Assembly (NCBI GenBank): GCA_046290225.1
Contig: JBKAGE010000007.1
Span: 1-64,000 of the forward strand
DNA from: Bradymonadia bacterium
GTDB lineage: Bacteria > Myxococcota_A > Bradymonadia > UBA7976 > UBA1532
Direction of reading: 5' to 3'
DNA: 64,000 nt
Part shown: piece by piece, positions 1 through 64,000 of the stretch
How positions within the stretch are numbered: position 1 is the stretch's first letter
How the letters are laid out: each line of letters begins with the position of its first letter
Program-made: the position numbers and the translations under genes
Notes under the pieces: model-generated
Told to the model about the DNA's origin: nothing
Databases searched by the model: none
The model's input: only the letters and a program-made list of their open reading frames with translations

Positions 1-73
1 TCCTGGTTTGGCTTGTCCTCCGCTACACCACAAAACCTACCCTCAAAAGGGGGGTTGCGAATTGATAGAGAGT

Positions 74-99
74 CCGTGCCCGTGCCCGAAAAACTCTCT
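74..99. repeat. Dispersed (CGTGCC)n-AAAAACTCTCT intergenic repeat, copy 1
   Basis: CCGTGCCCGTGCCCGAAAAACTCTCT (74-99) is the exact reverse complement of 15845-15870 (26 bp). Confidence 0.75.
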
Positions 100-146
100 C
101 GCCCGCGGAGCGCCCCGTACGAGACAGCGTAAAGGCCCAAAAAACT

Positions 147-1385
147 TTGAGCACACCAACAAGAAAGCCGAGCATCGACGAGCACTTCATCGAAGATGAT
201 CTCGCAGCACTCGAGGCCTTCGTCCTCGACAATCAGCCTCTGGCTGAACTGGAGCAATTGCTGGCGGGCTTCAACCTCTTCGAAATCCTGGGCAATACCC
301 GTCGAGAAGAACGACACTCCGACTTCCTCGCTTTTCTGCTCGACCCCTCACAACCACATGGCTTCGGAGATGCCTGCCTGCAAGCATTCATGCAGGCCGC
401 CATCGATGGCGAAGCGATAGAGCCAAGCGGGTTACGCAAGATCGACATTGCACTGCTCGATCTATCCGACGCCAAGGTGGAGCGCGAGCGAGATCGCATC
501 GACATCCTGGTCACCTCGGAAGCTGAACGGTGTGTGATGCTCGTCGAAAACAAGGTCGACACCGACGAGCACAGCAATCAGCTGCATCGCTACCTGGAGT
601 TGACCAGACACCGTTACCCAGAGTGGAGCATCCTCCCTGTTTTTCTCACCCGTGACAGGCATTCAGGCACACACCCTGCCTACCACGCTGTTGGATATGA
701 AGACGTTCACAGAATCCTGACACAACAACTCGAACATCGACGTACTTCGTTGCCACCCGATGTTGAGGTTGCCGTGCGTCACTACGTTGAGCTGCTTGAG
801 AGGCACATCATGGAAGACACCCGGATCGCCGAGCTGGCCCGTAAAATCTACGCACGACACGCTCGAGCCCTCGACATCATCTTTGAGCACCGACCCGATG
901 CCCTGGATCACATCAGACGTGACATCGTGGACGCCATCGAGGCGCGGCCGGAGCTGCGGCTGATCAATGCCTCCAAATCATGTGTGCAATTCGTGCCCAC
1001 TGCGTGGGACGAGATCCCGACACTCCGAGATGGAGGCGACGGCACATGGTTCAAGTCACGAGAGCTGATGAGGTTCGAGTTCAAACTCCAAGATGGCCTG
1101 TCGCTGCACCTTTTGGTGGGGCCTGGTGAGCACGACACGCGCAAGGCGCTCTATGAAGAGAGCGGCACCGAGGCGAACACAAAGATCTTCAAGCACCGCA
1201 GCAACGCATTGTCTCCACGCTGGAGCCAACTGTGGCGTCTGAGGTTTTCGTCGAAAAAATTCGATGCCGAGTCGAGTATCGAGACGAGGGTAGAGAAGTT
1301 TCGTGAAGTCTGGCGTGAGTACCTGAGCCGAGACTTACCGAAGCTCACTCAAGTCTTCATCGATTTGTCGAAGGGTGGATTTTGA
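147..1385 (+). CDS. PD-(D/E)XK nuclease superfamily protein (PDDEXK_4-like)
   Basis: 412 aa ORF with REERHSDFLAFLLDP..HG.GD, then E-RDRIDIL...VENKV..E..NQL.RY, the typical PD-(D/E)XK pattern. TTG start is uncertain. Confidence 0.8.
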   Translation: MSTPTRKPSIDEHFIEDDLAALEAFVLDNQPLAELEQLLAGFNLFEILGNTRREERHSDFLAFLLDPSQPHGFGDACLQAFMQAAIDGEAIEPSGLRKIDIALLDLSDAKVERERDRIDILVTSEAERCVMLVENKVDTDEHSNQLHRYLELTRHRYPEWSILPVFLTRDRHSGTHPAYHAVGYEDVHRILTQQLEHRRTSLPPDVEVAVRHYVELLERHIMEDTRIAELARKIYARHARALDIIFEHRPDALDHIRRDIVDAIEARPELRLINASKSCVQFVPTAWDEIPTLRDGGDGTWFKSRELMRFEFKLQDGLSLHLLVGPGEHDTRKALYEESGTEANTKIFKHRSNALSPRWSQLWRLRFSSKKFDAESSIETRVEKFREVWREYLSRDLPKLTQVFIDLSKGGF

Positions 1386-1452
1386 GCCCGTGCAGGCTCA
1401 GTAGAAGCGGAGGATCTCGAACCACACCGAGCGTATGCTCAGCAGAGGCAGC

Positions 1453-1518
1453 TCAGCCGATGCTCAGCGTCGAGATGCAGACCGCCATCCACATCGCCAT
1501 GGAGTAGGCGCGTGCCAT
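1453..1518 (-). CDS. Putative 21-aa hydrophobic small peptide (MARAYSMAMWMAVCISTLSIG)
   Basis: ATG at 1518 with AGGAG 7 nt upstream (complement of 1526-1530), stop at 1453-1455. Otherwise empty intergenic space. Confidence 0.4.
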   Translation of the reverse strand: MARAYSMAMWMAVCISTLSIG

Positions 1519-1617
1519 TGTCTTGCTCCTGTTGGTAGACAGTGAGGTGGGGGTCGTTGATGAGGATGACGACCCCTCGTGCTTACCTGTTACGAACATC
1601 GGCACAGGCGGATCTAT

Positions 1618-1635
1618 TTCTGGAGCGCTCCAGAA
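1618..1635. promoter_or_regulatory. Perfect 18-bp palindrome TTCTGGAGCGCTCCAGAA, candidate operator
   Basis: Self-complementary with a central CG as in LacI-family operators. Lies in an AT-richer stretch between the divergent small ORF and the gene at 1734. Confidence 0.4.
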
Positions 1636-1733
1636 CATTTTTTTGCATTTTATGCAGGCTCGGCGCTCTGAGATTGAAACCGCCGGTACACTGACCGATA
1701 CCTGGGGCAGGCCCCAACAGCAGTGGAGTCGAC

Positions 1734-2828
1734 ATGTTACGCCGCCCACACCTCGAACTCACCCGTGGCCTGGCCTTGAGCCTCGTCACCGGCTTGGCTT
1801 TGGGCATTGTCCCAGGGCGCGTGAACGGGGAGACGCCTGACGCCACCGTCGAAGCAGCCCCCAGCGTAGCGCCGCTGCCAGAAGGCTGGGCGAATCACTT
1901 TGCCGAGATCAGGCCTGATCCAGCGCCGAAGAAGCTGACCAACAGCCGCCACTACCTGATCAGCAACGAAGACCTGCACACGGTCTTCAAACCTTCGCTC
2001 ACGGGTAAGGGTGGGGTGTATGTCGGCCTCGCCACCGATCAGAACTACACCATGGCCGCCTGGGCTGAGTCAGAAATGCTTGTGCTCATCGACTTCGACC
2101 AGATGGTGGTCGATCTGCACGAGGTCTACGGGGTGATCTTCAAAGAGGCCCGCACCCCCGTGGCCTTCCTCGACCTGTGGCAGAGCCGATCGCAGCAGAA
2201 GGTCGAGGGGCTGATCCTCGACGACGCCCCCAACGAGAACATCGGCGAGCGTCGGGTGACGGCGTATCGTAAGGGGCGCCGTGCGGTGGAGCGCCAGCTC
2301 AACACCCTGCTCGGCCAGTACCACGCCAACGGGGTGGCCACCTTCCTCGAAGACCAGCGGCAGTACAATCACCTCAGGACTCTGTGGCAGCAAGGGAAGG
2401 TCATCCCCTTCAGGGCAGATCTCAACGGCCCCCACGCCGTCTCTGATCTCGCCCGGGCCCTCGAGGCGGTGAACCGCAAAGTCTCGGTGCTGTACCTGTC
2501 GAACGCCGAGCAGTACTTCAAATATGGCGCCGCCTTCCGAGCGAACATGCTGGCCCTGCCCATGGACGCCGACACGCTGGTGCTGCGCACGTGGCACGTG
2601 GGTCAGGTGAAGTACATCTACCTTGTGCAAGCAGGGAGCAATTTCCGCCTCTGGCTACAAGATCCGCGACACAGCTTTGTGCAGTCGATGTTCAAACCCC
2701 GCTGGCGCGAGCGCCCGGGGCGTCTGCTGACCATCGCCCACACACCGAAGCCGCCGCCGAAGCCGAAGCCGCCAGAGGATCCGCGCATGCGTCACAAGAA
2801 AGAGAAGGCGAAGAAGCGTCGGGGGTAA
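1734..2828 (+). CDS. Uncharacterised exported protein (ISNE...GGVYVGLATDQNY motif family)
   Basis: 364 aa, N-terminal signal-like hydrophobic stretch, GGAG upstream, Pro/Lys-rich tail. Confidence 0.7.
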   Translation: MLRRPHLELTRGLALSLVTGLALGIVPGRVNGETPDATVEAAPSVAPLPEGWANHFAEIRPDPAPKKLTNSRHYLISNEDLHTVFKPSLTGKGGVYVGLATDQNYTMAAWAESEMLVLIDFDQMVVDLHEVYGVIFKEARTPVAFLDLWQSRSQQKVEGLILDDAPNENIGERRVTAYRKGRRAVERQLNTLLGQYHANGVATFLEDQRQYNHLRTLWQQGKVIPFRADLNGPHAVSDLARALEAVNRKVSVLYLSNAEQYFKYGAAFRANMLALPMDADTLVLRTWHVGQVKYIYLVQAGSNFRLWLQDPRHSFVQSMFKPRWRERPGRLLTIAHTPKPPPKPKPPEDPRMRHKKEKAKKRRG

Positions 2829-3215
2829 TCAGACACTCAGCTGACGGGCGATCTCGGAGAAGCGCTCAGAGGCCAGGGGCTTGTCGAGGAACGCGTGTAC
2901 GAAGGGGTTCGCCTCGGCCTGGGCCCGCTCCGCAGCCATGAGCGAGGTGGTGAGCATGATGACCACCCCTCGAGCCTGCTGGTGCTCCGGCAGGGTGGCG
3001 TAGACCTCAAGAAACTCGAAGCCGTTCATCCCGGGCATGTTGATGTCGAGCAAGATGACGTCGGGGCGATCTGCCTCATGCATCGACTTCAGGTAATCCA
3101 GAGCCGCAGCGCCATCGTCCACGGCGTCGATGTGCTCGGCGAGACCCGTCTTCTTGATCGCCCGGCGATGGACCATGTTGGCCACAGTGTCATCATCTAC
3201 CAGCAGTACCCGCAT
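2829..3215 (-). CDS. Single-domain response regulator (REC)
   Basis: LLVDDD, ILLDINMPGMNGFEFL, MLTTS, LDKPL receiver motifs. Confidence 0.92.
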   Translation of the reverse strand: MRVLLVDDDTVANMVHRRAIKKTGLAEHIDAVDDGAAALDYLKSMHEADRPDVILLDINMPGMNGFEFLEVYATLPEHQQARGVVIMLTTSLMAAERAQAEANPFVHAFLDKPLASERFSEIARQLSV

Positions 3216-3221
3216 ACCCTC

Positions 3222-4433
3222 TCAACTCTCACCGAACGTGATCGTAAACCGAGCCCCCTCGCCAGGAGCACTCTCGACCTCGATGCCACCACCCAACCGG
3301 CTCAATGACTGTCGTACCATGTAGAGGCCGATGCCCGAGCCCGGGATGTTCTTGTGGGCCCGTTTGAAGAGGCCGAAGATCTTGCTTTGATCCCTGTCGA
3401 GATCGATGCCGATGCCCTTGTCAGCCACCGAGAGCTTGACCTGACCGTCTACTCGCCAGCTGCGGATGGAGATCTGAGGGGTCTCTGCAGGTGCGGTGTA
3501 TTTGATGGCATTGCTCAGCAGGTTCTCGAAGAGACTCTGTAAGTGCACGCTCGAGTACTTCACCGTGGGCGCCTCGGAGAAATCCGCGGAGATCTCCGCG
3601 TGCCTCTCGGTGATTTGCTGTCCGAGGATGTCACGGGCTGCAGCCAGTGCAGCATCGAAGGTCAGCTCTGTGGTCTCGGGCAGACCTTCTCCCCGAGCCT
3701 GAGCCACCTGCACCAGAGCGTTGATCTTGCTTTGCCCCGTCTCACAGGCGGTGTGCATCATCTTGATGATGGACTGCCCCTCGGCATCCTCCACCATGCC
3801 GTCCTCTTCGAGGATGCCCAACAGACTGTTGATGTTGTTCAACGGCGCCTTGAGATCATGGGTGGCCACATAGGCCAGCTCCTCGAGCTCCTCGTTGTTG
3901 CGTTGTAGCTCGGCGGTGCGCGCCACCACTCGGGCTTCGAGCTCTTCATTGAGGGCCCGCAGCTCGGCGGTCCGCTCTGCCACCTTCTGCTCGAGCTCTT
4001 CGTTGATGGCCTGTAGCCGGGCCTCGGCTTCTTTTTGCAAGGTGATGTCAGTGGCCACCCCGATGTGGCTGATCACTGAGCCATCGGCATCGCGCTCGAA
4101 GACCGTGTCGATGGAGAGCAGCCACACCCATCGGCCGTTTCGATGCTTGACTCGGTACTCGATGTGGCTCAGCTCCCCGTCGGGCATCTCCCTAATTTTG
4201 GCCATGTTGGCAAACACAGCAGGGAGATCGTCAGGGTGAAACACGGTGGTCACGAAGTCGGACCCCATGGCGACCAGCTCTTCGCTGGTATAGCCCATGG
4301 CCTCGCCGAGGCCGCGGTTGGTGTACTCGTTGGACTGGGTCTTCTGATTGAAGACGTAGATGAGGTTGGGGACGATATCGACGACCTTGGTCAGAAACTC
4401 GCCCGCATCCCACCTCAGCTGATCGTTGCCCAT
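3222..4433 (-). CDS. Cytoplasmic PAS/PAC sensor histidine kinase
   Basis: PAS (FHPDD, EYRVKHRNGRWVW), coiled coil, H-box ATHDLKAPL, N-box NLLSNAIKY, G-boxes DKGIGI and GSGIGL. Confidence 0.93.
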   Translation of the reverse strand: MGNDQLRWDAGEFLTKVVDIVPNLIYVFNQKTQSNEYTNRGLGEAMGYTSEELVAMGSDFVTTVFHPDDLPAVFANMAKIREMPDGELSHIEYRVKHRNGRWVWLLSIDTVFERDADGSVISHIGVATDITLQKEAEARLQAINEELEQKVAERTAELRALNEELEARVVARTAELQRNNEELEELAYVATHDLKAPLNNINSLLGILEEDGMVEDAEGQSIIKMMHTACETGQSKINALVQVAQARGEGLPETTELTFDAALAAARDILGQQITERHAEISADFSEAPTVKYSSVHLQSLFENLLSNAIKYTAPAETPQISIRSWRVDGQVKLSVADKGIGIDLDRDQSKIFGLFKRAHKNIPGSGIGLYMVRQSLSRLGGGIEVESAPGEGARFTITFGES

Positions 4434-4442
4434 GTCATTCCC

Positions 4443-6986
4443 TCACACGTCGTCGAGATCGAGCCCGACAGCCTCCCCCGCAGCCTGGCGCTCGGGGCCC
4501 AGGCTCGCCGCCATCAACAACGGCACCCTCAAGGTGTGATCTTTAAGCACAGCCATCAACCGGTCGTCTGCGAGGGCCTTGGCGATCAGGGCGTCGGCCG
4601 TGGCGGCCTTGATCGACGCATCGCTCGAAGCGAGACCGTCCAGCGCACGTGTGAACCCCACCACCTCACGGGACGGCGGCATGGGCGCTCGGGGGGCAGC
4701 AGGGGTGTCCCCCAACGTGGCGGGCGCGCCGGAAAGATAGGCCCGCCTCAGGGTCATGATGTCTTGAGAGAGGACCTCATCCGACTGGCCGAGACACCAT
4801 TGATAGAATTCATGCACGTACGCATCTGAGACGTCGCGGTTGAGCGGCTTGTCGGTGCCCCTCACCCGCAAGACCCGATCTTTGAGCCCTCTCAGCCGCT
4901 TCCAGAGCAGGTAGTAGCCCAGCTTCACCTTGGTCTGGAACCCCACGGCGTCTTCGAGCACGAAGCCCTCGATGTGGCTGCCCTGAAACGTGTAGTCGGC
5001 CTGCTGAGCGCTCTGCAGCCAGCCCCAGAGCGAAGGCCAGTCCGAGAAGCGGGTGGCCTTCTGCTTCACCTCGAGCTCAAAGCGCCGCCCCACGGCCTGC
5101 ACGACCGCGTAGGGTGCCCCCTCGAAGGCAGGGCTTCGGCGCACGACGTCGAGCAGGATCACTCGGGGGCCGTCGTACTCGATGATGTGGGGGTCTTCTT
5201 TCGGATCGACCACCTCGAAGGTCATCGAGGATCCTGTGTCTCTCAGGTACCGCCGGATGCCCTCGAGCTTCGCCTCACCGACGATGTCGTCGAGCAACCC
5301 CTTGAACCGCACCGCGAAGTCACCCTCGAGGGTGGACTTCGTGGCACACAACAGGCTGTCACTCTGGGCGTCGTAGCCCAGAATACCCAAGTAGCCATTC
5401 TCTTTGACGTACACGTCGACGGGGAACCGCAAGCTCTCCGCCAGGGCCCCGGGCTGGGTCTCCGGGCGCTCGCCGAGGTTGAAGAACTTGTCGTACGACC
5501 GAGCGACGATCTCACCGGTGGTGGTGTCTACGAAGAGGCCCCGAGCGGTGATGTTCAAATCATCCCAGAGACGATCCATGAAGGCGTCTCGGGTGAAGTT
5601 GAAGGCCGAGATGTGGGGCAAGCTCGGCGAGGGCTTCTCGGCGATGAGGGCGTGGCCTTGCAGCGCCTTCACGCCCGCTTCGTCGAACTTTACCAGGGGG
5701 GATGCCCCGGCCTTGACCCATGGGGGCAGGCTCTTCTTGTGGTTGATGACGCTGCCTTGAGTCATGCGGACCTCCAGAGGCGCAAAGATACGATTCGCGA
5801 TGAGCGTGCCCGTGAACCCTCGCTCGTCGAGGGTGAGGCACCGCAGGTGGCCGCCATGCTCAACGGCCCCTTCGAGGTTGAAGCTGCGATCAGCAGCGCG
5901 GATGGGCAGCGACCACGGGTTGCGATGACCGTGGACCTGAACCCAGCCTTCAGGGGCCTGGGCGGTGAACAGACGGTCGACGGGGCTGTTGTACCGCCCT
6001 GTGCCCCGGCCATATTGGCGTACGCTCACCTGAGCGGGCATCTCCGGCAGAGTGGAGAGCCCGGCGTGGGTCACTATGACGCGATGCTCGCCCCACTGAT
6101 AGAGCACACACGCTTGCATTGATCGACACAGCGCCTTCACCGCCTCGCGTTCGATGCCTGCCTGCTCGAGTTGAGGTGCGGTGCGGAGGTTGAATTCCTC
6201 TGATCTCACCTCTTCACCATGGGCCCAGGCGTCGAGGTGATCTTCGTGATTGCCCCACAACACGATCACGTTGTCGCGATGGTGATGTTCGAGCATGAAC
6301 TGCACCACCTCGGCGTTCTCGATGCCCCGATCACACAGGTCACCCACGAAGATGTAGAGCGCGTCGTCGCGTACACCGCCATGGGCATCGAGCCATTGCT
6401 TCAAGGGCGTGAAGCAGCCCTGCAAGTCGCCGATGTGATGCACCGCCTTCCATGGTGAGGCGTCGAGGACTGGCACCTGCAACCATGCCTGCATGGCTTC
6501 GATGTGCTCGCCCTCGGGGGACCACAACACACGGTGCACCTCTTCAGGTACGTCGTTCTCGACGACAGCCTTCCAGGTCCGCTCCATCACGTCTTCGGGT
6601 ACCACGGCCCACGGCGCCCTCTGCCGGTTGCGCTCCAGGGCGAGTTCGAGCGGCACGGCGGAGAAGTCGAGACAGGCGATGTCGTAGTGGTACCGCTCGG
6701 CGAGCTGCAGATAACGTTTGAAGTCGCGTCGACGACGATGGGTGGCGTCGATGGCGATCAGCTCGCCCCGAGCCATCCGCTCTTCGAGCAGGCCGTAGAG
6801 CATGCCCCACACCCGGGGCTCTTGATCATGATAGGTGGTGATGTCGCCGTGCTCGAGCAGGGTGGGGCTGCCCAGCATTTGTCGGATGACGTCACCGGAC
6901 AACATATAGCCGTCGAGGCCGAGCTGCCTCAGGGTATAGCTCTTGCCGGCCCCCTGCACCCCACGGGTGACGATGAGCTTGCGCAT
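4443..6986 (-). CDS. Trifunctional RNA repair enzyme: 5'-polynucleotide kinase + metallophosphoesterase + T4 Rnl1-like RNA ligase
   Basis: Kinase: P-loop GVQGAGKS and SGDVIR. Phosphoesterase: GDLQG, GDLCDRG, GNHE, THAG, HGH. Ligase: ARGLF, KFFN, motif I KENG, FEVV, EGFV, KVK. GAGG upstream. Confidence 0.88.
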   Translation of the reverse strand: MRKLIVTRGVQGAGKSYTLRQLGLDGYMLSGDVIRQMLGSPTLLEHGDITTYHDQEPRVWGMLYGLLEERMARGELIAIDATHRRRRDFKRYLQLAERYHYDIACLDFSAVPLELALERNRQRAPWAVVPEDVMERTWKAVVENDVPEEVHRVLWSPEGEHIEAMQAWLQVPVLDASPWKAVHHIGDLQGCFTPLKQWLDAHGGVRDDALYIFVGDLCDRGIENAEVVQFMLEHHHRDNVIVLWGNHEDHLDAWAHGEEVRSEEFNLRTAPQLEQAGIEREAVKALCRSMQACVLYQWGEHRVIVTHAGLSTLPEMPAQVSVRQYGRGTGRYNSPVDRLFTAQAPEGWVQVHGHRNPWSLPIRAADRSFNLEGAVEHGGHLRCLTLDERGFTGTLIANRIFAPLEVRMTQGSVINHKKSLPPWVKAGASPLVKFDEAGVKALQGHALIAEKPSPSLPHISAFNFTRDAFMDRLWDDLNITARGLFVDTTTGEIVARSYDKFFNLGERPETQPGALAESLRFPVDVYVKENGYLGILGYDAQSDSLLCATKSTLEGDFAVRFKGLLDDIVGEAKLEGIRRYLRDTGSSMTFEVVDPKEDPHIIEYDGPRVILLDVVRRSPAFEGAPYAVVQAVGRRFELEVKQKATRFSDWPSLWGWLQSAQQADYTFQGSHIEGFVLEDAVGFQTKVKLGYYLLWKRLRGLKDRVLRVRGTDKPLNRDVSDAYVHEFYQWCLGQSDEVLSQDIMTLRRAYLSGAPATLGDTPAAPRAPMPPSREVVGFTRALDGLASSDASIKAATADALIAKALADDRLMAVLKDHTLRVPLLMAASLGPERQAAGEAVGLDLDDV

Positions 6987-7026
6987 GTGATCCTCATAGA
7001 CTCAGATCCTCTAAGGTCCGAGTCTC

Positions 7027-7791
7027 TCAGGCGTCTTCGCCGCGGTGCATGATCTTCGACGACAGGGCCGACCGCTTGTTGCGCATGCGCATGTTGAGCA
7101 GCTCGACCACCAGGGAGAAGCCCATGGCCGAGTAGATGTAGCCCTTGCTCACGTGCACCCCGCCGCCTTCCATGAGCAACATACCGCCGATGAGCACGAG
7201 GAAGGCGAGCGCGAGCACACGCACTGTGGCGTTCTTCTGCACGAAGTCCCCGATGGGTCCGGCGAAGGCGAGCATGATGCCTACGGCGATGAGCACAGCG
7301 AGGACCATGACCGGCAGATGCTCGGCCATGCCCACGGCGGTGATGACCGAGTCGAGAGAGAAGACCACGTCGAGCAACATCACCTGGATCATGATGTCTC
7401 TGAAGTTGGCGACGTTCTTGCCGCCGCCATGTTCGTGATGCCCGTCGGGGTTGTTGACGTTTTCGTGGATCTCGGTGGTGGCTTTGTAGAGCAGGAACAA
7501 CCCACCGATGATCAAGATCAGATCTTTGCCGCTCACGGGGTGTTCACCCACGTGGAACAGCGGCTCTACCAACCGCATCACCCACGAGATCGACAGCAAC
7601 AACAAGATGCGAGAGATGAGGGCGGCGCCGATGCCCAGCCGCCGGGCTTTCAGTTGCTGATCTTCCGGCAGTCGCCCGCACAGAATGGTGATGAAGACGA
7701 TGTTGTCGATGCCGAGCACCACCTCCATCAAGGTGAGCACCATCAACGACACCCACGCCTGGGGGTCCGACATCCAGGTAAACAGATCCAT
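7027..7791 (-). CDS. TerC family integral membrane protein
   Basis: LMEVVLGIDNIVFI, GGLFLLYKAT.EI, LDVVFSLDSVITAVG; about 7 TM segments. Confidence 0.92.
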   Translation of the reverse strand: MDLFTWMSDPQAWVSLMVLTLMEVVLGIDNIVFITILCGRLPEDQQLKARRLGIGAALISRILLLLSISWVMRLVEPLFHVGEHPVSGKDLILIIGGLFLLYKATTEIHENVNNPDGHHEHGGGKNVANFRDIMIQVMLLDVVFSLDSVITAVGMAEHLPVMVLAVLIAVGIMLAFAGPIGDFVQKNATVRVLALAFLVLIGGMLLMEGGGVHVSKGYIYSAMGFSLVVELLNMRMRNKRSALSSKIMHRGEDA

Positions 7792-7857
7792 GTATGCCTC
7801 AGCGCATCTCGGTGAAGGCTCTCTGCAGGGCCTCGGTTCTCAAGGCTGCAGTGTTGC

Positions 7858-8553
7858 TCAATCCCAGACGAAGAGCCACTTCACCCCGCGGTAGAGACCA
7901 TAGAAGATCCACCCCACGGGTCCTGGGGAGACGGACTCTTCGACCCGGACGGTGATCCGGGCGAAGTCGGTCTGGTTGTTGAGCACCCGCATCTGACCTT
8001 CGAGGCGCTCAAGCTCACCGGTGACGCGGGAGAGTTCTTTCTCGACCTCAAGGATCTCCGCCACGTTCGTACCCTGGGCCACGAGCTCTTTGAGGCGGGC
8101 CTGCAGGGTCTTGAGGTTGTCGATGCGGATCATCAGATCGGCGTACTGAGCGGTCACATCGCGGGTGCGCACCTGCCGCCGGGTGACCTCGCCCACCTTC
8201 TGGATCATCTTCAAGGCCTCGTCGAGGCGATCGGAAGGCACCTTGATGGTGACGCTCTTGGTGGTCTGGCTCACCACGTAGCCCTTGAGAGGCTCCACCA
8301 TCTCGGCGATCTGCTTCACCGCGGGCTCGATGTCGTCCTCGTCGCTCACCTCGAGGGTGAGATCGGCGTCGCGGATGAGCTTGCGGCTCTTCTTGTCGGT
8401 GGGCTCAGCCCCGGCGAGGGAGGCGCCGGCGCTCGCAGAGGGCGCCCGCTCCATGCTCGAGTCCGCGCGGTATGCGTGGGGTGCGCCACCACCACAGCCC
8501 ACGGTGAAGGCCAACATCAACACTGCGCCCATCATCTGCGCCCATCGGCTCAT
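7858..8553 (-). CDS. DUF4349-family lipoprotein
   Basis: Lipobox TVGC, RKLIRDADLTLEV, DVTAQY.D...R, coiled coil, hydrophobic C-terminus. Confidence 0.8.
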   Translation of the reverse strand: MSRWAQMMGAVLMLAFTVGCGGGAPHAYRADSSMERAPSASAGASLAGAEPTDKKSRKLIRDADLTLEVSDEDDIEPAVKQIAEMVEPLKGYVVSQTTKSVTIKVPSDRLDEALKMIQKVGEVTRRQVRTRDVTAQYADLMIRIDNLKTLQARLKELVAQGTNVAEILEVEKELSRVTGELERLEGQMRVLNNQTDFARITVRVEESVSPGPVGWIFYGLYRGVKWLFVWD

Positions 8554-8735
8554 CTTCGTCTCCTCCTCGACCCGCGCTGCTCGCGGGGCCGCTCAATGTG
8601 GATCAGTAGACGGCCTCCGGCAACCCGACTTTGTCATGGTTGTGCCATGAAGGTGTCCTGAAGCCATCACGAGATCTCACCATGAGATGTGCTGCAGAGA
8701 TGTGCTGCATCGATGCTCTCCCCTACACTGCGATC

Positions 8736-9515
8736 ATGATCCGCGTCGTCAAAGCCCTCTGGACCACCTCGCTGCTCACGGGGATGCAATACCGAAGCGA
8801 CTTCATCTTCGGCCTGGCCATGACCGTGGCCTGGGGCGCGTGGAGCGTGATCCCGCTGTTCCTGGTCTTCGAGCACACCTCGGCCATCGAGGGCTGGACC
8901 TATCCCGAGGCGATGCTGGTGATGTCGTTCTTTCTCGCCCTGCGTGGGCTCGTCGACGGGTTCATCGAGCCCAACCTGCATCGTCTGGTGCTGCAGATCA
9001 GAGAGGGCACCCTCGACTTCGTGCTGCTCAAACCCGCCGATGCTCAGCTGCTGGTGAGCGTTCAACGGGTGGTGCCCGGGCGCCTCGCCGATCTGCTCGG
9101 CGCCATCGCCCTGGGCATCTGGAGCCTGCGCGCCATCGACCACCAGCCCACGGCAGGTGAGCTCTTCGGGGCGCTGGTGTGCCTGATCTCCGGGGTGCTG
9201 ATTCTGTACAGCCTCTGGTTGATGGCGGCGAGCACGGCCTTCTGGTGGGTGCGGGTGGACAGCCTGAGCCACCTGCTCGGCGCCATCCTCGACGCCGGTC
9301 GCTGGCCGATCTCGGTGTATCGCGGCTGGCTCAAAGCGGCCTTCACCTTCGTCCTGCCGGTGGCTCTCATGACCAGCTACCCCGCCATGGCCCTCAGGGG
9401 GGCCCTCACGGTGGAGCAGGTGGCCCTCGCCGGCGGCCTCGGCGTCGGTTTTGCGCTGTTGAGCAGACGACTCTGGCGGTTTGCTCTGAGCCACTACACG
9501 TCGGCGAGCAGCTGA
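8736..9515 (+). CDS. ABC-2 type (DUF990-like) transporter permease
   Basis: QYRSDF, GWTYPE, IREGTLDFVLLKPAD, WPISVY, TFVLPVA..T.YPA, YTSASS. Start placed at ATG 8736 within ORF 8631..9515. Confidence 0.85.
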   Translation: MIRVVKALWTTSLLTGMQYRSDFIFGLAMTVAWGAWSVIPLFLVFEHTSAIEGWTYPEAMLVMSFFLALRGLVDGFIEPNLHRLVLQIREGTLDFVLLKPADAQLLVSVQRVVPGRLADLLGAIALGIWSLRAIDHQPTAGELFGALVCLISGVLILYSLWLMAASTAFWWVRVDSLSHLLGAILDAGRWPISVYRGWLKAAFTFVLPVALMTSYPAMALRGALTVEQVALAGGLGVGFALLSRRLWRFALSHYTSASS

Positions 9516-9517
9516 TG

Positions 9518-9930
9518 CTGAGCGGACGGCCGTGCTTGGGCACCGCCTGTAGCGGACGGTCATCGCCTGGCGGCGACAGCCTGTAGCGGACGCCTCGCCT
9601 TTGGCGAGAGCTGTAGCGGACGCTCATTTGCCTTCGGCAAATTCCCTGTAGCTTTTTTGAAGATCAGTTGAGGGGGGCGTGTGTGGATTCATCTACCGCA
9701 GACGCTGTTGGCCCCTGACGCACCACTTTCGGCGTAAGCCCCTACCTGGATTGAGAAACCCAGCAGGCACACCAAAAGTCTCTAAAAAAGCTACAGCACA
9801 GGCTGCCGGAGGCAGACTCGGCGTCCGCTACAGCTCTGGGCCAGCGCAGCTGGTTCAGGCGTCCGCTACAGGCGGTGCGCAGCACGGCCGTCCGCTACAG
9901 GCGGTGCCCAAGCACGGCCGTCCGCCACAG
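9518..9930. repeat. Mirror-symmetric array of CTGTAGCGGACG (GTAG-type REP-like) units with hairpin spacers
   Basis: Forward units at 9518 (degenerate), 9547, 9581, 9611, 9646 (partial). Inverted units at 9790 (partial), 9822, 9860, 9889, 9919. Perfect 38-bp inverted repeat 9522-9559/9888-9925. Confidence 0.88.
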
Positions 9931-10013
9931 GTACGTTTTACACCTCCACGGCCCTTCGTGTTTAATCGATCCACCGCGGAGAGGTGGAAGAGCTCAGGAG
10001 AGGTGGAGGCTCA

Positions 10014-11684
10014 ATGAACGCGCAGATGATGGATGCGCAGAGTGGGGACATGCGCATCCTCGTAGTCGACGACGAGCCACAGGTCCGAGATCTGTGGCAG
10101 AGCATTCTCGAACGTGCCGACGAGCACTATCAAGTCGAGGTGGCCCAGGACGGCCACGAGGCCATCGCCCGGTTACAGAAGTCATCGTACGATCTGGTCA
10201 TCACCGACATCTACATGGGCACGGGCATCAACGGCTATCAGCTGCTCGAGCACATCAAGCAACACTACGACTACACCGCAGTCTTGTTGATGACCAACCG
10301 CCCCGATCACGAGGGGGTGGTGAGCGCGATCCGCAATGGCGCTGCGGGGTACCTGCTCAAGAGCGACTTTGACGCACGCAAGGGCGTCGCCAAGGTGCGT
10401 GAAGTCGGCGCTGAGATCCAGAGCCGTCGGAACATCGCCCGCCTCGGCGAGCTGGGCATCGACACGATGTTGTTCCGCAGCAAGAACGCCAAAATGCAGA
10501 ACCTGCTGCAGCGGCTGCCCAACTTCGCCCGCTCTCCGGAGACCTTGTTGCTCATCGGCGAGTCGGGGGTGGGCAAGAGCAGCTTCGCCGAGGCGATCCA
10601 CAAGTTCAGCGCCCGCGACGAAGGCCCCATCGTCAAGGTGAACTGTGGTGCCATTGCCGAGGACCTGCTCGCCTCGGAGCTCTTCGGCGTGGCCAAGGGC
10701 GCTTTCACGGGGGCCACCACAGCGAAGAAGGGCTACTTCGAGACAGCCAGCACCGGCACGCTGTTCCTCGACGAGCTCAACAGCACCAGCCTCAAAATTC
10801 AGACCGCTCTGCTCGGGGTGTTGTCCACCTCGAGCATCATCCGGGTGGGCACCGCCAAAGAGATCCCCATCGACGTGCGGGTGATCTGCGCCACCAACTC
10901 CGATCTCAAGCAGGAGATCGCCGCGAGCCGGTTCCGCCTCGACCTGTACTATCGCATCTCCACCTTCACCCTCGAGATTCCTGCCCTCAAAGATCGCCCG
11001 GAGGACATCCGCGATCTCGCGCACTACTTCCTGAGTCGCCAGCACAAGACCCGCGAGGATCTCCCCGCGGTGGACTTCAGCGACGAGTTCATGGAGATGC
11101 TGCACGCATATCACTGGCCGGGGAACATCCGGGAGCTGGAGAGCACCATCAAGTACTCGGCTCAGCTCTGCCAGCAGTCCACCATCCAGCCCGCTCACCT
11201 GCACCCTGATCTCAGGGCACACTTCGACGAGCGCTATGTGGCCGTGCCCGAGCCAGAGCCCATCCCGCCGCCGACCCCTTTTCCCGATGATGACGACGAT
11301 CCGGGCTCAGTGATGGACTACGACACGGTCCACCCTGGCTGGCCGGCGGCCAATGCTCGCCAGGTCAGAGCCGACAAGCGCCTCGAAGGCGGGCTGCCAC
11401 CAGAGCCGGTTCGGGATCTGCCCTTCGACAATGAGCCTGAGGCCCCTGAAGAGCCTCAGGCTATCCCGGCGATCTGGCCCGAGGGTTTCAGCCTCGAGCA
11501 GCTGGTCGACACGCAGCTGTCGTACGCTGAGGCCATGGAGTACGCGATCCCCATCATCCGTCGAGCCTACCTGCAGGCAGTGAAAGCGTCTTTCGACACC
11601 CAGACCGCGGCGGCCAAACACGCAGGCGTGCACCGGGCCAACTTCCGCCGGCTGGTGCGCACCTTCGTCGAAGGGGATCGCTGA
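10014..11684 (+). CDS. Sigma54-dependent response regulator (NtrC-family enhancer-binding protein)
   Basis: REC domain, Walker A GESGVGKS, ELFG..KGAFTGA, LFLDE, FRLDLYYRI, WPGNIREL, C-terminal Fis-like HTH. GGAGG before ATG 10014. Confidence 0.93.
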   Translation: MNAQMMDAQSGDMRILVVDDEPQVRDLWQSILERADEHYQVEVAQDGHEAIARLQKSSYDLVITDIYMGTGINGYQLLEHIKQHYDYTAVLLMTNRPDHEGVVSAIRNGAAGYLLKSDFDARKGVAKVREVGAEIQSRRNIARLGELGIDTMLFRSKNAKMQNLLQRLPNFARSPETLLLIGESGVGKSSFAEAIHKFSARDEGPIVKVNCGAIAEDLLASELFGVAKGAFTGATTAKKGYFETASTGTLFLDELNSTSLKIQTALLGVLSTSSIIRVGTAKEIPIDVRVICATNSDLKQEIAASRFRLDLYYRISTFTLEIPALKDRPEDIRDLAHYFLSRQHKTREDLPAVDFSDEFMEMLHAYHWPGNIRELESTIKYSAQLCQQSTIQPAHLHPDLRAHFDERYVAVPEPEPIPPPTPFPDDDDDPGSVMDYDTVHPGWPAANARQVRADKRLEGGLPPEPVRDLPFDNEPEAPEEPQAIPAIWPEGFSLEQLVDTQLSYAEAMEYAIPIIRRAYLQAVKASFDTQTAAAKHAGVHRANFRRLVRTFVEGDR

Positions 11685-11705
11685 GAGCCCCTCAGGATCA
11701 TCTCT

Positions 11706-12806
11706 TCAGGGGGTCTCGTCCGGGCAGGGCTGTAGGAAGGGCAGGCCGAGGTTGACGATCGGCTCGTCAACGGGGAACTCGGCGCCGGTGAAGATGCTGC
11801 CTTCCACAGAAGCGCCAAAGGGCTCGATCACGCTGCCCGTGAGATCACCACAGAAACCGTTGGGATTGCAGCTGCGGGCCTCGAAGCTCATCTCTTCGAT
11901 GAAGAGATCTGTGCCACCAAAGACATCAGGCACGAACTCTGGGGGCAGGTACCAGTCCCGGGCGGTGAAGATGAGCGCGCCATCCCACCTGAGCTCCAGC
12001 TCGGTGTCGGTCGTGAAATCGAAGAGCAACTCGCCGCTCTGATTGTCCACGGGCACCAGGGTGAGGAAGGCCGGACGGTCCTCTTCGAGGAAGGCCGCCA
12101 TGTAGAACGGGACGCCCGGCAACAGGCTGAAGGTCACCGAGAGGATGTAGGCCCGCCTGAACATTCGGCCATCGAGCCCACACACCGAGGGGAAACCCCC
12201 TGGCACGTTGGGCGACGGGAAGTACGCCCCACTGCAGGCGAAGTCGAAGTCGGAGCTGACATTGGTGAGGGTGAGCAGCGTGCCCGAGCAATCGTCCGGG
12301 TTGACCAGGGCGGCCAGAGCCGGGTTTTGCTCGCACAAAGGCAAGCACTCTGCATTGAGTTGCCCTGCCCGAGCCTGATCATAGACCCCACTGCACAGCT
12401 CGGGATCATTGAGGGCGCAGAAGGTGAGGGTCTCGCAGGCTTCGACACAATTGGCCGAGAACCCTGGATCTCCCCCACCGACGGCTCCAGCATCGGGCTC
12501 ATTGGGGACGACGACGTCCGGAGGGGGCGCGCCACCGTCCACTCGGGCCACGGGCGGCTCGTCTCCCGTCATGCCACCAGTGCCCCCGAGCCCACCATTC
12601 CCTGGAGGCTGATCACCCGGTGTCGGTGAGCCGCGGCCGCCGTCGACAGCGCTCTCCGGCAGGCAACGGCCATCTTCGGTGCACACCGCCCCCTCGTAGC
12701 AGTCTTCGTTCACCTCGCAAATGGGGCTGTCGTCGGTGCACCCGAAAGCCAGAAACCCCGCCAGAACCCAAGCCCTTTGGCGCCACAACCTATCGCTCAT
12801 CTTCAC
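11706..12806 (-). CDS. Cys-rich hypothetical lipoprotein
   Basis: Lipobox AFGC, EGF-like CEVNEDCYEGAVC...C, Gly/Pro linker, further Cys cluster. Confidence 0.72.
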   Translation of the reverse strand: MKMSDRLWRQRAWVLAGFLAFGCTDDSPICEVNEDCYEGAVCTEDGRCLPESAVDGGRGSPTPGDQPPGNGGLGGTGGMTGDEPPVARVDGGAPPPDVVVPNEPDAGAVGGGDPGFSANCVEACETLTFCALNDPELCSGVYDQARAGQLNAECLPLCEQNPALAALVNPDDCSGTLLTLTNVSSDFDFACSGAYFPSPNVPGGFPSVCGLDGRMFRRAYILSVTFSLLPGVPFYMAAFLEEDRPAFLTLVPVDNQSGELLFDFTTDTELELRWDGALIFTARDWYLPPEFVPDVFGGTDLFIEEMSFEARSCNPNGFCGDLTGSVIEPFGASVEGSIFTGAEFPVDEPIVNLGLPFLQPCPDETP

Positions 12807-12974
12807 CTTTCAATCTGCCGAGAGCATAAGAGGTGTTTTATACCAAGTGCGTTTAAATCGCTGCCGACCTCACCTGGCCAGCACCGCTTTCACCGAACTT
12901 GGTATTACCCCCTTCAAAATCGACGCCCAATGGAACCATAATTCCCCACACTTCATCATCCCCGACCTCTGATC

Positions 12975-13844
12975 GTGAGCGACAACATGGCCTCGACTTC
13001 CCCGAGCGATCCTTTCAACACCCCCGAGCCCGGCCCTGCCGACATCCAGAGCTGGCGTCAGGACGCCGACACCGCAGCGGCGGCCCTGAAGGCCGCAGTC
13101 TCCCAGATGGACACCTCACTCGAGGGCGTCCGCAATGGTCTGCCGGTGAACGCCGTCGATGTTCAGGCCTCGGTCCAGGTGGCGATGGAGCGCGGTGAGG
13201 CTCTGCGCAGGCATCTGTCGCTGTCGGGCGTCGATCCGTTGCCGGAGTGGTCCAGCGTCGATGATTTGCCTGCCACGGTCGATTTGCTGCACGAGACCCT
13301 CGTGGCCCGTCGGCGCACCCTGCGCCGCAGCCGCCTGATGGCTCTCAAGAGCACCCTGACCAGCGGCTCGGTCACCCACCGCTTGCAGCGCCGCCGCAAC
13401 CAGCTCGACGGGCTGCGGATCAAGGCAGTCGCCGAGCTCGAGGCCCTCGCGGGCCAGGAGACTCCGCCCACCCTGCCGGGCTCCATCGCTGGCGACGCGT
13501 GGTTGTCCTGGGCCTGGCAGCTGAGCCCTGAGCAGATGGACCAGCTCCTCGATCACCTCGAGGCGCAGTTCACCGCCCTCATCGCCTTCCTCGAGCAGGT
13601 GGAGCCCGACTTCTGGGGGGGTGATCTCCCCGCCGCCGAGGCGCTGCCCCAGCAGGACAGCCCCGCCATCGAGGTGGACGTCGAGCAGATCATCGACGAG
13701 GACGACGAGATCCTCGAAGAGGGCCCCGACGGCCTGCACCTCGTCGACGCCACCCGCGCCGAGGCCGCCGAGGCCGCCCCGCCTCAGCTGGTGCCCAGCG
13801 GCACCCTGCCTCCCCTGCCCCAGGTCGACGTCGACCGGAAGTAA
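12975..13844 (+). CDS. Hypothetical protein (helical, acidic C-terminus)
   Basis: 289 aa ORF with high GC3 codon usage, ending 15 bp before nrtR. The start could be ATG 12987. Confidence 0.7.
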   Translation: MSDNMASTSPSDPFNTPEPGPADIQSWRQDADTAAAALKAAVSQMDTSLEGVRNGLPVNAVDVQASVQVAMERGEALRRHLSLSGVDPLPEWSSVDDLPATVDLLHETLVARRRTLRRSRLMALKSTLTSGSVTHRLQRRRNQLDGLRIKAVAELEALAGQETPPTLPGSIAGDAWLSWAWQLSPEQMDQLLDHLEAQFTALIAFLEQVEPDFWGGDLPAAEALPQQDSPAIEVDVEQIIDEDDEILEEGPDGLHLVDATRAEAAEAAPPQLVPSGTLPPLPQVDVDRK

Positions 13845-13859
13845 ACGCGGCCACGTCAC

Positions 13860-14549
13860 ATGCCCTACACCTATGAGTACCCCCGAGCGGCCCTCGCCGT
13901 AGACTGTGTGGTCTTCGGCCTCGACGCTGCCGGCTTGCAAGTGTTGTTGATCGAGCGCGGCCTCGAGCCCTTCAAGGGCCAGTGGGCGCTGCCAGGGGGC
14001 TTCGTCCGTCTCGACGAGACCCTCGATGAGGCCGCCCGTCGTGAGCTCGAAGAAGAGACCGGCGTCAAGGCGGTCTACCTCGAGCAGCTCTATTCGTTCA
14101 GCGGCATCGAGCGCGATCCTCGGGAGCGCGTGATCAGCGTGGCATACTACGCCCTGGTCAAGCTCTCGGATCACGCAGTGCACGCCGCCACAGACGCCAA
14201 CGACGCCCAGTGGTTCGCCGCCAGCGAGCTGCCCGATCTGGCCTTCGATCATGACCGGATCATCGACACCGCCCTCACCCGTCTGCGCGGCAAGGTGCGA
14301 TATCAACCCGTGGGCTTCGACCTGCTGCCCACGAAGTTCACGCTGACCGAGCTGCAACGCCTGTACGAGATCATCCTCGGCCGGGAGCTGGACAAGCGTA
14401 ACTTCCGAAAGAAGATCAACAGCATGAACCTGCTCGAAGCCCTCGACGAGCATCAACGTGGCGTGGCCCACCGCGCCGCGCGGCTCTATCGCTTTGACCG
14501 CGCCCGCTACGACGAGCTCGTGGAGCGCGGGTTCAACTTCGAGATCTGA
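13860..14549 (+). CDS. nrtR: NrtR-family Nudix + winged-HTH regulator of NAD metabolism
   Basis: [14 protein letters not shown], Nudix box G-x5-E-x7-[20 protein letters not shown], then [27 protein letters not shown]. Confidence 0.92.
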
Positions 14550-14617
14550 TCGTCTACCCCCCATGAACTGCTCATACGACGATGGCCGCGGGCCCGTCAT
14601 TTGATCTCCGCCCTCAA

Positions 14618-14638
14618 TAAGTGTAAAAACCACACCAT
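14618..14638. promoter_or_regulatory. Candidate NrtR operator upstream of pncA
   Basis: TAAGTGTAAAAACCACACCAT, a 21-bp imperfect palindrome with a GT-N7-AC core, in the only AT-rich patch between nrtR and pncA. Confidence 0.6.
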
Positions 14639-14658
14639 CATAATTTTCGGAGGCTTCG

Positions 14659-15288
14659 ATGTCCCGTGCACTCATCCTCGTGGATCTGCAACACGACTTC
14701 CTCCCTGGTGGCGCCCTGGCGGTGCCTGATGGTGACGCGGTATTGCCAGTGGCTCGCGCGGTGATGCCCGCCTTCGAACACGTGGTGGCCACCCAGGACT
14801 GGCACCCTGCTGATCATGGCAGCTTCGCGAGCCGGAACCCTGGGGCATCTCCTGGAGAGATGGGCGAGCTGGCGGGCCTGCCACAAGTGATGTGGCCCGA
14901 TCACTGTGTGCAGGAGACTCGGGGCGCCGAGTTCGCTCTGGAGCTGCCCGAGCACGTGAAGGTCTTTCAAAAGGGCACTGACACCTCGGTGGACTCGTAC
15001 AGCGGGTTCTTCGACAACGATCGCCGGACCGATACGGGCCTCGGCGAATACCTGAAGGCCTTGGGCATCACCTCTGTGTACGTGATGGGCCTGGCGACGG
15101 ATTACTGCGTGCGTTTCACCGCGCTCGATGCCCGCAGTCTGGGCTTCGAGACGTTCTTGATCACGGATGGCTGTCGTGGGGTGGAGCTCAACACTGGTGA
15201 TTGCGCCAAAGCCCTCGAGCAAATGGCTGAGGCGGGTGTGCAGCTGATCGACAGCGCCACCCTCGAGCCCACGATGGCAGGAGGATGA
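14659..15288 (+). CDS. pncA: Nicotinamidase/pyrazinamidase
   Basis: VDLQHDF.PGGAL.V, TQDWHP..H.SF, WPDHCVQ, KG....DSYSGF, GLATDYCV. GGAGG RBS. Confidence 0.95.
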   Translation: MSRALILVDLQHDFLPGGALAVPDGDAVLPVARAVMPAFEHVVATQDWHPADHGSFASRNPGASPGEMGELAGLPQVMWPDHCVQETRGAEFALELPEHVKVFQKGTDTSVDSYSGFFDNDRRTDTGLGEYLKALGITSVYVMGLATDYCVRFTALDARSLGFETFLITDGCRGVELNTGDCAKALEQMAEAGVQLIDSATLEPTMAGG

Positions 15289-15289
15289 G

Positions 15290-15844
15290 ATGTCTGATCT
15301 CGATGCCCGTCAGATGAAGCGGGTGAGCAAATTCATCAGCCTCCTGCTCCGTCATCAGCCACAACTGGCGGGCCTGAGTCCTGATCGAGCGGGTTGGGTG
15401 CCCGTGGATGGGCTGCTCGAGGGCATGCACCGCAAGGGCACTTCGATCGATCGCGCCCTCCTGGACGAGATCGTGCGCACTGACGAGAAAGGGCGCTACT
15501 CGTTCACGGCTGATGGCACCCGTATCCGGGCGAACCAGGGGCACTCGATCGATGTCGATCTGGGCTACGACACGGTGGAGCCACCCCCGGTGCTGTATCA
15601 CGGTACGTCGACGCGCAACCTCGACGCGATCAAGGCCCAAGGCCTCAAGCGCATGAATCGCCACCATGTGCACCTCTCTGCAGAGCAGGTGACGGCACGC
15701 ACGGTGGGTGGCCGCCACGGGAAGCCGGTGGTGCTGCACGTGGACGCCGCGCGTATGCACGGGGAGGGCTGGCTGTTTCAAGTCTCGGAGAATGGGGTCT
15801 GGCTGGTGGACTTTGTGCCGGCTGAGTATCTCTCCGAGGGGTGA
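15290..15844 (+). CDS. kptA: RNA 2'-phosphotransferase (Tpt1/KptA)
   Basis: SKFISLLLRH, GWV, EKGRY, IRANQGHS, LYHGT, RHHVHLS, NGVWL. 1 bp after the pncA stop. Confidence 0.95.
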   Translation: MSDLDARQMKRVSKFISLLLRHQPQLAGLSPDRAGWVPVDGLLEGMHRKGTSIDRALLDEIVRTDEKGRYSFTADGTRIRANQGHSIDVDLGYDTVEPPPVLYHGTSTRNLDAIKAQGLKRMNRHHVHLSAEQVTARTVGGRHGKPVVLHVDAARMHGEGWLFQVSENGVWLVDFVPAEYLSEG

Positions 15845-15875
15845 AGAGAGTTTTTCGGGCACGGGCACGGGCACG
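15845..15875. repeat. Dispersed (GGGCAC)n repeat, copy 2
   Basis: AGAGAGTTTTTCGGGCACGGGCACGG is the reverse complement of 74-99; one additional GGCAC unit follows. Confidence 0.75.
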
Positions 15876-15920
15876 AGTTTTACGGATGTGGACTCCACGG
15901 GTTTGGGGCTGGTGGTGTCT

Positions 15921-16305
15921 TGGAGCTGTGGGGTGGCGGCTGCTTCGCCGCATGTCGTGGCTACATCAGAGCGGCGATGGCACGCATCAGGCCGGCGCTT
16001 CCGTCCTCGACGTGGCCTCCGGCCACGCCTGCGGGTGAATCACCACCCTGCTACGCACCCTCCCCACTCTGACGTTGCGTACCAGCGATTCAGGCAGCAG
16101 CCCGAAAAACCAGCAACCCAGCTCCACAAACCTGGAACGAACGTATGCATCTGCCCGCGGAGGGGCGGAGGCCACGTGAGTGGCCGCCAGCGTCGTGAGG
16201 CGTGGTGGCTGGGTGGTGATTCACCCGCAGGCGATGCTGGAAGCATCGTCGAGGAGGGAAGCGCCGCCCAGGCGCCGCGGATCGCGACGCTGGCGGCCGC
16301 TCACG
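15921..16305. repeat. Two oppositely oriented structured repeat units, each with a TCCTCGACG-hairpin-CGCCTGCGGG core
   Basis: 56-bp inverted arms 15993-16048/16211-16266, differing mainly in the internal hairpin stems. Second inverted repeat 16175-16198/16282-16305 (22/24). Confidence 0.82.
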
Positions 16306-16329
16306 GGGCCGGAGCCCCGGAGCCACCCC

Positions 16330-18825
16330 TTACTGTGCGGTCACAGTCAGGGTGAAGGGCGCGGCGAAGCCAGCGGCGCCCTGGCCGACGAAGCCGTCGA
16401 CGAAGATGTAGGCGGCCTGATCAGCCTCCAGGGTCATCGTCATGGCGCTCAGGAAGTTGCCGCCCTGAGTGTCGATGTCGTCGTTGCAGGCCAGCTCGGC
16501 CACCTCGGCGCTGTAGCCGCAGAACTGACGGGCGAAGAGGAGGGTGTCACCCTCGCCGTCGATCTCCACCAGGTAGTCGCCAGCGGCGGGGGCCGTGAAG
16601 GCGTAGATGACCTGGGGGCCACCGCCACCGCAGGTGCCGGCGCCGCCGATGTTGGCGGCCTCGGTGCTGTCGCCCATCACCGACCAGACGCCCTCGCCGG
16701 TCATGGCAGCGTTGAGATCACCGATCTCACCGAAGGCCTCGGGGCACTCCACCACGGGCACGCCACAGGCGCCGAGGAGCTCGCCCTCGGCGGGCACGCC
16801 GCAGAGTTCACCCTCGGGGCAGATGCCCAGAGCGCCAGCCTCGTCACAGGCACCGCCGGACTCCACCTCGGGGGTGGCGATCACGGCGAGCTCGGTGGCC
16901 TCGGACTCAAGGCCGGCGATGTCGATGGCGGTCACCTCGATGGCGCCCACGTCAGCGAGGTTCACGGCGTCGCCGAGGAACACACCGAAGGCGGCCTGGT
17001 AGGCGCCCTCTTCACCAGCCACCACCTGCACACCGGTCTCGAACTCGGCGGGCACGGGGCCCTGCTGGCCGTCGATGAGGATGGGGGAGCCGTTGGCGTT
17101 GAGCAGCACCACGCGGGCGGCGACCACGTCGCCCTCGCCGTCGATGCCCTCGAAGGTGGCGCCGAAGGCACCGGTGGTGTCGTTGCCGTAGCCCTGACCC
17201 ATGGTGATGGTGGGGGCGGTGGCCACGGAGCAGACGAAGTTCTCCTCGCCGTCCTCGGTGCGATCGAGGCAGAAGTCACCCTCGCCACAGGCGGAGAAGC
17301 CGCCGGCGGAGTCACAGGGCTCGCCGTTGGCCACCACGGGGGTGGCACCGAGCTCGATGGTGAGGTCGTTGCTCTGCAGGCCAGCGACGTCGAAGATGAT
17401 CACGCGGATCGAAGCCACGACGGCGAAGTCCTCGGGGAGCTGGGCGGAGAAGGTGGCGATGAAGTCACCGTCAGCCTGCTCCACCTCGGCGAAGCCCACC
17501 TCGTCGAAGCCGGCGGAGAAGCTACCGTCCTCGCTGAGGCCGGGGATCACAGCGCCGTTCTCGTCGAGGAAGAACACCTGGAAGGCCGAGACGTCGTTCT
17601 CGGCGTCGGTGCCGAGGGCGGTCCAGGCCACGGCGGCGGCGCCGTTGGCGTTGGGGTTGTAGAAGCCCTCGAGCTCGCCGAGCACCGGCGCGGTGGCCGT
17701 GGTGCAGGCGGTGGGGCCGGCGGGATCCTCGCGGTTGATGCAGGCCTCGCCCTCGGGGCAGACGTTGAAGCCGCCCACAGGATCACAGTCGTCGCCGCTG
17801 CCGAGGACGGCAGGGGCCTGAGTCTGAGCTTCGGCGGGCTCGCTCTCGAGGCCGAGGCCGTCGATGAGCACCAGGCGCACGCCGCGGGTACCAGCGAGCT
17901 CTTCGGGCAGGCCCGCGGAGAACTCCATGGTGAAGCCGTCGGGGCTCTGATCGATGGTGGCGAAGCCCACCTCGTCGAAGCCAGCCTGGAAGGAGCCGGT
18001 GTCGCCGAAGGGCAAATCAGCACCGTTCTCGTCGAGGAAGGTCAGACGGAAGGCGCTGATGTCGGCCTCGGCGTCGGTGCCGGTGGCCCGGAAGGCCAGC
18101 ACGGTGTCGGCCTCGTTGTAGAAAGCCTCGATGGTGTCGATGCTCGGGGCCTCGGCGTTGCTCAGCTCCACCGTGAGGGTGAAGTCGGTGGGGCCGCCCT
18201 CGAAGCTGTCCACCACGATGAAGCCGGTCTGATCCGCCTCCATGTTCACGGCGACGCTGCTGGCCAGGTTCATCTGGCTGATGTCGTCGTTGCAGGCCAG
18301 CTCGGTGCCGGCGTCGGTGCAGTCGGTCCGCACGTAGAGTACGGTGTCGGCGCCGGCGGACTCACCGGTGCTGATGATGTAGAGGCCAGCCTCAGCGGCG
18401 GTGAACTGGAACACCGCGTCGGTGTGAGAGGCCTGGGGGTTGCTGCAGGAGCCGGAGAAGTCGTCGCCGCTGGTGGCGCCGCTGTAGCGCCACACGCCGC
18501 CGTTGGCGCCCTCAGCGTTGAGGTCGACCACGTCGACACCGGCACCACAGACGCCGGGCTCGCCGCCACCGGCACCACCCATCATGCCGGCCTCACCGCC
18601 GGCACCGCCGCCGCCCATGCCGGCCTCGCCGCCAGCACCAGCGACGCCGCCGCCCATGCCGGCCTCGCCACCGGCGCCGCCGCCAGCCACGCCGCCCATG
18701 CCGGCCTCGCCGCCAGCACCACCCGTGGCGTCACTGCCGGCATCTTCACTGTCACACCCGACAAGGCACATGGCCGCCAGGGCAGGAGCGGCGAGCAGGC
18801 GCCACATATCTACGGTCTTTTTCAT
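16330..18825 (-). CDS. Large acidic surface lipoprotein with PPC-like (ELACNDD) domains and three internal beta-sandwich-like repeats
   Basis: GGAGG then ATG 18825, lipobox LVGC, GGAGGEAGMGG linker, DTVLYVR..ELACNDD-type domains at both ends, three GTD.E.D....FLDENG...D..GL.S repeats separated by Cys knots. Confidence 0.82.
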   Translation of the reverse strand: MKKTVDMWRLLAAPALAAMCLVGCDSEDAGSDATGGAGGEAGMGGVAGGGAGGEAGMGGGVAGAGGEAGMGGGGAGGEAGMMGGAGGGEPGVCGAGVDVVDLNAEGANGGVWRYSGATSGDDFSGSCSNPQASHTDAVFQFTAAEAGLYIISTGESAGADTVLYVRTDCTDAGTELACNDDISQMNLASSVAVNMEADQTGFIVVDSFEGGPTDFTLTVELSNAEAPSIDTIEAFYNEADTVLAFRATGTDAEADISAFRLTFLDENGADLPFGDTGSFQAGFDEVGFATIDQSPDGFTMEFSAGLPEELAGTRGVRLVLIDGLGLESEPAEAQTQAPAVLGSGDDCDPVGGFNVCPEGEACINREDPAGPTACTTATAPVLGELEGFYNPNANGAAAVAWTALGTDAENDVSAFQVFFLDENGAVIPGLSEDGSFSAGFDEVGFAEVEQADGDFIATFSAQLPEDFAVVASIRVIIFDVAGLQSNDLTIELGATPVVANGEPCDSAGGFSACGEGDFCLDRTEDGEENFVCSVATAPTITMGQGYGNDTTGAFGATFEGIDGEGDVVAARVVLLNANGSPILIDGQQGPVPAEFETGVQVVAGEEGAYQAAFGVFLGDAVNLADVGAIEVTAIDIAGLESEATELAVIATPEVESGGACDEAGALGICPEGELCGVPAEGELLGACGVPVVECPEAFGEIGDLNAAMTGEGVWSVMGDSTEAANIGGAGTCGGGGPQVIYAFTAPAAGDYLVEIDGEGDTLLFARQFCGYSAEVAELACNDDIDTQGGNFLSAMTMTLEADQAAYIFVDGFVGQGAAGFAAPFTLTVTAQ

Positions 18826-19143
18826 ACCGTCCTCCACCTCACCGGGGGCCTTTCAGGGGCGCGCCGGCTCAGAAAAACTCACAGGCTCGAATCAAAGCCC
18901 AGTCAAAAGTCGGCGCAGACTACTCAAGTGGGGGGAGACGTCGCAAGTGCAGCTCATTGCCTTCTCGATCTTTCATACGCGAAGGCAGACATCTGTATAC
19001 GCGTGCACACGCTCGCGCGTTGCCGGAGCACGCTCATGGGTATGGTGTAATCTATGGCGAAGACATCAGGCCCCCGAGCATACGTTGAGGGGTTGATGAC
19101 CCGCAGGGGGCATGCGCGTATCCACGTGGAACTTCGCCGTCGG

Positions 19144-19296
19144 TCAAGATTTAAGCAGGGCCTCGAAGAAAGGCGGCGGGCTGCTCTCGCTCGAGGCGTG
19201 CTGAATGCACACCGAGGCGCTCTCCGCCCGAGCCTGACAGCCGTGCAGCCCCAAGGTGAAGGCGCAGAGAAGAAGAGAAACGATCTGTGTCTTCAC
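19144..19296 (-). CDS. Putative 50-aa small lipoprotein
   Basis: GTG start with GGAG upstream. MKTQIVSLLLCAFTLGLHGC is a signal peptide plus lipobox. Confidence 0.45.
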   Translation of the reverse strand: MKTQIVSLLLCAFTLGLHGCQARAESASVCIQHASSESSPPPFFEALLKS

Positions 19297-19398
19297 CGAA
19301 GCGCTCCGAGGTGTGGTCCACGTGGAGCCTTCTCCAGGTCTCTGGGGCAAGGCAGATCTATCGAGGCATCTGATACACTGCCCGCCATCTCGAAGACC

Positions 19399-21849
19399 AT
19401 GAGGCAGCTGATGATCTCCAAACATCTGTGGATCGCCCTGAGCGCAGTGACTGCGTTGTGGGCCTGCGACGACACCGAAGAGCCCGCCAACGATCGCGAT
19501 GTGGCGGTGGGGCCCTGTAATGCCCCAGCGTGCATCGGTGGCTCAGGGGGCGAAGCCGGCGCTGGCGGCGAAGCCGGTATGGGTGGCACCCCCACGGGTG
19601 GTATGGGCGGCACGCCCACGGGCGGCGCCGGTGGCGTCGGCGGTGTAGCAGGCGCAGGCGGTGAGCCAGGAGGCGCTGGTGGCGTCGTAGAGCCTGACGC
19701 CTTCGTGCTCCCTGATGCTGGTCTGCCCGATGCCGAGATCCCCGACGCGGGGCGCCCGGTGATGAACCCCCTCGTGCCCCGTGTGGAGAACCGCACCTGC
19801 GCGTTCCCCGAGATCCCGCCCGCTGGCGACATGGAGATCGAGCTGGCCTTCGGCAATCTGGATTTCGCCCGGCCGCTGTGGCTCGGCACCGCGCCAGGCG
19901 ACACAGATCACATCTATGTGATGGAGCAGGGCGGCCGGATTCTGGTCTTCGACGATGATCGAGAGGTCGATGAGACCGAAGTCTTCCTCGACTTGTCGGT
20001 CAGCCGTGCGGGCAACGAAGAGGGGCTGCTGGGGCTGGCATTTCACCCTGATTACGCCGAGAACGGCCGCCTGTTCTTGTACTACTCCGCGAGCAACCCA
20101 CGGCGATCAGTCATCAGCGAGTGGTCGCGAGACCGGAACAACCCGCTCCGAGTCGACCCGGCCTCCGAGCGGATCATCCTCGAGGTGGGGCAGCCCTTCA
20201 GCAATCACAACGGCGGGGACATGCACTTCGGCCCCGACGACTATCTCTACATCAGCCTCGGTGACGGCGGCTCGGGCGGTGATCCTGAGAACCATGGTCA
20301 GCGACCCACCACCCTGCTCGGCAGCGTGCTGCGCATCGACATCGACAACGTCTCTCCGGGCTGCAACTACGGCATCCCCCCGGACAACCCCTTTGCCGTA
20401 GGGAATGGCTGTGCAGGCGGTCAGGAAGGCCGGCCCGAGATCTGGGCATGGGGTCTGCGCAATGTCTGGCGCATGAGCTTCGACCGCAGCACCGGCGAGC
20501 TCTGGGCCGGTGATGTGGGTCAGGGCGCCTACGAAGAGATCGACATCCTCGAGGGCGGCCGCAACTACGGCTGGAACCAGGTGGAAGGCTTTGCCTGTTA
20601 CCGACGCGGGTGCGATCCGAGCGCATATGCGGATCCGGTGTTCGCCTATGGCCGCGGTGAGGGGCAGTCCATCACGGGCGGTTACGTCTACCGTGGCCCC
20701 GACTTCCCCGAGCTCTATGGTGCCTACATTTATGCGGATTATCGCAACGGTCGCATCTGGGCCCTGCGCCTGCGGCCCGGCGCCGAGCCTGTGAACACCC
20801 TGCTCGTGGACACCCCGGTCCGCATCGCCAGCTTTGGCGAAGACATCGATGGCCGCCTCTACTTCACCGCCTTCGACGGCCACATCTGGGGCCTTCGCCG
20901 ACGAGCTCAGGGCCCCGAGGTCCAGCCCCTGCCTCCGCGCCTGAGCGACACGGGCTGCTTCGACGATCTCACCGACATGGCACCTGCTGCAGGGGTGATC
21001 CCCTATCAGCTGAACGTGCCCTTCTGGAGCGACAACGCCCGGAAGTCCCGCTTCGTAGCGATGCCAGAGGGCGGCGCCGCCACATACACCGAGACCGGAG
21101 CCTTCGAGTTCCCCCTGGGCACAGTGGTCATCAAGCACTTCGAGATCGACGACGCCGCAGGCAACAGCCGCCGACTCGAGACCCGGTTCATGGTGCACCA
21201 GCCCACGGGCTGGCAGGGCTACACCTACCGCTGGAACGCCGAGCAGACCGACGCTGTGCTTCTCACTGGCGCCATGGACGAGGTGGTGAGCGGTCCTGAG
21301 GGTGAGCAGACCTGGCACTACCCTGCCCGCTCGGACTGCGACGGCTGTCACACAGAAGCTGCGGGGCACGTGCTGGGGTTCCGAGGTCAACAGCTCGACC
21401 GCACCATGGTGTACGGCGATGTGCAGTACCCCCAGCTCGAGGCCCTCTCCGAGGCTGGCCTGCTCTCCGGCGATCTGCCCGCTGAGCGTCAGGCGTTCCC
21501 CCGCCTCAACGACAACGCGGTGCCCCTCGCCGAGCGGGCGCGGGTGATGCTCGACGTGAACTGCGCCATGTGTCACCAGCCTGATGGGCCAGGGAACGCC
21601 ACCATCGATCTACGGGTGGAGACGCCCTTTGCCGAGCAGCGCCTGTGCAACGCCGAGCCCGGTCAGGGCGATCTGGGCCTCGCCGGCGCCCGCATCGTGG
21701 CCCCCGGCGAGCCAGCACGCTCAGTGCTGCTGCAACGTATGTCGGTGCTCGGTGAAGATCGCATGCCCCCAGTGGGCAGCAACGTGGTCGATGCCGAAGG
21801 TGTGCGCTTGATCCAGAGTTGGATCGAGTCGATGAACGGCTGCGAGTAA
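19399..21849 (+). CDS. Lipoprotein: PQQ-dependent sugar dehydrogenase (GSDH-type beta-propeller) fused to a diheme c-type cytochrome module
   Basis: Lipobox LWAC; EEGLLGLAFHPDY, NHNGG, YISLGDGG, IPPDNPF, WGLRNVWRMSFD, DVGQ..YEEI, SFGED; then LSDTGCF, FWSDNA.K.R, CDGCH and CAMCH. Confidence 0.88.
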   Translation: MRQLMISKHLWIALSAVTALWACDDTEEPANDRDVAVGPCNAPACIGGSGGEAGAGGEAGMGGTPTGGMGGTPTGGAGGVGGVAGAGGEPGGAGGVVEPDAFVLPDAGLPDAEIPDAGRPVMNPLVPRVENRTCAFPEIPPAGDMEIELAFGNLDFARPLWLGTAPGDTDHIYVMEQGGRILVFDDDREVDETEVFLDLSVSRAGNEEGLLGLAFHPDYAENGRLFLYYSASNPRRSVISEWSRDRNNPLRVDPASERIILEVGQPFSNHNGGDMHFGPDDYLYISLGDGGSGGDPENHGQRPTTLLGSVLRIDIDNVSPGCNYGIPPDNPFAVGNGCAGGQEGRPEIWAWGLRNVWRMSFDRSTGELWAGDVGQGAYEEIDILEGGRNYGWNQVEGFACYRRGCDPSAYADPVFAYGRGEGQSITGGYVYRGPDFPELYGAYIYADYRNGRIWALRLRPGAEPVNTLLVDTPVRIASFGEDIDGRLYFTAFDGHIWGLRRRAQGPEVQPLPPRLSDTGCFDDLTDMAPAAGVIPYQLNVPFWSDNARKSRFVAMPEGGAATYTETGAFEFPLGTVVIKHFEIDDAAGNSRRLETRFMVHQPTGWQGYTYRWNAEQTDAVLLTGAMDEVVSGPEGEQTWHYPARSDCDGCHTEAAGHVLGFRGQQLDRTMVYGDVQYPQLEALSEAGLLSGDLPAERQAFPRLNDNAVPLAERARVMLDVNCAMCHQPDGPGNATIDLRVETPFAEQRLCNAEPGQGDLGLAGARIVAPGEPARSVLLQRMSVLGEDRMPPVGSNVVDAEGVRLIQSWIESMNGCE

Positions 21850-21872
21850 CCCGGTATCAGATCAGGCTGAGT

Positions 21873-24344
21873 CTATAGGTCCGCGCACCACCCGAACTCG
21901 GCCCGCTGTCCGGGACCGATCACCGCGTTCCACTCCACCCCGGTGAACCGCACCCGCCCACTGTCGGCCGTGCGGTTGGCGTTCCACAGGTTGATGATCG
22001 TGCCTTCGACGTCGGCCTCGACCGCCCACTCCAGATCATCCTCCGTCACGTTGACGACCACCGCGTTCATGCACACGCCCGTGGGCCAGCGGGAAGCCTC
22101 GCGCAGATCGAGCTCTGCCCCCTCGGCGGTGGGACCAGGCTCTGGCTCGGGCTCCGGATCCACCATCACGGGGGGCGGCTCGACCACCTCACCGGGCTCG
22201 GTGGGCACCAGATCTGCTCCAGGCACGTCTTCTTCGGTGTCTCCGCCAACGCGCAGACGGAAATGGCTCGTGGCGGTCAGTGCTGGCAGCACGTCCGACA
22301 GCTGTGCGAGGCCGTCGCCTGCGATGTGGTTGATGTAACACGCCATCGGCAGCGCATCGTCGATGCCGAAGCCATAGCGGATCCATTGCCGCACATAGCA
22401 ATCGCGCACGGCTGGCGCCTCACCCAACGCAGCGCCGAGCTCGGGCAGACCGTCGATGAGGATGTCGTCCCCCTCGGTCTGCACGATACGCCCGCTGGCG
22501 TCGATGGGGTGAACACCGTCCAGATCGCGGTAGCGGCCGATGCCATCGAAGTGCTCGAAGGCGAAGCCGATGGGATCAATGAGGCGGTGACAGCCCGAGC
22601 ACGCCGCGTCGCTGGAGTGCTGGCTGTAGCGCTCCCGCGTACTGCGGGTCGGATCTACAGGTGGTGGCGCGGTGTCGAGGTTCGCCGGCGGATCAGGCAG
22701 CTTCTGACACAGCATGCGCTCCCGCACCATCAAGCCACGGTGGATCGGCGAGCTGTTGGCTGGCAGCGCGTGGGTCGTCAGCACGCTGCCATGGCTCAAG
22801 ATGCCGCCATAAGGGCTCGCGCTGAGATCGACCTCTCCCCAATCCCCCATCGCCTGCAGGCCATAGTGATCGGCGAGACGCGGCGACATCGCCCGCTGCT
22901 GCGCCGTGAACAGCTCTCGCAGCCCACCGCCCTCGGTCCAGAGGGTGGCGACGAAACGTCGGGTCTCTTCGGCCATATCGGCCCGCAGCTCGGCGGTCAG
23001 CTCAGGATAGACCTCGGGATCCCGAGGCACGACCGACAGGTTCTCGAGTTCTAACCAGCGATCCGCGAACCGGATCATGACCCCGGCGCTCCGCGGATCA
23101 GCGAGCAATCGATCTGCCTGGGTGGCGATCTCGGCGGGGTCGAGCAGGCGGCCATCTACGGCGCGATCCCACAACTCGTCGTCGGGGGTGGTTTGCCAGA
23201 ACAGGTAGCTCAGCTCCGCGGCGATCTCGAAGGAGGTGAGTGCGAAGCCCCCGTCGACCCGCCGGCCCAGCTCGCTGCGATACAGGAAGTGAGGTGACTG
23301 CAAAAGCGCGGCGATCATCCACCGCGCACCGACCTCGCGGCTCTCCTCTGCGCCGATGGCGTAGATGTCGAGGTAGCGAATCTGCTCTTCGGGAGTGAGC
23401 GGTCGCCGCAGCAGCCTCGCACCGAGACCCGCGAGTGTGGTCTGCATGCACGCCTGGCTGGGCGCACAGTCGAGCAGACGCCCGAGGTCGACCTGCTCGG
23501 CGATCTGCTCGGCGGCGAGTCGGTACTGATCCGCGAGCAGGCTGGTCACCGTCAGCGCGTCGGCGTTGTTGTCGAAACCGTGCACCACCCGATCGGCGGC
23601 GAAGGCCTCTTCGGCCTCGTAATCCACCCCCAGCAGATCGTGCACCGTGTGGGTGTACTCGGCGTGGCTGAGGCGGCGCAGCGCGCGGTGACCAGGAGGC
23701 GGCTCGGAGCAGTCTGCAGGGGCTTCGGGGGGCTCACGATCAGGATCAGTGGGCTCGCCACAGGCGTCGCGGGCGCCCGTCAATCGATCGGCGAGGTGGA
23801 CCAGATCACGGTACCCCTGGCTGCCCACCGAGAGCACCATGCCACCCCCGTGGCCGTCCGGGTGTGTCGCCGTGGGCTTGAGGAGCAGGATCGGCGTGTC
23901 GCGTACACGCTCGTCGGCGAGCACGGCGAGGGCGTCGAGATCAGCTTGCACATCTACGGGGCCCTGCAAGAGCAGGCGGGTGCCACCGGCGACCCCCTCG
24001 GCGACGTGACAGGTGACGCAGGTGGTGCTGAACGTCGGCTGCCACACCTGCTCGAGGTAGAAGTCTTCGGTGGAGACACAGTCAGCGGGCCCTGCATCTG
24101 CGCCGGGCACCCCTGGACCGGCGTCCGACCCCGGCTCTCCAGACCCGGCATCTACGTTGGGATCATCACGCCCGGCGTCTGGACTCGGCGCCTCTGGCCC
24201 CGCATCAGCACCGGGCATTTCCCCCTCAGGTCCGGGGCTCGAAGCGTCAGCACCGGGTACGGGCTGCGTGTCTGCCTGCTCAGCATCTTCAGAGCAGCCG
24301 ATCAGTGCGAAGAGCATCAGGCCAATCGACAAACGATGCATCAC
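21873..24344 (-). CDS. DUF1592/DUF1588/DUF1587/DUF1595-type cytochrome c lipoprotein with C-terminal CBM2-like domain
   Basis: Lipobox LIGC; CVTCH; LRRLSHAEY..TV.DLLG, LQSPHFLYR, SSPIHRG, CSGCH..IDPIGFAFEHFD; C-terminal W..G..WNA..WNA.I.PG....FG CBM2 pattern. Confidence 0.87.
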   Translation of the reverse strand: MMHRLSIGLMLFALIGCSEDAEQADTQPVPGADASSPGPEGEMPGADAGPEAPSPDAGRDDPNVDAGSGEPGSDAGPGVPGADAGPADCVSTEDFYLEQVWQPTFSTTCVTCHVAEGVAGGTRLLLQGPVDVQADLDALAVLADERVRDTPILLLKPTATHPDGHGGGMVLSVGSQGYRDLVHLADRLTGARDACGEPTDPDREPPEAPADCSEPPPGHRALRRLSHAEYTHTVHDLLGVDYEAEEAFAADRVVHGFDNNADALTVTSLLADQYRLAAEQIAEQVDLGRLLDCAPSQACMQTTLAGLGARLLRRPLTPEEQIRYLDIYAIGAEESREVGARWMIAALLQSPHFLYRSELGRRVDGGFALTSFEIAAELSYLFWQTTPDDELWDRAVDGRLLDPAEIATQADRLLADPRSAGVMIRFADRWLELENLSVVPRDPEVYPELTAELRADMAEETRRFVATLWTEGGGLRELFTAQQRAMSPRLADHYGLQAMGDWGEVDLSASPYGGILSHGSVLTTHALPANSSPIHRGLMVRERMLCQKLPDPPANLDTAPPPVDPTRSTRERYSQHSSDAACSGCHRLIDPIGFAFEHFDGIGRYRDLDGVHPIDASGRIVQTEGDDILIDGLPELGAALGEAPAVRDCYVRQWIRYGFGIDDALPMACYINHIAGDGLAQLSDVLPALTATSHFRLRVGGDTEEDVPGADLVPTEPGEVVEPPPVMVDPEPEPEPGPTAEGAELDLREASRWPTGVCMNAVVVNVTEDDLEWAVEADVEGTIINLWNANRTADSGRVRFTGVEWNAVIGPGQRAEFGWCADL

Positions 24345-25615
24345 ATCACCCCCGCCAGACCACCACTCGCCGTACTCGGATCACCAAAGGTGTCGAGGGC
24401 CATGCCGAACATCCGGGTCAGGCTGACCAGCAGCTTGCTGTGAGAGTCGCCGTTGAAGTGCAGGTAACGCCCGCCGTTCACGGCGCCCGCCAGCACGAAG
24501 GGCACATCCTCCGTCACGTGCAACCGCGGATCACCCATCTCCTTGCACCACATCACCACCGTCGAATCGAGCAGCGTGCCCCCCGTCTCGGGATCATCCG
24601 TGGCCGCGAGTCGGTCGAGCAAGTGGGCAAAGCGACCTGCCACCCATCGCTCGGCGGTGACGAAGTCCTGCACCTTCTCGATGTGATTGTCATTGGCGTG
24701 GGACAACGAGTGATGCCCGTCGACGTTGCCGGCCCAGGTGAAAACCACCGGGCTGATGGAGTGACTGAACTGAACCGTCGCCACATGGGTGAGCCCACAG
24801 GCGAGGGCGGTGACGGCGAGATCGATCTGGGCCTCGAGGAGGGCCGGGCCGTTGTCGTTGATGTTCGGCTGGAGCGCATCTGGCGCTTCGGGGGCGGCGC
24901 AGTCGCCGACCTCGCTGAACAGGCTCTGCTCGACGCTGCGAATGGAGGCGAGGTGGGCCTGGAGCTTGATCTGCTCCGCCCGGCCGACGCGGCGGTGCAG
25001 ATCAGTCAGCTCTGCCCGCTGGGTGTCGAGGATGCTCTGGCGCAAACGGCGCAATCGCGCCTGGGCATCGGCGTCGCCTGCCAGATCGCCGAACATGCGC
25101 CCGAAGGCCCGTCGTGGATCCCAGTCGGGGTGCACGAGCTCACCGGGGCCGCGGTAGCAGATCCGCGTCTGCGCCTGGGCGCCCCAGAGATCGGTGAGCA
25201 CCCCGAACTCCAACGAGGGGAACCGATCACCACGGCCGATGTGTTCGGCGATGACTTGATCGACAGACATGCCCCGGGTCGGCGTGTCGGCGCCGCCGTG
25301 GTTCGTCAGCATCGCCGACTGCCCACCTTCGTGGTTCGTGCCGGTGAAGAAGTTGACCCCATCGACGATGAGCAGGCGCTCACGCCATCGCTGGAGCGGC
25401 TCGAGCACCGAGCCTTCGCGCAACACGAAATCGCGCTCTCCGCCACCTGGCCGCCAATGCTGGTGGATGCATCCATTGGGTGAGGAGAAGATCAGCAGCC
25501 GCCGCGGGCCTTCGGGCACCTGCGCCCGTGCGTCGCGTGTCAGCAACTGGCAAAAGGGCGCGGCGAGCAGTGATGCCCCCAGGCTCTGAACAAACCCCCG
25601 TCGGGTCGTTGACAC
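24341..25615 (-). CDS. DUF1552 (HXXSHH-type) Tat-exported protein
   Basis: Tat motif TRRGF, PNG, SVDQVIA, P..AF.R.FG, SILD, ALACGLTHV, HHSLSH, LLDST. GGAGG RBS. Overlaps the next gene by 4 bp. Confidence 0.88.
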   Translation of the reverse strand: MSTTRRGFVQSLGASLLAAPFCQLLTRDARAQVPEGPRRLLIFSSPNGCIHQHWRPGGGERDFVLREGSVLEPLQRWRERLLIVDGVNFFTGTNHEGGQSAMLTNHGGADTPTRGMSVDQVIAEHIGRGDRFPSLEFGVLTDLWGAQAQTRICYRGPGELVHPDWDPRRAFGRMFGDLAGDADAQARLRRLRQSILDTQRAELTDLHRRVGRAEQIKLQAHLASIRSVEQSLFSEVGDCAAPEAPDALQPNINDNGPALLEAQIDLAVTALACGLTHVATVQFSHSISPVVFTWAGNVDGHHSLSHANDNHIEKVQDFVTAERWVAGRFAHLLDRLAATDDPETGGTLLDSTVVMWCKEMGDPRLHVTEDVPFVLAGAVNGGRYLHFNGDSHSKLLVSLTRMFGMALDTFGDPSTASGGLAGVM

Positions 25616-25667
25616 AGTGCCTCCTCTGTCACATGTAGCGATTTTGATGCGTTTGGAGTCTACCAGA

Positions 25668-25825
25668 TCGTGCTCTGCATTCGTATTGAGTCGGGAGGAC
25701 GCAGGATTGAGGTCAGAGTTCGGGGGCGAAGAGCGCAGGCGATGCCAAAGTATCGTCGAGCATCTTCAACCTCGAAATCTGACCTCAAGACAAGTACTCA
25801 CACTCAATCCGAATGCAGAGCACGA
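25668..25825. repeat. 158-bp long-hairpin inverted-repeat element with GCAGGCG-hairpin-CGTCGAG at the apex
   Basis: Terminal inverted repeat 25668-25691/25802-25825 (23/24), inner imperfect arm 25707-25732/25763-25788, AGA on both flanks. Confidence 0.82.
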
Positions 25826-25871
25826 AGAGGCAGGAAACCGGGGTCTACAGGGTGAGCCTGGCAGTCAGTGC

Positions 25872-26969
25872 TCACACCTCGTCGCAGTACTCCGCCACAT
25901 ACTGCTCAGCGGAGATCAGCTCTCGTGCGCTGACGTCTGCCTCGATGTCTGCGCCCCACTCCCCGGCGGCAGCCTCCGAGCCAGCGGTGAGCTGCATCAG
26001 CTCGGCGCCGAAGCCGGACCCGTACGAGAACGCCGTCATCGGCGCCCCCTCGGCGAGCCCCCTCAGGGCACAGGCCACCGAGATCCAGAGCCCTGCGGTG
26101 TAGGCGTTCCCCGTGAGGCGGTTCCAGGTGAGGCCCGGGGCCACACGCTCGTGCCAGAAGGTCTCTCGATCTGCCTCGGACCAGCCCTGGGCCTCGGCGA
26201 CCGCCCATACGGCCTTCTTCACCATCTTGGGGAACGGCACGTGGAAGCTGGCCCGAGCGAGGTTGCGGGCATCGACGTGGGCTTCGATGCCCATGGCCTC
26301 GAAGCAACGCACGGCTGCGCGGTTGTAACACTCGAGGCTGAACTTGCCGTCGACATGGGGGTAGGCTTCGCCCACGGGGCGCCAGAAGTCGAAGGCAGGC
26401 TCGCTGTAGGCCCAGGTCAACGGCGACACTGAGGCCACACGGGGGGCGCCGACCACCATGGCCACGGCGCCGGCGCCTTGCGTAGGCTCTCCAGGGCTCG
26501 CCGGGGCATAGCGCGCGACGTCAGCAGCGATCACCAGCGCGGCCTTCCCCCGGGCATTCCCCGAGCGACGCCACTCCATGGCCTGCAACAACGCCAATGT
26601 GCCGCCATAACACGCGTGCTTCACCTCGTAGCTGCGCACTTGGCCCGACACGCCCAGATCGTCCGCCACCCAGGCGCTCAGCGGGCGGCTCATGTCGATG
26701 GCGCTCTCAGTGCCCACGGCGATGAGCCCGATGTCGGCGAGATCACCGCCCCACCGTTCGAGGGCACGGCGCGCAGCGCCCGTGGCCAGGTCAGCGACCC
26801 CCTCACCGGGGGCACAGAGCGCGATGGTGTCGAGATCGAGCCCCTTGCGGTACTTCGCCGGATCCACGCCCCGCAGCTCGGCGAGGGCTTCGACGGAGAG
26901 GGCTCTGCCGGGCAGCTTGAGGCCGATGGAGGCGATGCCGGTGGCCGGCGGCGGGGCATAGAGAGTCAT
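25872..26969 (-). CDS. mvaS: Hydroxymethylglutaryl-CoA synthase
   Basis: DPAKY..G, VGTES..D.S, EVKHACYGGT (catalytic Cys), GEPTQGAGAVA, DFWRP, FHVPF, GNAYTA, FSYGSG. Confidence 0.9.
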   Translation of the reverse strand: MTLYAPPPATGIASIGLKLPGRALSVEALAELRGVDPAKYRKGLDLDTIALCAPGEGVADLATGAARRALERWGGDLADIGLIAVGTESAIDMSRPLSAWVADDLGVSGQVRSYEVKHACYGGTLALLQAMEWRRSGNARGKAALVIAADVARYAPASPGEPTQGAGAVAMVVGAPRVASVSPLTWAYSEPAFDFWRPVGEAYPHVDGKFSLECYNRAAVRCFEAMGIEAHVDARNLARASFHVPFPKMVKKAVWAVAEAQGWSEADRETFWHERVAPGLTWNRLTGNAYTAGLWISVACALRGLAEGAPMTAFSYGSGFGAELMQLTAGSEAAAGEWGADIEADVSARELISAEQYVAEYCDEV

Positions 26970-27164
26970 GTACTCGCTCCTTCACGGGTCATGGGCCAGG
27001 GATGACCTCGGGACCCTCGGGTTGCAGAGGAGGGAGCATAAAGCGTGGAGATGAGAGGCAGATGAAAGCCCCGTGAAGTGTTGATGAGGTGGGGATTTAC
27101 GTCGCTGACTCAGCGCATATTTCATCGCACGGGCGGCGAGCGCAGGGATGTCAGGCCCTCTATG

Positions 27165-28250
27165 TCAGGACCTCTTGATCACCGTCAGGGCTCTCCACGC
27201 CATCGAAGGCCAGCGCTCTACGGGCACCTGCTTCTCGGCGCACAGGTGGATCAGATGGGCCACCTCGGGATCTTGAGGATCCCGAACCACCACCCGGTGC
27301 GGGATGCGGCGCAGCACCGCTCGGGTCGCCTCTCCTGCCCCGGGTTTGAGGCGGTTGAGATGTTCAACGTCGAACCGCGCCATGGCCTCGACGATACAGG
27401 CCTCGCTCACTGCATGACGCGCCAACCGACGGGCTGAGGTCCACGCAGGCAATGGTGCGTCAGCTTCGAAGCTGCGGGCGACGTGGTCCGTGATCGTATC
27501 GACGAATGCCAGTGAGAGATCGTGGGGCGCCCATTCACTGTAGAACCGGCAGCCGTGGAACCCGCCGGAGGCGATGACCGCGTCGTTGAGCACCGTGCGG
27601 CTCACCAGGCCCGACACCACGGCGTTCAAGATGGCCGAGGGGATGACATAGTCTTCTTCTGTGGCCGCCCAGTCCGCCACCCCCGCCAGATCTGCCAGGA
27701 CCAGCAGACGATCAGGCACAGTGATCCCGCGACGGGTCGTGTACGTCGACAGAGCCTCGGTGAGGGTCTTGCGGATCGCCCCCTTCCCCGTCCAGCCGTC
27801 CACGAAGACGAGCCGCTCGGGGCCGTGGGCCTCGAGGATGTGATCCATCGCCACCGCGTCGATGCCTCGATCTCGAATGATCGACACGCTGTAGTGAGGC
27901 CCATCGACGCCGAGCATCTTCAGGGCGCGGCGCAGCAACACCCCCACCGGAGTCCCTGCCCGGGCGAGGCTCACAAGCACCGGCCCGGGGCTCAGTGTCT
28001 GATCTGCGTACAATGTGCGGGCGAGGGCAGCGATATGACGACCCATCAAAGGGCCGTTCCGGCGCAGGGCCGCCTCGTAATGGCCAAGGTAGGCCGTTGA
28101 AGGCGGTGACTCTGGGGGCAGCAGCTCGCTGTAGTGGCGCTGCCCGGACTGCATCAGCTGCTCCCGCAGCGCCGCAGGGGTGGGCTCGAGTTCGAGGGGC
28201 TGCAGCAGGAACTGCACATCATCAGTGCGGTACGATCCGTGAAAGCTCAC
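27165..28250 (-). CDS. StiP-family protein (PRTase-like + Pelota-type C-terminal domain) of Ter stress-response clusters
   Basis: GSY..DDV.FLL, RE..QSG.HYSE.L, VSLARAGTPVG, SIIRDRGID, FVDGWTGKG, IPS..LN..VSGLVSRT, KPG.GEATR..LRR. Confidence 0.88.
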   Translation of the reverse strand: MSFHGSYRTDDVQFLLQPLELEPTPAALREQLMQSGQRHYSELLPPESPPSTAYLGHYEAALRRNGPLMGRHIAALARTLYADQTLSPGPVLVSLARAGTPVGVLLRRALKMLGVDGPHYSVSIIRDRGIDAVAMDHILEAHGPERLVFVDGWTGKGAIRKTLTEALSTYTTRRGITVPDRLLVLADLAGVADWAATEEDYVIPSAILNAVVSGLVSRTVLNDAVIASGGFHGCRFYSEWAPHDLSLAFVDTITDHVARSFEADAPLPAWTSARRLARHAVSEACIVEAMARFDVEHLNRLKPGAGEATRAVLRRIPHRVVVRDPQDPEVAHLIHLCAEKQVPVERWPSMAWRALTVIKRS

Positions 28251-29002
28251 CGTGTAGATCCGGTCATGGCATCGGTCAGATGACGGAACAGATCGCTGTC
28301 CGTCGGGGTCATAGCCACATCACATCGAGCCAGAAACGGGTGATCTGCCGCAGAATCGCCCACGCCCAGGGTAAAGGGCGCCTCATGGCGTGCCTTGAGG
28401 TAATCCACGGCGTGGCCCTTCGTCAGTGGAGGCGGTGACAGCGCTGCGCTGTAATTGTGCACATAGAGGTGCCATCCCTCAGGGCGAAGCGTTTCAACAT
28501 GTGCGTCGATCAAGCCACCGAAGAGCTCAGCATCACGGCCCATGTGTTTGGCGCACAGATACATGGGTACGCCCCTGTGGCCCACGACGCGGGTCCGCAC
28601 CCTGCATCCAGCATCGACGCCCAACTGCCTCCAGTGTGCCTCGAGCGACTCCAGCTGTGCCGCATAGGGGGCCAGGGCCTCGGCCATCTGCCCACACCAG
28701 ACCTCGTCGATTTGCCCGTCTACGGTGAGGAGCAAGCCGCCGCCACAGCACACCTGCTCATGATCGAAGGTCAGCTGCATACGCTGCAGGGCGTGCAGGC
28801 GCCGGGCCGTCACCGGGATCATGATCGTGTTGGCCTTGAGCCATGTGTAGAGGCCCCACTGCGCCGGGGTGCAATACCCTCCGGGGGTGCCCCGAGGATC
28901 GAGATAGGCCACACAGTGCGGGGTGGCGCCGAGGGCGCCGAGGCGACGCTTGCTCATACACAGCGTGTCGTCGAGATCGACGAAGGCCAGCGGCTTCATC
29001 AT
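28247..29002 (-). CDS. HAD-superfamily phosphatase (Ter cluster type)
   Basis: FVDLDDTL, IPVTAR, TKGHAV, GVGDSAADHPF. ATGA overlap with the upstream gene, GTGA overlap with the downstream gene. Confidence 0.87.
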   Translation of the reverse strand: MMKPLAFVDLDDTLCMSKRRLGALGATPHCVAYLDPRGTPGGYCTPAQWGLYTWLKANTIMIPVTARRLHALQRMQLTFDHEQVCCGGGLLLTVDGQIDEVWCGQMAEALAPYAAQLESLEAHWRQLGVDAGCRVRTRVVGHRGVPMYLCAKHMGRDAELFGGLIDAHVETLRPEGWHLYVHNYSAALSPPPLTKGHAVDYLKARHEAPFTLGVGDSAADHPFLARCDVAMTPTDSDLFRHLTDAMTGSTR

Positions 29003-30093
29003 GACACCTCGGGCACCCAACGCCCGCCGGTGGCGTCGAGGAGCGGCCTGCAGGCTTCGGCGTCGTTCGACTCGTGACACACCCACACCGCATCCCAGCG
29101 GTCAGCCTCGAAGTTGTAGAGATGATCCCGAATGCCCTCGCCATACGCATCTGTGGTGGTGAACACGCTGCGGATGGGCCCTTCGAGGCGCACGGGGGCC
29201 CGGGTGGTGAACTGAAACCAGCCTGTTCCGCCCGCGGTGTCGACGGCCTCGGCGAGCCGAATGGCCCGGCCTTGATGCTCGCCGGCCCCCACGACGAGCA
29301 CCCGCTCACCTGAGCGCACCCTCAACCCCAACGCCTCAAGGTCGATGGGCGCGGCCACGTGCTGCATGCCCAGGCGGCCTCCGTGGCGCGCCATGGCGCA
29401 GCGCACCTCGCGGCGGCCACCGACGACGTCGGGCATTTGAGGCTCGGGGGCGAGGCGTCGGGGCTCGAAGTCAAAGCGCCCCTGAGCGAGCGTGCTCACC
29501 TGCACGCCTCCGTCGCGCTGACGAGACCAGTCGCTCAAGGCCAGCGCCTTCACCGTGCTGCATTTTGGGAGCAGAGGCGCCAGGGCGCGCCAGACCCCCA
29601 TCAAAGTGTCCCCCGTGGTGACCTCGTCATCGATGATCACCACGCTCTTGATCTCGGGCAGCGCAGACCAGAGCGGGCTCTCTGTTGTGGTGTACAGCGC
29701 ATGCGCGGGGGCGTGGCTGTGCGCTTCCACGAATCGCGCCACGGGCTCGATGGGCAGACGCAGGCGCGAGGAATGCCACACGTACACATCATCGAGGCCA
29801 CGCCGGGCTCGATAGGTCCGATGCACACCCAGAGCCAGCGCCACCCCGGCCTCGGCCACACCGAGGCACAGCACCGGGCCCGGCAAATCGACAGGCAAGT
29901 GTTCGGCGAGCAATGTGCACGCCTGGTGGAGGCGCTCTGGCTGTGCAGGCATATAACGCCCTATCACCGTCGACACGAACAGGAAACCACGGCGAGGGTT
30001 CTCTCGGGCAGCAAAGCGCAGCGTGTCGCGCATCGCTGGATCCACCGACTGCATTTCGACGGTGAGCGTGCCGGTGGACAATTCGACGTACAT
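28999..30093 (-). CDS. Phosphoribosyltransferase + TRSP domain protein (Ter cluster type)
   Basis: AARENPRRGFLFVS.VIG, G.AE, F.EAHSHA..H, IIDDEVTTGDT, C-terminal G.GE...TTRAP...DAYG.G....YN. Confidence 0.85.
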   Translation of the reverse strand: MYVELSTGTLTVEMQSVDPAMRDTLRFAARENPRRGFLFVSTVIGRYMPAQPERLHQACTLLAEHLPVDLPGPVLCLGVAEAGVALALGVHRTYRARRGLDDVYVWHSSRLRLPIEPVARFVEAHSHAPAHALYTTTESPLWSALPEIKSVVIIDDEVTTGDTLMGVWRALAPLLPKCSTVKALALSDWSRQRDGGVQVSTLAQGRFDFEPRRLAPEPQMPDVVGGRREVRCAMARHGGRLGMQHVAAPIDLEALGLRVRSGERVLVVGAGEHQGRAIRLAEAVDTAGGTGWFQFTTRAPVRLEGPIRSVFTTTDAYGEGIRDHLYNFEADRWDAVWVCHESNDAEACRPLLDATGGRWVPEVS

Positions 30094-30198
30094 GGGTGAA
30101 GCCCCCGGTGGGCTCATGCGGTGTGGGGCACTCAACATGGGGCGCAGTAGAACAGAATCGAGACAGGGCGACCAGCCATCGTGTGGACGGGGCTCTGT

Positions 30199-30945
30199 TC
30201 AGGTGAGCAAGGCCACGATCCCGCCATGGGCAGCGAGCTCTGGCCGCTCGTCGAGATATTGCAACGCGGCTTTGCTCCACGACGCCAGCTCGACGCACTC
30301 GTCGACGAGATCCACAGCGAAGAGGGCATCATCGCCACAGCTTGGGCAGATGCGGTGGCCCGCCTCGAAGACGCTGCCACAGCAGCGACAGCGCTGCCCT
30401 GGCGCCTCGAACGTGCGAGCGATGAGCACCACCCGCACAGCGCTGCGTTTGAGGGCGCGCATGACCTCGGAGATGCCCGCGACAGCCCCTTCACCGTGAG
30501 CGAGGGCGGCGGAAGCCTCAGCCCACAGCGCCTGCTCCTCTGCCCGCTCGTCGGCACCGTCATGGGTGATCTCGTCGAGATACTCGGTGATGGGGCGTAC
30601 GTAGGGGCTCGCGTCGAGCCAGACCCCAGTGTTCAAAGATGCTGGCACGTGCACCACCTCGAAGACGTCGAGGGGTACACACACAAACACGCACACCGTG
30701 CCCGAGTCGGGCAGCGAGCAATCGTCGAACCACGCCTGCAGCCCCTCGAGGGCCTCGGCAAGGGCATCTGACTCTTCAGCATGCTCTGCAACAGACATGT
30801 GCAGTCTGCCGAGCTCGCCCTCGAAGGGGGACACACCTTCGGGGGCGCGCACATATACGCTGAGGAAAGTTCGCGAAGAGGCGTCGAAGCCGATCAAGCC
30901 GCGCAGATCGAAGGCGTCGACGGGGGTGGGGGAAGGGTGAGACAT
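30199..30945 (-). CDS. Bacterial eRF1/aRF1-like (baeRF) protein with Zn-ribbon, lacking the middle domain
   Basis: N-terminal FLSVY...F....P....V.LD.SPYVRPI joins directly to an eRF1 domain-3/Pelota-like region (AVAG..EV..AL....V..VL, CRCC..CPSCG, DLVDE.VE.A, GGIVALL). Confidence 0.7.
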   Translation of the reverse strand: MSHPSPTPVDAFDLRGLIGFDASSRTFLSVYVRAPEGVSPFEGELGRLHMSVAEHAEESDALAEALEGLQAWFDDCSLPDSGTVCVFVCVPLDVFEVVHVPASLNTGVWLDASPYVRPITEYLDEITHDGADERAEEQALWAEASAALAHGEGAVAGISEVMRALKRSAVRVVLIARTFEAPGQRCRCCGSVFEAGHRICPSCGDDALFAVDLVDECVELASWSKAALQYLDERPELAAHGGIVALLT

Positions 30946-30955
30946 ACCCTGCAGC

Positions 30956-31498
30956 TTACCGACCCTGCCAGGTCCAGTAACGCTCCTCGGTGTTCTCGTT
31001 GCGGGCGGCGAGGAAAGGCAGCTTGGTGATGCCGTACCGCTTGGCCCAGCGCTTCATCGAGCCCGTGAGGCCACCCATGCCGCGGGGGCTGCTCAGCTCG
31101 AGGATCTCCACCGCCTCGGAGAGGGTGAGAGAGCCGGCCTTCTCAAGCTCCTCGAGGAACTTCTTGGAGTTGTCGGGCAGCTGGTTGAACCACTTGTCGT
31201 AGCGCTCGTCGTCGGAGAGCCCGGCGATCTCCTGGGCAGCAGGATCAGGCTTGGGCTCTGCGCGCTTGCGGGGCTTGCGGGGCTTCTTTGCTGGCTTGGC
31301 CGGGGCAGCCTCCGCAGGCGCCGCAGCAGCGGCCATGTATTCGGCGCCAAGGGAGACCTGCTTTACAGCGGGCTCGACCTTGGGCGCAGCCGCCGCCGGC
31401 GCAGCATGCCCCCCAAGGCAGCTGACCAGCCGTGCGAGTGCTTCGGCCACACCAGGCTTCTGCATCGCTTCGAGCGGAATATTGACATTGATAGACAA
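30956..31498 (-). CDS. Putative DNA-binding protein (Ala/Lys/Pro linker + C-terminal wHTH-like domain)
   Basis: Strong GC3 codon bias, KPAKKPRKPRKR basic patch, SLTLSEAVEILELSSPRGMGGLTGS HTH-like segment. TTG start chosen from upstream GAGG. Confidence 0.6.
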   Translation of the reverse strand: MSINVNIPLEAMQKPGVAEALARLVSCLGGHAAPAAAAPKVEPAVKQVSLGAEYMAAAAAPAEAAPAKPAKKPRKPRKRAEPKPDPAAQEIAGLSDDERYDKWFNQLPDNSKKFLEELEKAGSLTLSEAVEILELSSPRGMGGLTGSMKRWAKRYGITKLPFLAARNENTEERYWTWQGR

Positions 31499-31741
31499 GA
31501 GAACCTCATTTCTAGACAGTTGATGCCCCCGCATCGGCGGGCATCATGCACATTTTCAGGTGGCTTTACAATTTCCAATGTATTGAAAGTCTGTATTTGA
31601 CGGTGCTTCCCCCCTCCCTGGTGCCCCGTACATACAGTGACTCGCAAGTCACAGATACCTTCAACATCACACCGTTGCGACGTTTTCGCAAAATTTCAAC
31701 AATTGGGTCGGACCATTCCGGAGAATAGATGTAGGTCCAGG

Positions 31742-33145
31742 TCAGAACGGACCATACAACGCTTCGATGTCGGGGTTGAGAGCCAGGGCCCGAGCCTTGA
31801 AGGTTGCGGCCTGCTCTGGCGCTCCGCCGAGCCTCGCCGCCCGGGCCGCGAGCCAGTGCAGGCGCGGCAAATGCCAGTCTTCTTTGAGAGTTTTCTGAAG
31901 CACGGCGAGGGCCTCCGGGGCTCTATCAGCATCGATGAGCGCCGCAGCGAAGCGCCCTTGGGTCTCTGGATCATGGCGCTGAGCGGCCTCGGCCTGCAGT
32001 TGAGTCAGCGCATTGCGCCGGGCCTCTCCCGTGAGCAATTCGACACAATGCCCCGCCATGGCCTCGGGATACTTCTCCATGAGGATTTGAGCCCTCTCCC
32101 CGGCCTTGGCCTCGTGCTTTTCTGCCTGCTCGCTGCGGGCCAGTGCCCGTAACACACCGGCGAGGGCCCCGTGATACTCGGGGTGATCGACCAGGGCGAT
32201 GGCCTCTTCATAGAGCTTCACCGCCCGCTGGCGGTCGCCGACGAGGGCGTTCACCTCGGCCAAATGCTCGACCACCATGGGATATCCCGGCGCCCGGGCA
32301 TACGCCGCCTCGAGGAACAGCTTCGCCTCGGCGTATCGTCCGTGCTCGATGCGCAACAATGCACGTTGCACATAGAGCCACGCGAGGGGTACGGGAGACA
32401 CATCCCGATACAGTGTCTCAGCCCGAGCGAAGGCTTTGTCACCGGCGTCAAAGCCACCTCTGCGGGCCAGCACGTGTCCGAGGCGAGACACTCGATACAG
32501 ATCAGGGCGAGACTTCGCCAACGCGGTGAAGGCAACGGTGGCAGCCTTGAACTCGCCTCGATGCCACATCAGCTCTGCCTTGAGCTCCTCGAGGCTGGGG
32601 TGCCTGGGCGCCACCGCTTCGAGGGCGGCGACGTCGGCGGCCAGCGCGGTCCACTGATGCAGGGTGAAGCGTGCCTGAGCCCTGAGCGCGAGCAGCCCGG
32701 GCGCCTTGGGTGCCTTCTCGAGGGCGAGATCGGCGATCTTCACCGCTCGGCCCACCATCTCCACATCACCGAGGATCCGACCGAGGGTGAGCAACTTCTC
32801 GGCGCTGAGTTTGAGCGTGGCGGGGGTCGGGCGACGCTGAGCCGCCACCTGGCTGGTCTTCACCTGGGCCTTGAGGTTGCGGATGAAGATGCGCCAGTCG
32901 GTGGTGGCGAGCTCCTGGGGTGTCCGCGGTCGGGACAACAGCCGGCTCGGCGCTGCGAGAGGCGCTCGCTTCGCCGGGGAGATGTCCCGCGTCTTCTCAG
33001 TGACCTTGCCCTTGGCTGTGCTCGACTCGGCCTTTGAGGCGCCCTGGCCGCTCGACTGAGCGGTGGAGCCCGGTTTACGGGGCTCGCACGCCCACGCGGT
33101 GAGCGCCCACACAACACATATACTGAGAAGACGCACGGTCATCAT
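31742..33145 (-). CDS. Tetratricopeptide-repeat lipoprotein
   Basis: Lipobox AWAC followed by multiple TPR-like helix pairs. GGAG upstream of ATG 33145. Confidence 0.8.
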   Translation of the reverse strand: MMTVRLLSICVVWALTAWACEPRKPGSTAQSSGQGASKAESSTAKGKVTEKTRDISPAKRAPLAAPSRLLSRPRTPQELATTDWRIFIRNLKAQVKTSQVAAQRRPTPATLKLSAEKLLTLGRILGDVEMVGRAVKIADLALEKAPKAPGLLALRAQARFTLHQWTALAADVAALEAVAPRHPSLEELKAELMWHRGEFKAATVAFTALAKSRPDLYRVSRLGHVLARRGGFDAGDKAFARAETLYRDVSPVPLAWLYVQRALLRIEHGRYAEAKLFLEAAYARAPGYPMVVEHLAEVNALVGDRQRAVKLYEEAIALVDHPEYHGALAGVLRALARSEQAEKHEAKAGERAQILMEKYPEAMAGHCVELLTGEARRNALTQLQAEAAQRHDPETQGRFAAALIDADRAPEALAVLQKTLKEDWHLPRLHWLAARAARLGGAPEQAATFKARALALNPDIEALYGPF

Positions 33146-33244
33146 GACGACTCCAGACGACATCGAAGGTGAGGGTGTAACGGAAGGGAGATCACGGAGC
33201 AACCACCAAGGCGCTCCGTAATCTCGTCACAGCGCAGAGCGTAC

Positions 33245-34519
33245 TCAGTTGTCGATGACTTCTTCGTCCACAGCGGGCAGGTAGGGGAACGCTCCGGAGA
33301 ACGGCAGATCGTTGGCATCGACGGCGTCGGTGACCGTGGTGGTCCCGGTGGCGTCGACGAGGACCTGTAGGGTGAGGTCCATGACGTCCTGCTCGAGGGT
33401 ACGACCGCCGCAGTTCTCCATGTCGCCGAGCTCCAGGGCAAGGTAACCGTTGCCGCAGAAGTCACGGGAGATGTCGATGAGCAGCACGTCGTTGGCCAGC
33501 AGCGCGCCGAGGCCCGCGCGGTCATCGGCGAGGAAGCCGTTCATGTCGTTGCCGTCGAGGCCGTCGACGAACTCCAGGGCCGCCACCATCTCGTCGACGA
33601 ACTGTGCACCGTCGGCGGGACTGGCGCGGTTGAAGGCGTCCTTGTTCTCGCTGCTGATGAGCGCGGTGTTGATGGCCGGGCGGCCCATGCGGTCGATCTG
33701 ACCGGTGGGCAGACCACAGACGCCCCCGCCGAGAGGACCGGCGATGTCGCAGGACAGCTCGGAGCTCTCGGGCATGGCAGCAGCCTGGCTGGCGTACAGC
33801 AGACGGCACTGCACGGTGTCGCCCATCTGGTCGCCGATGGCGCCGTTGTCGGGGATCTGCATGCACTCGGTGAGGCAGGCATCGGCGTTCTCGTACGTGC
33901 CAGCGCAGTTCTCCAGCATGAGACCGCAGTAGGTGTCACACAGGGGGGCTGGGTTGTCGACGCACACGCCGCCGCCGTCAGGGCCGGCATGGGGGCAGTG
34001 GAAGAACGGATCGACCTGACCCGCCACCTCAGCGTGGTAGATGCGGCACTGCACAGTGTCGCCGGTGACGTCTGCATCCATGCCGTCGAAGCTGTAACCC
34101 ATGCAGGTGTTCATGCAGCCGTCGCGGGTCTCGAACTGCGCGTCGGAGCCGGTGCACGAGGCATCGAGCAGATCGCAGTACTGGGTGCACAGCACCTCTT
34201 CGATACTGGCGTCGGGCACCATCATGTCGGGCTCGGGCTCACCGCCCATGCCGCCCTCACCGCCCATGCCGCCTTCGCCGCCCATACCGGCTTCACCGCC
34301 GGCGCCGCCCATGCCGGCCTCGCCGCCGGCACCGCCGCCCGCTTCGCCGCCCATGCCAGCTTCGCCGCCAGCACCACCGCCACCAGCGCCGCCCACGACA
34401 CCGCCGGCACCACCAGCACCAGCAGCGCCAGTGTCGTCACCGTCGTCACAGGCAGCGAGGGAGATCGCCAGAGCACACACGCTCAGGCTGTACAGCCATT
34501 GCTTCATCTTGATGCCCAT
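33245..34519 (-). CDS. Lipoprotein with two Cys-rich repeats and a C-terminal DUF4331 half-domain
   Basis: Lipobox LAAC, GGEAGMGG linker, two C..YC......C...GDTVQCR....C..AGP.GGGVC repeats, then QIDRMGRPAINTALI, D.L.ID, GGRTLEQDVMD, FPYL. Confidence 0.82.
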   Translation of the reverse strand: MGIKMKQWLYSLSVCALAISLAACDDGDDTGAAGAGGAGGVVGGAGGGGAGGEAGMGGEAGGGAGGEAGMGGAGGEAGMGGEGGMGGEGGMGGEPEPDMMVPDASIEEVLCTQYCDLLDASCTGSDAQFETRDGCMNTCMGYSFDGMDADVTGDTVQCRIYHAEVAGQVDPFFHCPHAGPDGGGVCVDNPAPLCDTYCGLMLENCAGTYENADACLTECMQIPDNGAIGDQMGDTVQCRLLYASQAAAMPESSELSCDIAGPLGGGVCGLPTGQIDRMGRPAINTALISSENKDAFNRASPADGAQFVDEMVAALEFVDGLDGNDMNGFLADDRAGLGALLANDVLLIDISRDFCGNGYLALELGDMENCGGRTLEQDVMDLTLQVLVDATGTTTVTDAVDANDLPFSGAFPYLPAVDEEVIDN

Positions 34520-35169
34520 CAGTTGCTGCTCCGATCCAGACCGTTACGGACGGTCACGCCCTGCACCTCGAGGCGGGTGGCGAGGCCGAAGATCTCGTTC
34601 TTCACGTCGACCACGATGGTCAGGGCCCCGAGGCCTGCGAAGAAGTCGGTGCCCATCTCGTCGACGAGCAGCCCCACCTGAGCAGGATCACCCACGACGG
34701 TGTTGAAGGCGTCGAGGTCGAAGAAGAAGGGATCGTCGCGCAGGCCGGCGAAGATGCGCATGTTGTCGAGCAGCGCGTTGCCGGGCTCCACAGCGTTGAA
34801 CATCACACTGTCGGAGACCTCGCTGGGGCCGGTGCAGGTGATCTCCTGCATCTCGACGCCCGAGGCGGTGCAGACGATGTCGAGCTGGTTGTCGGTGCCC
34901 GACTCCTTGATCCGGAACTCGTAGCTGACGTTGGTGGAGAACCGGCTGGTCTCGTCGGCCAGGGGCACCACGGTCATCACGAAGACCGTGCGGCTGGCGT
35001 TCACCGCCGCAGGATCGAGGCTGCGGAACACGTAGACATCGTTGATGTCGGCGGCGGGGTCGGCGGCGGCCCCGGGGGAATCAAGGTGGTCGGCACTGTT
35101 CGCCGGAACGGCCAACAGCATCATGCCCGCCAGTGCCCCTTTAAGGGCCCGGCGCAAATGCCTCCTCAT
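34519..35169 (-). CDS. DUF4331 N-terminal half, exported
   Basis: Signal peptide, then ADHLDSP..DPAADINDVYVF and FAGLRDDPFFFD. GGAGG before ATG 35169. TGATG coupling to the next gene. Confidence 0.82.
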   Translation of the reverse strand: MRRHLRRALKGALAGMMLLAVPANSADHLDSPGAAADPAADINDVYVFRSLDPAAVNASRTVFVMTVVPLADETSRFSTNVSYEFRIKESGTDNQLDIVCTASGVEMQEITCTGPSEVSDSVMFNAVEPGNALLDNMRIFAGLRDDPFFFDLDAFNTVVGDPAQVGLLVDEMGTDFFAGLGALTIVVDVKNEIFGLATRLEVQGVTVRNGLDRSSN

Positions 35170-35219
35170 CAAATCACACCTCCCGTGTGTGGGTCGTTGG
35201 TCCTGAACGGATTGCAAAT

Positions 35220-36341
35220 TCAGAACTCTGCATCAAATTCCGGTTCCTCTACGCCTTCGTCGAGGCCAGCGTCAAGGGGCTCCCACCCCTGGCAGCTGGC
35301 ATATCGCTCGACCCAGGCGCGTACATCGAGATAGGCCGGATCTTCCTGACTCAAGAACTTGGTGCCGCCCCCATGGAGCAGCCCACCTGCTTCGATCTTC
35401 AAAGGTTTCAGCAACAGCAGGCTGTACTCGGGGCGTTCGATGTCGACGTAGCCGGCCTCGAGGATGGAGGCGAGGGTGGCCTCAGCAGAGGCGGCGTCTC
35501 CCCCACCCTCTTCGGCAAAAATCAGCCACATCGGGGGGTTGCCCACGTCGGCGAGCAGCCCGCCCTCCACATGACAATGCTCGCAGCGGCCTCTCCACCG
35601 CATGACCTGGGCCCGGAACGAGCCCAGGAGCCCTTCATCGTCACAGAGGCCGAAATCAGGGCCCACGTACATATCCTCAGGCTCGCCACAGTCCCCTACG
35701 GGGCACGGATCAGCATCAGGGGCACCGGCGTCGAGGCCTGCGTCGAGATCGACACCGCCATCGGGGGCGGGGCCCCCACATGGATGCTCGCCCACATCGG
35801 CACAGGCCGTGGCGTGACATGAGGCGCTGTATTCGATCCACGCGCGAAAGCCCTCATACTCCGCCGCCACCACCTCTGGAGGCACCATGGCCTCTTCTGG
35901 GGCCTCTCGACCGCGCTCGATCCAGCTGAGCAGAGTGCTCTCCTCAGGGTCGTCGAAGTTCACGAGGCCCCGATCGAGAAAACACGCCATGGTGGCGCAG
36001 GGGGTCTCCTGCACGAGGGACTCGAGGTCGATGCCCGGTAAGTGGCACCCATTGCAGCTCGAGGGCTGATCGTCGGTGAGGATGGGCTCGATGTACCGGG
36101 TGTACTGCGCCAGGGACTCTTCGACGTCACATGTCAGGCCGGCGTCGAGCGTCGCATCATGCTGCACCACGCTGGCATCACGAGGCACCACCATGGCGTC
36201 GCGCATCCTCGCGTCGGGCACAGCTGCATCGTGCACGGGAACGCCGAGATCGAGCGCCCCCGAGGCTGTGGCGTCAGGGCTTTCTTCTTCGCTGCAGCCA
36301 CTCAGGGCCAGCAGGATGCACGCGATGGCGAGTCGATGCAT
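35220..36341 (-). CDS. Putative diheme c-type cytochrome lipoprotein
   Basis: Lipobox LSGC, CNGCH and CEHCH, SLLLLKPL...HGGG.KF...WVE motif. Start ATG 36341; the ORF-track extension to 36848 is shadow sequence. Confidence 0.75.
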   Translation of the reverse strand: MHRLAIACILLALSGCSEEESPDATASGALDLGVPVHDAAVPDARMRDAMVVPRDASVVQHDATLDAGLTCDVEESLAQYTRYIEPILTDDQPSSCNGCHLPGIDLESLVQETPCATMACFLDRGLVNFDDPEESTLLSWIERGREAPEEAMVPPEVVAAEYEGFRAWIEYSASCHATACADVGEHPCGGPAPDGGVDLDAGLDAGAPDADPCPVGDCGEPEDMYVGPDFGLCDDEGLLGSFRAQVMRWRGRCEHCHVEGGLLADVGNPPMWLIFAEEGGGDAASAEATLASILEAGYVDIERPEYSLLLLKPLKIEAGGLLHGGGTKFLSQEDPAYLDVRAWVERYASCQGWEPLDAGLDEGVEEPEFDAEF

Positions 36342-36489
36342 GGGATCCGTCGAAGGGTAATCGTCGGTGCAGTGTATGGATCTGTGGGGTTTGATGCCAA
36401 TGGTCGTACAACACGTTTGCATCGCCCCTGCCCTCCGGGCCACCCTCGGTCCGCCGACCCCCTCCGACGCCCCAGAGGAGTAGCCCAAT

Positions 36490-37092
36490 ATGCGCCAGAC
36501 CCTATGGGTCGTCGCTTTGACGTGCCTCACAGCCTGCAACGAAGACCCTGCGTCTGACGCTGGGACCGGGTCGAACGATGCCCGCCCGACAGATGCTGCG
36601 CCTTTTGACGCCACAGGCCATGAGGACGGTGGCAGCCCTGATGCCCGTGAGGCTGATGCGTCGATGTCAGAGGTGGCCGATGCAACCCCACTCGATGCCG
36701 AGCACGTCGATGCAGGACTCGTCGACGCAGGCATCACTGACACCGGCACATCCGACGCAGACATCACCGACCTGGGGCCCCTCGATGCCGAGGTGCCCGA
36801 CGCCGAGCCCGTGGATGCCGCGCCGAGGCCCGACGAGGCCCTCGTCACCCGCTATTGCAATTGTGTCTTCCTCAATTGCCACGACCTCTATCACGAGGTG
36901 TGGGGCGAAGATGAAGTCACCGCCCGCCTCACCTGTCTAGAGGTCGGAGCAGAGCTGCCACTGGCGGAGATGCCCGTAGAGCAGGGCGACGCCATCGAGT
37001 GCCGGCTGCATCACTGCGCCCTCGCCGTCAACGAGCCCGAGCGAGCGTGCCCCGCCGCGCTGGGCCAGAGCCTCTGTGTGGAAGATCAATGA
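36490..37092 (+). CDS. Lipoprotein with DA-rich linker and one Cys-rich repeat
   Basis: GAGGAG RBS, lipobox LTAC, YCNCVFLNC...GDAIECRLHHC...ACP homologous to the repeats in 33245-34519. Confidence 0.78.
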   Translation: MRQTLWVVALTCLTACNEDPASDAGTGSNDARPTDAAPFDATGHEDGGSPDAREADASMSEVADATPLDAEHVDAGLVDAGITDTGTSDADITDLGPLDAEVPDAEPVDAAPRPDEALVTRYCNCVFLNCHDLYHEVWGEDEVTARLTCLEVGAELPLAEMPVEQGDAIECRLHHCALAVNEPERACPAALGQSLCVEDQ

Positions 37093-38261
37093 GCGAGCAG
37101 AAGATCCCCATTACCCGCCCGTTCTTCGACGACGCCGAGCAGATCGCCGTCAGCGGCCCGCTCAGCAGAGGCTGGGTAGCTCAGGGGCCGGAGGTCCAGC
37201 GCTTCGAAGCCGCCGTGGCTCAATATACCGGCGCCGCCTTTGCCGTGGCGTGTACCTCGGCCACCACGGGGCTGCATATGGCCCTCGCCGCCCTCGACAT
37301 CGGCCCCGGCGATGAGATCATCGTGCCCGCCTTCACGTGGGTCTCCACAGCCAACGCCGTGCGGTTCTGCGGCGCGACGCCAGTGTTCTGCGACATCGAT
37401 CTCGACACGTTCAATCTCGATCTCGATACATTGCCGCGACATCTCGGACCCAAGACCCGGGGCATCATCCCCGTGCACCTGTTCGGCAACCCCCTCGACG
37501 TGGAGCAGCTCGCGTCGATCGCCGGCGACGTGGCCATCGTGGAAGACGCCGCCTGCGCCCTGGGCACCACGTTGAGAGGCCGCCATGTGGGGCTCACCGG
37601 TGATTTGGGCGTCTTCAGCTTTCACCCGCGCAAGATCATCACCACCGGCGAGGGGGGCATGGTGTTCGGCAGCGACGAGGCATGGCGCCCTCGCCTGAAA
37701 TCGTTGAGAGATCACGGTGCGTCTCTGGGGACCGAGATCAGGCAACGACAGGCAGGTGCACCACCGCCCATCGACTTCGACACGCTGGGCTACAACTACC
37801 GCATGACCGATCTGCAGGGCGCCATCGGCGTGACGCAGATGGAGAAACTGCCCGGGATCATCGAGGCGCGCACGACGCAGGCACAGCGCTATCACGCGGG
37901 CCTCGCCGATTTGCCCTGGCTGCAGCGCCCCACGACGCCACCAGGGGGTGTGCACAGCTGGCAGGCCTATGTCTGCCTCTACCAGCCCGAGGCCCCGAGC
38001 CTCGAGCGGGTCGACGCCATGTATCAGGGCCGCAATCAGCTCATGCACCGTCTGCACGAAGCGGGCATCGCCACCCGACCCGGCACCCACGCGGTGCACA
38101 CCCTGGGGCTCTATCGTCGGCTCTACGATCTCACCCCGGCGAGCGCCCCCCGGGCGTGGATGGCTGATCGGTTGTCGCTGGCGCTGCCGCTCTACCCCGG
38201 CCTCACCAAGGCGCAGCAGGACTACGTCATCGACACGCTGAGAGCCCTCGGCCCGCAATGA
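37089..38261 (+). CDS. DegT/DnrJ/EryC1/StrS PLP-dependent aminotransferase
   Basis: GPEVQRFE, SATTGLH, GPGDEIIVP.FT, PVHLFG, EDAACALG, FSFHPRKIITTGEGG, GYNYRMTDLQ, LPLYP. ATGA overlap with the upstream gene. Confidence 0.94.
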   Translation: MSEQKIPITRPFFDDAEQIAVSGPLSRGWVAQGPEVQRFEAAVAQYTGAAFAVACTSATTGLHMALAALDIGPGDEIIVPAFTWVSTANAVRFCGATPVFCDIDLDTFNLDLDTLPRHLGPKTRGIIPVHLFGNPLDVEQLASIAGDVAIVEDAACALGTTLRGRHVGLTGDLGVFSFHPRKIITTGEGGMVFGSDEAWRPRLKSLRDHGASLGTEIRQRQAGAPPPIDFDTLGYNYRMTDLQGAIGVTQMEKLPGIIEARTTQAQRYHAGLADLPWLQRPTTPPGGVHSWQAYVCLYQPEAPSLERVDAMYQGRNQLMHRLHEAGIATRPGTHAVHTLGLYRRLYDLTPASAPRAWMADRLSLALPLYPGLTKAQQDYVIDTLRALGPQ

Positions 38262-38413
38262 GCTGGTGATCCCACCTCACCTCCGAGACCCCACGCGCGA
38301 ATTCTGGCAGGGCCACGAGCCAAAGCCCGAGCCGGCACGTGCCGAAACTCTCTCCAATGGGTCGACAGGCCACCCTCTGGTTAGGTAAACCCGTCCAGTC
38401 AACGAGCTGCGAG

Positions 38414-40818
38414 ATGCACATGGATCTCAGGGATCTCGGTGATCGCTATCACATCGAGACCGAAATCGGCCGCGGATCAATCGGCATCATCTACCGGTCC
38501 CGGGACCGCCTGCTCGGGCGCCCGGTGGCGGTCAAGATGTTGCGCCCTGAGCTTCAGGACCGCGCCCGACAGCGCACGCGCTTCATGCGCGAGGCCCACC
38601 TGACCGGCCGACTCGGTCACCCCAACATCGTGCCCATGTACGACGTCGGCGCCCTCGACGGGGCGCCATGCCTCGTGATGGGGCTGCTCAGTGGCCTCTC
38701 GTTGCGCACGTACATCCGCACGCAGCGGGCGGCCACGGCGAAGATGCTCTCCTGGTTCACCCAGATTTGTAACGGCGTGGCCTTTGCCCACCGCGCGGGC
38801 ATCATCCATCGCGACATCAAGCCCGCCCACGTGATCCTCGGCGAATATGGTCAGGTGGTGCTCACCGACTGGGGCCTCGCCAAGCAAATCCGCTCCACAG
38901 ATGCAGGTCGTGAGGCCGAAGACGGCGTGGGACGAGGATCTCATCGCGAGCTGACCCGCCACGGCGACGTCATCGGCACGCCCGCCTATATGGCCCCGGA
39001 GCAGGCTGCTGGACGGCTGAACGATGTCGATCATCGGGTCGACATCTACGCCCTCGGGGCCATCCTGTACGAGATCCTCACCGGCACGCGGCCCTATGAG
39101 GCATCACGGTCCATCGAGGTGCTCCGGGCCATCCGCAAGGGTCCTCCAGAGCCTCCGTGCAGCCGCGCTCCGGATCGCGGGATCCCCCAAGCCCTCGAGT
39201 CAGCGTGTATGCAGGCCATGGCCCGGGAGCCCGCCGACAGGTTCGCCACCGCCCTCGAGCTGGCGGCGCAGATCGAAGCCTTCGTGGAGACCCACGGCGC
39301 AGGGCACAGCGGCGCCTACCCCGCGGTGTCGGGGCACACGCTGGTCGATCTCGTGCCCCCGCCCCCAGAGCAGGCCACAGCGAGCGTGCACTCCATGGGC
39401 GCCGACGAAGAGGCGGAGCGTCATCTGTCTCGGGGCAAAGCCGAAGCGCTGGCCTTCAACGAGCAGCTCAGTCAGGCCCGTCGGTACGACGAAGAGGCCG
39501 CCCGGCAGCTCGCCACTCTGCCTCGGCAGCCCGAGCTGACACAGCTGCAGGCAGTCTGGGGCCTCGAGAGCCAGGCCCGGGGCACCCTCGATCGCGCCGC
39601 CCACCACCTGGTGCAGGCCGCCGAGGCTCTGGAGCAGGCCGCCGAAGCTCCAGAGGTCATGCCCCGAGCGCGCCAGGCCCAGGCCCAGCTGCACCGCGAC
39701 GCATGGCGGGCCGCCCGGGCCAGCGGTGATCCCATCAACGCCGACTACCACCGCAGCCGCGCCGAGGCCTTCGACGAGGGCCCTCTGCGCATGGAGCTCG
39801 CCAATCGCGCCACCCTCTCGGTGACGGTGGTGGGCGCGGAGCGCGATGGCTTGAGGGGCAAGATGGCCGTGGAGCTCGCCACGGTGGACGATCGGCCACC
39901 GGCATGGACGCCTGGCGCAGGCCTGCGACTGGGCGAGACTCCGCTCTCGGAGCGCATCATCACCGCCACCCGGTGTCACCTGAAGTTGATCCCAGCCATG
40001 GGCCCCGTGGTGGAGATGCCGCTGAACATCGAGCCCGGCAGCGCCGTGAGCTTGCAGATCTCGGCGCCTCCTCGAAAGGTACCTCCGGGCTTCATCTTCA
40101 TCCCCGGCGGCCGCTTCACCCTCGGCGCCGACAGCGCCGCGCCAGGCGCATGTCGCCCTCGGCAAGTCACAGTCGAGCCCTTCATGATGGGGCGCACAGT
40201 GGTGACCTGGGAGTCGTACTTCAGGTTCCTCACCCACCTGAGCGAAGACGGCCAGGATCCGACGATGCACCTGCCCCGACATCACGATCGACTGCTCGTG
40301 GAGATGGTCCGGGGCCGGCCGCGCTGGAAGAAAGGGACCGAGCCTCCAGCAGGGAGCCCGGTGCGTTTCATCAGCCACGCCGACGCCGAAGCCTTCGCCC
40401 ACTGGATGGGCCGCCGGCTGAACAGCAAGGTACGTCTGCCCACAGAGGCCGAGTGGGAGTATGCTGCGGGCGGGATCGACGGCCGCGCGTTCCCCTGGGG
40501 GGGCGGCTATGTGCCCGGCTTCGCCGACAACAGGCGCCGACGGGCCACCAGCCCATCAGCCATCGAGGCGTTCCCGGAAGATCGCAGCCCCTTCGGCATC
40601 GTCGGCATGGGGGGTGGGGTTCGAGAGTGGACCCTCACCAGTGCCGACGAGCCCGACCGGTTCTTGTTGCGCGGTGGCTCCTGGCGCGCGCGACCAGATC
40701 AGGTCAGAATCTGTGCCAGAGCCACGGCGGGCTCTGCTTTGACCCATGACGCCATCGGCATCCGTCTCGTCGTAGAGGTGCCGACGGCCCAACACGCTCA
40801 CTCTACGGAGACGCGCTG

Positions 40819-40819
<1 letters not shown>
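38414..40819 (+). CDS. Ser/Thr kinase-like domain + FGE-sulfatase (SUMF1-like) domain protein
   Basis: VAVK, HPNIVP, HRDIKPAH, DWGLAK, GTPAYMAPEQ; C-terminal RLPTEAEWEYAA, FPWG, SPFG..GM.GGVREW, RGGSW, GIRLV. Confidence 0.9.
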
Positions 40820-43932
<3,113 letters not shown>

Positions 43933-43945
43933 AGCCGTCAGCGCT

Positions 43946-44530
43946 TCAGCGCATCCACGAGGGCTTGGGTGCCCCCTCAGGCAGCTCCGGGTCACGGAGC
44001 GGCGGGCGCCCCATGAGCCCACGCACATAGAACACCACCACAGCGATGGCCCCCCAGGCGAGGCCCACCACCACACCACCATCGATGATGGCCCGCCAGG
44101 GCTGGTCGAGCTGACGCACGGCGGCGATGACGCCCACGATGACGGTGATCAACACCCAGCCCACGATCATGCGCTTCTTCGTGGCGTAGAACAGGCCCAT
44201 GCAAAAGGCCGGCGCCAACAACACGTGCAGCGGCTTGGGGTGCTCGGCGAGGTACAGGCTGCGGGCCACCACTCGGGGAGAGTAGCCTTTCTGGAACCCG
44301 CGATAGCCCTCGGCGTGAGCGTTGAAGACAATGAAGCCCACATAGAGCACCCACTGGAAACCGGTGAGGGCGGGGCCCACGGTGAAGGGCTCGAGGGCGA
44401 TGGGGGTGAGGCGCCAGATGGCGCTGCCCAACAGAGACAGCGCTCCGAGCACACCCCAGAGCGAGGCGAAGCGGCCCAGCAGGCTCACCTGCGTGGTGCG
44501 ATCTTCAGGTGCCTCGGTGCCAGCGCTCAT
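43946..44530 (-). CDS. Hypothetical membrane protein
   Basis: 194 aa, about 4-5 TM helices, conserved-looking EGYRGFQK.YSPRVVAR and QPWRAIIDGGVV motifs. Confidence 0.75.
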   Translation of the reverse strand: MSAGTEAPEDRTTQVSLLGRFASLWGVLGALSLLGSAIWRLTPIALEPFTVGPALTGFQWVLYVGFIVFNAHAEGYRGFQKGYSPRVVARSLYLAEHPKPLHVLLAPAFCMGLFYATKKRMIVGWVLITVIVGVIAAVRQLDQPWRAIIDGGVVVGLAWGAIAVVVFYVRGLMGRPPLRDPELPEGAPKPSWMR

Positions 44531-44603
44531 GCAGATCTCGTCCTCAACTCTTCAGCGATTTGGGCAGTGGTAGCACAACGCCTGCGGCGAAGCACTCAAC
44601 CTC

Positions 44604-45977
44604 TCAGATGTGGGCGACCGAGCCGTCGCTCATCATCAGGCACTCCGCCGTCTTCAGGCCCTGGCCCCGATCGAGGACCTTGCGCTGCTTTGCGTTCAGC
44701 ATCTTGGCCTTCAGGCCATCATTGGCGCGCCATCGAACCACCGTGAGCGGGCTGAGCCGCAGTGTCTCTGGTGCTTGAGCCAATGCCGTGGCCCATTCAT
44801 CACCGTGGGCAGGCAGATCGGTGCTCCACACCTGCAGCGCGTTCAGCTGCGGCAACGCACCGACGAGGGCGTCGATCTGCTCGAACTCTTCGAGGTGCAG
44901 GGGCCAGTCCAGGGCCATCAGCGCACTTCGCAAAGTCTCGGGCATGGCCTCGATGAGCGGAGCCATACGATCGAGGGGCACCTTGTGGCCGGGCAGCTTT
45001 GCGAAACGGGAGACCCGAATGTCGCACTGTCGCAGCAACTCGATGAGAGTGGCCCATGGGGTCTCGGCGTCGATGTCCAGACGGCTGCCGAAGGCGCGCT
45101 GATAGACCCCCGCTCGCAGCAAACTCTCGGTGAGCTGCATGTCGCACGATTCGACCACCACCGGCCGGGCGTTCTGCAACCAGACCCCCAGCGGCTCGGC
45201 GAGGGTGTCGAGCGAGGACCCCATGAAATGAGTCCGCACCGAAAGATGCCGTAGGCTGGCCCACTTGGGGGCGTTGGCCTTGATGGGCCGATGCGCCAAG
45301 GCGGAATCTTCGAGGATCAGCTGCAGAGAGACCACGTGATCGAGATCGGTGCGGGCCAGCATCGCGTCGACTTGCAACGGGTCAGCGAGCTTGAGGATGA
45401 CCTCACGGTCATCGAGGCCGCTGGCCTGATCAGACGCCTGCCGTGCTCTCCGCGCGATGTTGTTCGACCAGCTAGAAGGCAACACCCCCTCTGCACTCAG
45501 GTGCGCTCTGATTTTTTCGTGATCGCCCCTCTTTTGAGATCCGATCGAGGCCTTCTCTGGCTGGGCCGCACCAAACAACTTTGTCAGCCCGTCGAGCACT
45601 GAGGCCTGGCTGCCGAACTCCCTGAGTCTGATGAGGTTGATCGAACCCAGGTGCGGAGACTCGGAGAGCGCGCTCATCCACACCGCTGCCTGCTTGGCCA
45701 TGTGCCCGAAGAAGAACATCTCCAGCGAGAGCGTACGCACCAGCTCGAAGCGCAGATCGAGCTCTGGGCGGTGATAGAGGGCATACCAGTGGCGCGGACA
45801 CACCCTGATCTCGTCAGGCCACTCTTCAATGGCTGCGCGCAGCGCCTGGAGGCCCTCCACGTCACTGGCGAGGGCCAGGGCGTCAGCGACACCGACCAGC
45901 ACCGCCCACGCGTCACTGTCGGGCCTCTCGAACTGCACAGCATCAGACCATGTGAGGCCAAAGGCGAGATCAGACAT
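44604..45977 (-). CDS. Hypothetical protein (possible degenerate Leu-rich repeats)
   Basis: 457 aa ORF filling the gap, with LxxLxL-like segments; no firm family. Confidence 0.62.
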   Translation of the reverse strand: MSDLAFGLTWSDAVQFERPDSDAWAVLVGVADALALASDVEGLQALRAAIEEWPDEIRVCPRHWYALYHRPELDLRFELVRTLSLEMFFFGHMAKQAAVWMSALSESPHLGSINLIRLREFGSQASVLDGLTKLFGAAQPEKASIGSQKRGDHEKIRAHLSAEGVLPSSWSNNIARRARQASDQASGLDDREVILKLADPLQVDAMLARTDLDHVVSLQLILEDSALAHRPIKANAPKWASLRHLSVRTHFMGSSLDTLAEPLGVWLQNARPVVVESCDMQLTESLLRAGVYQRAFGSRLDIDAETPWATLIELLRQCDIRVSRFAKLPGHKVPLDRMAPLIEAMPETLRSALMALDWPLHLEEFEQIDALVGALPQLNALQVWSTDLPAHGDEWATALAQAPETLRLSPLTVVRWRANDGLKAKMLNAKQRKVLDRGQGLKTAECLMMSDGSVAHI

Positions 45978-46047
45978 GGCGGGTACCCTCGTAGGTAGAG
46001 TTGAGTGTGCTGATTACGCGAGGGCAGGGCTCGACGCAAACAGCCCC

Positions 46048-47097
46048 TCACATCCAGGGCGTGGTCACCGCCACCCCGAAGGAGAACGACTGAATCTTCG
46101 ATGTGTTTCGCCCCCAGACCACCGGGGTGTAGCCCAGGTTCAGCTCGGTGCCTTCGACGACGCGGAAGATCACCCCCACGGGGGTCACCACCCGGTCGCG
46201 CTCGAGGCGCAGCTCTCTGAGGAACAGGTTGTCGAGGCCGCCGTACTCCTCAGCAGGCAGAGTGGGATCTTCCGCCGCTACGCTCACCCCGATGATCTTG
46301 CCGTCGGTGACCGCAAACTCACCGTCTACGCCGGCGTAGACCAGCACCCGCTCTCCGATGCGCTGGCCAGCCTTCACGCTGCCCACCACCTGGTCACCGG
46401 CGCCGCCGAACCGCAGCGCATAGCCGATGTCGGCCCGGGCGAAGAAGCCCACCGAGGTGGCCCAGCCCAACAAGAGCCGTGGCACCAGATCGAGCTGTCC
46501 GTCACCGAGGGTGACATCGTCCGAGACATTGTCGGGGTTCGTGAAGCCCGCGATGTCGGAGAGGAACGCCTCCCGAGTGGCCGGCCGATCACCGAAGGTG
46601 CCTTCAGGGCGATCGTAGCCCGTGGGGGTCTTGAGGGTCAGCTCCAGCGCCGAGGCCCACTGACCACCAGTGAGCTGATAACGGGCGGTCATACGCAGGT
46701 CGCCGATGCCCGTCTGCCCCCGGTTCAGGTTGATGATGTTCTCCTGATAGAAGTCGAAGTCGCTCTGGACCTGATCACCAGGAGATGGCAACAAGATCAC
46801 CGGATCTGCGGTGTAGTTGACCTGCTTGATGGGCATCTCGAACTGCAGCTCCACCTTGGAGGTCAGGCCCAGTCGTACGCCGAAGGTGTAGGTGCTCGCC
46901 GAGTACCGCCCATCGAGAGAGAACGGCACCGCCTCCCGATCGCCGAGGAACTCTTCTGTGGCCACCTCGTAGTCGTACCGCCCGAGCACCACCAGCTTGC
47001 CCGGAGGCAGCACCCACGGTGAGGCGGTGGCGACGAGCGGAGATAGAGCTGCGCCGATGAAGCTCAGCGCCGTGACGAGCCATGGGGTGCGTTGCAT
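46048..47097 (-). CDS. Outer-membrane beta-barrel protein (MetA-pathway/transporter-like)
   Basis: Signal peptide, GIGDLRMTARYQL, LKTPTGY, LGDGQLD, alternating beta-strands. Confidence 0.72.
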   Translation of the reverse strand: MQRTPWLVTALSFIGAALSPLVATASPWVLPPGKLVVLGRYDYEVATEEFLGDREAVPFSLDGRYSASTYTFGVRLGLTSKVELQFEMPIKQVNYTADPVILLPSPGDQVQSDFDFYQENIINLNRGQTGIGDLRMTARYQLTGGQWASALELTLKTPTGYDRPEGTFGDRPATREAFLSDIAGFTNPDNVSDDVTLGDGQLDLVPRLLLGWATSVGFFARADIGYALRFGGAGDQVVGSVKAGQRIGERVLVYAGVDGEFAVTDGKIIGVSVAAEDPTLPAEEYGGLDNLFLRELRLERDRVVTPVGVIFRVVEGTELNLGYTPVVWGRNTSKIQSFSFGVAVTTPWM

Positions 47098-47108
47098 CGA
47101 TTCTTCCG

Positions 47109-48902
47109 TCAAAAGGTCACGAAGGGTTGAGGCTGCTCTTTTTTCTCTTCCTTCACCGGCGGAGGTGCAGGGGGCGCCTCTGGGGCAGGCGGAACATCTG
47201 AGGCGGCGGGCTGCTCAGGGGCCGCGGGTGCAGTCTCTGGAGTGGGTGCTTTCACTTCGACAACAGGGGGCACCGCAGCATCAGGCGCAGCGGGGATCTC
47301 CGGGGCAATGTCTGACTCCGGCTGCTCTGGCGCCTGCAACTGCGGCACCACAGGGGCGACCTCAGTGAGCGGATCTTTCTCAACCTCGACGGCTGCAGGC
47401 ATCGCTGGCTGCGCAGGCACTTCGCCCTTGACCGCGGGCTCGACCCGCGTGCGCTTGGCGCCACGGCGGGTGACACCACGACGGGCGCGGCGACGCAGCG
47501 GCTTGGGCTTCGGCTGCTCAGCGACCTGAGTGGCTGCATCGGGCATCACTGCATCGGGCATCACAGCGTCGGGCACTGCGGCATCAGAAACATGCACGTC
47601 CGGCATCTCCGCGGCGGCTTTGATTGCACCATCGGGCTGCACCTCGGTGACCGCCACCATCGCCCGTGAGGGATCTGTGTCACCGCCTGGTCCCTCATCA
47701 TCCTCATGGGCGAGCACGGCCCAGCCCACACCGCCGAGCATCAAGAGCAGCACCGCGATGCCACCCCATCTGACAAACCGGTGGGGGAACCCGTCGATCT
47801 CTTCGTCGATGGACTCGTCGAGCACCCCGTCCGCGTCGAGTGTGGGCGCCTGCGCCAGGGTGTCGGAGTCAGGCGGCAGCACCAGCGCTGCGCCACGGCC
47901 ATCTCCAGAGCCCGTCGAGATGGGCTCGATCTCACTGAGAGAGATGGGCCCTTCTCCAGACTCGTCGGCGCCAAAGACCGGGTTCAGACTGATGCCGGAG
48001 ATCGATGCCATTCCAGCATCGGAGACGCCCTCCAGCGCGCTCAGCACCGCCCCTGCGTGGGGGAAGCGATGCGCAGGTTTCTTCTCCAGACAGCGATCCA
48101 CCACAGCAGCCAGCGCCGGATCGACTTCTGGAGCGTGGGTGGTCACGGGTACGTGAGGGGTCTGATACGCAGCCATACACACTGCAGGCAACGTCTCGCC
48201 CTCGAAGGGCAGCTTGCCCGTGAGGATCTCGTAGAGCATCACCCCCACCGACCAGACATCGGAGGCCGGCGTGCACTTGCGGGGATCCATGGCCTGCTCG
48301 GGGCTCATGTAGTGGGGCGTGCCCATGGTGAGGCCGGTCTTGGTGGCGGGGCCGCTCAAGTCGTCTCGGGCGATGCCGAAGTCGATCAGCTTGATCTCCG
48401 GCGGCTCAGGCAGCGGCTCTGCGCCGCCTCGACTGGCGCCGATCACGAAGACATTGTCGGGCTTGATGTCCCGGTGGATCACCCCTGCGGTGTGGGCGGC
48501 GGCGAGGGGGGCCAGCATCCCCTTGAGGGCTGCGACGGCCTCGGGCAGCACCTTCTGGTCTTGCCGATCCGCGAGCCAGTTCCTGAGGCTGGTGCCTCGG
48601 AGCAGCTCCATGACGAGATAGAAGCCGCCGTCGTCAGTGCGGCCTTCGTCGAAGCACGCCACCACACCCGGGTGACCAATGGTGGAGGCTGCCCGGGCTT
48701 CACGCATCAGTCGCTCAGCGGTGGAGTCGCGATCGGTCAGGTGCGGATGCAACACCTTGAGAGCCACACTGAGCTCTGTGGAGAGATCGACGGCCTGATA
48801 CACATTGCCCATGCTGCCGCGGGCAAGCAGACGGATGGGCTGATAGCGCCCGCCATACACCGGCCCCTCAGGGGGTGTCGTTTTCGGATTGTCCTCGGCC
48901 AT
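47109..48902 (-). CDS. Membrane-anchored Ser/Thr protein kinase
   Basis: ARGSMG.VY, VALK, HRDIKPDN, DFGIA, GTPHYMSPEQ, one TM segment, Pro/Ala-rich C-terminus. Confidence 0.92.
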   Translation of the reverse strand: MAEDNPKTTPPEGPVYGGRYQPIRLLARGSMGNVYQAVDLSTELSVALKVLHPHLTDRDSTAERLMREARAASTIGHPGVVACFDEGRTDDGGFYLVMELLRGTSLRNWLADRQDQKVLPEAVAALKGMLAPLAAAHTAGVIHRDIKPDNVFVIGASRGGAEPLPEPPEIKLIDFGIARDDLSGPATKTGLTMGTPHYMSPEQAMDPRKCTPASDVWSVGVMLYEILTGKLPFEGETLPAVCMAAYQTPHVPVTTHAPEVDPALAAVVDRCLEKKPAHRFPHAGAVLSALEGVSDAGMASISGISLNPVFGADESGEGPISLSEIEPISTGSGDGRGAALVLPPDSDTLAQAPTLDADGVLDESIDEEIDGFPHRFVRWGGIAVLLLMLGGVGWAVLAHEDDEGPGGDTDPSRAMVAVTEVQPDGAIKAAAEMPDVHVSDAAVPDAVMPDAVMPDAATQVAEQPKPKPLRRRARRGVTRRGAKRTRVEPAVKGEVPAQPAMPAAVEVEKDPLTEVAPVVPQLQAPEQPESDIAPEIPAAPDAAVPPVVEVKAPTPETAPAAPEQPAASDVPPAPEAPPAPPPVKEEKKEQPQPFVTF

Positions 48903-49042
48903 CACTACCCGGTCTCGCACGTTCGGGGGTGAAGTAGAGAGTGCTCGCTCGCCGCGAGGTCGCGTCTCTCCTGACTACGTCTGCTTAAACTGAAATGTTG
49001 CGCCTTGCTGCGCTTTGGCCTGCTCGGATGGCGGCCTTCGCC

Positions 49043-49429
49043 TCAGAGGATCGCGTGGGCCTCGATCTCCAAGAGGGCCTGACGCTCGACGAGGGCCGAA
49101 ACAGCCACCAGAGCCATGGCAGGAAAATGACGCCCCATGCGAGCACGCCAGATGGGCCCCAGGGCCCGCTCATTTCGACGATAGTCCTCGATGTCGGTGA
49201 CATAGATCACCATGCGAGCAAGATCAGTCGCAGCGCCGCCAGCGGCCTCTACGACAGCGACGACATTGGCCAGCGCCTGGTCGAATTGCTCGAGGAACCC
49301 GCCCTCTACAAAGACCTGATCAGGACCCCAGCCAATCTGCCCGGCGATGAAGAGCACTTTGCCCTCACCGAGCATACCGTTGGCATACCCCTTCGCCGGG
49401 GCCCAGCCCTCTGGGTGGATGATCTTCAT
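49043..49429 (-). CDS. Rid (YjgF/YER057c/UK114) family protein, non-Arg subfamily
   Basis: P.GW...KGY.NG, IAGQIG, FPAMALV.V..L, LEIEA. The catalytic Arg position of RidA is Met. Confidence 0.88.
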   Translation of the reverse strand: MKIIHPEGWAPAKGYANGMLGEGKVLFIAGQIGWGPDQVFVEGGFLEQFDQALANVVAVVEAAGGAATDLARMVIYVTDIEDYRRNERALGPIWRARMGRHFPAMALVAVSALVERQALLEIEAHAIL

Positions 49430-49445
49430 CGTGCTTCTCCCTTAA

Positions 49446-49721
49446 GAGGCCCTAACATAACTGCTCCCATCGCCAGAAAGGCAGTGTTGTCTAGCCCAGC
49501 CAGACGAAGGCATCCGATGGGCAACTCTTCGCTCCGTCGGCTTCGCCTCTGTCGACTACGAGTTGTCTGGCAAAGCCAGATACCTTCGCCTGTCTGGCCT
49601 CAGCACTTCGCGATGCAGCCGAAAGCATCCTCGACGATACATCGGTATCGCCTGCGGGTCTTTCAACTGCCTCACTCGCGCCTCACCTCCCTGGCTCGGT
49701 CCGCCGTTGTGTTAGGACCTC
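49446..49721. mobile_element. 276-bp MITE with GAG-starting terminal inverted repeats and TAA target-site duplication (IS5-family-like ends)
   Basis: Left end GAGGCCCTAACATAAC, right end reverse complement GAGGTCCTAACACAAC (14/16). TAA at 49443-49445 and 49722-49724. No credible transposase ORF. Confidence 0.72.
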
Positions 49722-49732
49722 TAAGCGTGCCT

Positions 49733-50500
49733 TCAGTGCTGGACTTGCCCACCATCGACGACGACGGTCTGGCCATTGATGCCCCGGGCGCCGTGAGGCA
49801 ACAGGGCGAGGGTGCTGTGGACCACCTCGTCGATCTCGATGAGGCGACGCTGAGGGTTGAGGGACTCAAGGGCCTTTCGGGCCGACTCGGCGTCGCGACC
49901 TGTAATGGCCTGGATGCGCGCCACGGTCTGCTCGGTCATGGGCGTGTCCACGAACCCCGGACACACAGCGTTCACCGTGATCCCCTTGCCGGCCACCTCG
50001 ACCGCGAGGGCCCGGGTGAGGCCGATGACGCCGTGCTTGCTGGCGCAATACGCCGAAGTGAAGCGATAGCCGGAGAGTCCGGCGTTGCTGGCGATGAACA
50101 CCACCCGGCCCCATTTCTGAGTCAGCATGTGAGGCATGCACGCCCGCGTGAGCTTGAACGGCGCGGTGAGATTCACGGCGAGGGTCTGGGCCCACAGCTC
50201 ATCGTCGGTTCTGGCGATGGTGGCGCTGTGGGCGATGCCGGCGTTGTTGACGAGCACGTCGATGGGCCCGAGGGCTTCGCGCACCTCGTCGAGGGCACGG
50301 GTCATGGCGTCGTCGTCGGTGACGTCGAGGGCCACGGCGAGGCCGCCGTGCTCGGCGACCAGATCGCGGAGGGCGTCGATGCTGCGGGCGGCCCATGCCA
50401 CGGCATAGCCTTCGGCACACAGGGCGGCGGCGATGGCAGCGCCGATGCCGCGGGATGCGCCCGTGACCAGCGCCACGGGGCGTTCAGGAGGTGTGTTCAT
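49733..50500 (-). CDS. Short-chain dehydrogenase/reductase (SDR)
   Basis: TGASRGIG, LVNNAGI, YCASKHG (YxxxK), VNAVCPGFVDT, VDGG. Confidence 0.95.
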   Translation of the reverse strand: MNTPPERPVALVTGASRGIGAAIAAALCAEGYAVAWAARSIDALRDLVAEHGGLAVALDVTDDDAMTRALDEVREALGPIDVLVNNAGIAHSATIARTDDELWAQTLAVNLTAPFKLTRACMPHMLTQKWGRVVFIASNAGLSGYRFTSAYCASKHGVIGLTRALAVEVAGKGITVNAVCPGFVDTPMTEQTVARIQAITGRDAESARKALESLNPQRRLIEIDEVVHSTLALLPHGARGINGQTVVVDGGQVQH

Positions 50501-50658
50501 GGCCGGGGATGGTAGACCGAATCAGGGCGCCTTGAATAGATCCCGCCCAACCTTCAAAATGTGCGAATCGCTGAAAGCCTCGCGCCCCACTGTCGTCTCG
50601 TTCGATGTGATGTCGTGCACGTGATGGTGTGGTCTCGGACGAGGCCCACTGGGAAGGC

Positions 50659-51459
50659 ATGTTGATGGACAAGTCCCCCCCGCGGTCCAAGCACACCCAG
50701 ATCCCCTACCCCGAGTACACCTTGCGGGTGATCCTGGCGTGTCTCGAACCCCCGGCGCGCCTCGCGGTGCACGCCCACTCTCCCCTCGATCTCATCCGCG
50801 ACATGCTCACCCTCGCCATGTGGCGAGAGGCGAAGAACCGCTACGTCACCAACAACATGATCTCGCTGATCTTCGGGAAGTCGCTGCGCACGGTGAAGTA
50901 CCTGAGCGCCCGCTTCAACAAGGACGACATCTTCGACGAGACCGAGATCAGCCAGATGCGGCGGGTGGAAGATCTGCTCCGACAACGCCCGATGTCGCTC
51001 ATGGAGTTGGCCCGCAACATGCCCCACAGCGGAGAGGTCGACACCGCGGGGCTCGCGGTGAAGGCGCTGCTTCGGAACAAACGCATCGAAGCGCTGCCTG
51101 CAGAGAAGGGGCAGCCCACACGCTACCAGGTGGTCGATCGTCACCTGAACCTGTTCACCGAGGGGGACTGGGAGGCGCGCCTGGACGCTCTCACCGAGCA
51201 CCTCGAGGCGGTGACCGAGACCGTGCGCCGGCGCTTCTTGAGCGCCCACCCGGAAACCGCGGCAGCCCGCACCTTTGCCTTCAAGGCCCGCCCTGAAGAT
51301 GTCGAAGCCTTCAGAACAGCCCTCTTCGATTTCATCCGCGAAGGCTATATGGATCTCGAATCCAAGGCTGAAGGTGATCCCGACGCCCGGGTGTATTCGG
51401 TCTATGCCGGCGCCACCGAAACCGCAGACGACGCTGATCCCGAAGAGGGGCTCTCATGA
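50659..51459 (+). CDS. Hypothetical protein, putative HTH regulator
   Basis: HTH-like segments TNNMISLIFGKSLRTVKYL and MSLMELARNM; start approximate. Confidence 0.6.
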   Translation: MLMDKSPPRSKHTQIPYPEYTLRVILACLEPPARLAVHAHSPLDLIRDMLTLAMWREAKNRYVTNNMISLIFGKSLRTVKYLSARFNKDDIFDETEISQMRRVEDLLRQRPMSLMELARNMPHSGEVDTAGLAVKALLRNKRIEALPAEKGQPTRYQVVDRHLNLFTEGDWEARLDALTEHLEAVTETVRRRFLSAHPETAAARTFAFKARPEDVEAFRTALFDFIREGYMDLESKAEGDPDARVYSVYAGATETADDADPEEGLS

Positions 51460-52121
51460 TCCGCATCCATTCGCTCGCCCTGATCGCCACGCTCCTGGGG
51501 TGCGCGCCCTCTGCTCAGCCCACGGCTCACTTCGAGACTGATGAGCCGACAGTGGCCCCAGCGCTGCCGGCCCCCAAGGCCATGTCGTTCTCGAGGTCAG
51601 ACTGGCAGCAGGTCGATCCCGGCCACCTGAGCAGCATGCCTGTAGAAGAGGCGGACGTCTGCATGGAGTGGTGTCTGCCGGACGGCTGCGTGCTCATGTG
51701 CATCGACGACGCGCTCATCGCCGCCCAGCATCCGGAGTACGCTCCAGGTGCCGAGGGCTGCACGGTGTGTGGTCGCGAGACCGGCTTCCGCGACAACCCC
51801 GAGTTCGCCGCCCCTGAGGTCGAGGTCCGCCTCGATGGGGTGCAGGCAGTGCTGACCTGGCCCCCCATCGAAGAAGCACATCAGTACGCGGTCTTCATGT
51901 TGCGGTGGTCGATCGAAGAAGACGGTGAGCCCCCGGCAGACGCCGATGATCTACGCCGCGCGAGCCGCCTCGCCCGGAAGGTGGTGTTCACCGAGCAACC
52001 CCGGGTCGATCTCACCTTGGGTCACGATGAGCATTATGTGGTGCAGGTGGTGGGGCTCGATCCCGAGGGCACCTGGATCTCTGCCCCCTCGACGCCGATT
52101 CAGCTGCACGCCGCCGAGTAG
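51456..52121 (+). CDS. Hypothetical lipoprotein (C-terminal FnIII-like domain)
   Basis: Lipobox LLGC, Cys cluster, LTWPP...Y.V...Y.VQV.G pattern. ATGA overlap. Confidence 0.68.
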   Translation: MIRIHSLALIATLLGCAPSAQPTAHFETDEPTVAPALPAPKAMSFSRSDWQQVDPGHLSSMPVEEADVCMEWCLPDGCVLMCIDDALIAAQHPEYAPGAEGCTVCGRETGFRDNPEFAAPEVEVRLDGVQAVLTWPPIEEAHQYAVFMLRWSIEEDGEPPADADDLRRASRLARKVVFTEQPRVDLTLGHDEHYVVQVVGLDPEGTWISAPSTPIQLHAAE

Positions 52122-52131
52122 AGCAGCACGC

Positions 52132-53199
52132 TCAAGGCTGCAGCTGGTTGAACAGCCCTTCGAGCTGCCTCAGCTGTCCCGCGTCGATGTTGGGCAGCTT
52201 GAGCATGTTGTCGTAGCGCTGGGTGAACGTGGAGGTCACTGTAGAGAGGCCACCGAAGAAGAGATAGATCACCACGCCGTACAGTGCCCACCGCGTGCCC
52301 ATCCGGCCCCGCTGCGTCGTACGCTCCATACACGCCACGCCATGCTTTGAGAGCGCTCGCCCGCCATCGGAGCGGACCTCTCCAGCGACCAGCACCAGCG
52401 AGATGACCTCGTCACCGGGGGCCACCTCCATCAGAGCACCAGGGGCCGTGCCCAGATTCTCCGCGGCGTGATCAATGGCCCGCTTCACCCAGTCGTGGTT
52501 CGCCCCCTCAGGACACAGCGCCTCGAGCACCGAGAGCGTGCGCTCGACGTCGAGTCGTGCGGAGGTCAGGGCACCGAGCACGTCGAGGATCAGCCCTTGC
52601 TCGTCGGGGCGAGTGAGCATGGGCTCGATGACGGGCAGGCGCATCATCATGCGCTCCAGCTTTCGCGGGCTTTGTCCTTGAGGCAGCAACAGACGCGTGG
52701 CCGCCACGACCAGCCCCGTGCACGCCAGCGGCAACAGCCAGGGGGCACCACCCCCACCGCCGAGGACCAATGCAGGCAGGGCCGTGGCCATGGCCGAGAC
52801 CCAAATCATCGCCAGGGGCCCCGCAGCGCCGATCAGGATCGTCATACGCCGCCGGCCCACCAGCTGACGCCGCCGAGCGATGACACGCAGCAAGGCCACC
52901 ACCGCTTTGTGAGGTGGTCCATCGGCGATTTGTGCGTGGTCCCCTTCAGGTCGCTGGCCGGCCCCCGCCCGGGCCAGGGCAAGGCCCTCGTTCGGTGACA
53001 GCATGCCTGCCTCTACGAGGGCGGTCGAGAGCGGCAATCGCTTCTGCAATCCGGTGCGCACGGTCGCAGCGACGACGCGGCTCTCGTCACCGGCCACCCT
53101 GAGGGCCTCAAGGGCCGGCAGCGGGCCGCCTCGGGCTTCGAGGGCCGTGGCCAGGGCGTCGAGCCAGTGGCCGCTCACCTCTGCAGAGAGCTGCGTCAC
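52132..53199 (-). CDS. Divergent type II secretion F / PilC-like inner-membrane platform protein
   Basis: Two repeated helical domains (LATALE.G.P...L; LSTAL...G; GE..G), RLPVI motif, three TM regions. GTGA overlap with the upstream gene. Confidence 0.5.
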   Translation of the reverse strand: MTQLSAEVSGHWLDALATALEARGGPLPALEALRVAGDESRVVAATVRTGLQKRLPLSTALVEAGMLSPNEGLALARAGAGQRPEGDHAQIADGPPHKAVVALLRVIARRRQLVGRRRMTILIGAAGPLAMIWVSAMATALPALVLGGGGGAPWLLPLACTGLVVAATRLLLPQGQSPRKLERMMMRLPVIEPMLTRPDEQGLILDVLGALTSARLDVERTLSVLEALCPEGANHDWVKRAIDHAAENLGTAPGALMEVAPGDEVISLVLVAGEVRSDGGRALSKHGVACMERTTQRGRMGTRWALYGVVIYLFFGGLSTVTSTFTQRYDNMLKLPNIDAGQLRQLEGLFNQLQP

Positions 53200-54401
53200 G
53201 GCCGCGCCCCAGACCAGATCAGAATGTTCCGGGGGCTGATCGATTGCGGGAACAGGTACATGATCTCCACCGGTCTGCCCTGCTCTTCCAGGGCGCAGAT
53301 GCGATCGAGGGCCACCACCAGCTCGATGACGCGCGAGAGCATGCGCCGGGGCTGTGACCACCGCCGCACAGCGGCGTAGATGGTGGCACCTTCTGCCTCG
53401 GCGGCGGTGAGCTCAGCCTCGGTGGCCGGAGGCAACCCACGCCGCTCGAGGGCCACCCGCGCCGCCCGCTCGAAGCTGTGCTGCATGGCGCGTCGGGATA
53501 CGCCCCGTGGCGCGCTCACCACGTCGACGTCGAGGCCCCTGCCCCGGAGCAACACCTCGAGGCCGTGGCGCCAGGCCCGTCCGCGGGCCACCTCTTCGAG
53601 GGAGACTCCTGTGGGCAGCGCGAAGTTGGCGAAGCTGAGCAGCGGCTGCTCGAAGTCGATGCCGAGCGCTTTGCCCAGGCTCGATCTCGGGTGCCGCGGG
53701 CACGTGTGCATCTTCTGAGCACAGCACCCCACGAGGGCCAGTGACACCTCAGGGGCATCCCCCACGGCCTCCACCGCGGCGTCGCCGAGGCGTCCGCAGG
53801 CGTGCAGCCCCACCACCACATCTCCAGCCTCGAGGGGCCATTGATCTTTCAGGGCATCCACGTGGGCGAACTCGACGCGGGCATCCCCTTCGGCGAGGGC
53901 TTGAGCACGCCAGACCCGTTGCTCCACAGCCTCTAGACCCAAGGCGCGGCAGCCCAGAGCGTCGCTCAAGGTGCGGGTGAGGTGGCCATGACCCGAGCCG
54001 ATGTCGACGATGCGACCGCTGGCGGCGTCTCGATCCTGGAGGGCGTGCACAAAGGCCCGCACCTGGGCCTGCTTGCGCACCGAGGCCCCCTTCATCGGCG
54101 CGTCGGGCTCGATGGGCAGCACCGGCTCTTTGGGAAACAACATCAGCGACCGCACCCGATGACAGAGATCCACCAGGCTCTCCGGGGCATCGGGCAGGTG
54201 GCCTGCCCACCATGTCAGGCCATCGCGCTCCACGCCGTCGAGGACCGCCGGGCTGAGCTGTGCCAGCCACGTGTCCCAACCACGGGCCACTGCCCAGGCC
54301 GGTGGCTCGGCGCTGAGCACCCGCTCTGCGAGCACATCGGCGACCTCGTCGAGCAGGGCCGCGCCGGCGCTCAAGGCCTCGGCACAGGTGGAGATGGACA
54401 C
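53196..54401 (-). CDS. SAM-dependent methyltransferase (Methyltransf_32 / METTL25-like)
   Basis: K..QV, IVDIGSGHGHL, VVGLHACG.LGD, VGCC, LDR...LEE.G, SISPRN.LI. Confidence 0.82.
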   Translation of the reverse strand: MSISTCAEALSAGAALLDEVADVLAERVLSAEPPAWAVARGWDTWLAQLSPAVLDGVERDGLTWWAGHLPDAPESLVDLCHRVRSLMLFPKEPVLPIEPDAPMKGASVRKQAQVRAFVHALQDRDAASGRIVDIGSGHGHLTRTLSDALGCRALGLEAVEQRVWRAQALAEGDARVEFAHVDALKDQWPLEAGDVVVGLHACGRLGDAAVEAVGDAPEVSLALVGCCAQKMHTCPRHPRSSLGKALGIDFEQPLLSFANFALPTGVSLEEVARGRAWRHGLEVLLRGRGLDVDVVSAPRGVSRRAMQHSFERAARVALERRGLPPATEAELTAAEAEGATIYAAVRRWSQPRRMLSRVIELVVALDRICALEEQGRPVEIMYLFPQSISPRNILIWSGARP

Positions 54402-54404
54402 CGC

Positions 54405-55286
54405 TCAGCTCAGCCTGGGCAGCATGCCGTGCTGCTCGAGGAAGTCCACCACGGCGCGGTTCACCGCATCGGGTTGCTCCACGAGGGCCACATGGCCACC
54501 ATCGGGCACCACCATCAGCTCTGCGCTGGGGATAGCCCCGTGAATCTTGTGCCCCACCCACAGCGGGGCGAAGGGATCCCGCTCTCCAGCCACCACCAGA
54601 GTGGGCACCTTGATGGTGGGCAGCAGATCTTCCGTGGTGTGATTGTGGGCGCCGGCGATGATGGCCTTGAGTGTGGGCGGATCGAGACGACGGAAGCCCG
54701 TGCGGTAGTCCTTGATGACCGGTCGCGGAGCGTCGTCGTTGAGCAGCCCCAGCACCTTCCCGAGATCATGGGCGAAGTCGGGGCGCATGATCTGCCCCAT
54801 CCCGCCAAATGCCGCGCGCCACACCGGCATCGGGGCGAAGCGCACGAGGGCGTGGAGCGTGGGCCCGATGACAGGCTTCAGCGCGTGCTCGAAGATGCGC
54901 CCCGGGGTGGCCAGAATCGGCACCAGGGCGTCGATGCGATCACTCAACGTGCGCCACGCCTCCAGAATCACCTGACCGCCCATGGAGAACCCGATGAGGG
55001 TGGCCGTCTCGACCCCGCAGGCGTCCATCACCCGGGCCATGTCCTCCACCAGCGCAGGGATGCTGCAACCCGCCTTGGTGTGCGCCGGCGCCGAGGCGCC
55101 ATGGCCTTTGTAATCCCAGGTGATGAGCTGGGCCCGCGATCTCAGCTGAGACAACATGGGACCCCAGAAGAACCGCGCCGTGGTCAGCCCGTTGGCGAAG
55201 ACCACCACAGGTCCTGAGGACAAACCATGGCGCTCATAGGCGATCTGCGTACCGTCTCTGCTCTCGATGTAGTGTGTGCTCACCAA
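54405..55286 (-). CDS. Alpha/beta hydrolase
   Basis: WDYKGHG.S, GFSMGG nucleophile elbow, PTLVVAGERD, GGH. Confidence 0.92.
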   Translation of the reverse strand: MVSTHYIESRDGTQIAYERHGLSSGPVVVFANGLTTARFFWGPMLSQLRSRAQLITWDYKGHGASAPAHTKAGCSIPALVEDMARVMDACGVETATLIGFSMGGQVILEAWRTLSDRIDALVPILATPGRIFEHALKPVIGPTLHALVRFAPMPVWRAAFGGMGQIMRPDFAHDLGKVLGLLNDDAPRPVIKDYRTGFRRLDPPTLKAIIAGAHNHTTEDLLPTIKVPTLVVAGERDPFAPLWVGHKIHGAIPSAELMVVPDGGHVALVEQPDAVNRAVVDFLEQHGMLPRLS

Positions 55287-56083
55287 ACACCTCGCCAGCC
55301 AAAATACCCGCCCTGAAGATCAGTCCCCAGCGGCGCCACGACCACGCCGGCGGGCTCGCTCTCATCCTCGTCGAGGAGCCACAGCACCGTGCCGGTGACC
55401 ACCAGGACGCCAGCGACCCCCCAGGCCACGTTCGAGTTCAAGGCGGCGGTCTCACCGTCGGACTGTGTGCTCGCCTTGAGGGCCCCGGTCTGCGCCTCTT
55501 GATGTTGTGTTTCGAGATCTCGCGCCTCGAGGCCCTGCCAGATCGCCACCCCAGCCCCTACAGCTGCGACACTCCAAGCGGTGATGGCATAGGGCATCAA
55601 GCGGGTCGACGACGCACGCTCCACCGGTGCGCTCACCACTGTGGGTGGCAGTTCGGGGACCGGCTTGATGTCGGGCCGAGGCGTTTGTTCTTCGGGCTGC
55701 CGAGCAAGCCCGACGCGAATCAAACGAATGGATCGCTCCACCTCGGCACGATCATCTATGGGGATGCCCTTGGCATCGCTCTCTTCGAGATAGCGGGTGT
55801 AATACTCGATGGCTTTGGGGCCGTCGCCGAGCTCTTCTGCACACCGCGCCAGGTTGAAGAGCAAAATGGGGGCCGGATCGAGGGTGTGGGCTCGACCAAA
55901 AGCCGCCGAGGCGGTCTCGAAGTCACGTGCTCTGAACGCAGTGATGCCTTCTTTATAGGCCTCTCGGGCCTGCATCTGCTCTGCAGTGAGCACAGATGAT
56001 GTCTCTTGAATGTTGTTTTCAGAGGTGTCTTCGGTGGTCGCCTGAGCCCCTGCCGACGACGCCCAAACCCCTAAGGTACACAT
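55280..56083 (-). CDS. TPR-containing exported/membrane protein
   Basis: AREAYKEG..AF, P.P.LLFNLARC, AIEYY.RYL, two C-terminal hydrophobic helices. The start may lie upstream (up to about 56188). Confidence 0.72.
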   Translation of the reverse strand: MCTLGVWASSAGAQATTEDTSENNIQETSSVLTAEQMQAREAYKEGITAFRARDFETASAAFGRAHTLDPAPILLFNLARCAEELGDGPKAIEYYTRYLEESDAKGIPIDDRAEVERSIRLIRVGLARQPEEQTPRPDIKPVPELPPTVVSAPVERASSTRLMPYAITAWSVAAVGAGVAIWQGLEARDLETQHQEAQTGALKASTQSDGETAALNSNVAWGVAGVLVVTGTVLWLLDEDESEPAGVVVAPLGTDLQGGYFGWRGVW

Positions 56084-56211
56084 CCACGCCCAGAAGACGG
56101 CGCGCCCCCGTCCCCGACGTCGCGCCTCGGAGGCGCCGATGGGGTGGTGGGGTGGCTCAGAAAGCACTAATTTACGTCGCGCAGGCATCAATGACCCAGG
56201 CAGTTGACTCA

Positions 56212-58092
56212 ATGCGCAGCGCTCGAACAACCTCGATTGGCCCTCACCTCGCTCTGATGTGGGTGTGCGCTGTCCTCGGTGCATGTACCTCAGAGTCCAC
56301 CGGTGACGCCAGCCCCACGGGCGAGGGCGGCCCTCGGCGCTTCGATGCATCGATGGCGCCGCTCCAGCCTGACGGGGCCATTGCAGAGGCCGACGCGGCG
56401 CCTCCGAGCACCGAGCAGGACGCCGAAGCCCCACTGGCCGACGGTGGCCTGAATGACGCACGCCCTGACGATATGCCTGGTGAAGATGCTCAAGTGCTCG
56501 ATGCCACTGTGCTCGATGCCACTGTGCTCGATGCCACTGGGCCTGTCTCGGACGGCGGTATCGCTGACAGCAACATGCCTGACAGTGAAATGCCTGACAG
56601 CGAAATGCCCGACAGCACGCCACCCGATGCTGGACCAGCCCCTCAGCCCTGCGCCCTCGTGGACGATCCACATCCCGAGCTGCAATGGATCGATGACGGC
56701 CGCCGCCTGATCATCGATCCGTTTCCTGGCATCGACGCCCTCCGAGATCGTCGTGTGATTGTCTACTTGCCAGCAAGCTATGATGCTGATCCCGCTCGCC
56801 GGTTCCCAGTCATGTACATGCACGACGGGCAAAACCTCTTCGATCCTCGAGAAGCCTTCGGCGGACAGGCCTGGGAGGCTGACGACACCTTCGATCGCCT
56901 CACCGCAGAGGGGGTCATCGAGCCGGTCATCGTGGTGGCCGTCGACAACACAGTCGATCGCATCTGGGACTACACCCCCACGGTGGACCCCGGTGAGGGC
57001 ATCGGCGGCGGGTTGCCGGTGTATGGCCGCTGGCTCACGGAACAGCTCAAGCCCTTCATCGATGCACGGCTCCGCACAGTCTGTGATCCAGAGCACACAG
57101 GCATCGGCGGCTCCTCTCTCGGCGGGCTGGCGTCGCTGTGGCTGCTGGACAACCACCAGGACCACTTCGGCCGGGCCCTGTGCATGTCGAGCTCTCTGTG
57201 GTGGAACGACACCGCCGCCCTCGACGAGATGCCGGCGCTGGCTGCGACCTGGCGCCCTGGCAACCGATTGTGGCTCGACGCTGGTAACCTGGAGAATGGG
57301 GGCTTCGACGGCGACGGCAATGGGCTGGTCTCTGTCGTAGAGCACAGCCGCCAGGCCCGGGATCTCCTCATCGCGGGCGGCCTGACCTTCGGCGATGATC
57401 TGGCCTACCTCGAGACCCCCCTCGATCCACACAACGAGGGGGCCTGGAGGCGGCGACTCCCCGATGCGTTGACATATATGTGGGCGCCGGACACAGAGGA
57501 TGCGCCGCCCGCTGAGCTGAGCCTGCGGGTGTACGGCGACGCTGTTGCTGGTGGTGTCGCTGTCGCCACCGCAGTAGACGCCACCTTGCCTTCAGGGGCT
57601 CGGGTGACTCTGCCTGCATCAGCGCTGACATTCGAAGTCGATGATCCTGAGATCGCCACCGTCACCCCTGGTGGCGAAGTCTCTGGGCTCGCAGGGGGTG
57701 AGACCACCTTGCGCGTACGGCTGCGGGCCGCCCCCGAGGTGGGCACCGAAGGGCGGATTCAGGTGGGGGGTGACGGCACTGTGCAGGTCACCTTCGACAT
57801 CACCGTGCCTCCAAACACCCCGCCAGGTGACACCATCTATCTCAACGGCGACGCTGTCGCCCTCGGCACATGGCAAGCCGAAGCTGCAGTGCCCATGCAA
57901 CCTGCTGGTGATCGACGCTGGACCCTCACCCTCGACCTGCCCCCAGGCCCCATCGAGTTCAAAGCCCACCGCGGTAACTGGGGCACAGTGGAGAAGGGTG
58001 CTTTTGGTGAAGAGATCGGCAACCGCCAGGCAGAGGCCGCCGAAGGGGTGACGATCGAGGGCACAGTGCTCAACTGGGCCGACATCCGTTGA
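56212..58092 (+). CDS. Lipoprotein esterase (IroE/Fes-like alpha/beta hydrolase) + Ig-like domain + CBM20
   Basis: Lipobox [29 protein letters not shown]; Big_2-like [14 protein letters not shown]20-like [11 protein letters not shown]...LG.W...W...EFK....W...EKG. Confidence 0.87.
56494..56538 (+). repeat. Intragenic 15-bp tandem repeat x3 (VLDAT)
   Basis: GTGCTCGATGCCACT three times, followed by about 3 imperfect ATGCCTGACAG(T/C)GAA (MPDSE) repeats near 56575-56615. Confidence 0.85.
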
Positions 58093-59864
58093 GCACACGT
58101 CTACCCCCATGGTTACAGCCCGCGGCTTGGTGGCTGCTGGTGGCCCTCATCGTCGGGTTCAGCGGGTGGGCGGTGTATCTGCTCACCTACACTCAGAACA
58201 ACAAGCTCACCGTCACCCAGCACACCACCACGATGGGGCACGTGCAAGCGGCGAGCATGGCCATTGATCTGCTCGGACAGAGCGGGCCAGATCAGCGGGC
58301 CCCCGAGGCACACCTTCGAGCAGCCCTCAACAAGGTACTCGAGGCCCACGAGCCCACATGGCGCGGCAGAGCGGCTCTCGAAGCCCACCAACAGAGCGAC
58401 GTCCAGCTGACCCTGCTGCCCCATGACGATCGCGCTGCGCGCTTGTCGCCGTTGCAAGAAGCCCTCGACACCCTCACAGAGCAGCTCACCACCGAGGTGA
58501 GCACCGCGCGGCAGCAACTCGTGCAGAGCCTCGAACAGCTCATGATCCTCGCCCTCGGCGCGCTGATCTTTGCCGGCTCTACTCTCTGGCTCGGGCTCGC
58601 GCTGAAACGGCGACACGATCGCATCTCTGCCCTCGCCACCGAGGTCGAGCAGGCCTTCACCGCCGAATCCCTCGCTCGAGCAGAGGCCGAGCAGGCCCTC
58701 GCCGCCGAGGGTCACGCCCGAAAGCAGGCTGAAGCAGCCGATCAGGCCAAGAGCAGGTTCCTGGCCAACGTGAGCCACGAGCTGCGCACCCCACTCAACG
58801 GCATCATCGGCCTCGGTCAGCTGATGTTGCACACCGAGCTCAACGCCCACCAACGGGCGGATCTCTACACGCTCCTGGGCTCGGCAAAAGGGCTCGTGGA
58901 TCTCATCGAAGATCTGCTCGACCTGTCGCGCATCGAGGCCGGGGCCTTGCAGCTCAACCCCCAACCCGTTCAACTGAGTGCTCTCTTCGAGACCACGCTG
59001 TTGCCCCTCAAGCGACAGGCCCAGGAGAAAGGCATCGCCCTCACCTGGACCGTCAGCGAGCAGGTGCCTCCAGGGCTCAAGCTCGACGAGACGCGCCTGC
59101 GTCAGGTGCTCATCAACCTCGTGGGCAATGCCCTCAAGTTCACCGAGCGCGGTGGCATCACCGTCATCGCCGATCTGGAGCCCGGGCTCACCCCTCTGGG
59201 GCTCAAAATCAGCGTCATCGACACTGGTGTGGGCATCCCCGCTGATCAGCTCCAACACATCTTCAAGCCGTTCCGACAAGTCGACGGCTCAGATGCCCGC
59301 AAACACGGCGGCACAGGCCTTGGTCTCGCCATCAGCCGTGAGATCGCCGAGCTCATGGGTGGAGATCTCGCCGTCCGCAGCGCCCCGGGCGAGGGCAGCA
59401 CGTTCATTTGCACCGTGATCACTGAGGCGGTGGCCGCGCCTCGGCGGCGGCACAGCAGCATCGACATGACCCCGGTGCTCGCCGAGCAGCTCAACATCGT
59501 CATCGCCGAGGACCACCCCGTGAACCGCATGGTCCTCACCCGCATGCTCGAGCGGGCGGGTCATCAAGTACACAGCGCCACCAACGGCGCCGAAGCGGTG
59601 GCCATGGTCTCAGAGCATCACCCCGATGTGGTGCTCATGGATGTACAGATGCCCGAGATGGATGGCCTCGAAGCCACCCGGGCCATTCGCGCACTGGAAG
59701 AAGAGGCGTCGACACATCTGCCCATCATCGCCGTCACCGCCAACGCCATGAAGGAAGACGAAGCCCGCTGCCGGGAGGCAGGCATGGATGCCTACCTCTC
59801 CAAACCCATCAAGCCACGCGATCTGTTCACCACGATCCAGGCACTCTGCAGCCCCCAACCATAG
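58089..59864 (+). CDS. Hybrid sensor histidine kinase/response regulator
   Basis: Two TM segments, [41 protein letters not shown] with [18 protein letters not shown]. Confidence 0.95.
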
Positions 59865-59923
59865 AGCGTTATGAGGAAGAACCTGCTACATCAGTTTCTT
59901 CCCCATAACGCTCTAGAGCTCAC

Positions 59924-60634
59924 ATGGCCCGCACTGATCCTGACCTGTCGCCACGGACGATGGCGCCCTTCTTCACCATCACTGCTCTGTTTCATCTGTT
60001 CGCCGTAGCCAGCAGGTTCCCAGAGCTCGCAGCCATGTTGCCCGAAGGGTTCGATGTGGCGATTTTGGTGGCCCACCTGCCCTTGATTTTGGTGGAGGGC
60101 TACTTCGAGGGGCGGCTGAACTACGGCTCGAGCATGGCCCAGATGCCCCTCTGGATGCGCCTCGACTCCCGACCAGTGAAGTTCACCTTCACCTTCGCCT
60201 TCGTCTACCTGACCGTGGTAACCTTCCAAACCTGGGACATCAACCTGGGCCCGGTGGACTTCTCTCCGCCAGACGAGTGGCCCCTGGCCCAGCGGGCGGG
60301 CTGGTTCGCCATGTTCACCGTGGGCATGGCCTTCCCCAACTTCCTCGCCGCCACCACCGTGTTGATCCCAGGCCTCCGGCTCGTCACCCAACCTCTCCGG
60401 GCTCTGCCCGCCGCCGTCTCGGTGTTGTTGTTGGTGGTGCTGGGCGGCGCCATCGCCTGGTTCGGCCTGGAGCGGATCCCCTTCCCCGAGATCAGCAACC
60501 TCATCGCCTCTTGGAAGGCCTGGATCGAGGCTGAGCCCACTCGGGCGATCATCGCCACCTTCGCCGCCGTGGGTGCTCCCATCCTCCTCGGCGTACTGGC
60601 CAGCCTCTTCCGCAAGAAGACCTCAAATGCCTGA
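59924..60634 (+). CDS. Hypothetical polytopic membrane protein
   Basis: 236 aa, about 6 hydrophobic segments. Confidence 0.72.
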   Translation: MARTDPDLSPRTMAPFFTITALFHLFAVASRFPELAAMLPEGFDVAILVAHLPLILVEGYFEGRLNYGSSMAQMPLWMRLDSRPVKFTFTFAFVYLTVVTFQTWDINLGPVDFSPPDEWPLAQRAGWFAMFTVGMAFPNFLAATTVLIPGLRLVTQPLRALPAAVSVLLLVVLGGAIAWFGLERIPFPEISNLIASWKAWIEAEPTRAIIATFAAVGAPILLGVLASLFRKKTSNA

Positions 60635-60704
60635 AGGTGCATTTGTGGCGCCCTCAGGGGTCTAGATACAACGAGTGCTCGTGTGTCCTCGTGTGGAGCA
60701 GCTG

Positions 60705-63599
60705 ATGAACTCGATCGACCGCCCTCTCTGCACCTTGCTCCTCGGCGGTATGTTGCTGACGGCGTGTGGTGATCCCAACAACCCATCTCAGAGTCAGCGC
60801 AGCCCTGATCCCAGCCCTGACGCTGGTGCCGTCGCGACGCCCGTCCCCAACGGGCCATGGCGTGTCTACTTGGCTTCAGAGAGAAGCGATGATCCCTACC
60901 GGCTCACCGCCGAAGAGACAGTCGGGCTGCTCGAGCAGATGGGGGGCGCGGCCGCGCTGACCGAAGCACCGGCGGACGGCGTGATCCGGTGTGTCGATGG
61001 CGAGCTGAGGGTGACCCTCGGCACCGCGCTGCCCGAGTCATCGAGCGATCAAGCTTGGCGCATCGAGGAAACGTTCTGTGGTGATGGGCGCCTGGTCTCC
61101 ATCTCTGGTGGCGGTCTGCTCGGCCATCAATATGGTGCGTACGCCTGGCTGCACACCTTGGGGGTGCGCTTCTTCCACCCCGAGCAGACCTTCGTACCCG
61201 AGGTGCCCCTCTGGGGCGAAGTGCCTCTGGAGATCGAGCACACACCAGCGTTCCAGTACCGCAGCGTCAGCCTGCACCTCACCCATCCTCTCGAGCTCGG
61301 CGATCCCATCAATGCTGATCGCGTCGAGTATCTCGACGAGGTCAAACGCTACATCGACTGGGGGGTGCGCAACTTCGCCAGCGACGGCCTCAGGGGCAAG
61401 GCCGGCACCGAGCTCGAAGGTTATGGCCTGATGCGCGGGTTCCCGAAGGCCACGGGCTTCAACCTGCACGAAGCCCAACAAGGGGGTAAGGCGTGCATCG
61501 ATCCGGCAGACGACCGATCCATGGAGGCACAGCTCACCGACTGCATCGAGTCCCGGATGACCCTGCACCCCGACGCCAAAGTGTTCAACATCACGTTCAA
61601 CGAGAGCGAGTTCCCTCGCACTGACGGTGATGCAGATCTCAAGGCCGTGGCAGAGCTGACCTTTGTCGCCGAGTACATGGCGGAGAACTACCCCCACATC
61701 GACCTCTACACCATCTATCACGGCACCAGGACCCCCCTCACCGAGAACCACATGCTGCCGTTCTTCGAGCTGCCCCGGCTCGCGCCGAAGAACCTCGGGG
61801 TGAAGGTACACACCCTCATGTTCTACGACCTGCAGCGCCCGGCGCCGGTCTATGGGAACGACGACTTCTCCCACATGCTCGACTTCATGGAGGAAGAAGC
61901 AGCCACCCGGCGCCTGTGGCACTTCCCCGAGGCGGCGTGGTGGCTCACCTTCGACATCGCCGTGCCGTTGTACCTGCCTGTCACCGTAGAGGCCCGCTCG
62001 CTCGACCTCGATCTCATCGAGCCATTGCGCAGCGAAGATCCGGAGGGCAATGGCGTTGTGGGACACCGCGTCTTCGGCACGGGCCACGAGTGGGGCTACT
62101 GGCAGAACGAATACTGCAGCTATCGCATGTCTGCTGATCCCGCCTACCGCTGGCAGGACTGCTTCGCCGACATCACCGGCATCTTCGGCGAGGCCGGCAC
62201 CGAGGCTCAGGCGGTGCTCGAAGAGATGGTCGCAGCACAAATCAGAGACTTCATCTACGACGCCGACCTGCTGGCCTATCTCGTGGGCACCGACCCGGAG
62301 ACCGAAGCGGCCTACGCCGCAGGCATCGTCTTTCACCCGCTGCCGCCGGCTCCGGGTGAGATCCTGCGCTGGAGCGAGGCAGAGATCGATCAGTGGCTCG
62401 GCGCCGGCGAGATGCCGGGCATCGCCGATCGTCTGGGCCGCATCGCCGAGGAGCAGAGCGCCTGGGTGGCGCGCCTGAGGGCCGTGGCTGATCAGGTGCC
62501 CGAATCAGCTCGCCCCTGGTTCGACGAGATCATCGACGGGGTGGAGATCAACGGCTTGCGGGCCCAGCACCAGCACGACGCCTACGGCGCCCTGGTGCTC
62601 ACTCGCCTCGGTCGCCTCACCGGTGATGCAGCCCTCGAGGCAGAGGGCGCGGCCTTGCTGGAGAGCGCCCGTACGGTGACTGAGCAAGCCCTGGCCGTGA
62701 TCCGTCGTCGAGCGGAGAGCTACCGCTATGCCCCCGTGGAGCGGGCCATCGGCGGTGGCCCCACCCTCGACGCCGACGACAACTGGACGGTGTACGACTA
62801 TCGCTACCTCGCCCGCACGCACCACGGCTACTACTACACGCGCATCGACGATCTGGTGACCGAGGCCCTCGAGGCCCCCACCGACGGCCCTCTGGAGATC
62901 GTCAACGCCCTGCTCGACGTCGACGAGCCGCTGCAGCTCCGCCGCACTGACGCCGAGCAGGTCGACGTGCCCCTGGCTCTGGGAGACGGCACGGTGCAAA
63001 CCGGCGAGGTCGAGATCGAGCACACCTACGCCGCTCCCGGGCTCTACACCTTGACCCTCGGCGATGCAGAAACGCCCGACGCCACCGTCCGCGTCGCCCA
63101 AACCACCGGCGCCCGCCGCACGCCCCATGACGGAGGCTTCGACGCCGAAGTCCTGTCACCGGCAGGGGTGAACACCTTCATCCGCAATGTGCTGCCTGGG
63201 GTGGTGTTGGGCACCGTGGACGATCAGACGGTGGCGCTGGGCTTTACGCTGATCCCCGAAGGTCACGTGCAGCCAGAGTGGCTGTTCCCGGTTTCCCCAG
63301 GAGACGCCGCCCTCGTCAGAGCGGATCAGGTCCTCGTGCCGGTGGTCTCTCGTGGAGAAGCCCTCGCAGGGCTGGCCCTCTTCGGCTTCACCCTCTCAGA
63401 GACCGACGACGGGCTGCTGCTCGTCGGAGAGCTCGACAAAGATCAAGTGGTGGCAGCTGTAGGCGTCGTGAGCAATGGGGCGCTGTCGGAAGAAGACGTG
63501 CAGCGCCTGCTGCCGCCGCTGGTGGGGTACCCCGACTTCGAGGCCGTGCCTCAGCGCCTGCCCGTGGAGATCGTGTGGCCGGCGCTGGAGCCTCGCTGA
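60705..63599 (+). CDS. Large hypothetical lipoprotein (GH20/GH67-like N-terminal accessory module, putative TIM barrel, PKD-like)
   Basis: Lipobox LTAC; I.GG...G..YG.Y..L..LGVRFFHP....P.F.YR pattern; GDGT....EHTYAAPG.YT PKD-like motif. Confidence 0.72.
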   Translation: MNSIDRPLCTLLLGGMLLTACGDPNNPSQSQRSPDPSPDAGAVATPVPNGPWRVYLASERSDDPYRLTAEETVGLLEQMGGAAALTEAPADGVIRCVDGELRVTLGTALPESSSDQAWRIEETFCGDGRLVSISGGGLLGHQYGAYAWLHTLGVRFFHPEQTFVPEVPLWGEVPLEIEHTPAFQYRSVSLHLTHPLELGDPINADRVEYLDEVKRYIDWGVRNFASDGLRGKAGTELEGYGLMRGFPKATGFNLHEAQQGGKACIDPADDRSMEAQLTDCIESRMTLHPDAKVFNITFNESEFPRTDGDADLKAVAELTFVAEYMAENYPHIDLYTIYHGTRTPLTENHMLPFFELPRLAPKNLGVKVHTLMFYDLQRPAPVYGNDDFSHMLDFMEEEAATRRLWHFPEAAWWLTFDIAVPLYLPVTVEARSLDLDLIEPLRSEDPEGNGVVGHRVFGTGHEWGYWQNEYCSYRMSADPAYRWQDCFADITGIFGEAGTEAQAVLEEMVAAQIRDFIYDADLLAYLVGTDPETEAAYAAGIVFHPLPPAPGEILRWSEAEIDQWLGAGEMPGIADRLGRIAEEQSAWVARLRAVADQVPESARPWFDEIIDGVEINGLRAQHQHDAYGALVLTRLGRLTGDAALEAEGAALLESARTVTEQALAVIRRRAESYRYAPVERAIGGGPTLDADDNWTVYDYRYLARTHHGYYYTRIDDLVTEALEAPTDGPLEIVNALLDVDEPLQLRRTDAEQVDVPLALGDGTVQTGEVEIEHTYAAPGLYTLTLGDAETPDATVRVAQTTGARRTPHDGGFDAEVLSPAGVNTFIRNVLPGVVLGTVDDQTVALGFTLIPEGHVQPEWLFPVSPGDAALVRADQVLVPVVSRGEALAGLALFGFTLSETDDGLLLVGELDKDQVVAAVGVVSNGALSEEDVQRLLPPLVGYPDFEAVPQRLPVEIVWPALEPR

Positions 63600-63606
63600 G
63601 GCGCCC

Positions 63607-64000
63607 TCAGGGCTTGATGACGGTGTTCTTTTTGCTGAAGTCGGCGCTCCCTGAGATGGCAGGCTTTCCCTTGAGGGTGCCGTTCTTCACGCTCACGTTG
63701 GCAGCTCCGGAAGCCACGATGGAGCGTTTTCCCTTGATGGTGCAGTTGTGCAGCTTGACGTCGGCCTGACCCTTGACCACCACAGCGTCACCTTCGCTGG
63801 AGAGCACGCAATTCCTCAGGGTGAGATCACACTGACCCTTGGCGATGACCGCAGGGCCCTTCGCGCTGATGACCGCGTTCTGAATGACCTTCTCGTCGTC
63901 GCCACCACACACGATGGCCTTCGTCGACATCTTGCCTCCAGCACGCCGACCCTTGGCACCGATGGCCCGCTCGCCCTGGCCAGCCTTCACCTGGGTACCA
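63607..64000 (-). CDS. C-terminal part of a beta-helix-like protein (truncated by the window edge)
   Basis: Repeating AV.AKG..D.TL.NC.L / VKL.NC.IKG / VSV.NG.LKG units; the frame runs off the window. Confidence 0.6.
   Translation of the reverse strand, partial: GTQVKAGQGERAIGAKGRRAGGKMSTKAIVCGGDDEKVIQNAVISAKGPAVIAKGQCDLTLRNCVLSSEGDAVVVKGQADVKLHNCTIKGKRSIVASGAANVSVKNGTLKGKPAISGSADFSKKNTVIKP

Follow-up and report, generated by a model that had tools for sequence, protein, structure and literature searches.

A conserved hairpin module at the tips of MITE-like rod hairpins in a Bradymonadia bacterium

A short motif, CTCGACG-hairpin-CGCCTGCG, recurs in the window (the whole stretch of 64,000 nucleotides analysed here) and throughout the genome from which it derives, where about 77–80 copies form the tips of imperfect hairpins of 160–180 nt. 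On balance we lean towards the interpretation that the motif caps a superfamily of gene-less rod hairpins as their conserved tip, that these are MITEs moved in trans by an IS5-type DDE transposase, and that selection maintains tip and rod because of a requirement for folding of the purine-rich strand, probably as an RNA docking or processing site. This largely supports the reading given in a preliminary description of the same DNA.

The pattern CTCGACG-N(8-20)-CGCCTGCG gave four exact matches in the window against 0.02 expected, and none of 100 shuffles reached 4. These are the four sites named in the preliminary description, within a few bases of the positions given there, and the stems TGGCC/GGCCA, ATGCT/AGCAT, ATGC/GTAT (with one G·U when read on the + strand) and ATAC/GTAT were found as reported. 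The assembly (8.58 Mb in 83 contigs, 99.4% complete, 64% G+C) contains the pattern 75 times, 40 forward and 35 reverse, while a reversed-pattern control occurred once; the high genome-wide copy number anticipated from the window alone is thus confirmed. About 60 of the 75 matches have a 4–5 bp stem, with at least 6 different stem sequences, and the remaining ones are chance occurrences inside coding sequence, e.g. in thrombospondin-type repeats. A relaxed search returned 102 hits, and for 77 of these the folding energies of the two strands differ by more than 10 kcal/mol. The copies in the window and their surroundings are listed in Table 1.

Table 1. Motif copies, enclosing elements and neighboring features in the window.
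Feature	Positions	Strand	Basis
Copy 1, truncated B-type rod hairpin, central part only	15960..16078	-	pattern match, fold
Copy 1 motif	16006-16033	pattern on +; well-folding strand -	
5' extension of copy 2, non-palindromic leader	16110..16153	+	alignments of B copies and upstream flanks
Copy 2, full B-type rod hairpin	16154..16323	+	fold, inverted arms, family alignment
Copy 2 module	16226-16253	pattern on -	
Neighboring gene, 835 aa	16330..18837	-	ORF list, codon-usage gene calls, family scan
Copy 3, D-type MITE-like element	25665..25828 with repeats; element 25668-25825	+	inverted repeats, 4-copy alignment
Copy 3 module	25734-25760	pattern on -; well-folding strand +	
Copy 4, A-type MITE-like element, 276 bp	49443..49724 with repeats; element 49446-49721	-	termini scan, folds, duplication table, family alignment
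Copy 4 module	49630-49656	pattern on +; well-folding strand -	
Nested insert in one arm of copy 4, about 125 bp, second small hairpin repeat	49482..49607 (limits approximate)	none	comparison with 159-bp A copies

Read on the well-folding strand, the module has the form N-CGCA-GGCG-(free 4–5 bp stem)-CGUC-GAG-N' with an invariant G·U. Its stems covary and its loops are constant: 99.7% of the cells are paired compared to 88.4% in shuffles (as high a value in 0 of 500), and double changes occur in 36 of the 47 pairs proposed by RNAalifold, which bears out the covariation suggested earlier. The closing pair is C-G in 36 rows and G-C in 2, and the G·U is present in 38 of 38 rows; as copies in one family share descent, counts across copies are not independent. 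The preliminary description had read the module as GCAGGCG...CGUCGAG with a symmetric internal loop. The strand CGCAGGCG...CGUCGAG does fold well, but the loop is better drawn as asymmetric, with GCA opposite GA or CGCA opposite GAG, and it is closed by the covarying pair.

Both strands form very stable hairpins, yet the strand reading CGCAGGCG folds 27–35 kcal/mol better than its complement (with RNA parameters -101 vs. -74 kcal/mol for family A and -120 vs. -85 for family B, the families being defined below). The better-folding strand is identical in 66 of 66 copies, also under DNA energy parameters, so that the asymmetry is compatible with single-stranded DNA as well. Of 54 loci from other genomes, 53 show the same strand preference. 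Among 19 family representatives the mismatches on the well-folding strand are more often G·U than A·C (82 vs. 33) and more often purine-purine than pyrimidine-pyrimidine (157 vs. 24). Rare single changes on this strand likewise produce G·U more often than A·C (37 vs. 15, binomial p = 0.003), and 98 rare compensatory double changes were counted. The copies are old, with a median pairwise identity of 80% in family A and 65% in family B. Unpaired columns change less than paired ones in family A (0.36 vs. 0.77 rare changes per column), whereas in B1 and B3 they are no more conserved than paired columns.

Clustering of 72 of the 77 one-strand-folding hits yielded families A (24), B (46) and C (2), and separate alignments comprise 4 copies of a family D and 5 of family C. 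At least four families with different ends hence share the module, in agreement with the earlier proposal of a single module carried by several miniature inverted-repeat families, to which elements in other phyla can be added. The different arms noticed at the 16-kb, 25.7-kb and 49.5-kb sites correspond to families B, D and A, respectively. The central ~110 nt of A and B contain conserved islands common to both. The length of elements with A-type ends is exactly 159 bp, with deletion forms of 46–63 bp and nested-insert forms of 276–289 bp; the 46–63 bp mini elements lack the module, and their ends and duplications are still intact. Terminal inverted repeats are GAGGTCCTAACA.../...TGTTAGGACCTC in family A, TCGTGCTCTGCATTCG... 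in family D and GAGCGTTATGCGG... in family C. Ends of family B are imperfect and only CTCCG-rich, with an extra 5' extension.

Family A is flanked by 3-bp direct repeats of the type T-N-A, exact in 22 of 32 cases, with one mismatch in 9 and two mismatches in 1. The exact repeats are TTA (9), TAA (7), TGA (3), TCA (2) and AAA (1), so that 21 of 22 conform to T-N-A. All four D copies have a 3-bp direct repeat (TGA, TCA, TGA, AGA), the duplication of family C is probably TA, and for family B we found no clear target duplication. The stop codon of the neighboring gene makes up the duplicated triplet in 7 of 34 A and D insertions. The elements are small (159–180 bp), non-coding and multi-copy, in families A and D also bounded by terminal inverted repeats and target-site duplications, and they are likely to be miniature transposons; a parent insertion sequence sharing these ends, a further hallmark of MITEs, was not found. 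A scan for ATG in the stem, the one ORF check made on the elements, showed that ATG is not conserved among copies.

Copy 1 folds with -78.4 kcal/mol on the - strand (z -6.5) and -50.6 on the + strand (z -1.8), and in the alignment its arms are unlike those of full B copies. In contigs from two runs of DNA metagenome sequencing, 15974 is connected to 16076 through 6 other letters, so that the central 101 nt of this copy are missing there. Copy 2 reaches -138 kcal/mol on the + strand (z -10.9) vs. -107.9 on the - strand, with inverted arms at 16162-16238 and 16242-16318 and repeated CGGAG loops at the rod base. Its leader shows moderate conservation across B copies (consensus near CAAAGCC..GCACGTG), and a search of this 5' extension for a sigma-70-like promoter was negative. 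At its 3' end copy 2 reads CCGGAGC, 6 nt away from the stop codon (16330-16332) of the 835-aa gene; this gene is convergent to the well-folding strand of the rod and gave no match in an NCBIfam family scan. In metagenome contigs of other family copies the match with copy 2 ends at 16324. Copy 3 has the terminal inverted repeats TCGTGCTCTGCATTCG.../...CGAATGCAGAGCACGA and the 3-bp direct repeat AGA at 25665-25667 and 25826-25828; inverted repeats pair 25668-25691 with 25802-25825 (96%) and 25707-25732 with 25763-25788. Copy 4 ends in GAGGCCCTAACA.../...TGTTAGGACCTC, is flanked by the direct repeat TAA and folds with -144.8 vs. -115.0 kcal/mol. The composite of element and insert recurs elsewhere in the assembly, at C2:8827-9102, and related forms of 278–289 bp occur at three or four further places.

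A search for the corresponding transposase gave no match to the IS5-type domains PF13586, PF13359 or PF13340 in the assembly, in whose 83 contigs multi-copy insertion sequences may be unassembled. The sole PF01609 gene was rejected as the element transposase, being unrelated and having other ends. No longer element with A-type ends and a transposase was detected (two long end pairs enclose host genes), and a complete 7.5-Mb chromosome of another genome contains 11 related copies and no long partner with the same ends. This lack of a matching transposase is a point against the favored interpretation, as are the missing clear duplication and the asymmetric 5' extension of family B. We infer cut-and-paste insertion into T-N-A (YTAR in other genomes), the transposase being supplied from elsewhere or lost. 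Such insertion would do little harm because T-N-A is often a stop codon in a genome of 64% G+C and would be restored by the duplication.

Alternatively, the rods could be REP- or REPIN-like, functioning and moving in the form of folded single-stranded DNA, with an HUH-type or other enzyme recognizing the hairpin on one strand and the tip serving as its recognition site. We regard this as unlikely. The strand asymmetry persists under DNA parameters, the predominant purine-purine mismatches and GGA-type loops are stable in DNA too, and family B resembles REPs in lying just after genes in one orientation with no clear duplication. Moreover, all 5 other module-bearing genomes that were tested for Y1 transposase genes have them. 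However, this genome, the one richest in copies, has no match to Y1_Tnp (PF01797), and at the 6 Y1 loci fetched from those five genomes no module lies within about 1.5 kb. The 3-bp direct duplications of families A and D are genuine, a palindromic reading fitting only 1 of 32, and HUH single-strand transposition (IS200/IS605) is not known to make such duplications. The well-folding strand is found in weak excess on the G-rich strand (38 vs. 23), but this skew is not significant. Finally, neither the unpaired GTAG or CGTC tag nor the 20–40-nt size of REPs, as given in PMC3733652, is seen here.

With respect to genes, rods of family B follow stop codons at a distance of 0–8 nt and in one orientation. 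A convergent gene end lies at most 110 nt from the core in 28 of 42 B copies, and in 20 of these at 70–79 nt, which corresponds to the 0–8 nt between stop codon and rod; relative to the adjacent gene the well-folding strand is in antisense orientation. A simple DDE insertion does not predict this strong orientation bias. Among the neighboring genes are those for EttA, PurH and ribosomal protein L3 as well as the final nuo operon gene. RNA evidence consists of only two 151-nt metatranscriptome contigs of depth 2 that carry no strand information and extend from a gene end into a rod. A consensus for a promoter or terminator was not found either, and this, like the antisense orientation in family B, speaks against the favored interpretation. 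One could therefore take the rods for host-serving cis elements of mRNAs, i.e. gene-end hairpins that stop transcription or protect 3' ends, with the module kept for this job and mobility being secondary; the stability of both strands and the contigs running into a rod would fit. We nevertheless judge this to be quite unlikely: the messenger of family B would carry the weaker, pyrimidine-looped strand while selection is seen on the opposite one, copies of family A are not preferentially oriented relative to genes, no U-tract terminators were detected, and the patchy distribution (hits in 19 of 151 sampled genomes across the phylum), itself a MITE-like trait, is unlike that of a core host function. 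It is very improbable that the rods are plain selfish MITEs of common descent without a function of their own, with the tip as a relic of recent copying and the asymmetry due to few masters or mutation bias: family copies do descend from masters and their shared G·U pairs are not independent, the mini elements do without a module and no binding partner or transcript is known, but arms and ends are exchanged around a module that stays exactly the same, in four families here and in other phyla, old copies keep pairing with the double changes and G·U excess described above, and foreign loci fold better on the same strand.

In the favored interpretation, that of MITEs with a selected fold, the module would consist of an asymmetric purine loop, the invariant G·U in GGCG/CGUC and the free hairpin, and a conserved host factor is predicted to bind or cut it upon transcription of the purine-rich strand.

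Across phyla, the exact 29–30-nt module was found at 63 loci, with MITE-like elements of Myxococcota, Bradymonadales, Planctomycetota and Rhodothermales as carriers. These elements have other inverted ends with 4-bp repeats of the TTAG, TTAA or CTAG type, or TG..CA ends, and some of the ends are IS5-like. Within the IS5 family, the IS1031 group makes 3-bp T-N-A duplications and has GAG ends, while the IS5 group duplicates 4-bp YTAR; plant Tourist-type MITEs duplicate TWA. Family A resembles the IS1031 group in its GAG... ends and 3-bp T-N-A duplications, and the ends of both A and C start with GAG and fit that definition, although the transposase itself is missing; the related elements elsewhere with TTAG, TTAA or CTAG repeats resemble the IS5 group. 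Different from the IS5 family, the assembly holds no IS5-type transposase domain and no long element with the same ends. Integron attC sites are imperfect hairpins directly after stop codons with one functional strand, a description that also applies to the rods. attC sites are conserved at their ends, form one-directional cassette arrays beside an integrase and have no 3-bp duplications, whereas the rods are conserved at the tip and scattered over the genome.

At the gathering score, Rfam gave 0 matches in the window, and at E up to 10 only generic long-hairpin plant microRNA precursors appeared (30 bits vs. a cut-off of 168). Identity to a known Rfam family, which would have spoken against a new motif, is therefore not borne out. 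The motif is not wholly undescribed, a possibility that had been raised, since it is already present in 5 of 24 elements, Gmet_R1001-R1024, listed by Aklujkar et al. 2009 for Geobacter metallireducens as “predicted short RNA elements” (PMC2700814). Gmet_R1003, R1010, R1013, R1015 and R1021 read CCTCGACG-TAGC-GCT-GCTA-CGCCTGCGG, and 19 of the 24 have the variant loop GTGCGRCG...CGCCTCCGC (PMC2700814, Fig. S1). Like the rods, these are multi-copy intergenic hairpins with a central palindrome, GRCGTAGCGCTGCTACGCC (PMC2700814), and the copies C36:124795, C46:55046 and C46:55560 of our genome carry GGCGTAGCGCTGCTACGCC; the comparison concerns the central module only. As catalogued they measure 111–116 nt compared to 159–180 nt here, and the available part of their description (PMC2700814) gives no ends, duplications, strand asymmetry or function, while some of our families have defined ends and duplications.

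REPs are described by Di Nocera et al. 2013 (PMC3733652) as 20–40 nt long, with an unpaired GTAG or CGTC tag, 8–9-bp stems beginning with AT and a CCA tail. According to the same source, REPs, BIMEs and REPINs are extragenic palindromes like the rods, often just after genes and sometimes nested in longer palindromes; REPs are thought to act as folded single strands, and CGTC REPs have no dedicated transposase, as is the case here (PMC3733652). The rods differ from a REP/REPIN system with RAYT so described, as the units measure 160–180 nt, CGUC is paired with GGCG, the stem has 4–5 bp, duplications are present and a Y1 match is absent in this genome. Bacterial MITEs such as Correia, ERIC, Nezha and Chunjie are small, gene-less, multi-copy and intergenic with terminal inverted repeats and short duplications, and their transcripts are predicted to form long hairpins, all as here (PMC10969869, PMC3184786). 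Chunjie, with 9-bp repeats and A+T-rich sequence, differs from our elements. Compared to the bacterial MITEs so described, the rods are G+C-rich, no parent insertion sequence was found for them and they have a strand-specific fold under continuing selection. The usual arrangement of MITEs is reversed here: the interior is conserved and the ends differ between families and phyla.

The preliminary description had proposed that one core motif recurs four times in the window and that its copy number in the genome is high. The pattern CTCGACG-N(8-20)-CGCCTGCG gave 4 matches in the window, where 0.02 were expected, and none of 100 shuffles gave 4. Genome-wide (8.58 Mb, 64.4% G+C, 83 contigs) it matched 75 times, compared to a single match for the reversed control. 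When judged together with their flanks, about 60 of these matches are genuine family members, with stems of 4–5 bp and diverse sequences (ATGC/GCAT, GGCC/GGCC, CAGC/GCTG, TGGCC/GGCCA, TAGCC/GGCTA and ATAC/GTAT). About 15 are chance matches inside coding sequence, several of them in thrombospondin-type repeats. The bare pattern also matches thrombospondin type-3-like repeat coding sequence (CTCGACGGCGACGGCATCGGCGACGCCTGCG) in many relatives, and such repeats are a source of false matches in G+C-rich genomes. A relaxed search, in which one mismatch was allowed per flank and a stem was required, returned 102 matches; for 77 of them one strand folds more than 10 kcal/mol better than the other. Compensatory variants also occur within the flanks (CTCGATG..CACCTGCG, CTCGAAG..CTCCTGCG and CTCGGCG..CGCCTGCG). 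Both the recurrence and the high copy number are borne out by these counts.

Long imperfect hairpins, which we call rods, carry the motif at their tip. All-against-all blastn of 77 copies placed 72 of them in three families, A (24), B (46) and C (2). Separate alignments were made for family D (4 copies, with the 25.7-kb site among them) and for family C (5 copies). As had been suggested before, one module is carried by several element families with different ends. Exact 3-bp direct repeats flank 22 of the 32 elements with A-type ends (TTA 9, TAA 7, TGA 3, TCA 2, AAA 1), while the flanks of 9 show one mismatch and those of one element two. Since a palindromic instead of a direct reading fits only 1 of the 32, the flanks of family A are target-site duplications of the T-N-A type. 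Mini elements of 46–63 bp retain A-type ends and exact T-N-A duplications, and have lost the whole interior including the module. In composites of 276–289 bp, which have A-type ends and duplications, one arm harbors another small hairpin repeat. This nested repeat of about 117–130 bp sits at the same spot in several A-type elements, and the composite itself has been copied, its copies bearing their own T-N-A duplications. Family B has a non-palindromic extension of about 30–45 nt on the 5’ side of the well-folding strand, and no target duplication was identified in the alignments of B copies and their flanks. Several otherwise different families (family A and those at the fetched loci L034, L046 and L119) have in common a further conserved island, made up of GCGGACCGAG close to the 5’ end and CGACGGGAGC close to the 3’ end, which would form two purine-rich 3x3 loops with GGA opposite GGA.

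Positions of module matches, elements and related features. G000 is the genome of the window and C its contigs; entries without a prefix are window positions; L098 and L119 are fetched loci
Feature	Position	Ends, flanks or composition	Source or remark
Motif matches in the window	16006-16033 (+); 16226-16253 (-); 25734-25760 (-); 49630-49656 (+)		pattern search
Copy 1	15960-16078	central part of B rod only	B-family alignment and fold
Core of copy 1, present or absent in related populations	15975-16075	motif included	metagenome contigs
Copy 2, family B	16154-16323	rod of about 170-178 nt; repeated CGGAG loops at base	
Copy 3, family D	25668-25825	ends TCGTGCTCTGCATTCG...	3-bp repeats in 4/4 copies; inverted repeats found
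Copy 4, A-type composite	49446-49721	TAA/TAA flanks	A-type with nested repeat
Nested hairpin repeat of copy 4	49482-49607 (approximate)		
Other composites with nested repeat	G000:C2:8827-9102, C35:240484-240772, C42:101878-102166, C9:30934-31222, C35:343660-343937		
Family A		159 bp exactly; ends GAGGTCCTAACA.../...TGTTAGGACCTC	alignment and terminus scan
Family C		ends GAGCGTTATGCGG...; TA repeat (probable)	alignment of 5 copies
Mini elements	G000:C1:15921-15983, C42:37883-37945, C34:156991-157047, C11:11338-11390, C48:80445-80490, C81:1653-1698	A-type ends	
Thrombospondin-type coding matches	G000:C47:71249-71279, C62:9225-9255	CTCGACGGCGACGGCATCGGCGACGCCTGCG	false matches
(GGGCAC)n arms around DDE_Tnp_1 gene	L098:1114-1177 and 2619-2682		L098 = G000:C50:54446-57895
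Head-to-tail module array	L119:~1470-2010	four modules, spacing 124-155 nt	L119 = G085:C45:36500-40000, genome of the same class

We tested the structure of the module on 39 diverged representatives, 17 from the genome of the window and 22 from others, using a model that consists of a closing pair, unpaired CGCA, a GGCG/CGUC helix, a free 4-bp stem and unpaired GAG. Paired cells reached 99.7%, in contrast to 88.4% in shuffles (none of 500 matched this value); sliding the partners gave 58.5% at most. C-G closes the module in 36 rows and G-C in 2, and the second pair of the GGCG/CGUC helix is G.U in 38 of 38 rows. As the foreign loci were fetched with a pattern fixing ATGC/GCAT, the covariation of the stem comes from the copies in the window’s genome. 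RNAalifold applied to 16 diverged A and B copies yielded 47 pairs, 36 of them with double changes, and conserved islands GUGAGG...AUCGC common to both families; it draws the internal loop as GCA opposite GA. The covariation claimed for the hairpin is supported by these results.

The two strands of a rod are not equivalent. Copy 2 folds with -138 kcal/mol (z -10.9) on the + strand and with -107.9 on the - strand, and the strand reading CGCAGGCG folds better in all 66 A and B copies examined. With RNA parameters its advantage amounts to 27 kcal/mol in A and 35 kcal/mol in B, with DNA parameters to 12 and 18 kcal/mol, respectively; mini elements without the module show no such asymmetry. When the arms of 19 family representatives were aligned against each other, this strand contained 82 G.U versus 33 A.C and 157 purine-purine versus 24 pyrimidine-pyrimidine oppositions. 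Median pairwise identity is 80% in family A and 65% in family B, and the copies are old. We further analyzed rare changes, meaning those found in no more than two copies, where the consensus of the family is Watson-Crick paired; all counts of this kind overstate independence due to the relatedness of the copies. On the well-folding strand rare single changes produced G.U 37 times versus A.C 15 times (binomial p 0.003), and 98 rare double changes kept the pair. Family A showed 0.36 rare changes per unpaired column versus 0.77 per paired column. For B1 and B3 the situation is reversed, with more rare changes in unpaired columns.

In a collection of species-representative genomes the exact 29–30-nt module CCGCAGGCG-ATGC-N(3-5)-GCAT-CGTCGAGGA was found at 63 loci. 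Among them are loci of several Myxococcales/Myxococcota, of Bradymonadales including Persicimonas and the isolate Lujinxingia vulgaris TMQ2, Planctomycetota, Pirellulales, Rhodothermales (Salinibacter, Salinivenus, “Bacteroidetes QS_3_64_15”) and unclassified proteobacteria. These modules likewise cap hairpins of about 160–200 nt, each with its own inverted ends. Many of the elements lie between 4-bp repeats (TTAG, TTAA or CTAG type), and in one family TG...CA ends go together with variable 4-bp repeats. In 53 of 54 foreign loci it is again the same strand that folds better, with a mean gain of 16.8 kcal/mol. With no more than 39 candidates scored per genome, a covariance model of the module had matches in at least 19 of 151 genomes sampled from the phylum; scored in the same way, the distribution is patchy even inside the window’s family, where at least 3 of 11 other genomes have the module. 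Further matches brought new compensatory variants, e.g. GGCA/UGUC and GUAC/GUAC stems. The module pattern had no match in 2.9 million viral contigs, nor did blastn with one B copy and one A copy detect a match in a plasmid collection. The array at L119 consists of repeated half-elements (one arm plus tip) and closes with one complete element, in a partly N-masked stretch. At L033, L034, L043, L044, L052, L060 and L080 we noticed CAAGGCG 5’ and CAACGCC 3’ of the module at a distance of about 10–25 nt; the two would pair as GGCG/CGCC helices enclosing an A-A/A-A loop. Families from Planctomycetota, Myxococcota and Lujinxingia have this second conserved feature in common, and the families of the window’s genome lack it.

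Positions relative to genes were assessed with our own gene calls from codon usage, which comprise 5795 genes and 90% coverage. Almost all copies lie between genes. Family A shows no preferred orientation. In 38 of 46 intergenic non-A copies the gene 3’ of the well-folding strand is encoded opposite to it, which is the pattern of family B. A convergent gene end is located within 110 nt of the core in 28 of 42 B copies, in 20 of these at 70–79 nt, a distance that puts the B end CCGGAGC 0–8 nt from the stop codon. Between copy 2 and the stop codon of the gene at 16330-18837 lie 6 nt. Of 34 A and D insertions, 7 have a duplicated triplet identical to the stop codon of a neighbor, with several more within 11 nt. 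According to NCBIfam the neighbors of family B are mixed (NuoN, EttA, PurH, L3, a SUF protein, large surface proteins) and 11 of 21 have no match, and we dropped the idea that this family resides beside busy genes. Annotations such as Glt gliding proteins and MYXO-CTERM assign the bacterium to Myxococcota. A small peptide read through the module was rejected upon inspection of the sequence: its ATG sits in the variable stem and is not conserved among copies. A promoter and terminator consensus scan of the 16-kb site found none. The relation of the well-folding strand to GC skew (38 against 23) is not significant.

Three public runs cover small parts of the 16-kb stretch (5–10% of words). In two marine DNA metagenome runs, contigs matching the unique left flank join 15974 to 16076 via 6 other letters (TGAGGG), indicating a related population that is devoid of the central 101 nt of copy 1. 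Other metagenome contigs stop matching at 16324, the end of B. In an RNA library two 151-nt contigs of depth 2 and without strand run from the gene end into copy 2; by these, expression of copy 2 is neither shown nor excluded.

Taken together, the rods are best fitted by miniature transposons with a selected, strand-specific interior structure. Judging by the GAG ends and the T-N-A or YTAR duplications, DDE transposases of the IS5 type are the likely movers. Repeats located behind stop codons can be explained in a simple way: in a G+C-rich genome the T-N-A target is often a stop codon, which duplication upon insertion would restore, and this would account for insertions that often touch stop codons without doing harm. 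The IS5-type MITE model does not account for the fixed orientation of family B behind stop codons. In the assembly of the window’s genome neither the Y1 transposase (PF01797) nor the IS5-type domains PF13586, PF13359 and PF13340 had a match. Its sole DDE_Tnp_1 gene (392-aa ORF) lies between 64-nt inverted (GGGCAC)n arms that are 98% complementary; we rejected it as parent of the rods, the arms being unrelated and the module missing, and it may instead be the parent of a separate repeat family with GGGCAC arms. Long A-type end pairs (1051 and 1553 bp) were rejected as parent IS because they enclose ordinary host ORFs. A complete 7.5-Mb chromosome of another lineage contained its element 11 times and had no long partner sharing those ends. 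The 83-contig assembly may lack multi-copy insertion sequences, and several rod copies are located at contig ends.

A function of the purine-rich strand is argued by the constancy of the module across ends, families and phyla, by the covarying stems and by the bias of rare changes towards keeping pairs. We consider RNA more likely as the acting form than single-stranded DNA. Rods acting as single-stranded DNA would agree with the strand asymmetry that persists with DNA parameters, but the duplications are true ones, the window’s genome has no HUH enzyme and the loops are purine-loaded, as is typical of structured RNAs. RAYTs were dismissed: Y1 genes are present in five other carriers, but at the 6 Y1 loci fetched no module lies within about 1.5 kb, and a weak model match inside a transposase ORF of another genome (G174) has no hairpin and is due to chance. 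Rfam had no match in the window at gathering score, in agreement with the possibly undescribed RNA motif of the preliminary description, whose interpretation of a real finding was largely right; plant microRNA hairpins, the only Rfam matches at E up to 10 (two element regions), are far below threshold.

Tentatively, and with rather less than even confidence, we propose that the module is a widespread new structured nucleic-acid motif with its own function, in which an asymmetric purine loop and an invariant G.U are combined with a free hairpin, all at the tip of the purine-looped rod. It would be a passenger in miniature transposons that belong to different transposase families and occur in at least five bacterial phyla, and it would be selected copy by copy, e.g. 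because a conserved host protein docks on it or cleaves it on RNA. Should the purine-rich strand be an RNA with a partner, a widespread class of structured RNA would be added, along with a case in which miniature transposons have spread a functional passenger. Geobacter metallireducens and Lujinxingia vulgaris as cultured carriers make the question testable.

Searching the literature for the module letters, for MITE/IS5/Myxococc and for Salinibacter MITEs led to one paper only (Aklujkar et al. 2009, PMC2700814). Of its 24 “predicted short RNA elements” (Gmet_R10xx) of G. metallireducens, 5 carry exactly CCTCGACG-TAGC-GCT-GCTA-CGCCTGCGG (Additional file 4) whereas the other 19 bear a variant loop; its passages on these elements and its Fig. 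S1 give no function, ends or strand analysis. GTAG/CGTC-tagged REPs, as defined in PMC3733652, have defining features that the rods lack. Chunjie, a MITE found in Geobacter uraniireducens, is not the same element, being A+T-rich with 9-bp repeats according to review descriptions. The rods are MITE-like repeats; their structured passenger module is conserved and has so far been seen in print only in a Geobacter supplementary alignment that was left unexplained. Our analysis contributes the element ends with their target duplications, the association with stop codons, the presence of the exact module across phyla in elements with different ends, and tests for strand-specific selection. MITE families are usually defined by their common ends, and their interiors are free. 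In the rods, by contrast, the 29-nt module and the surrounding rod are shared, while ends and target duplications vary between families and phyla. A shared interior with changing ends, together with a one-strand fold kept at 65–80% identity, points to a selected function of a very common, unnamed bacterial repeat.
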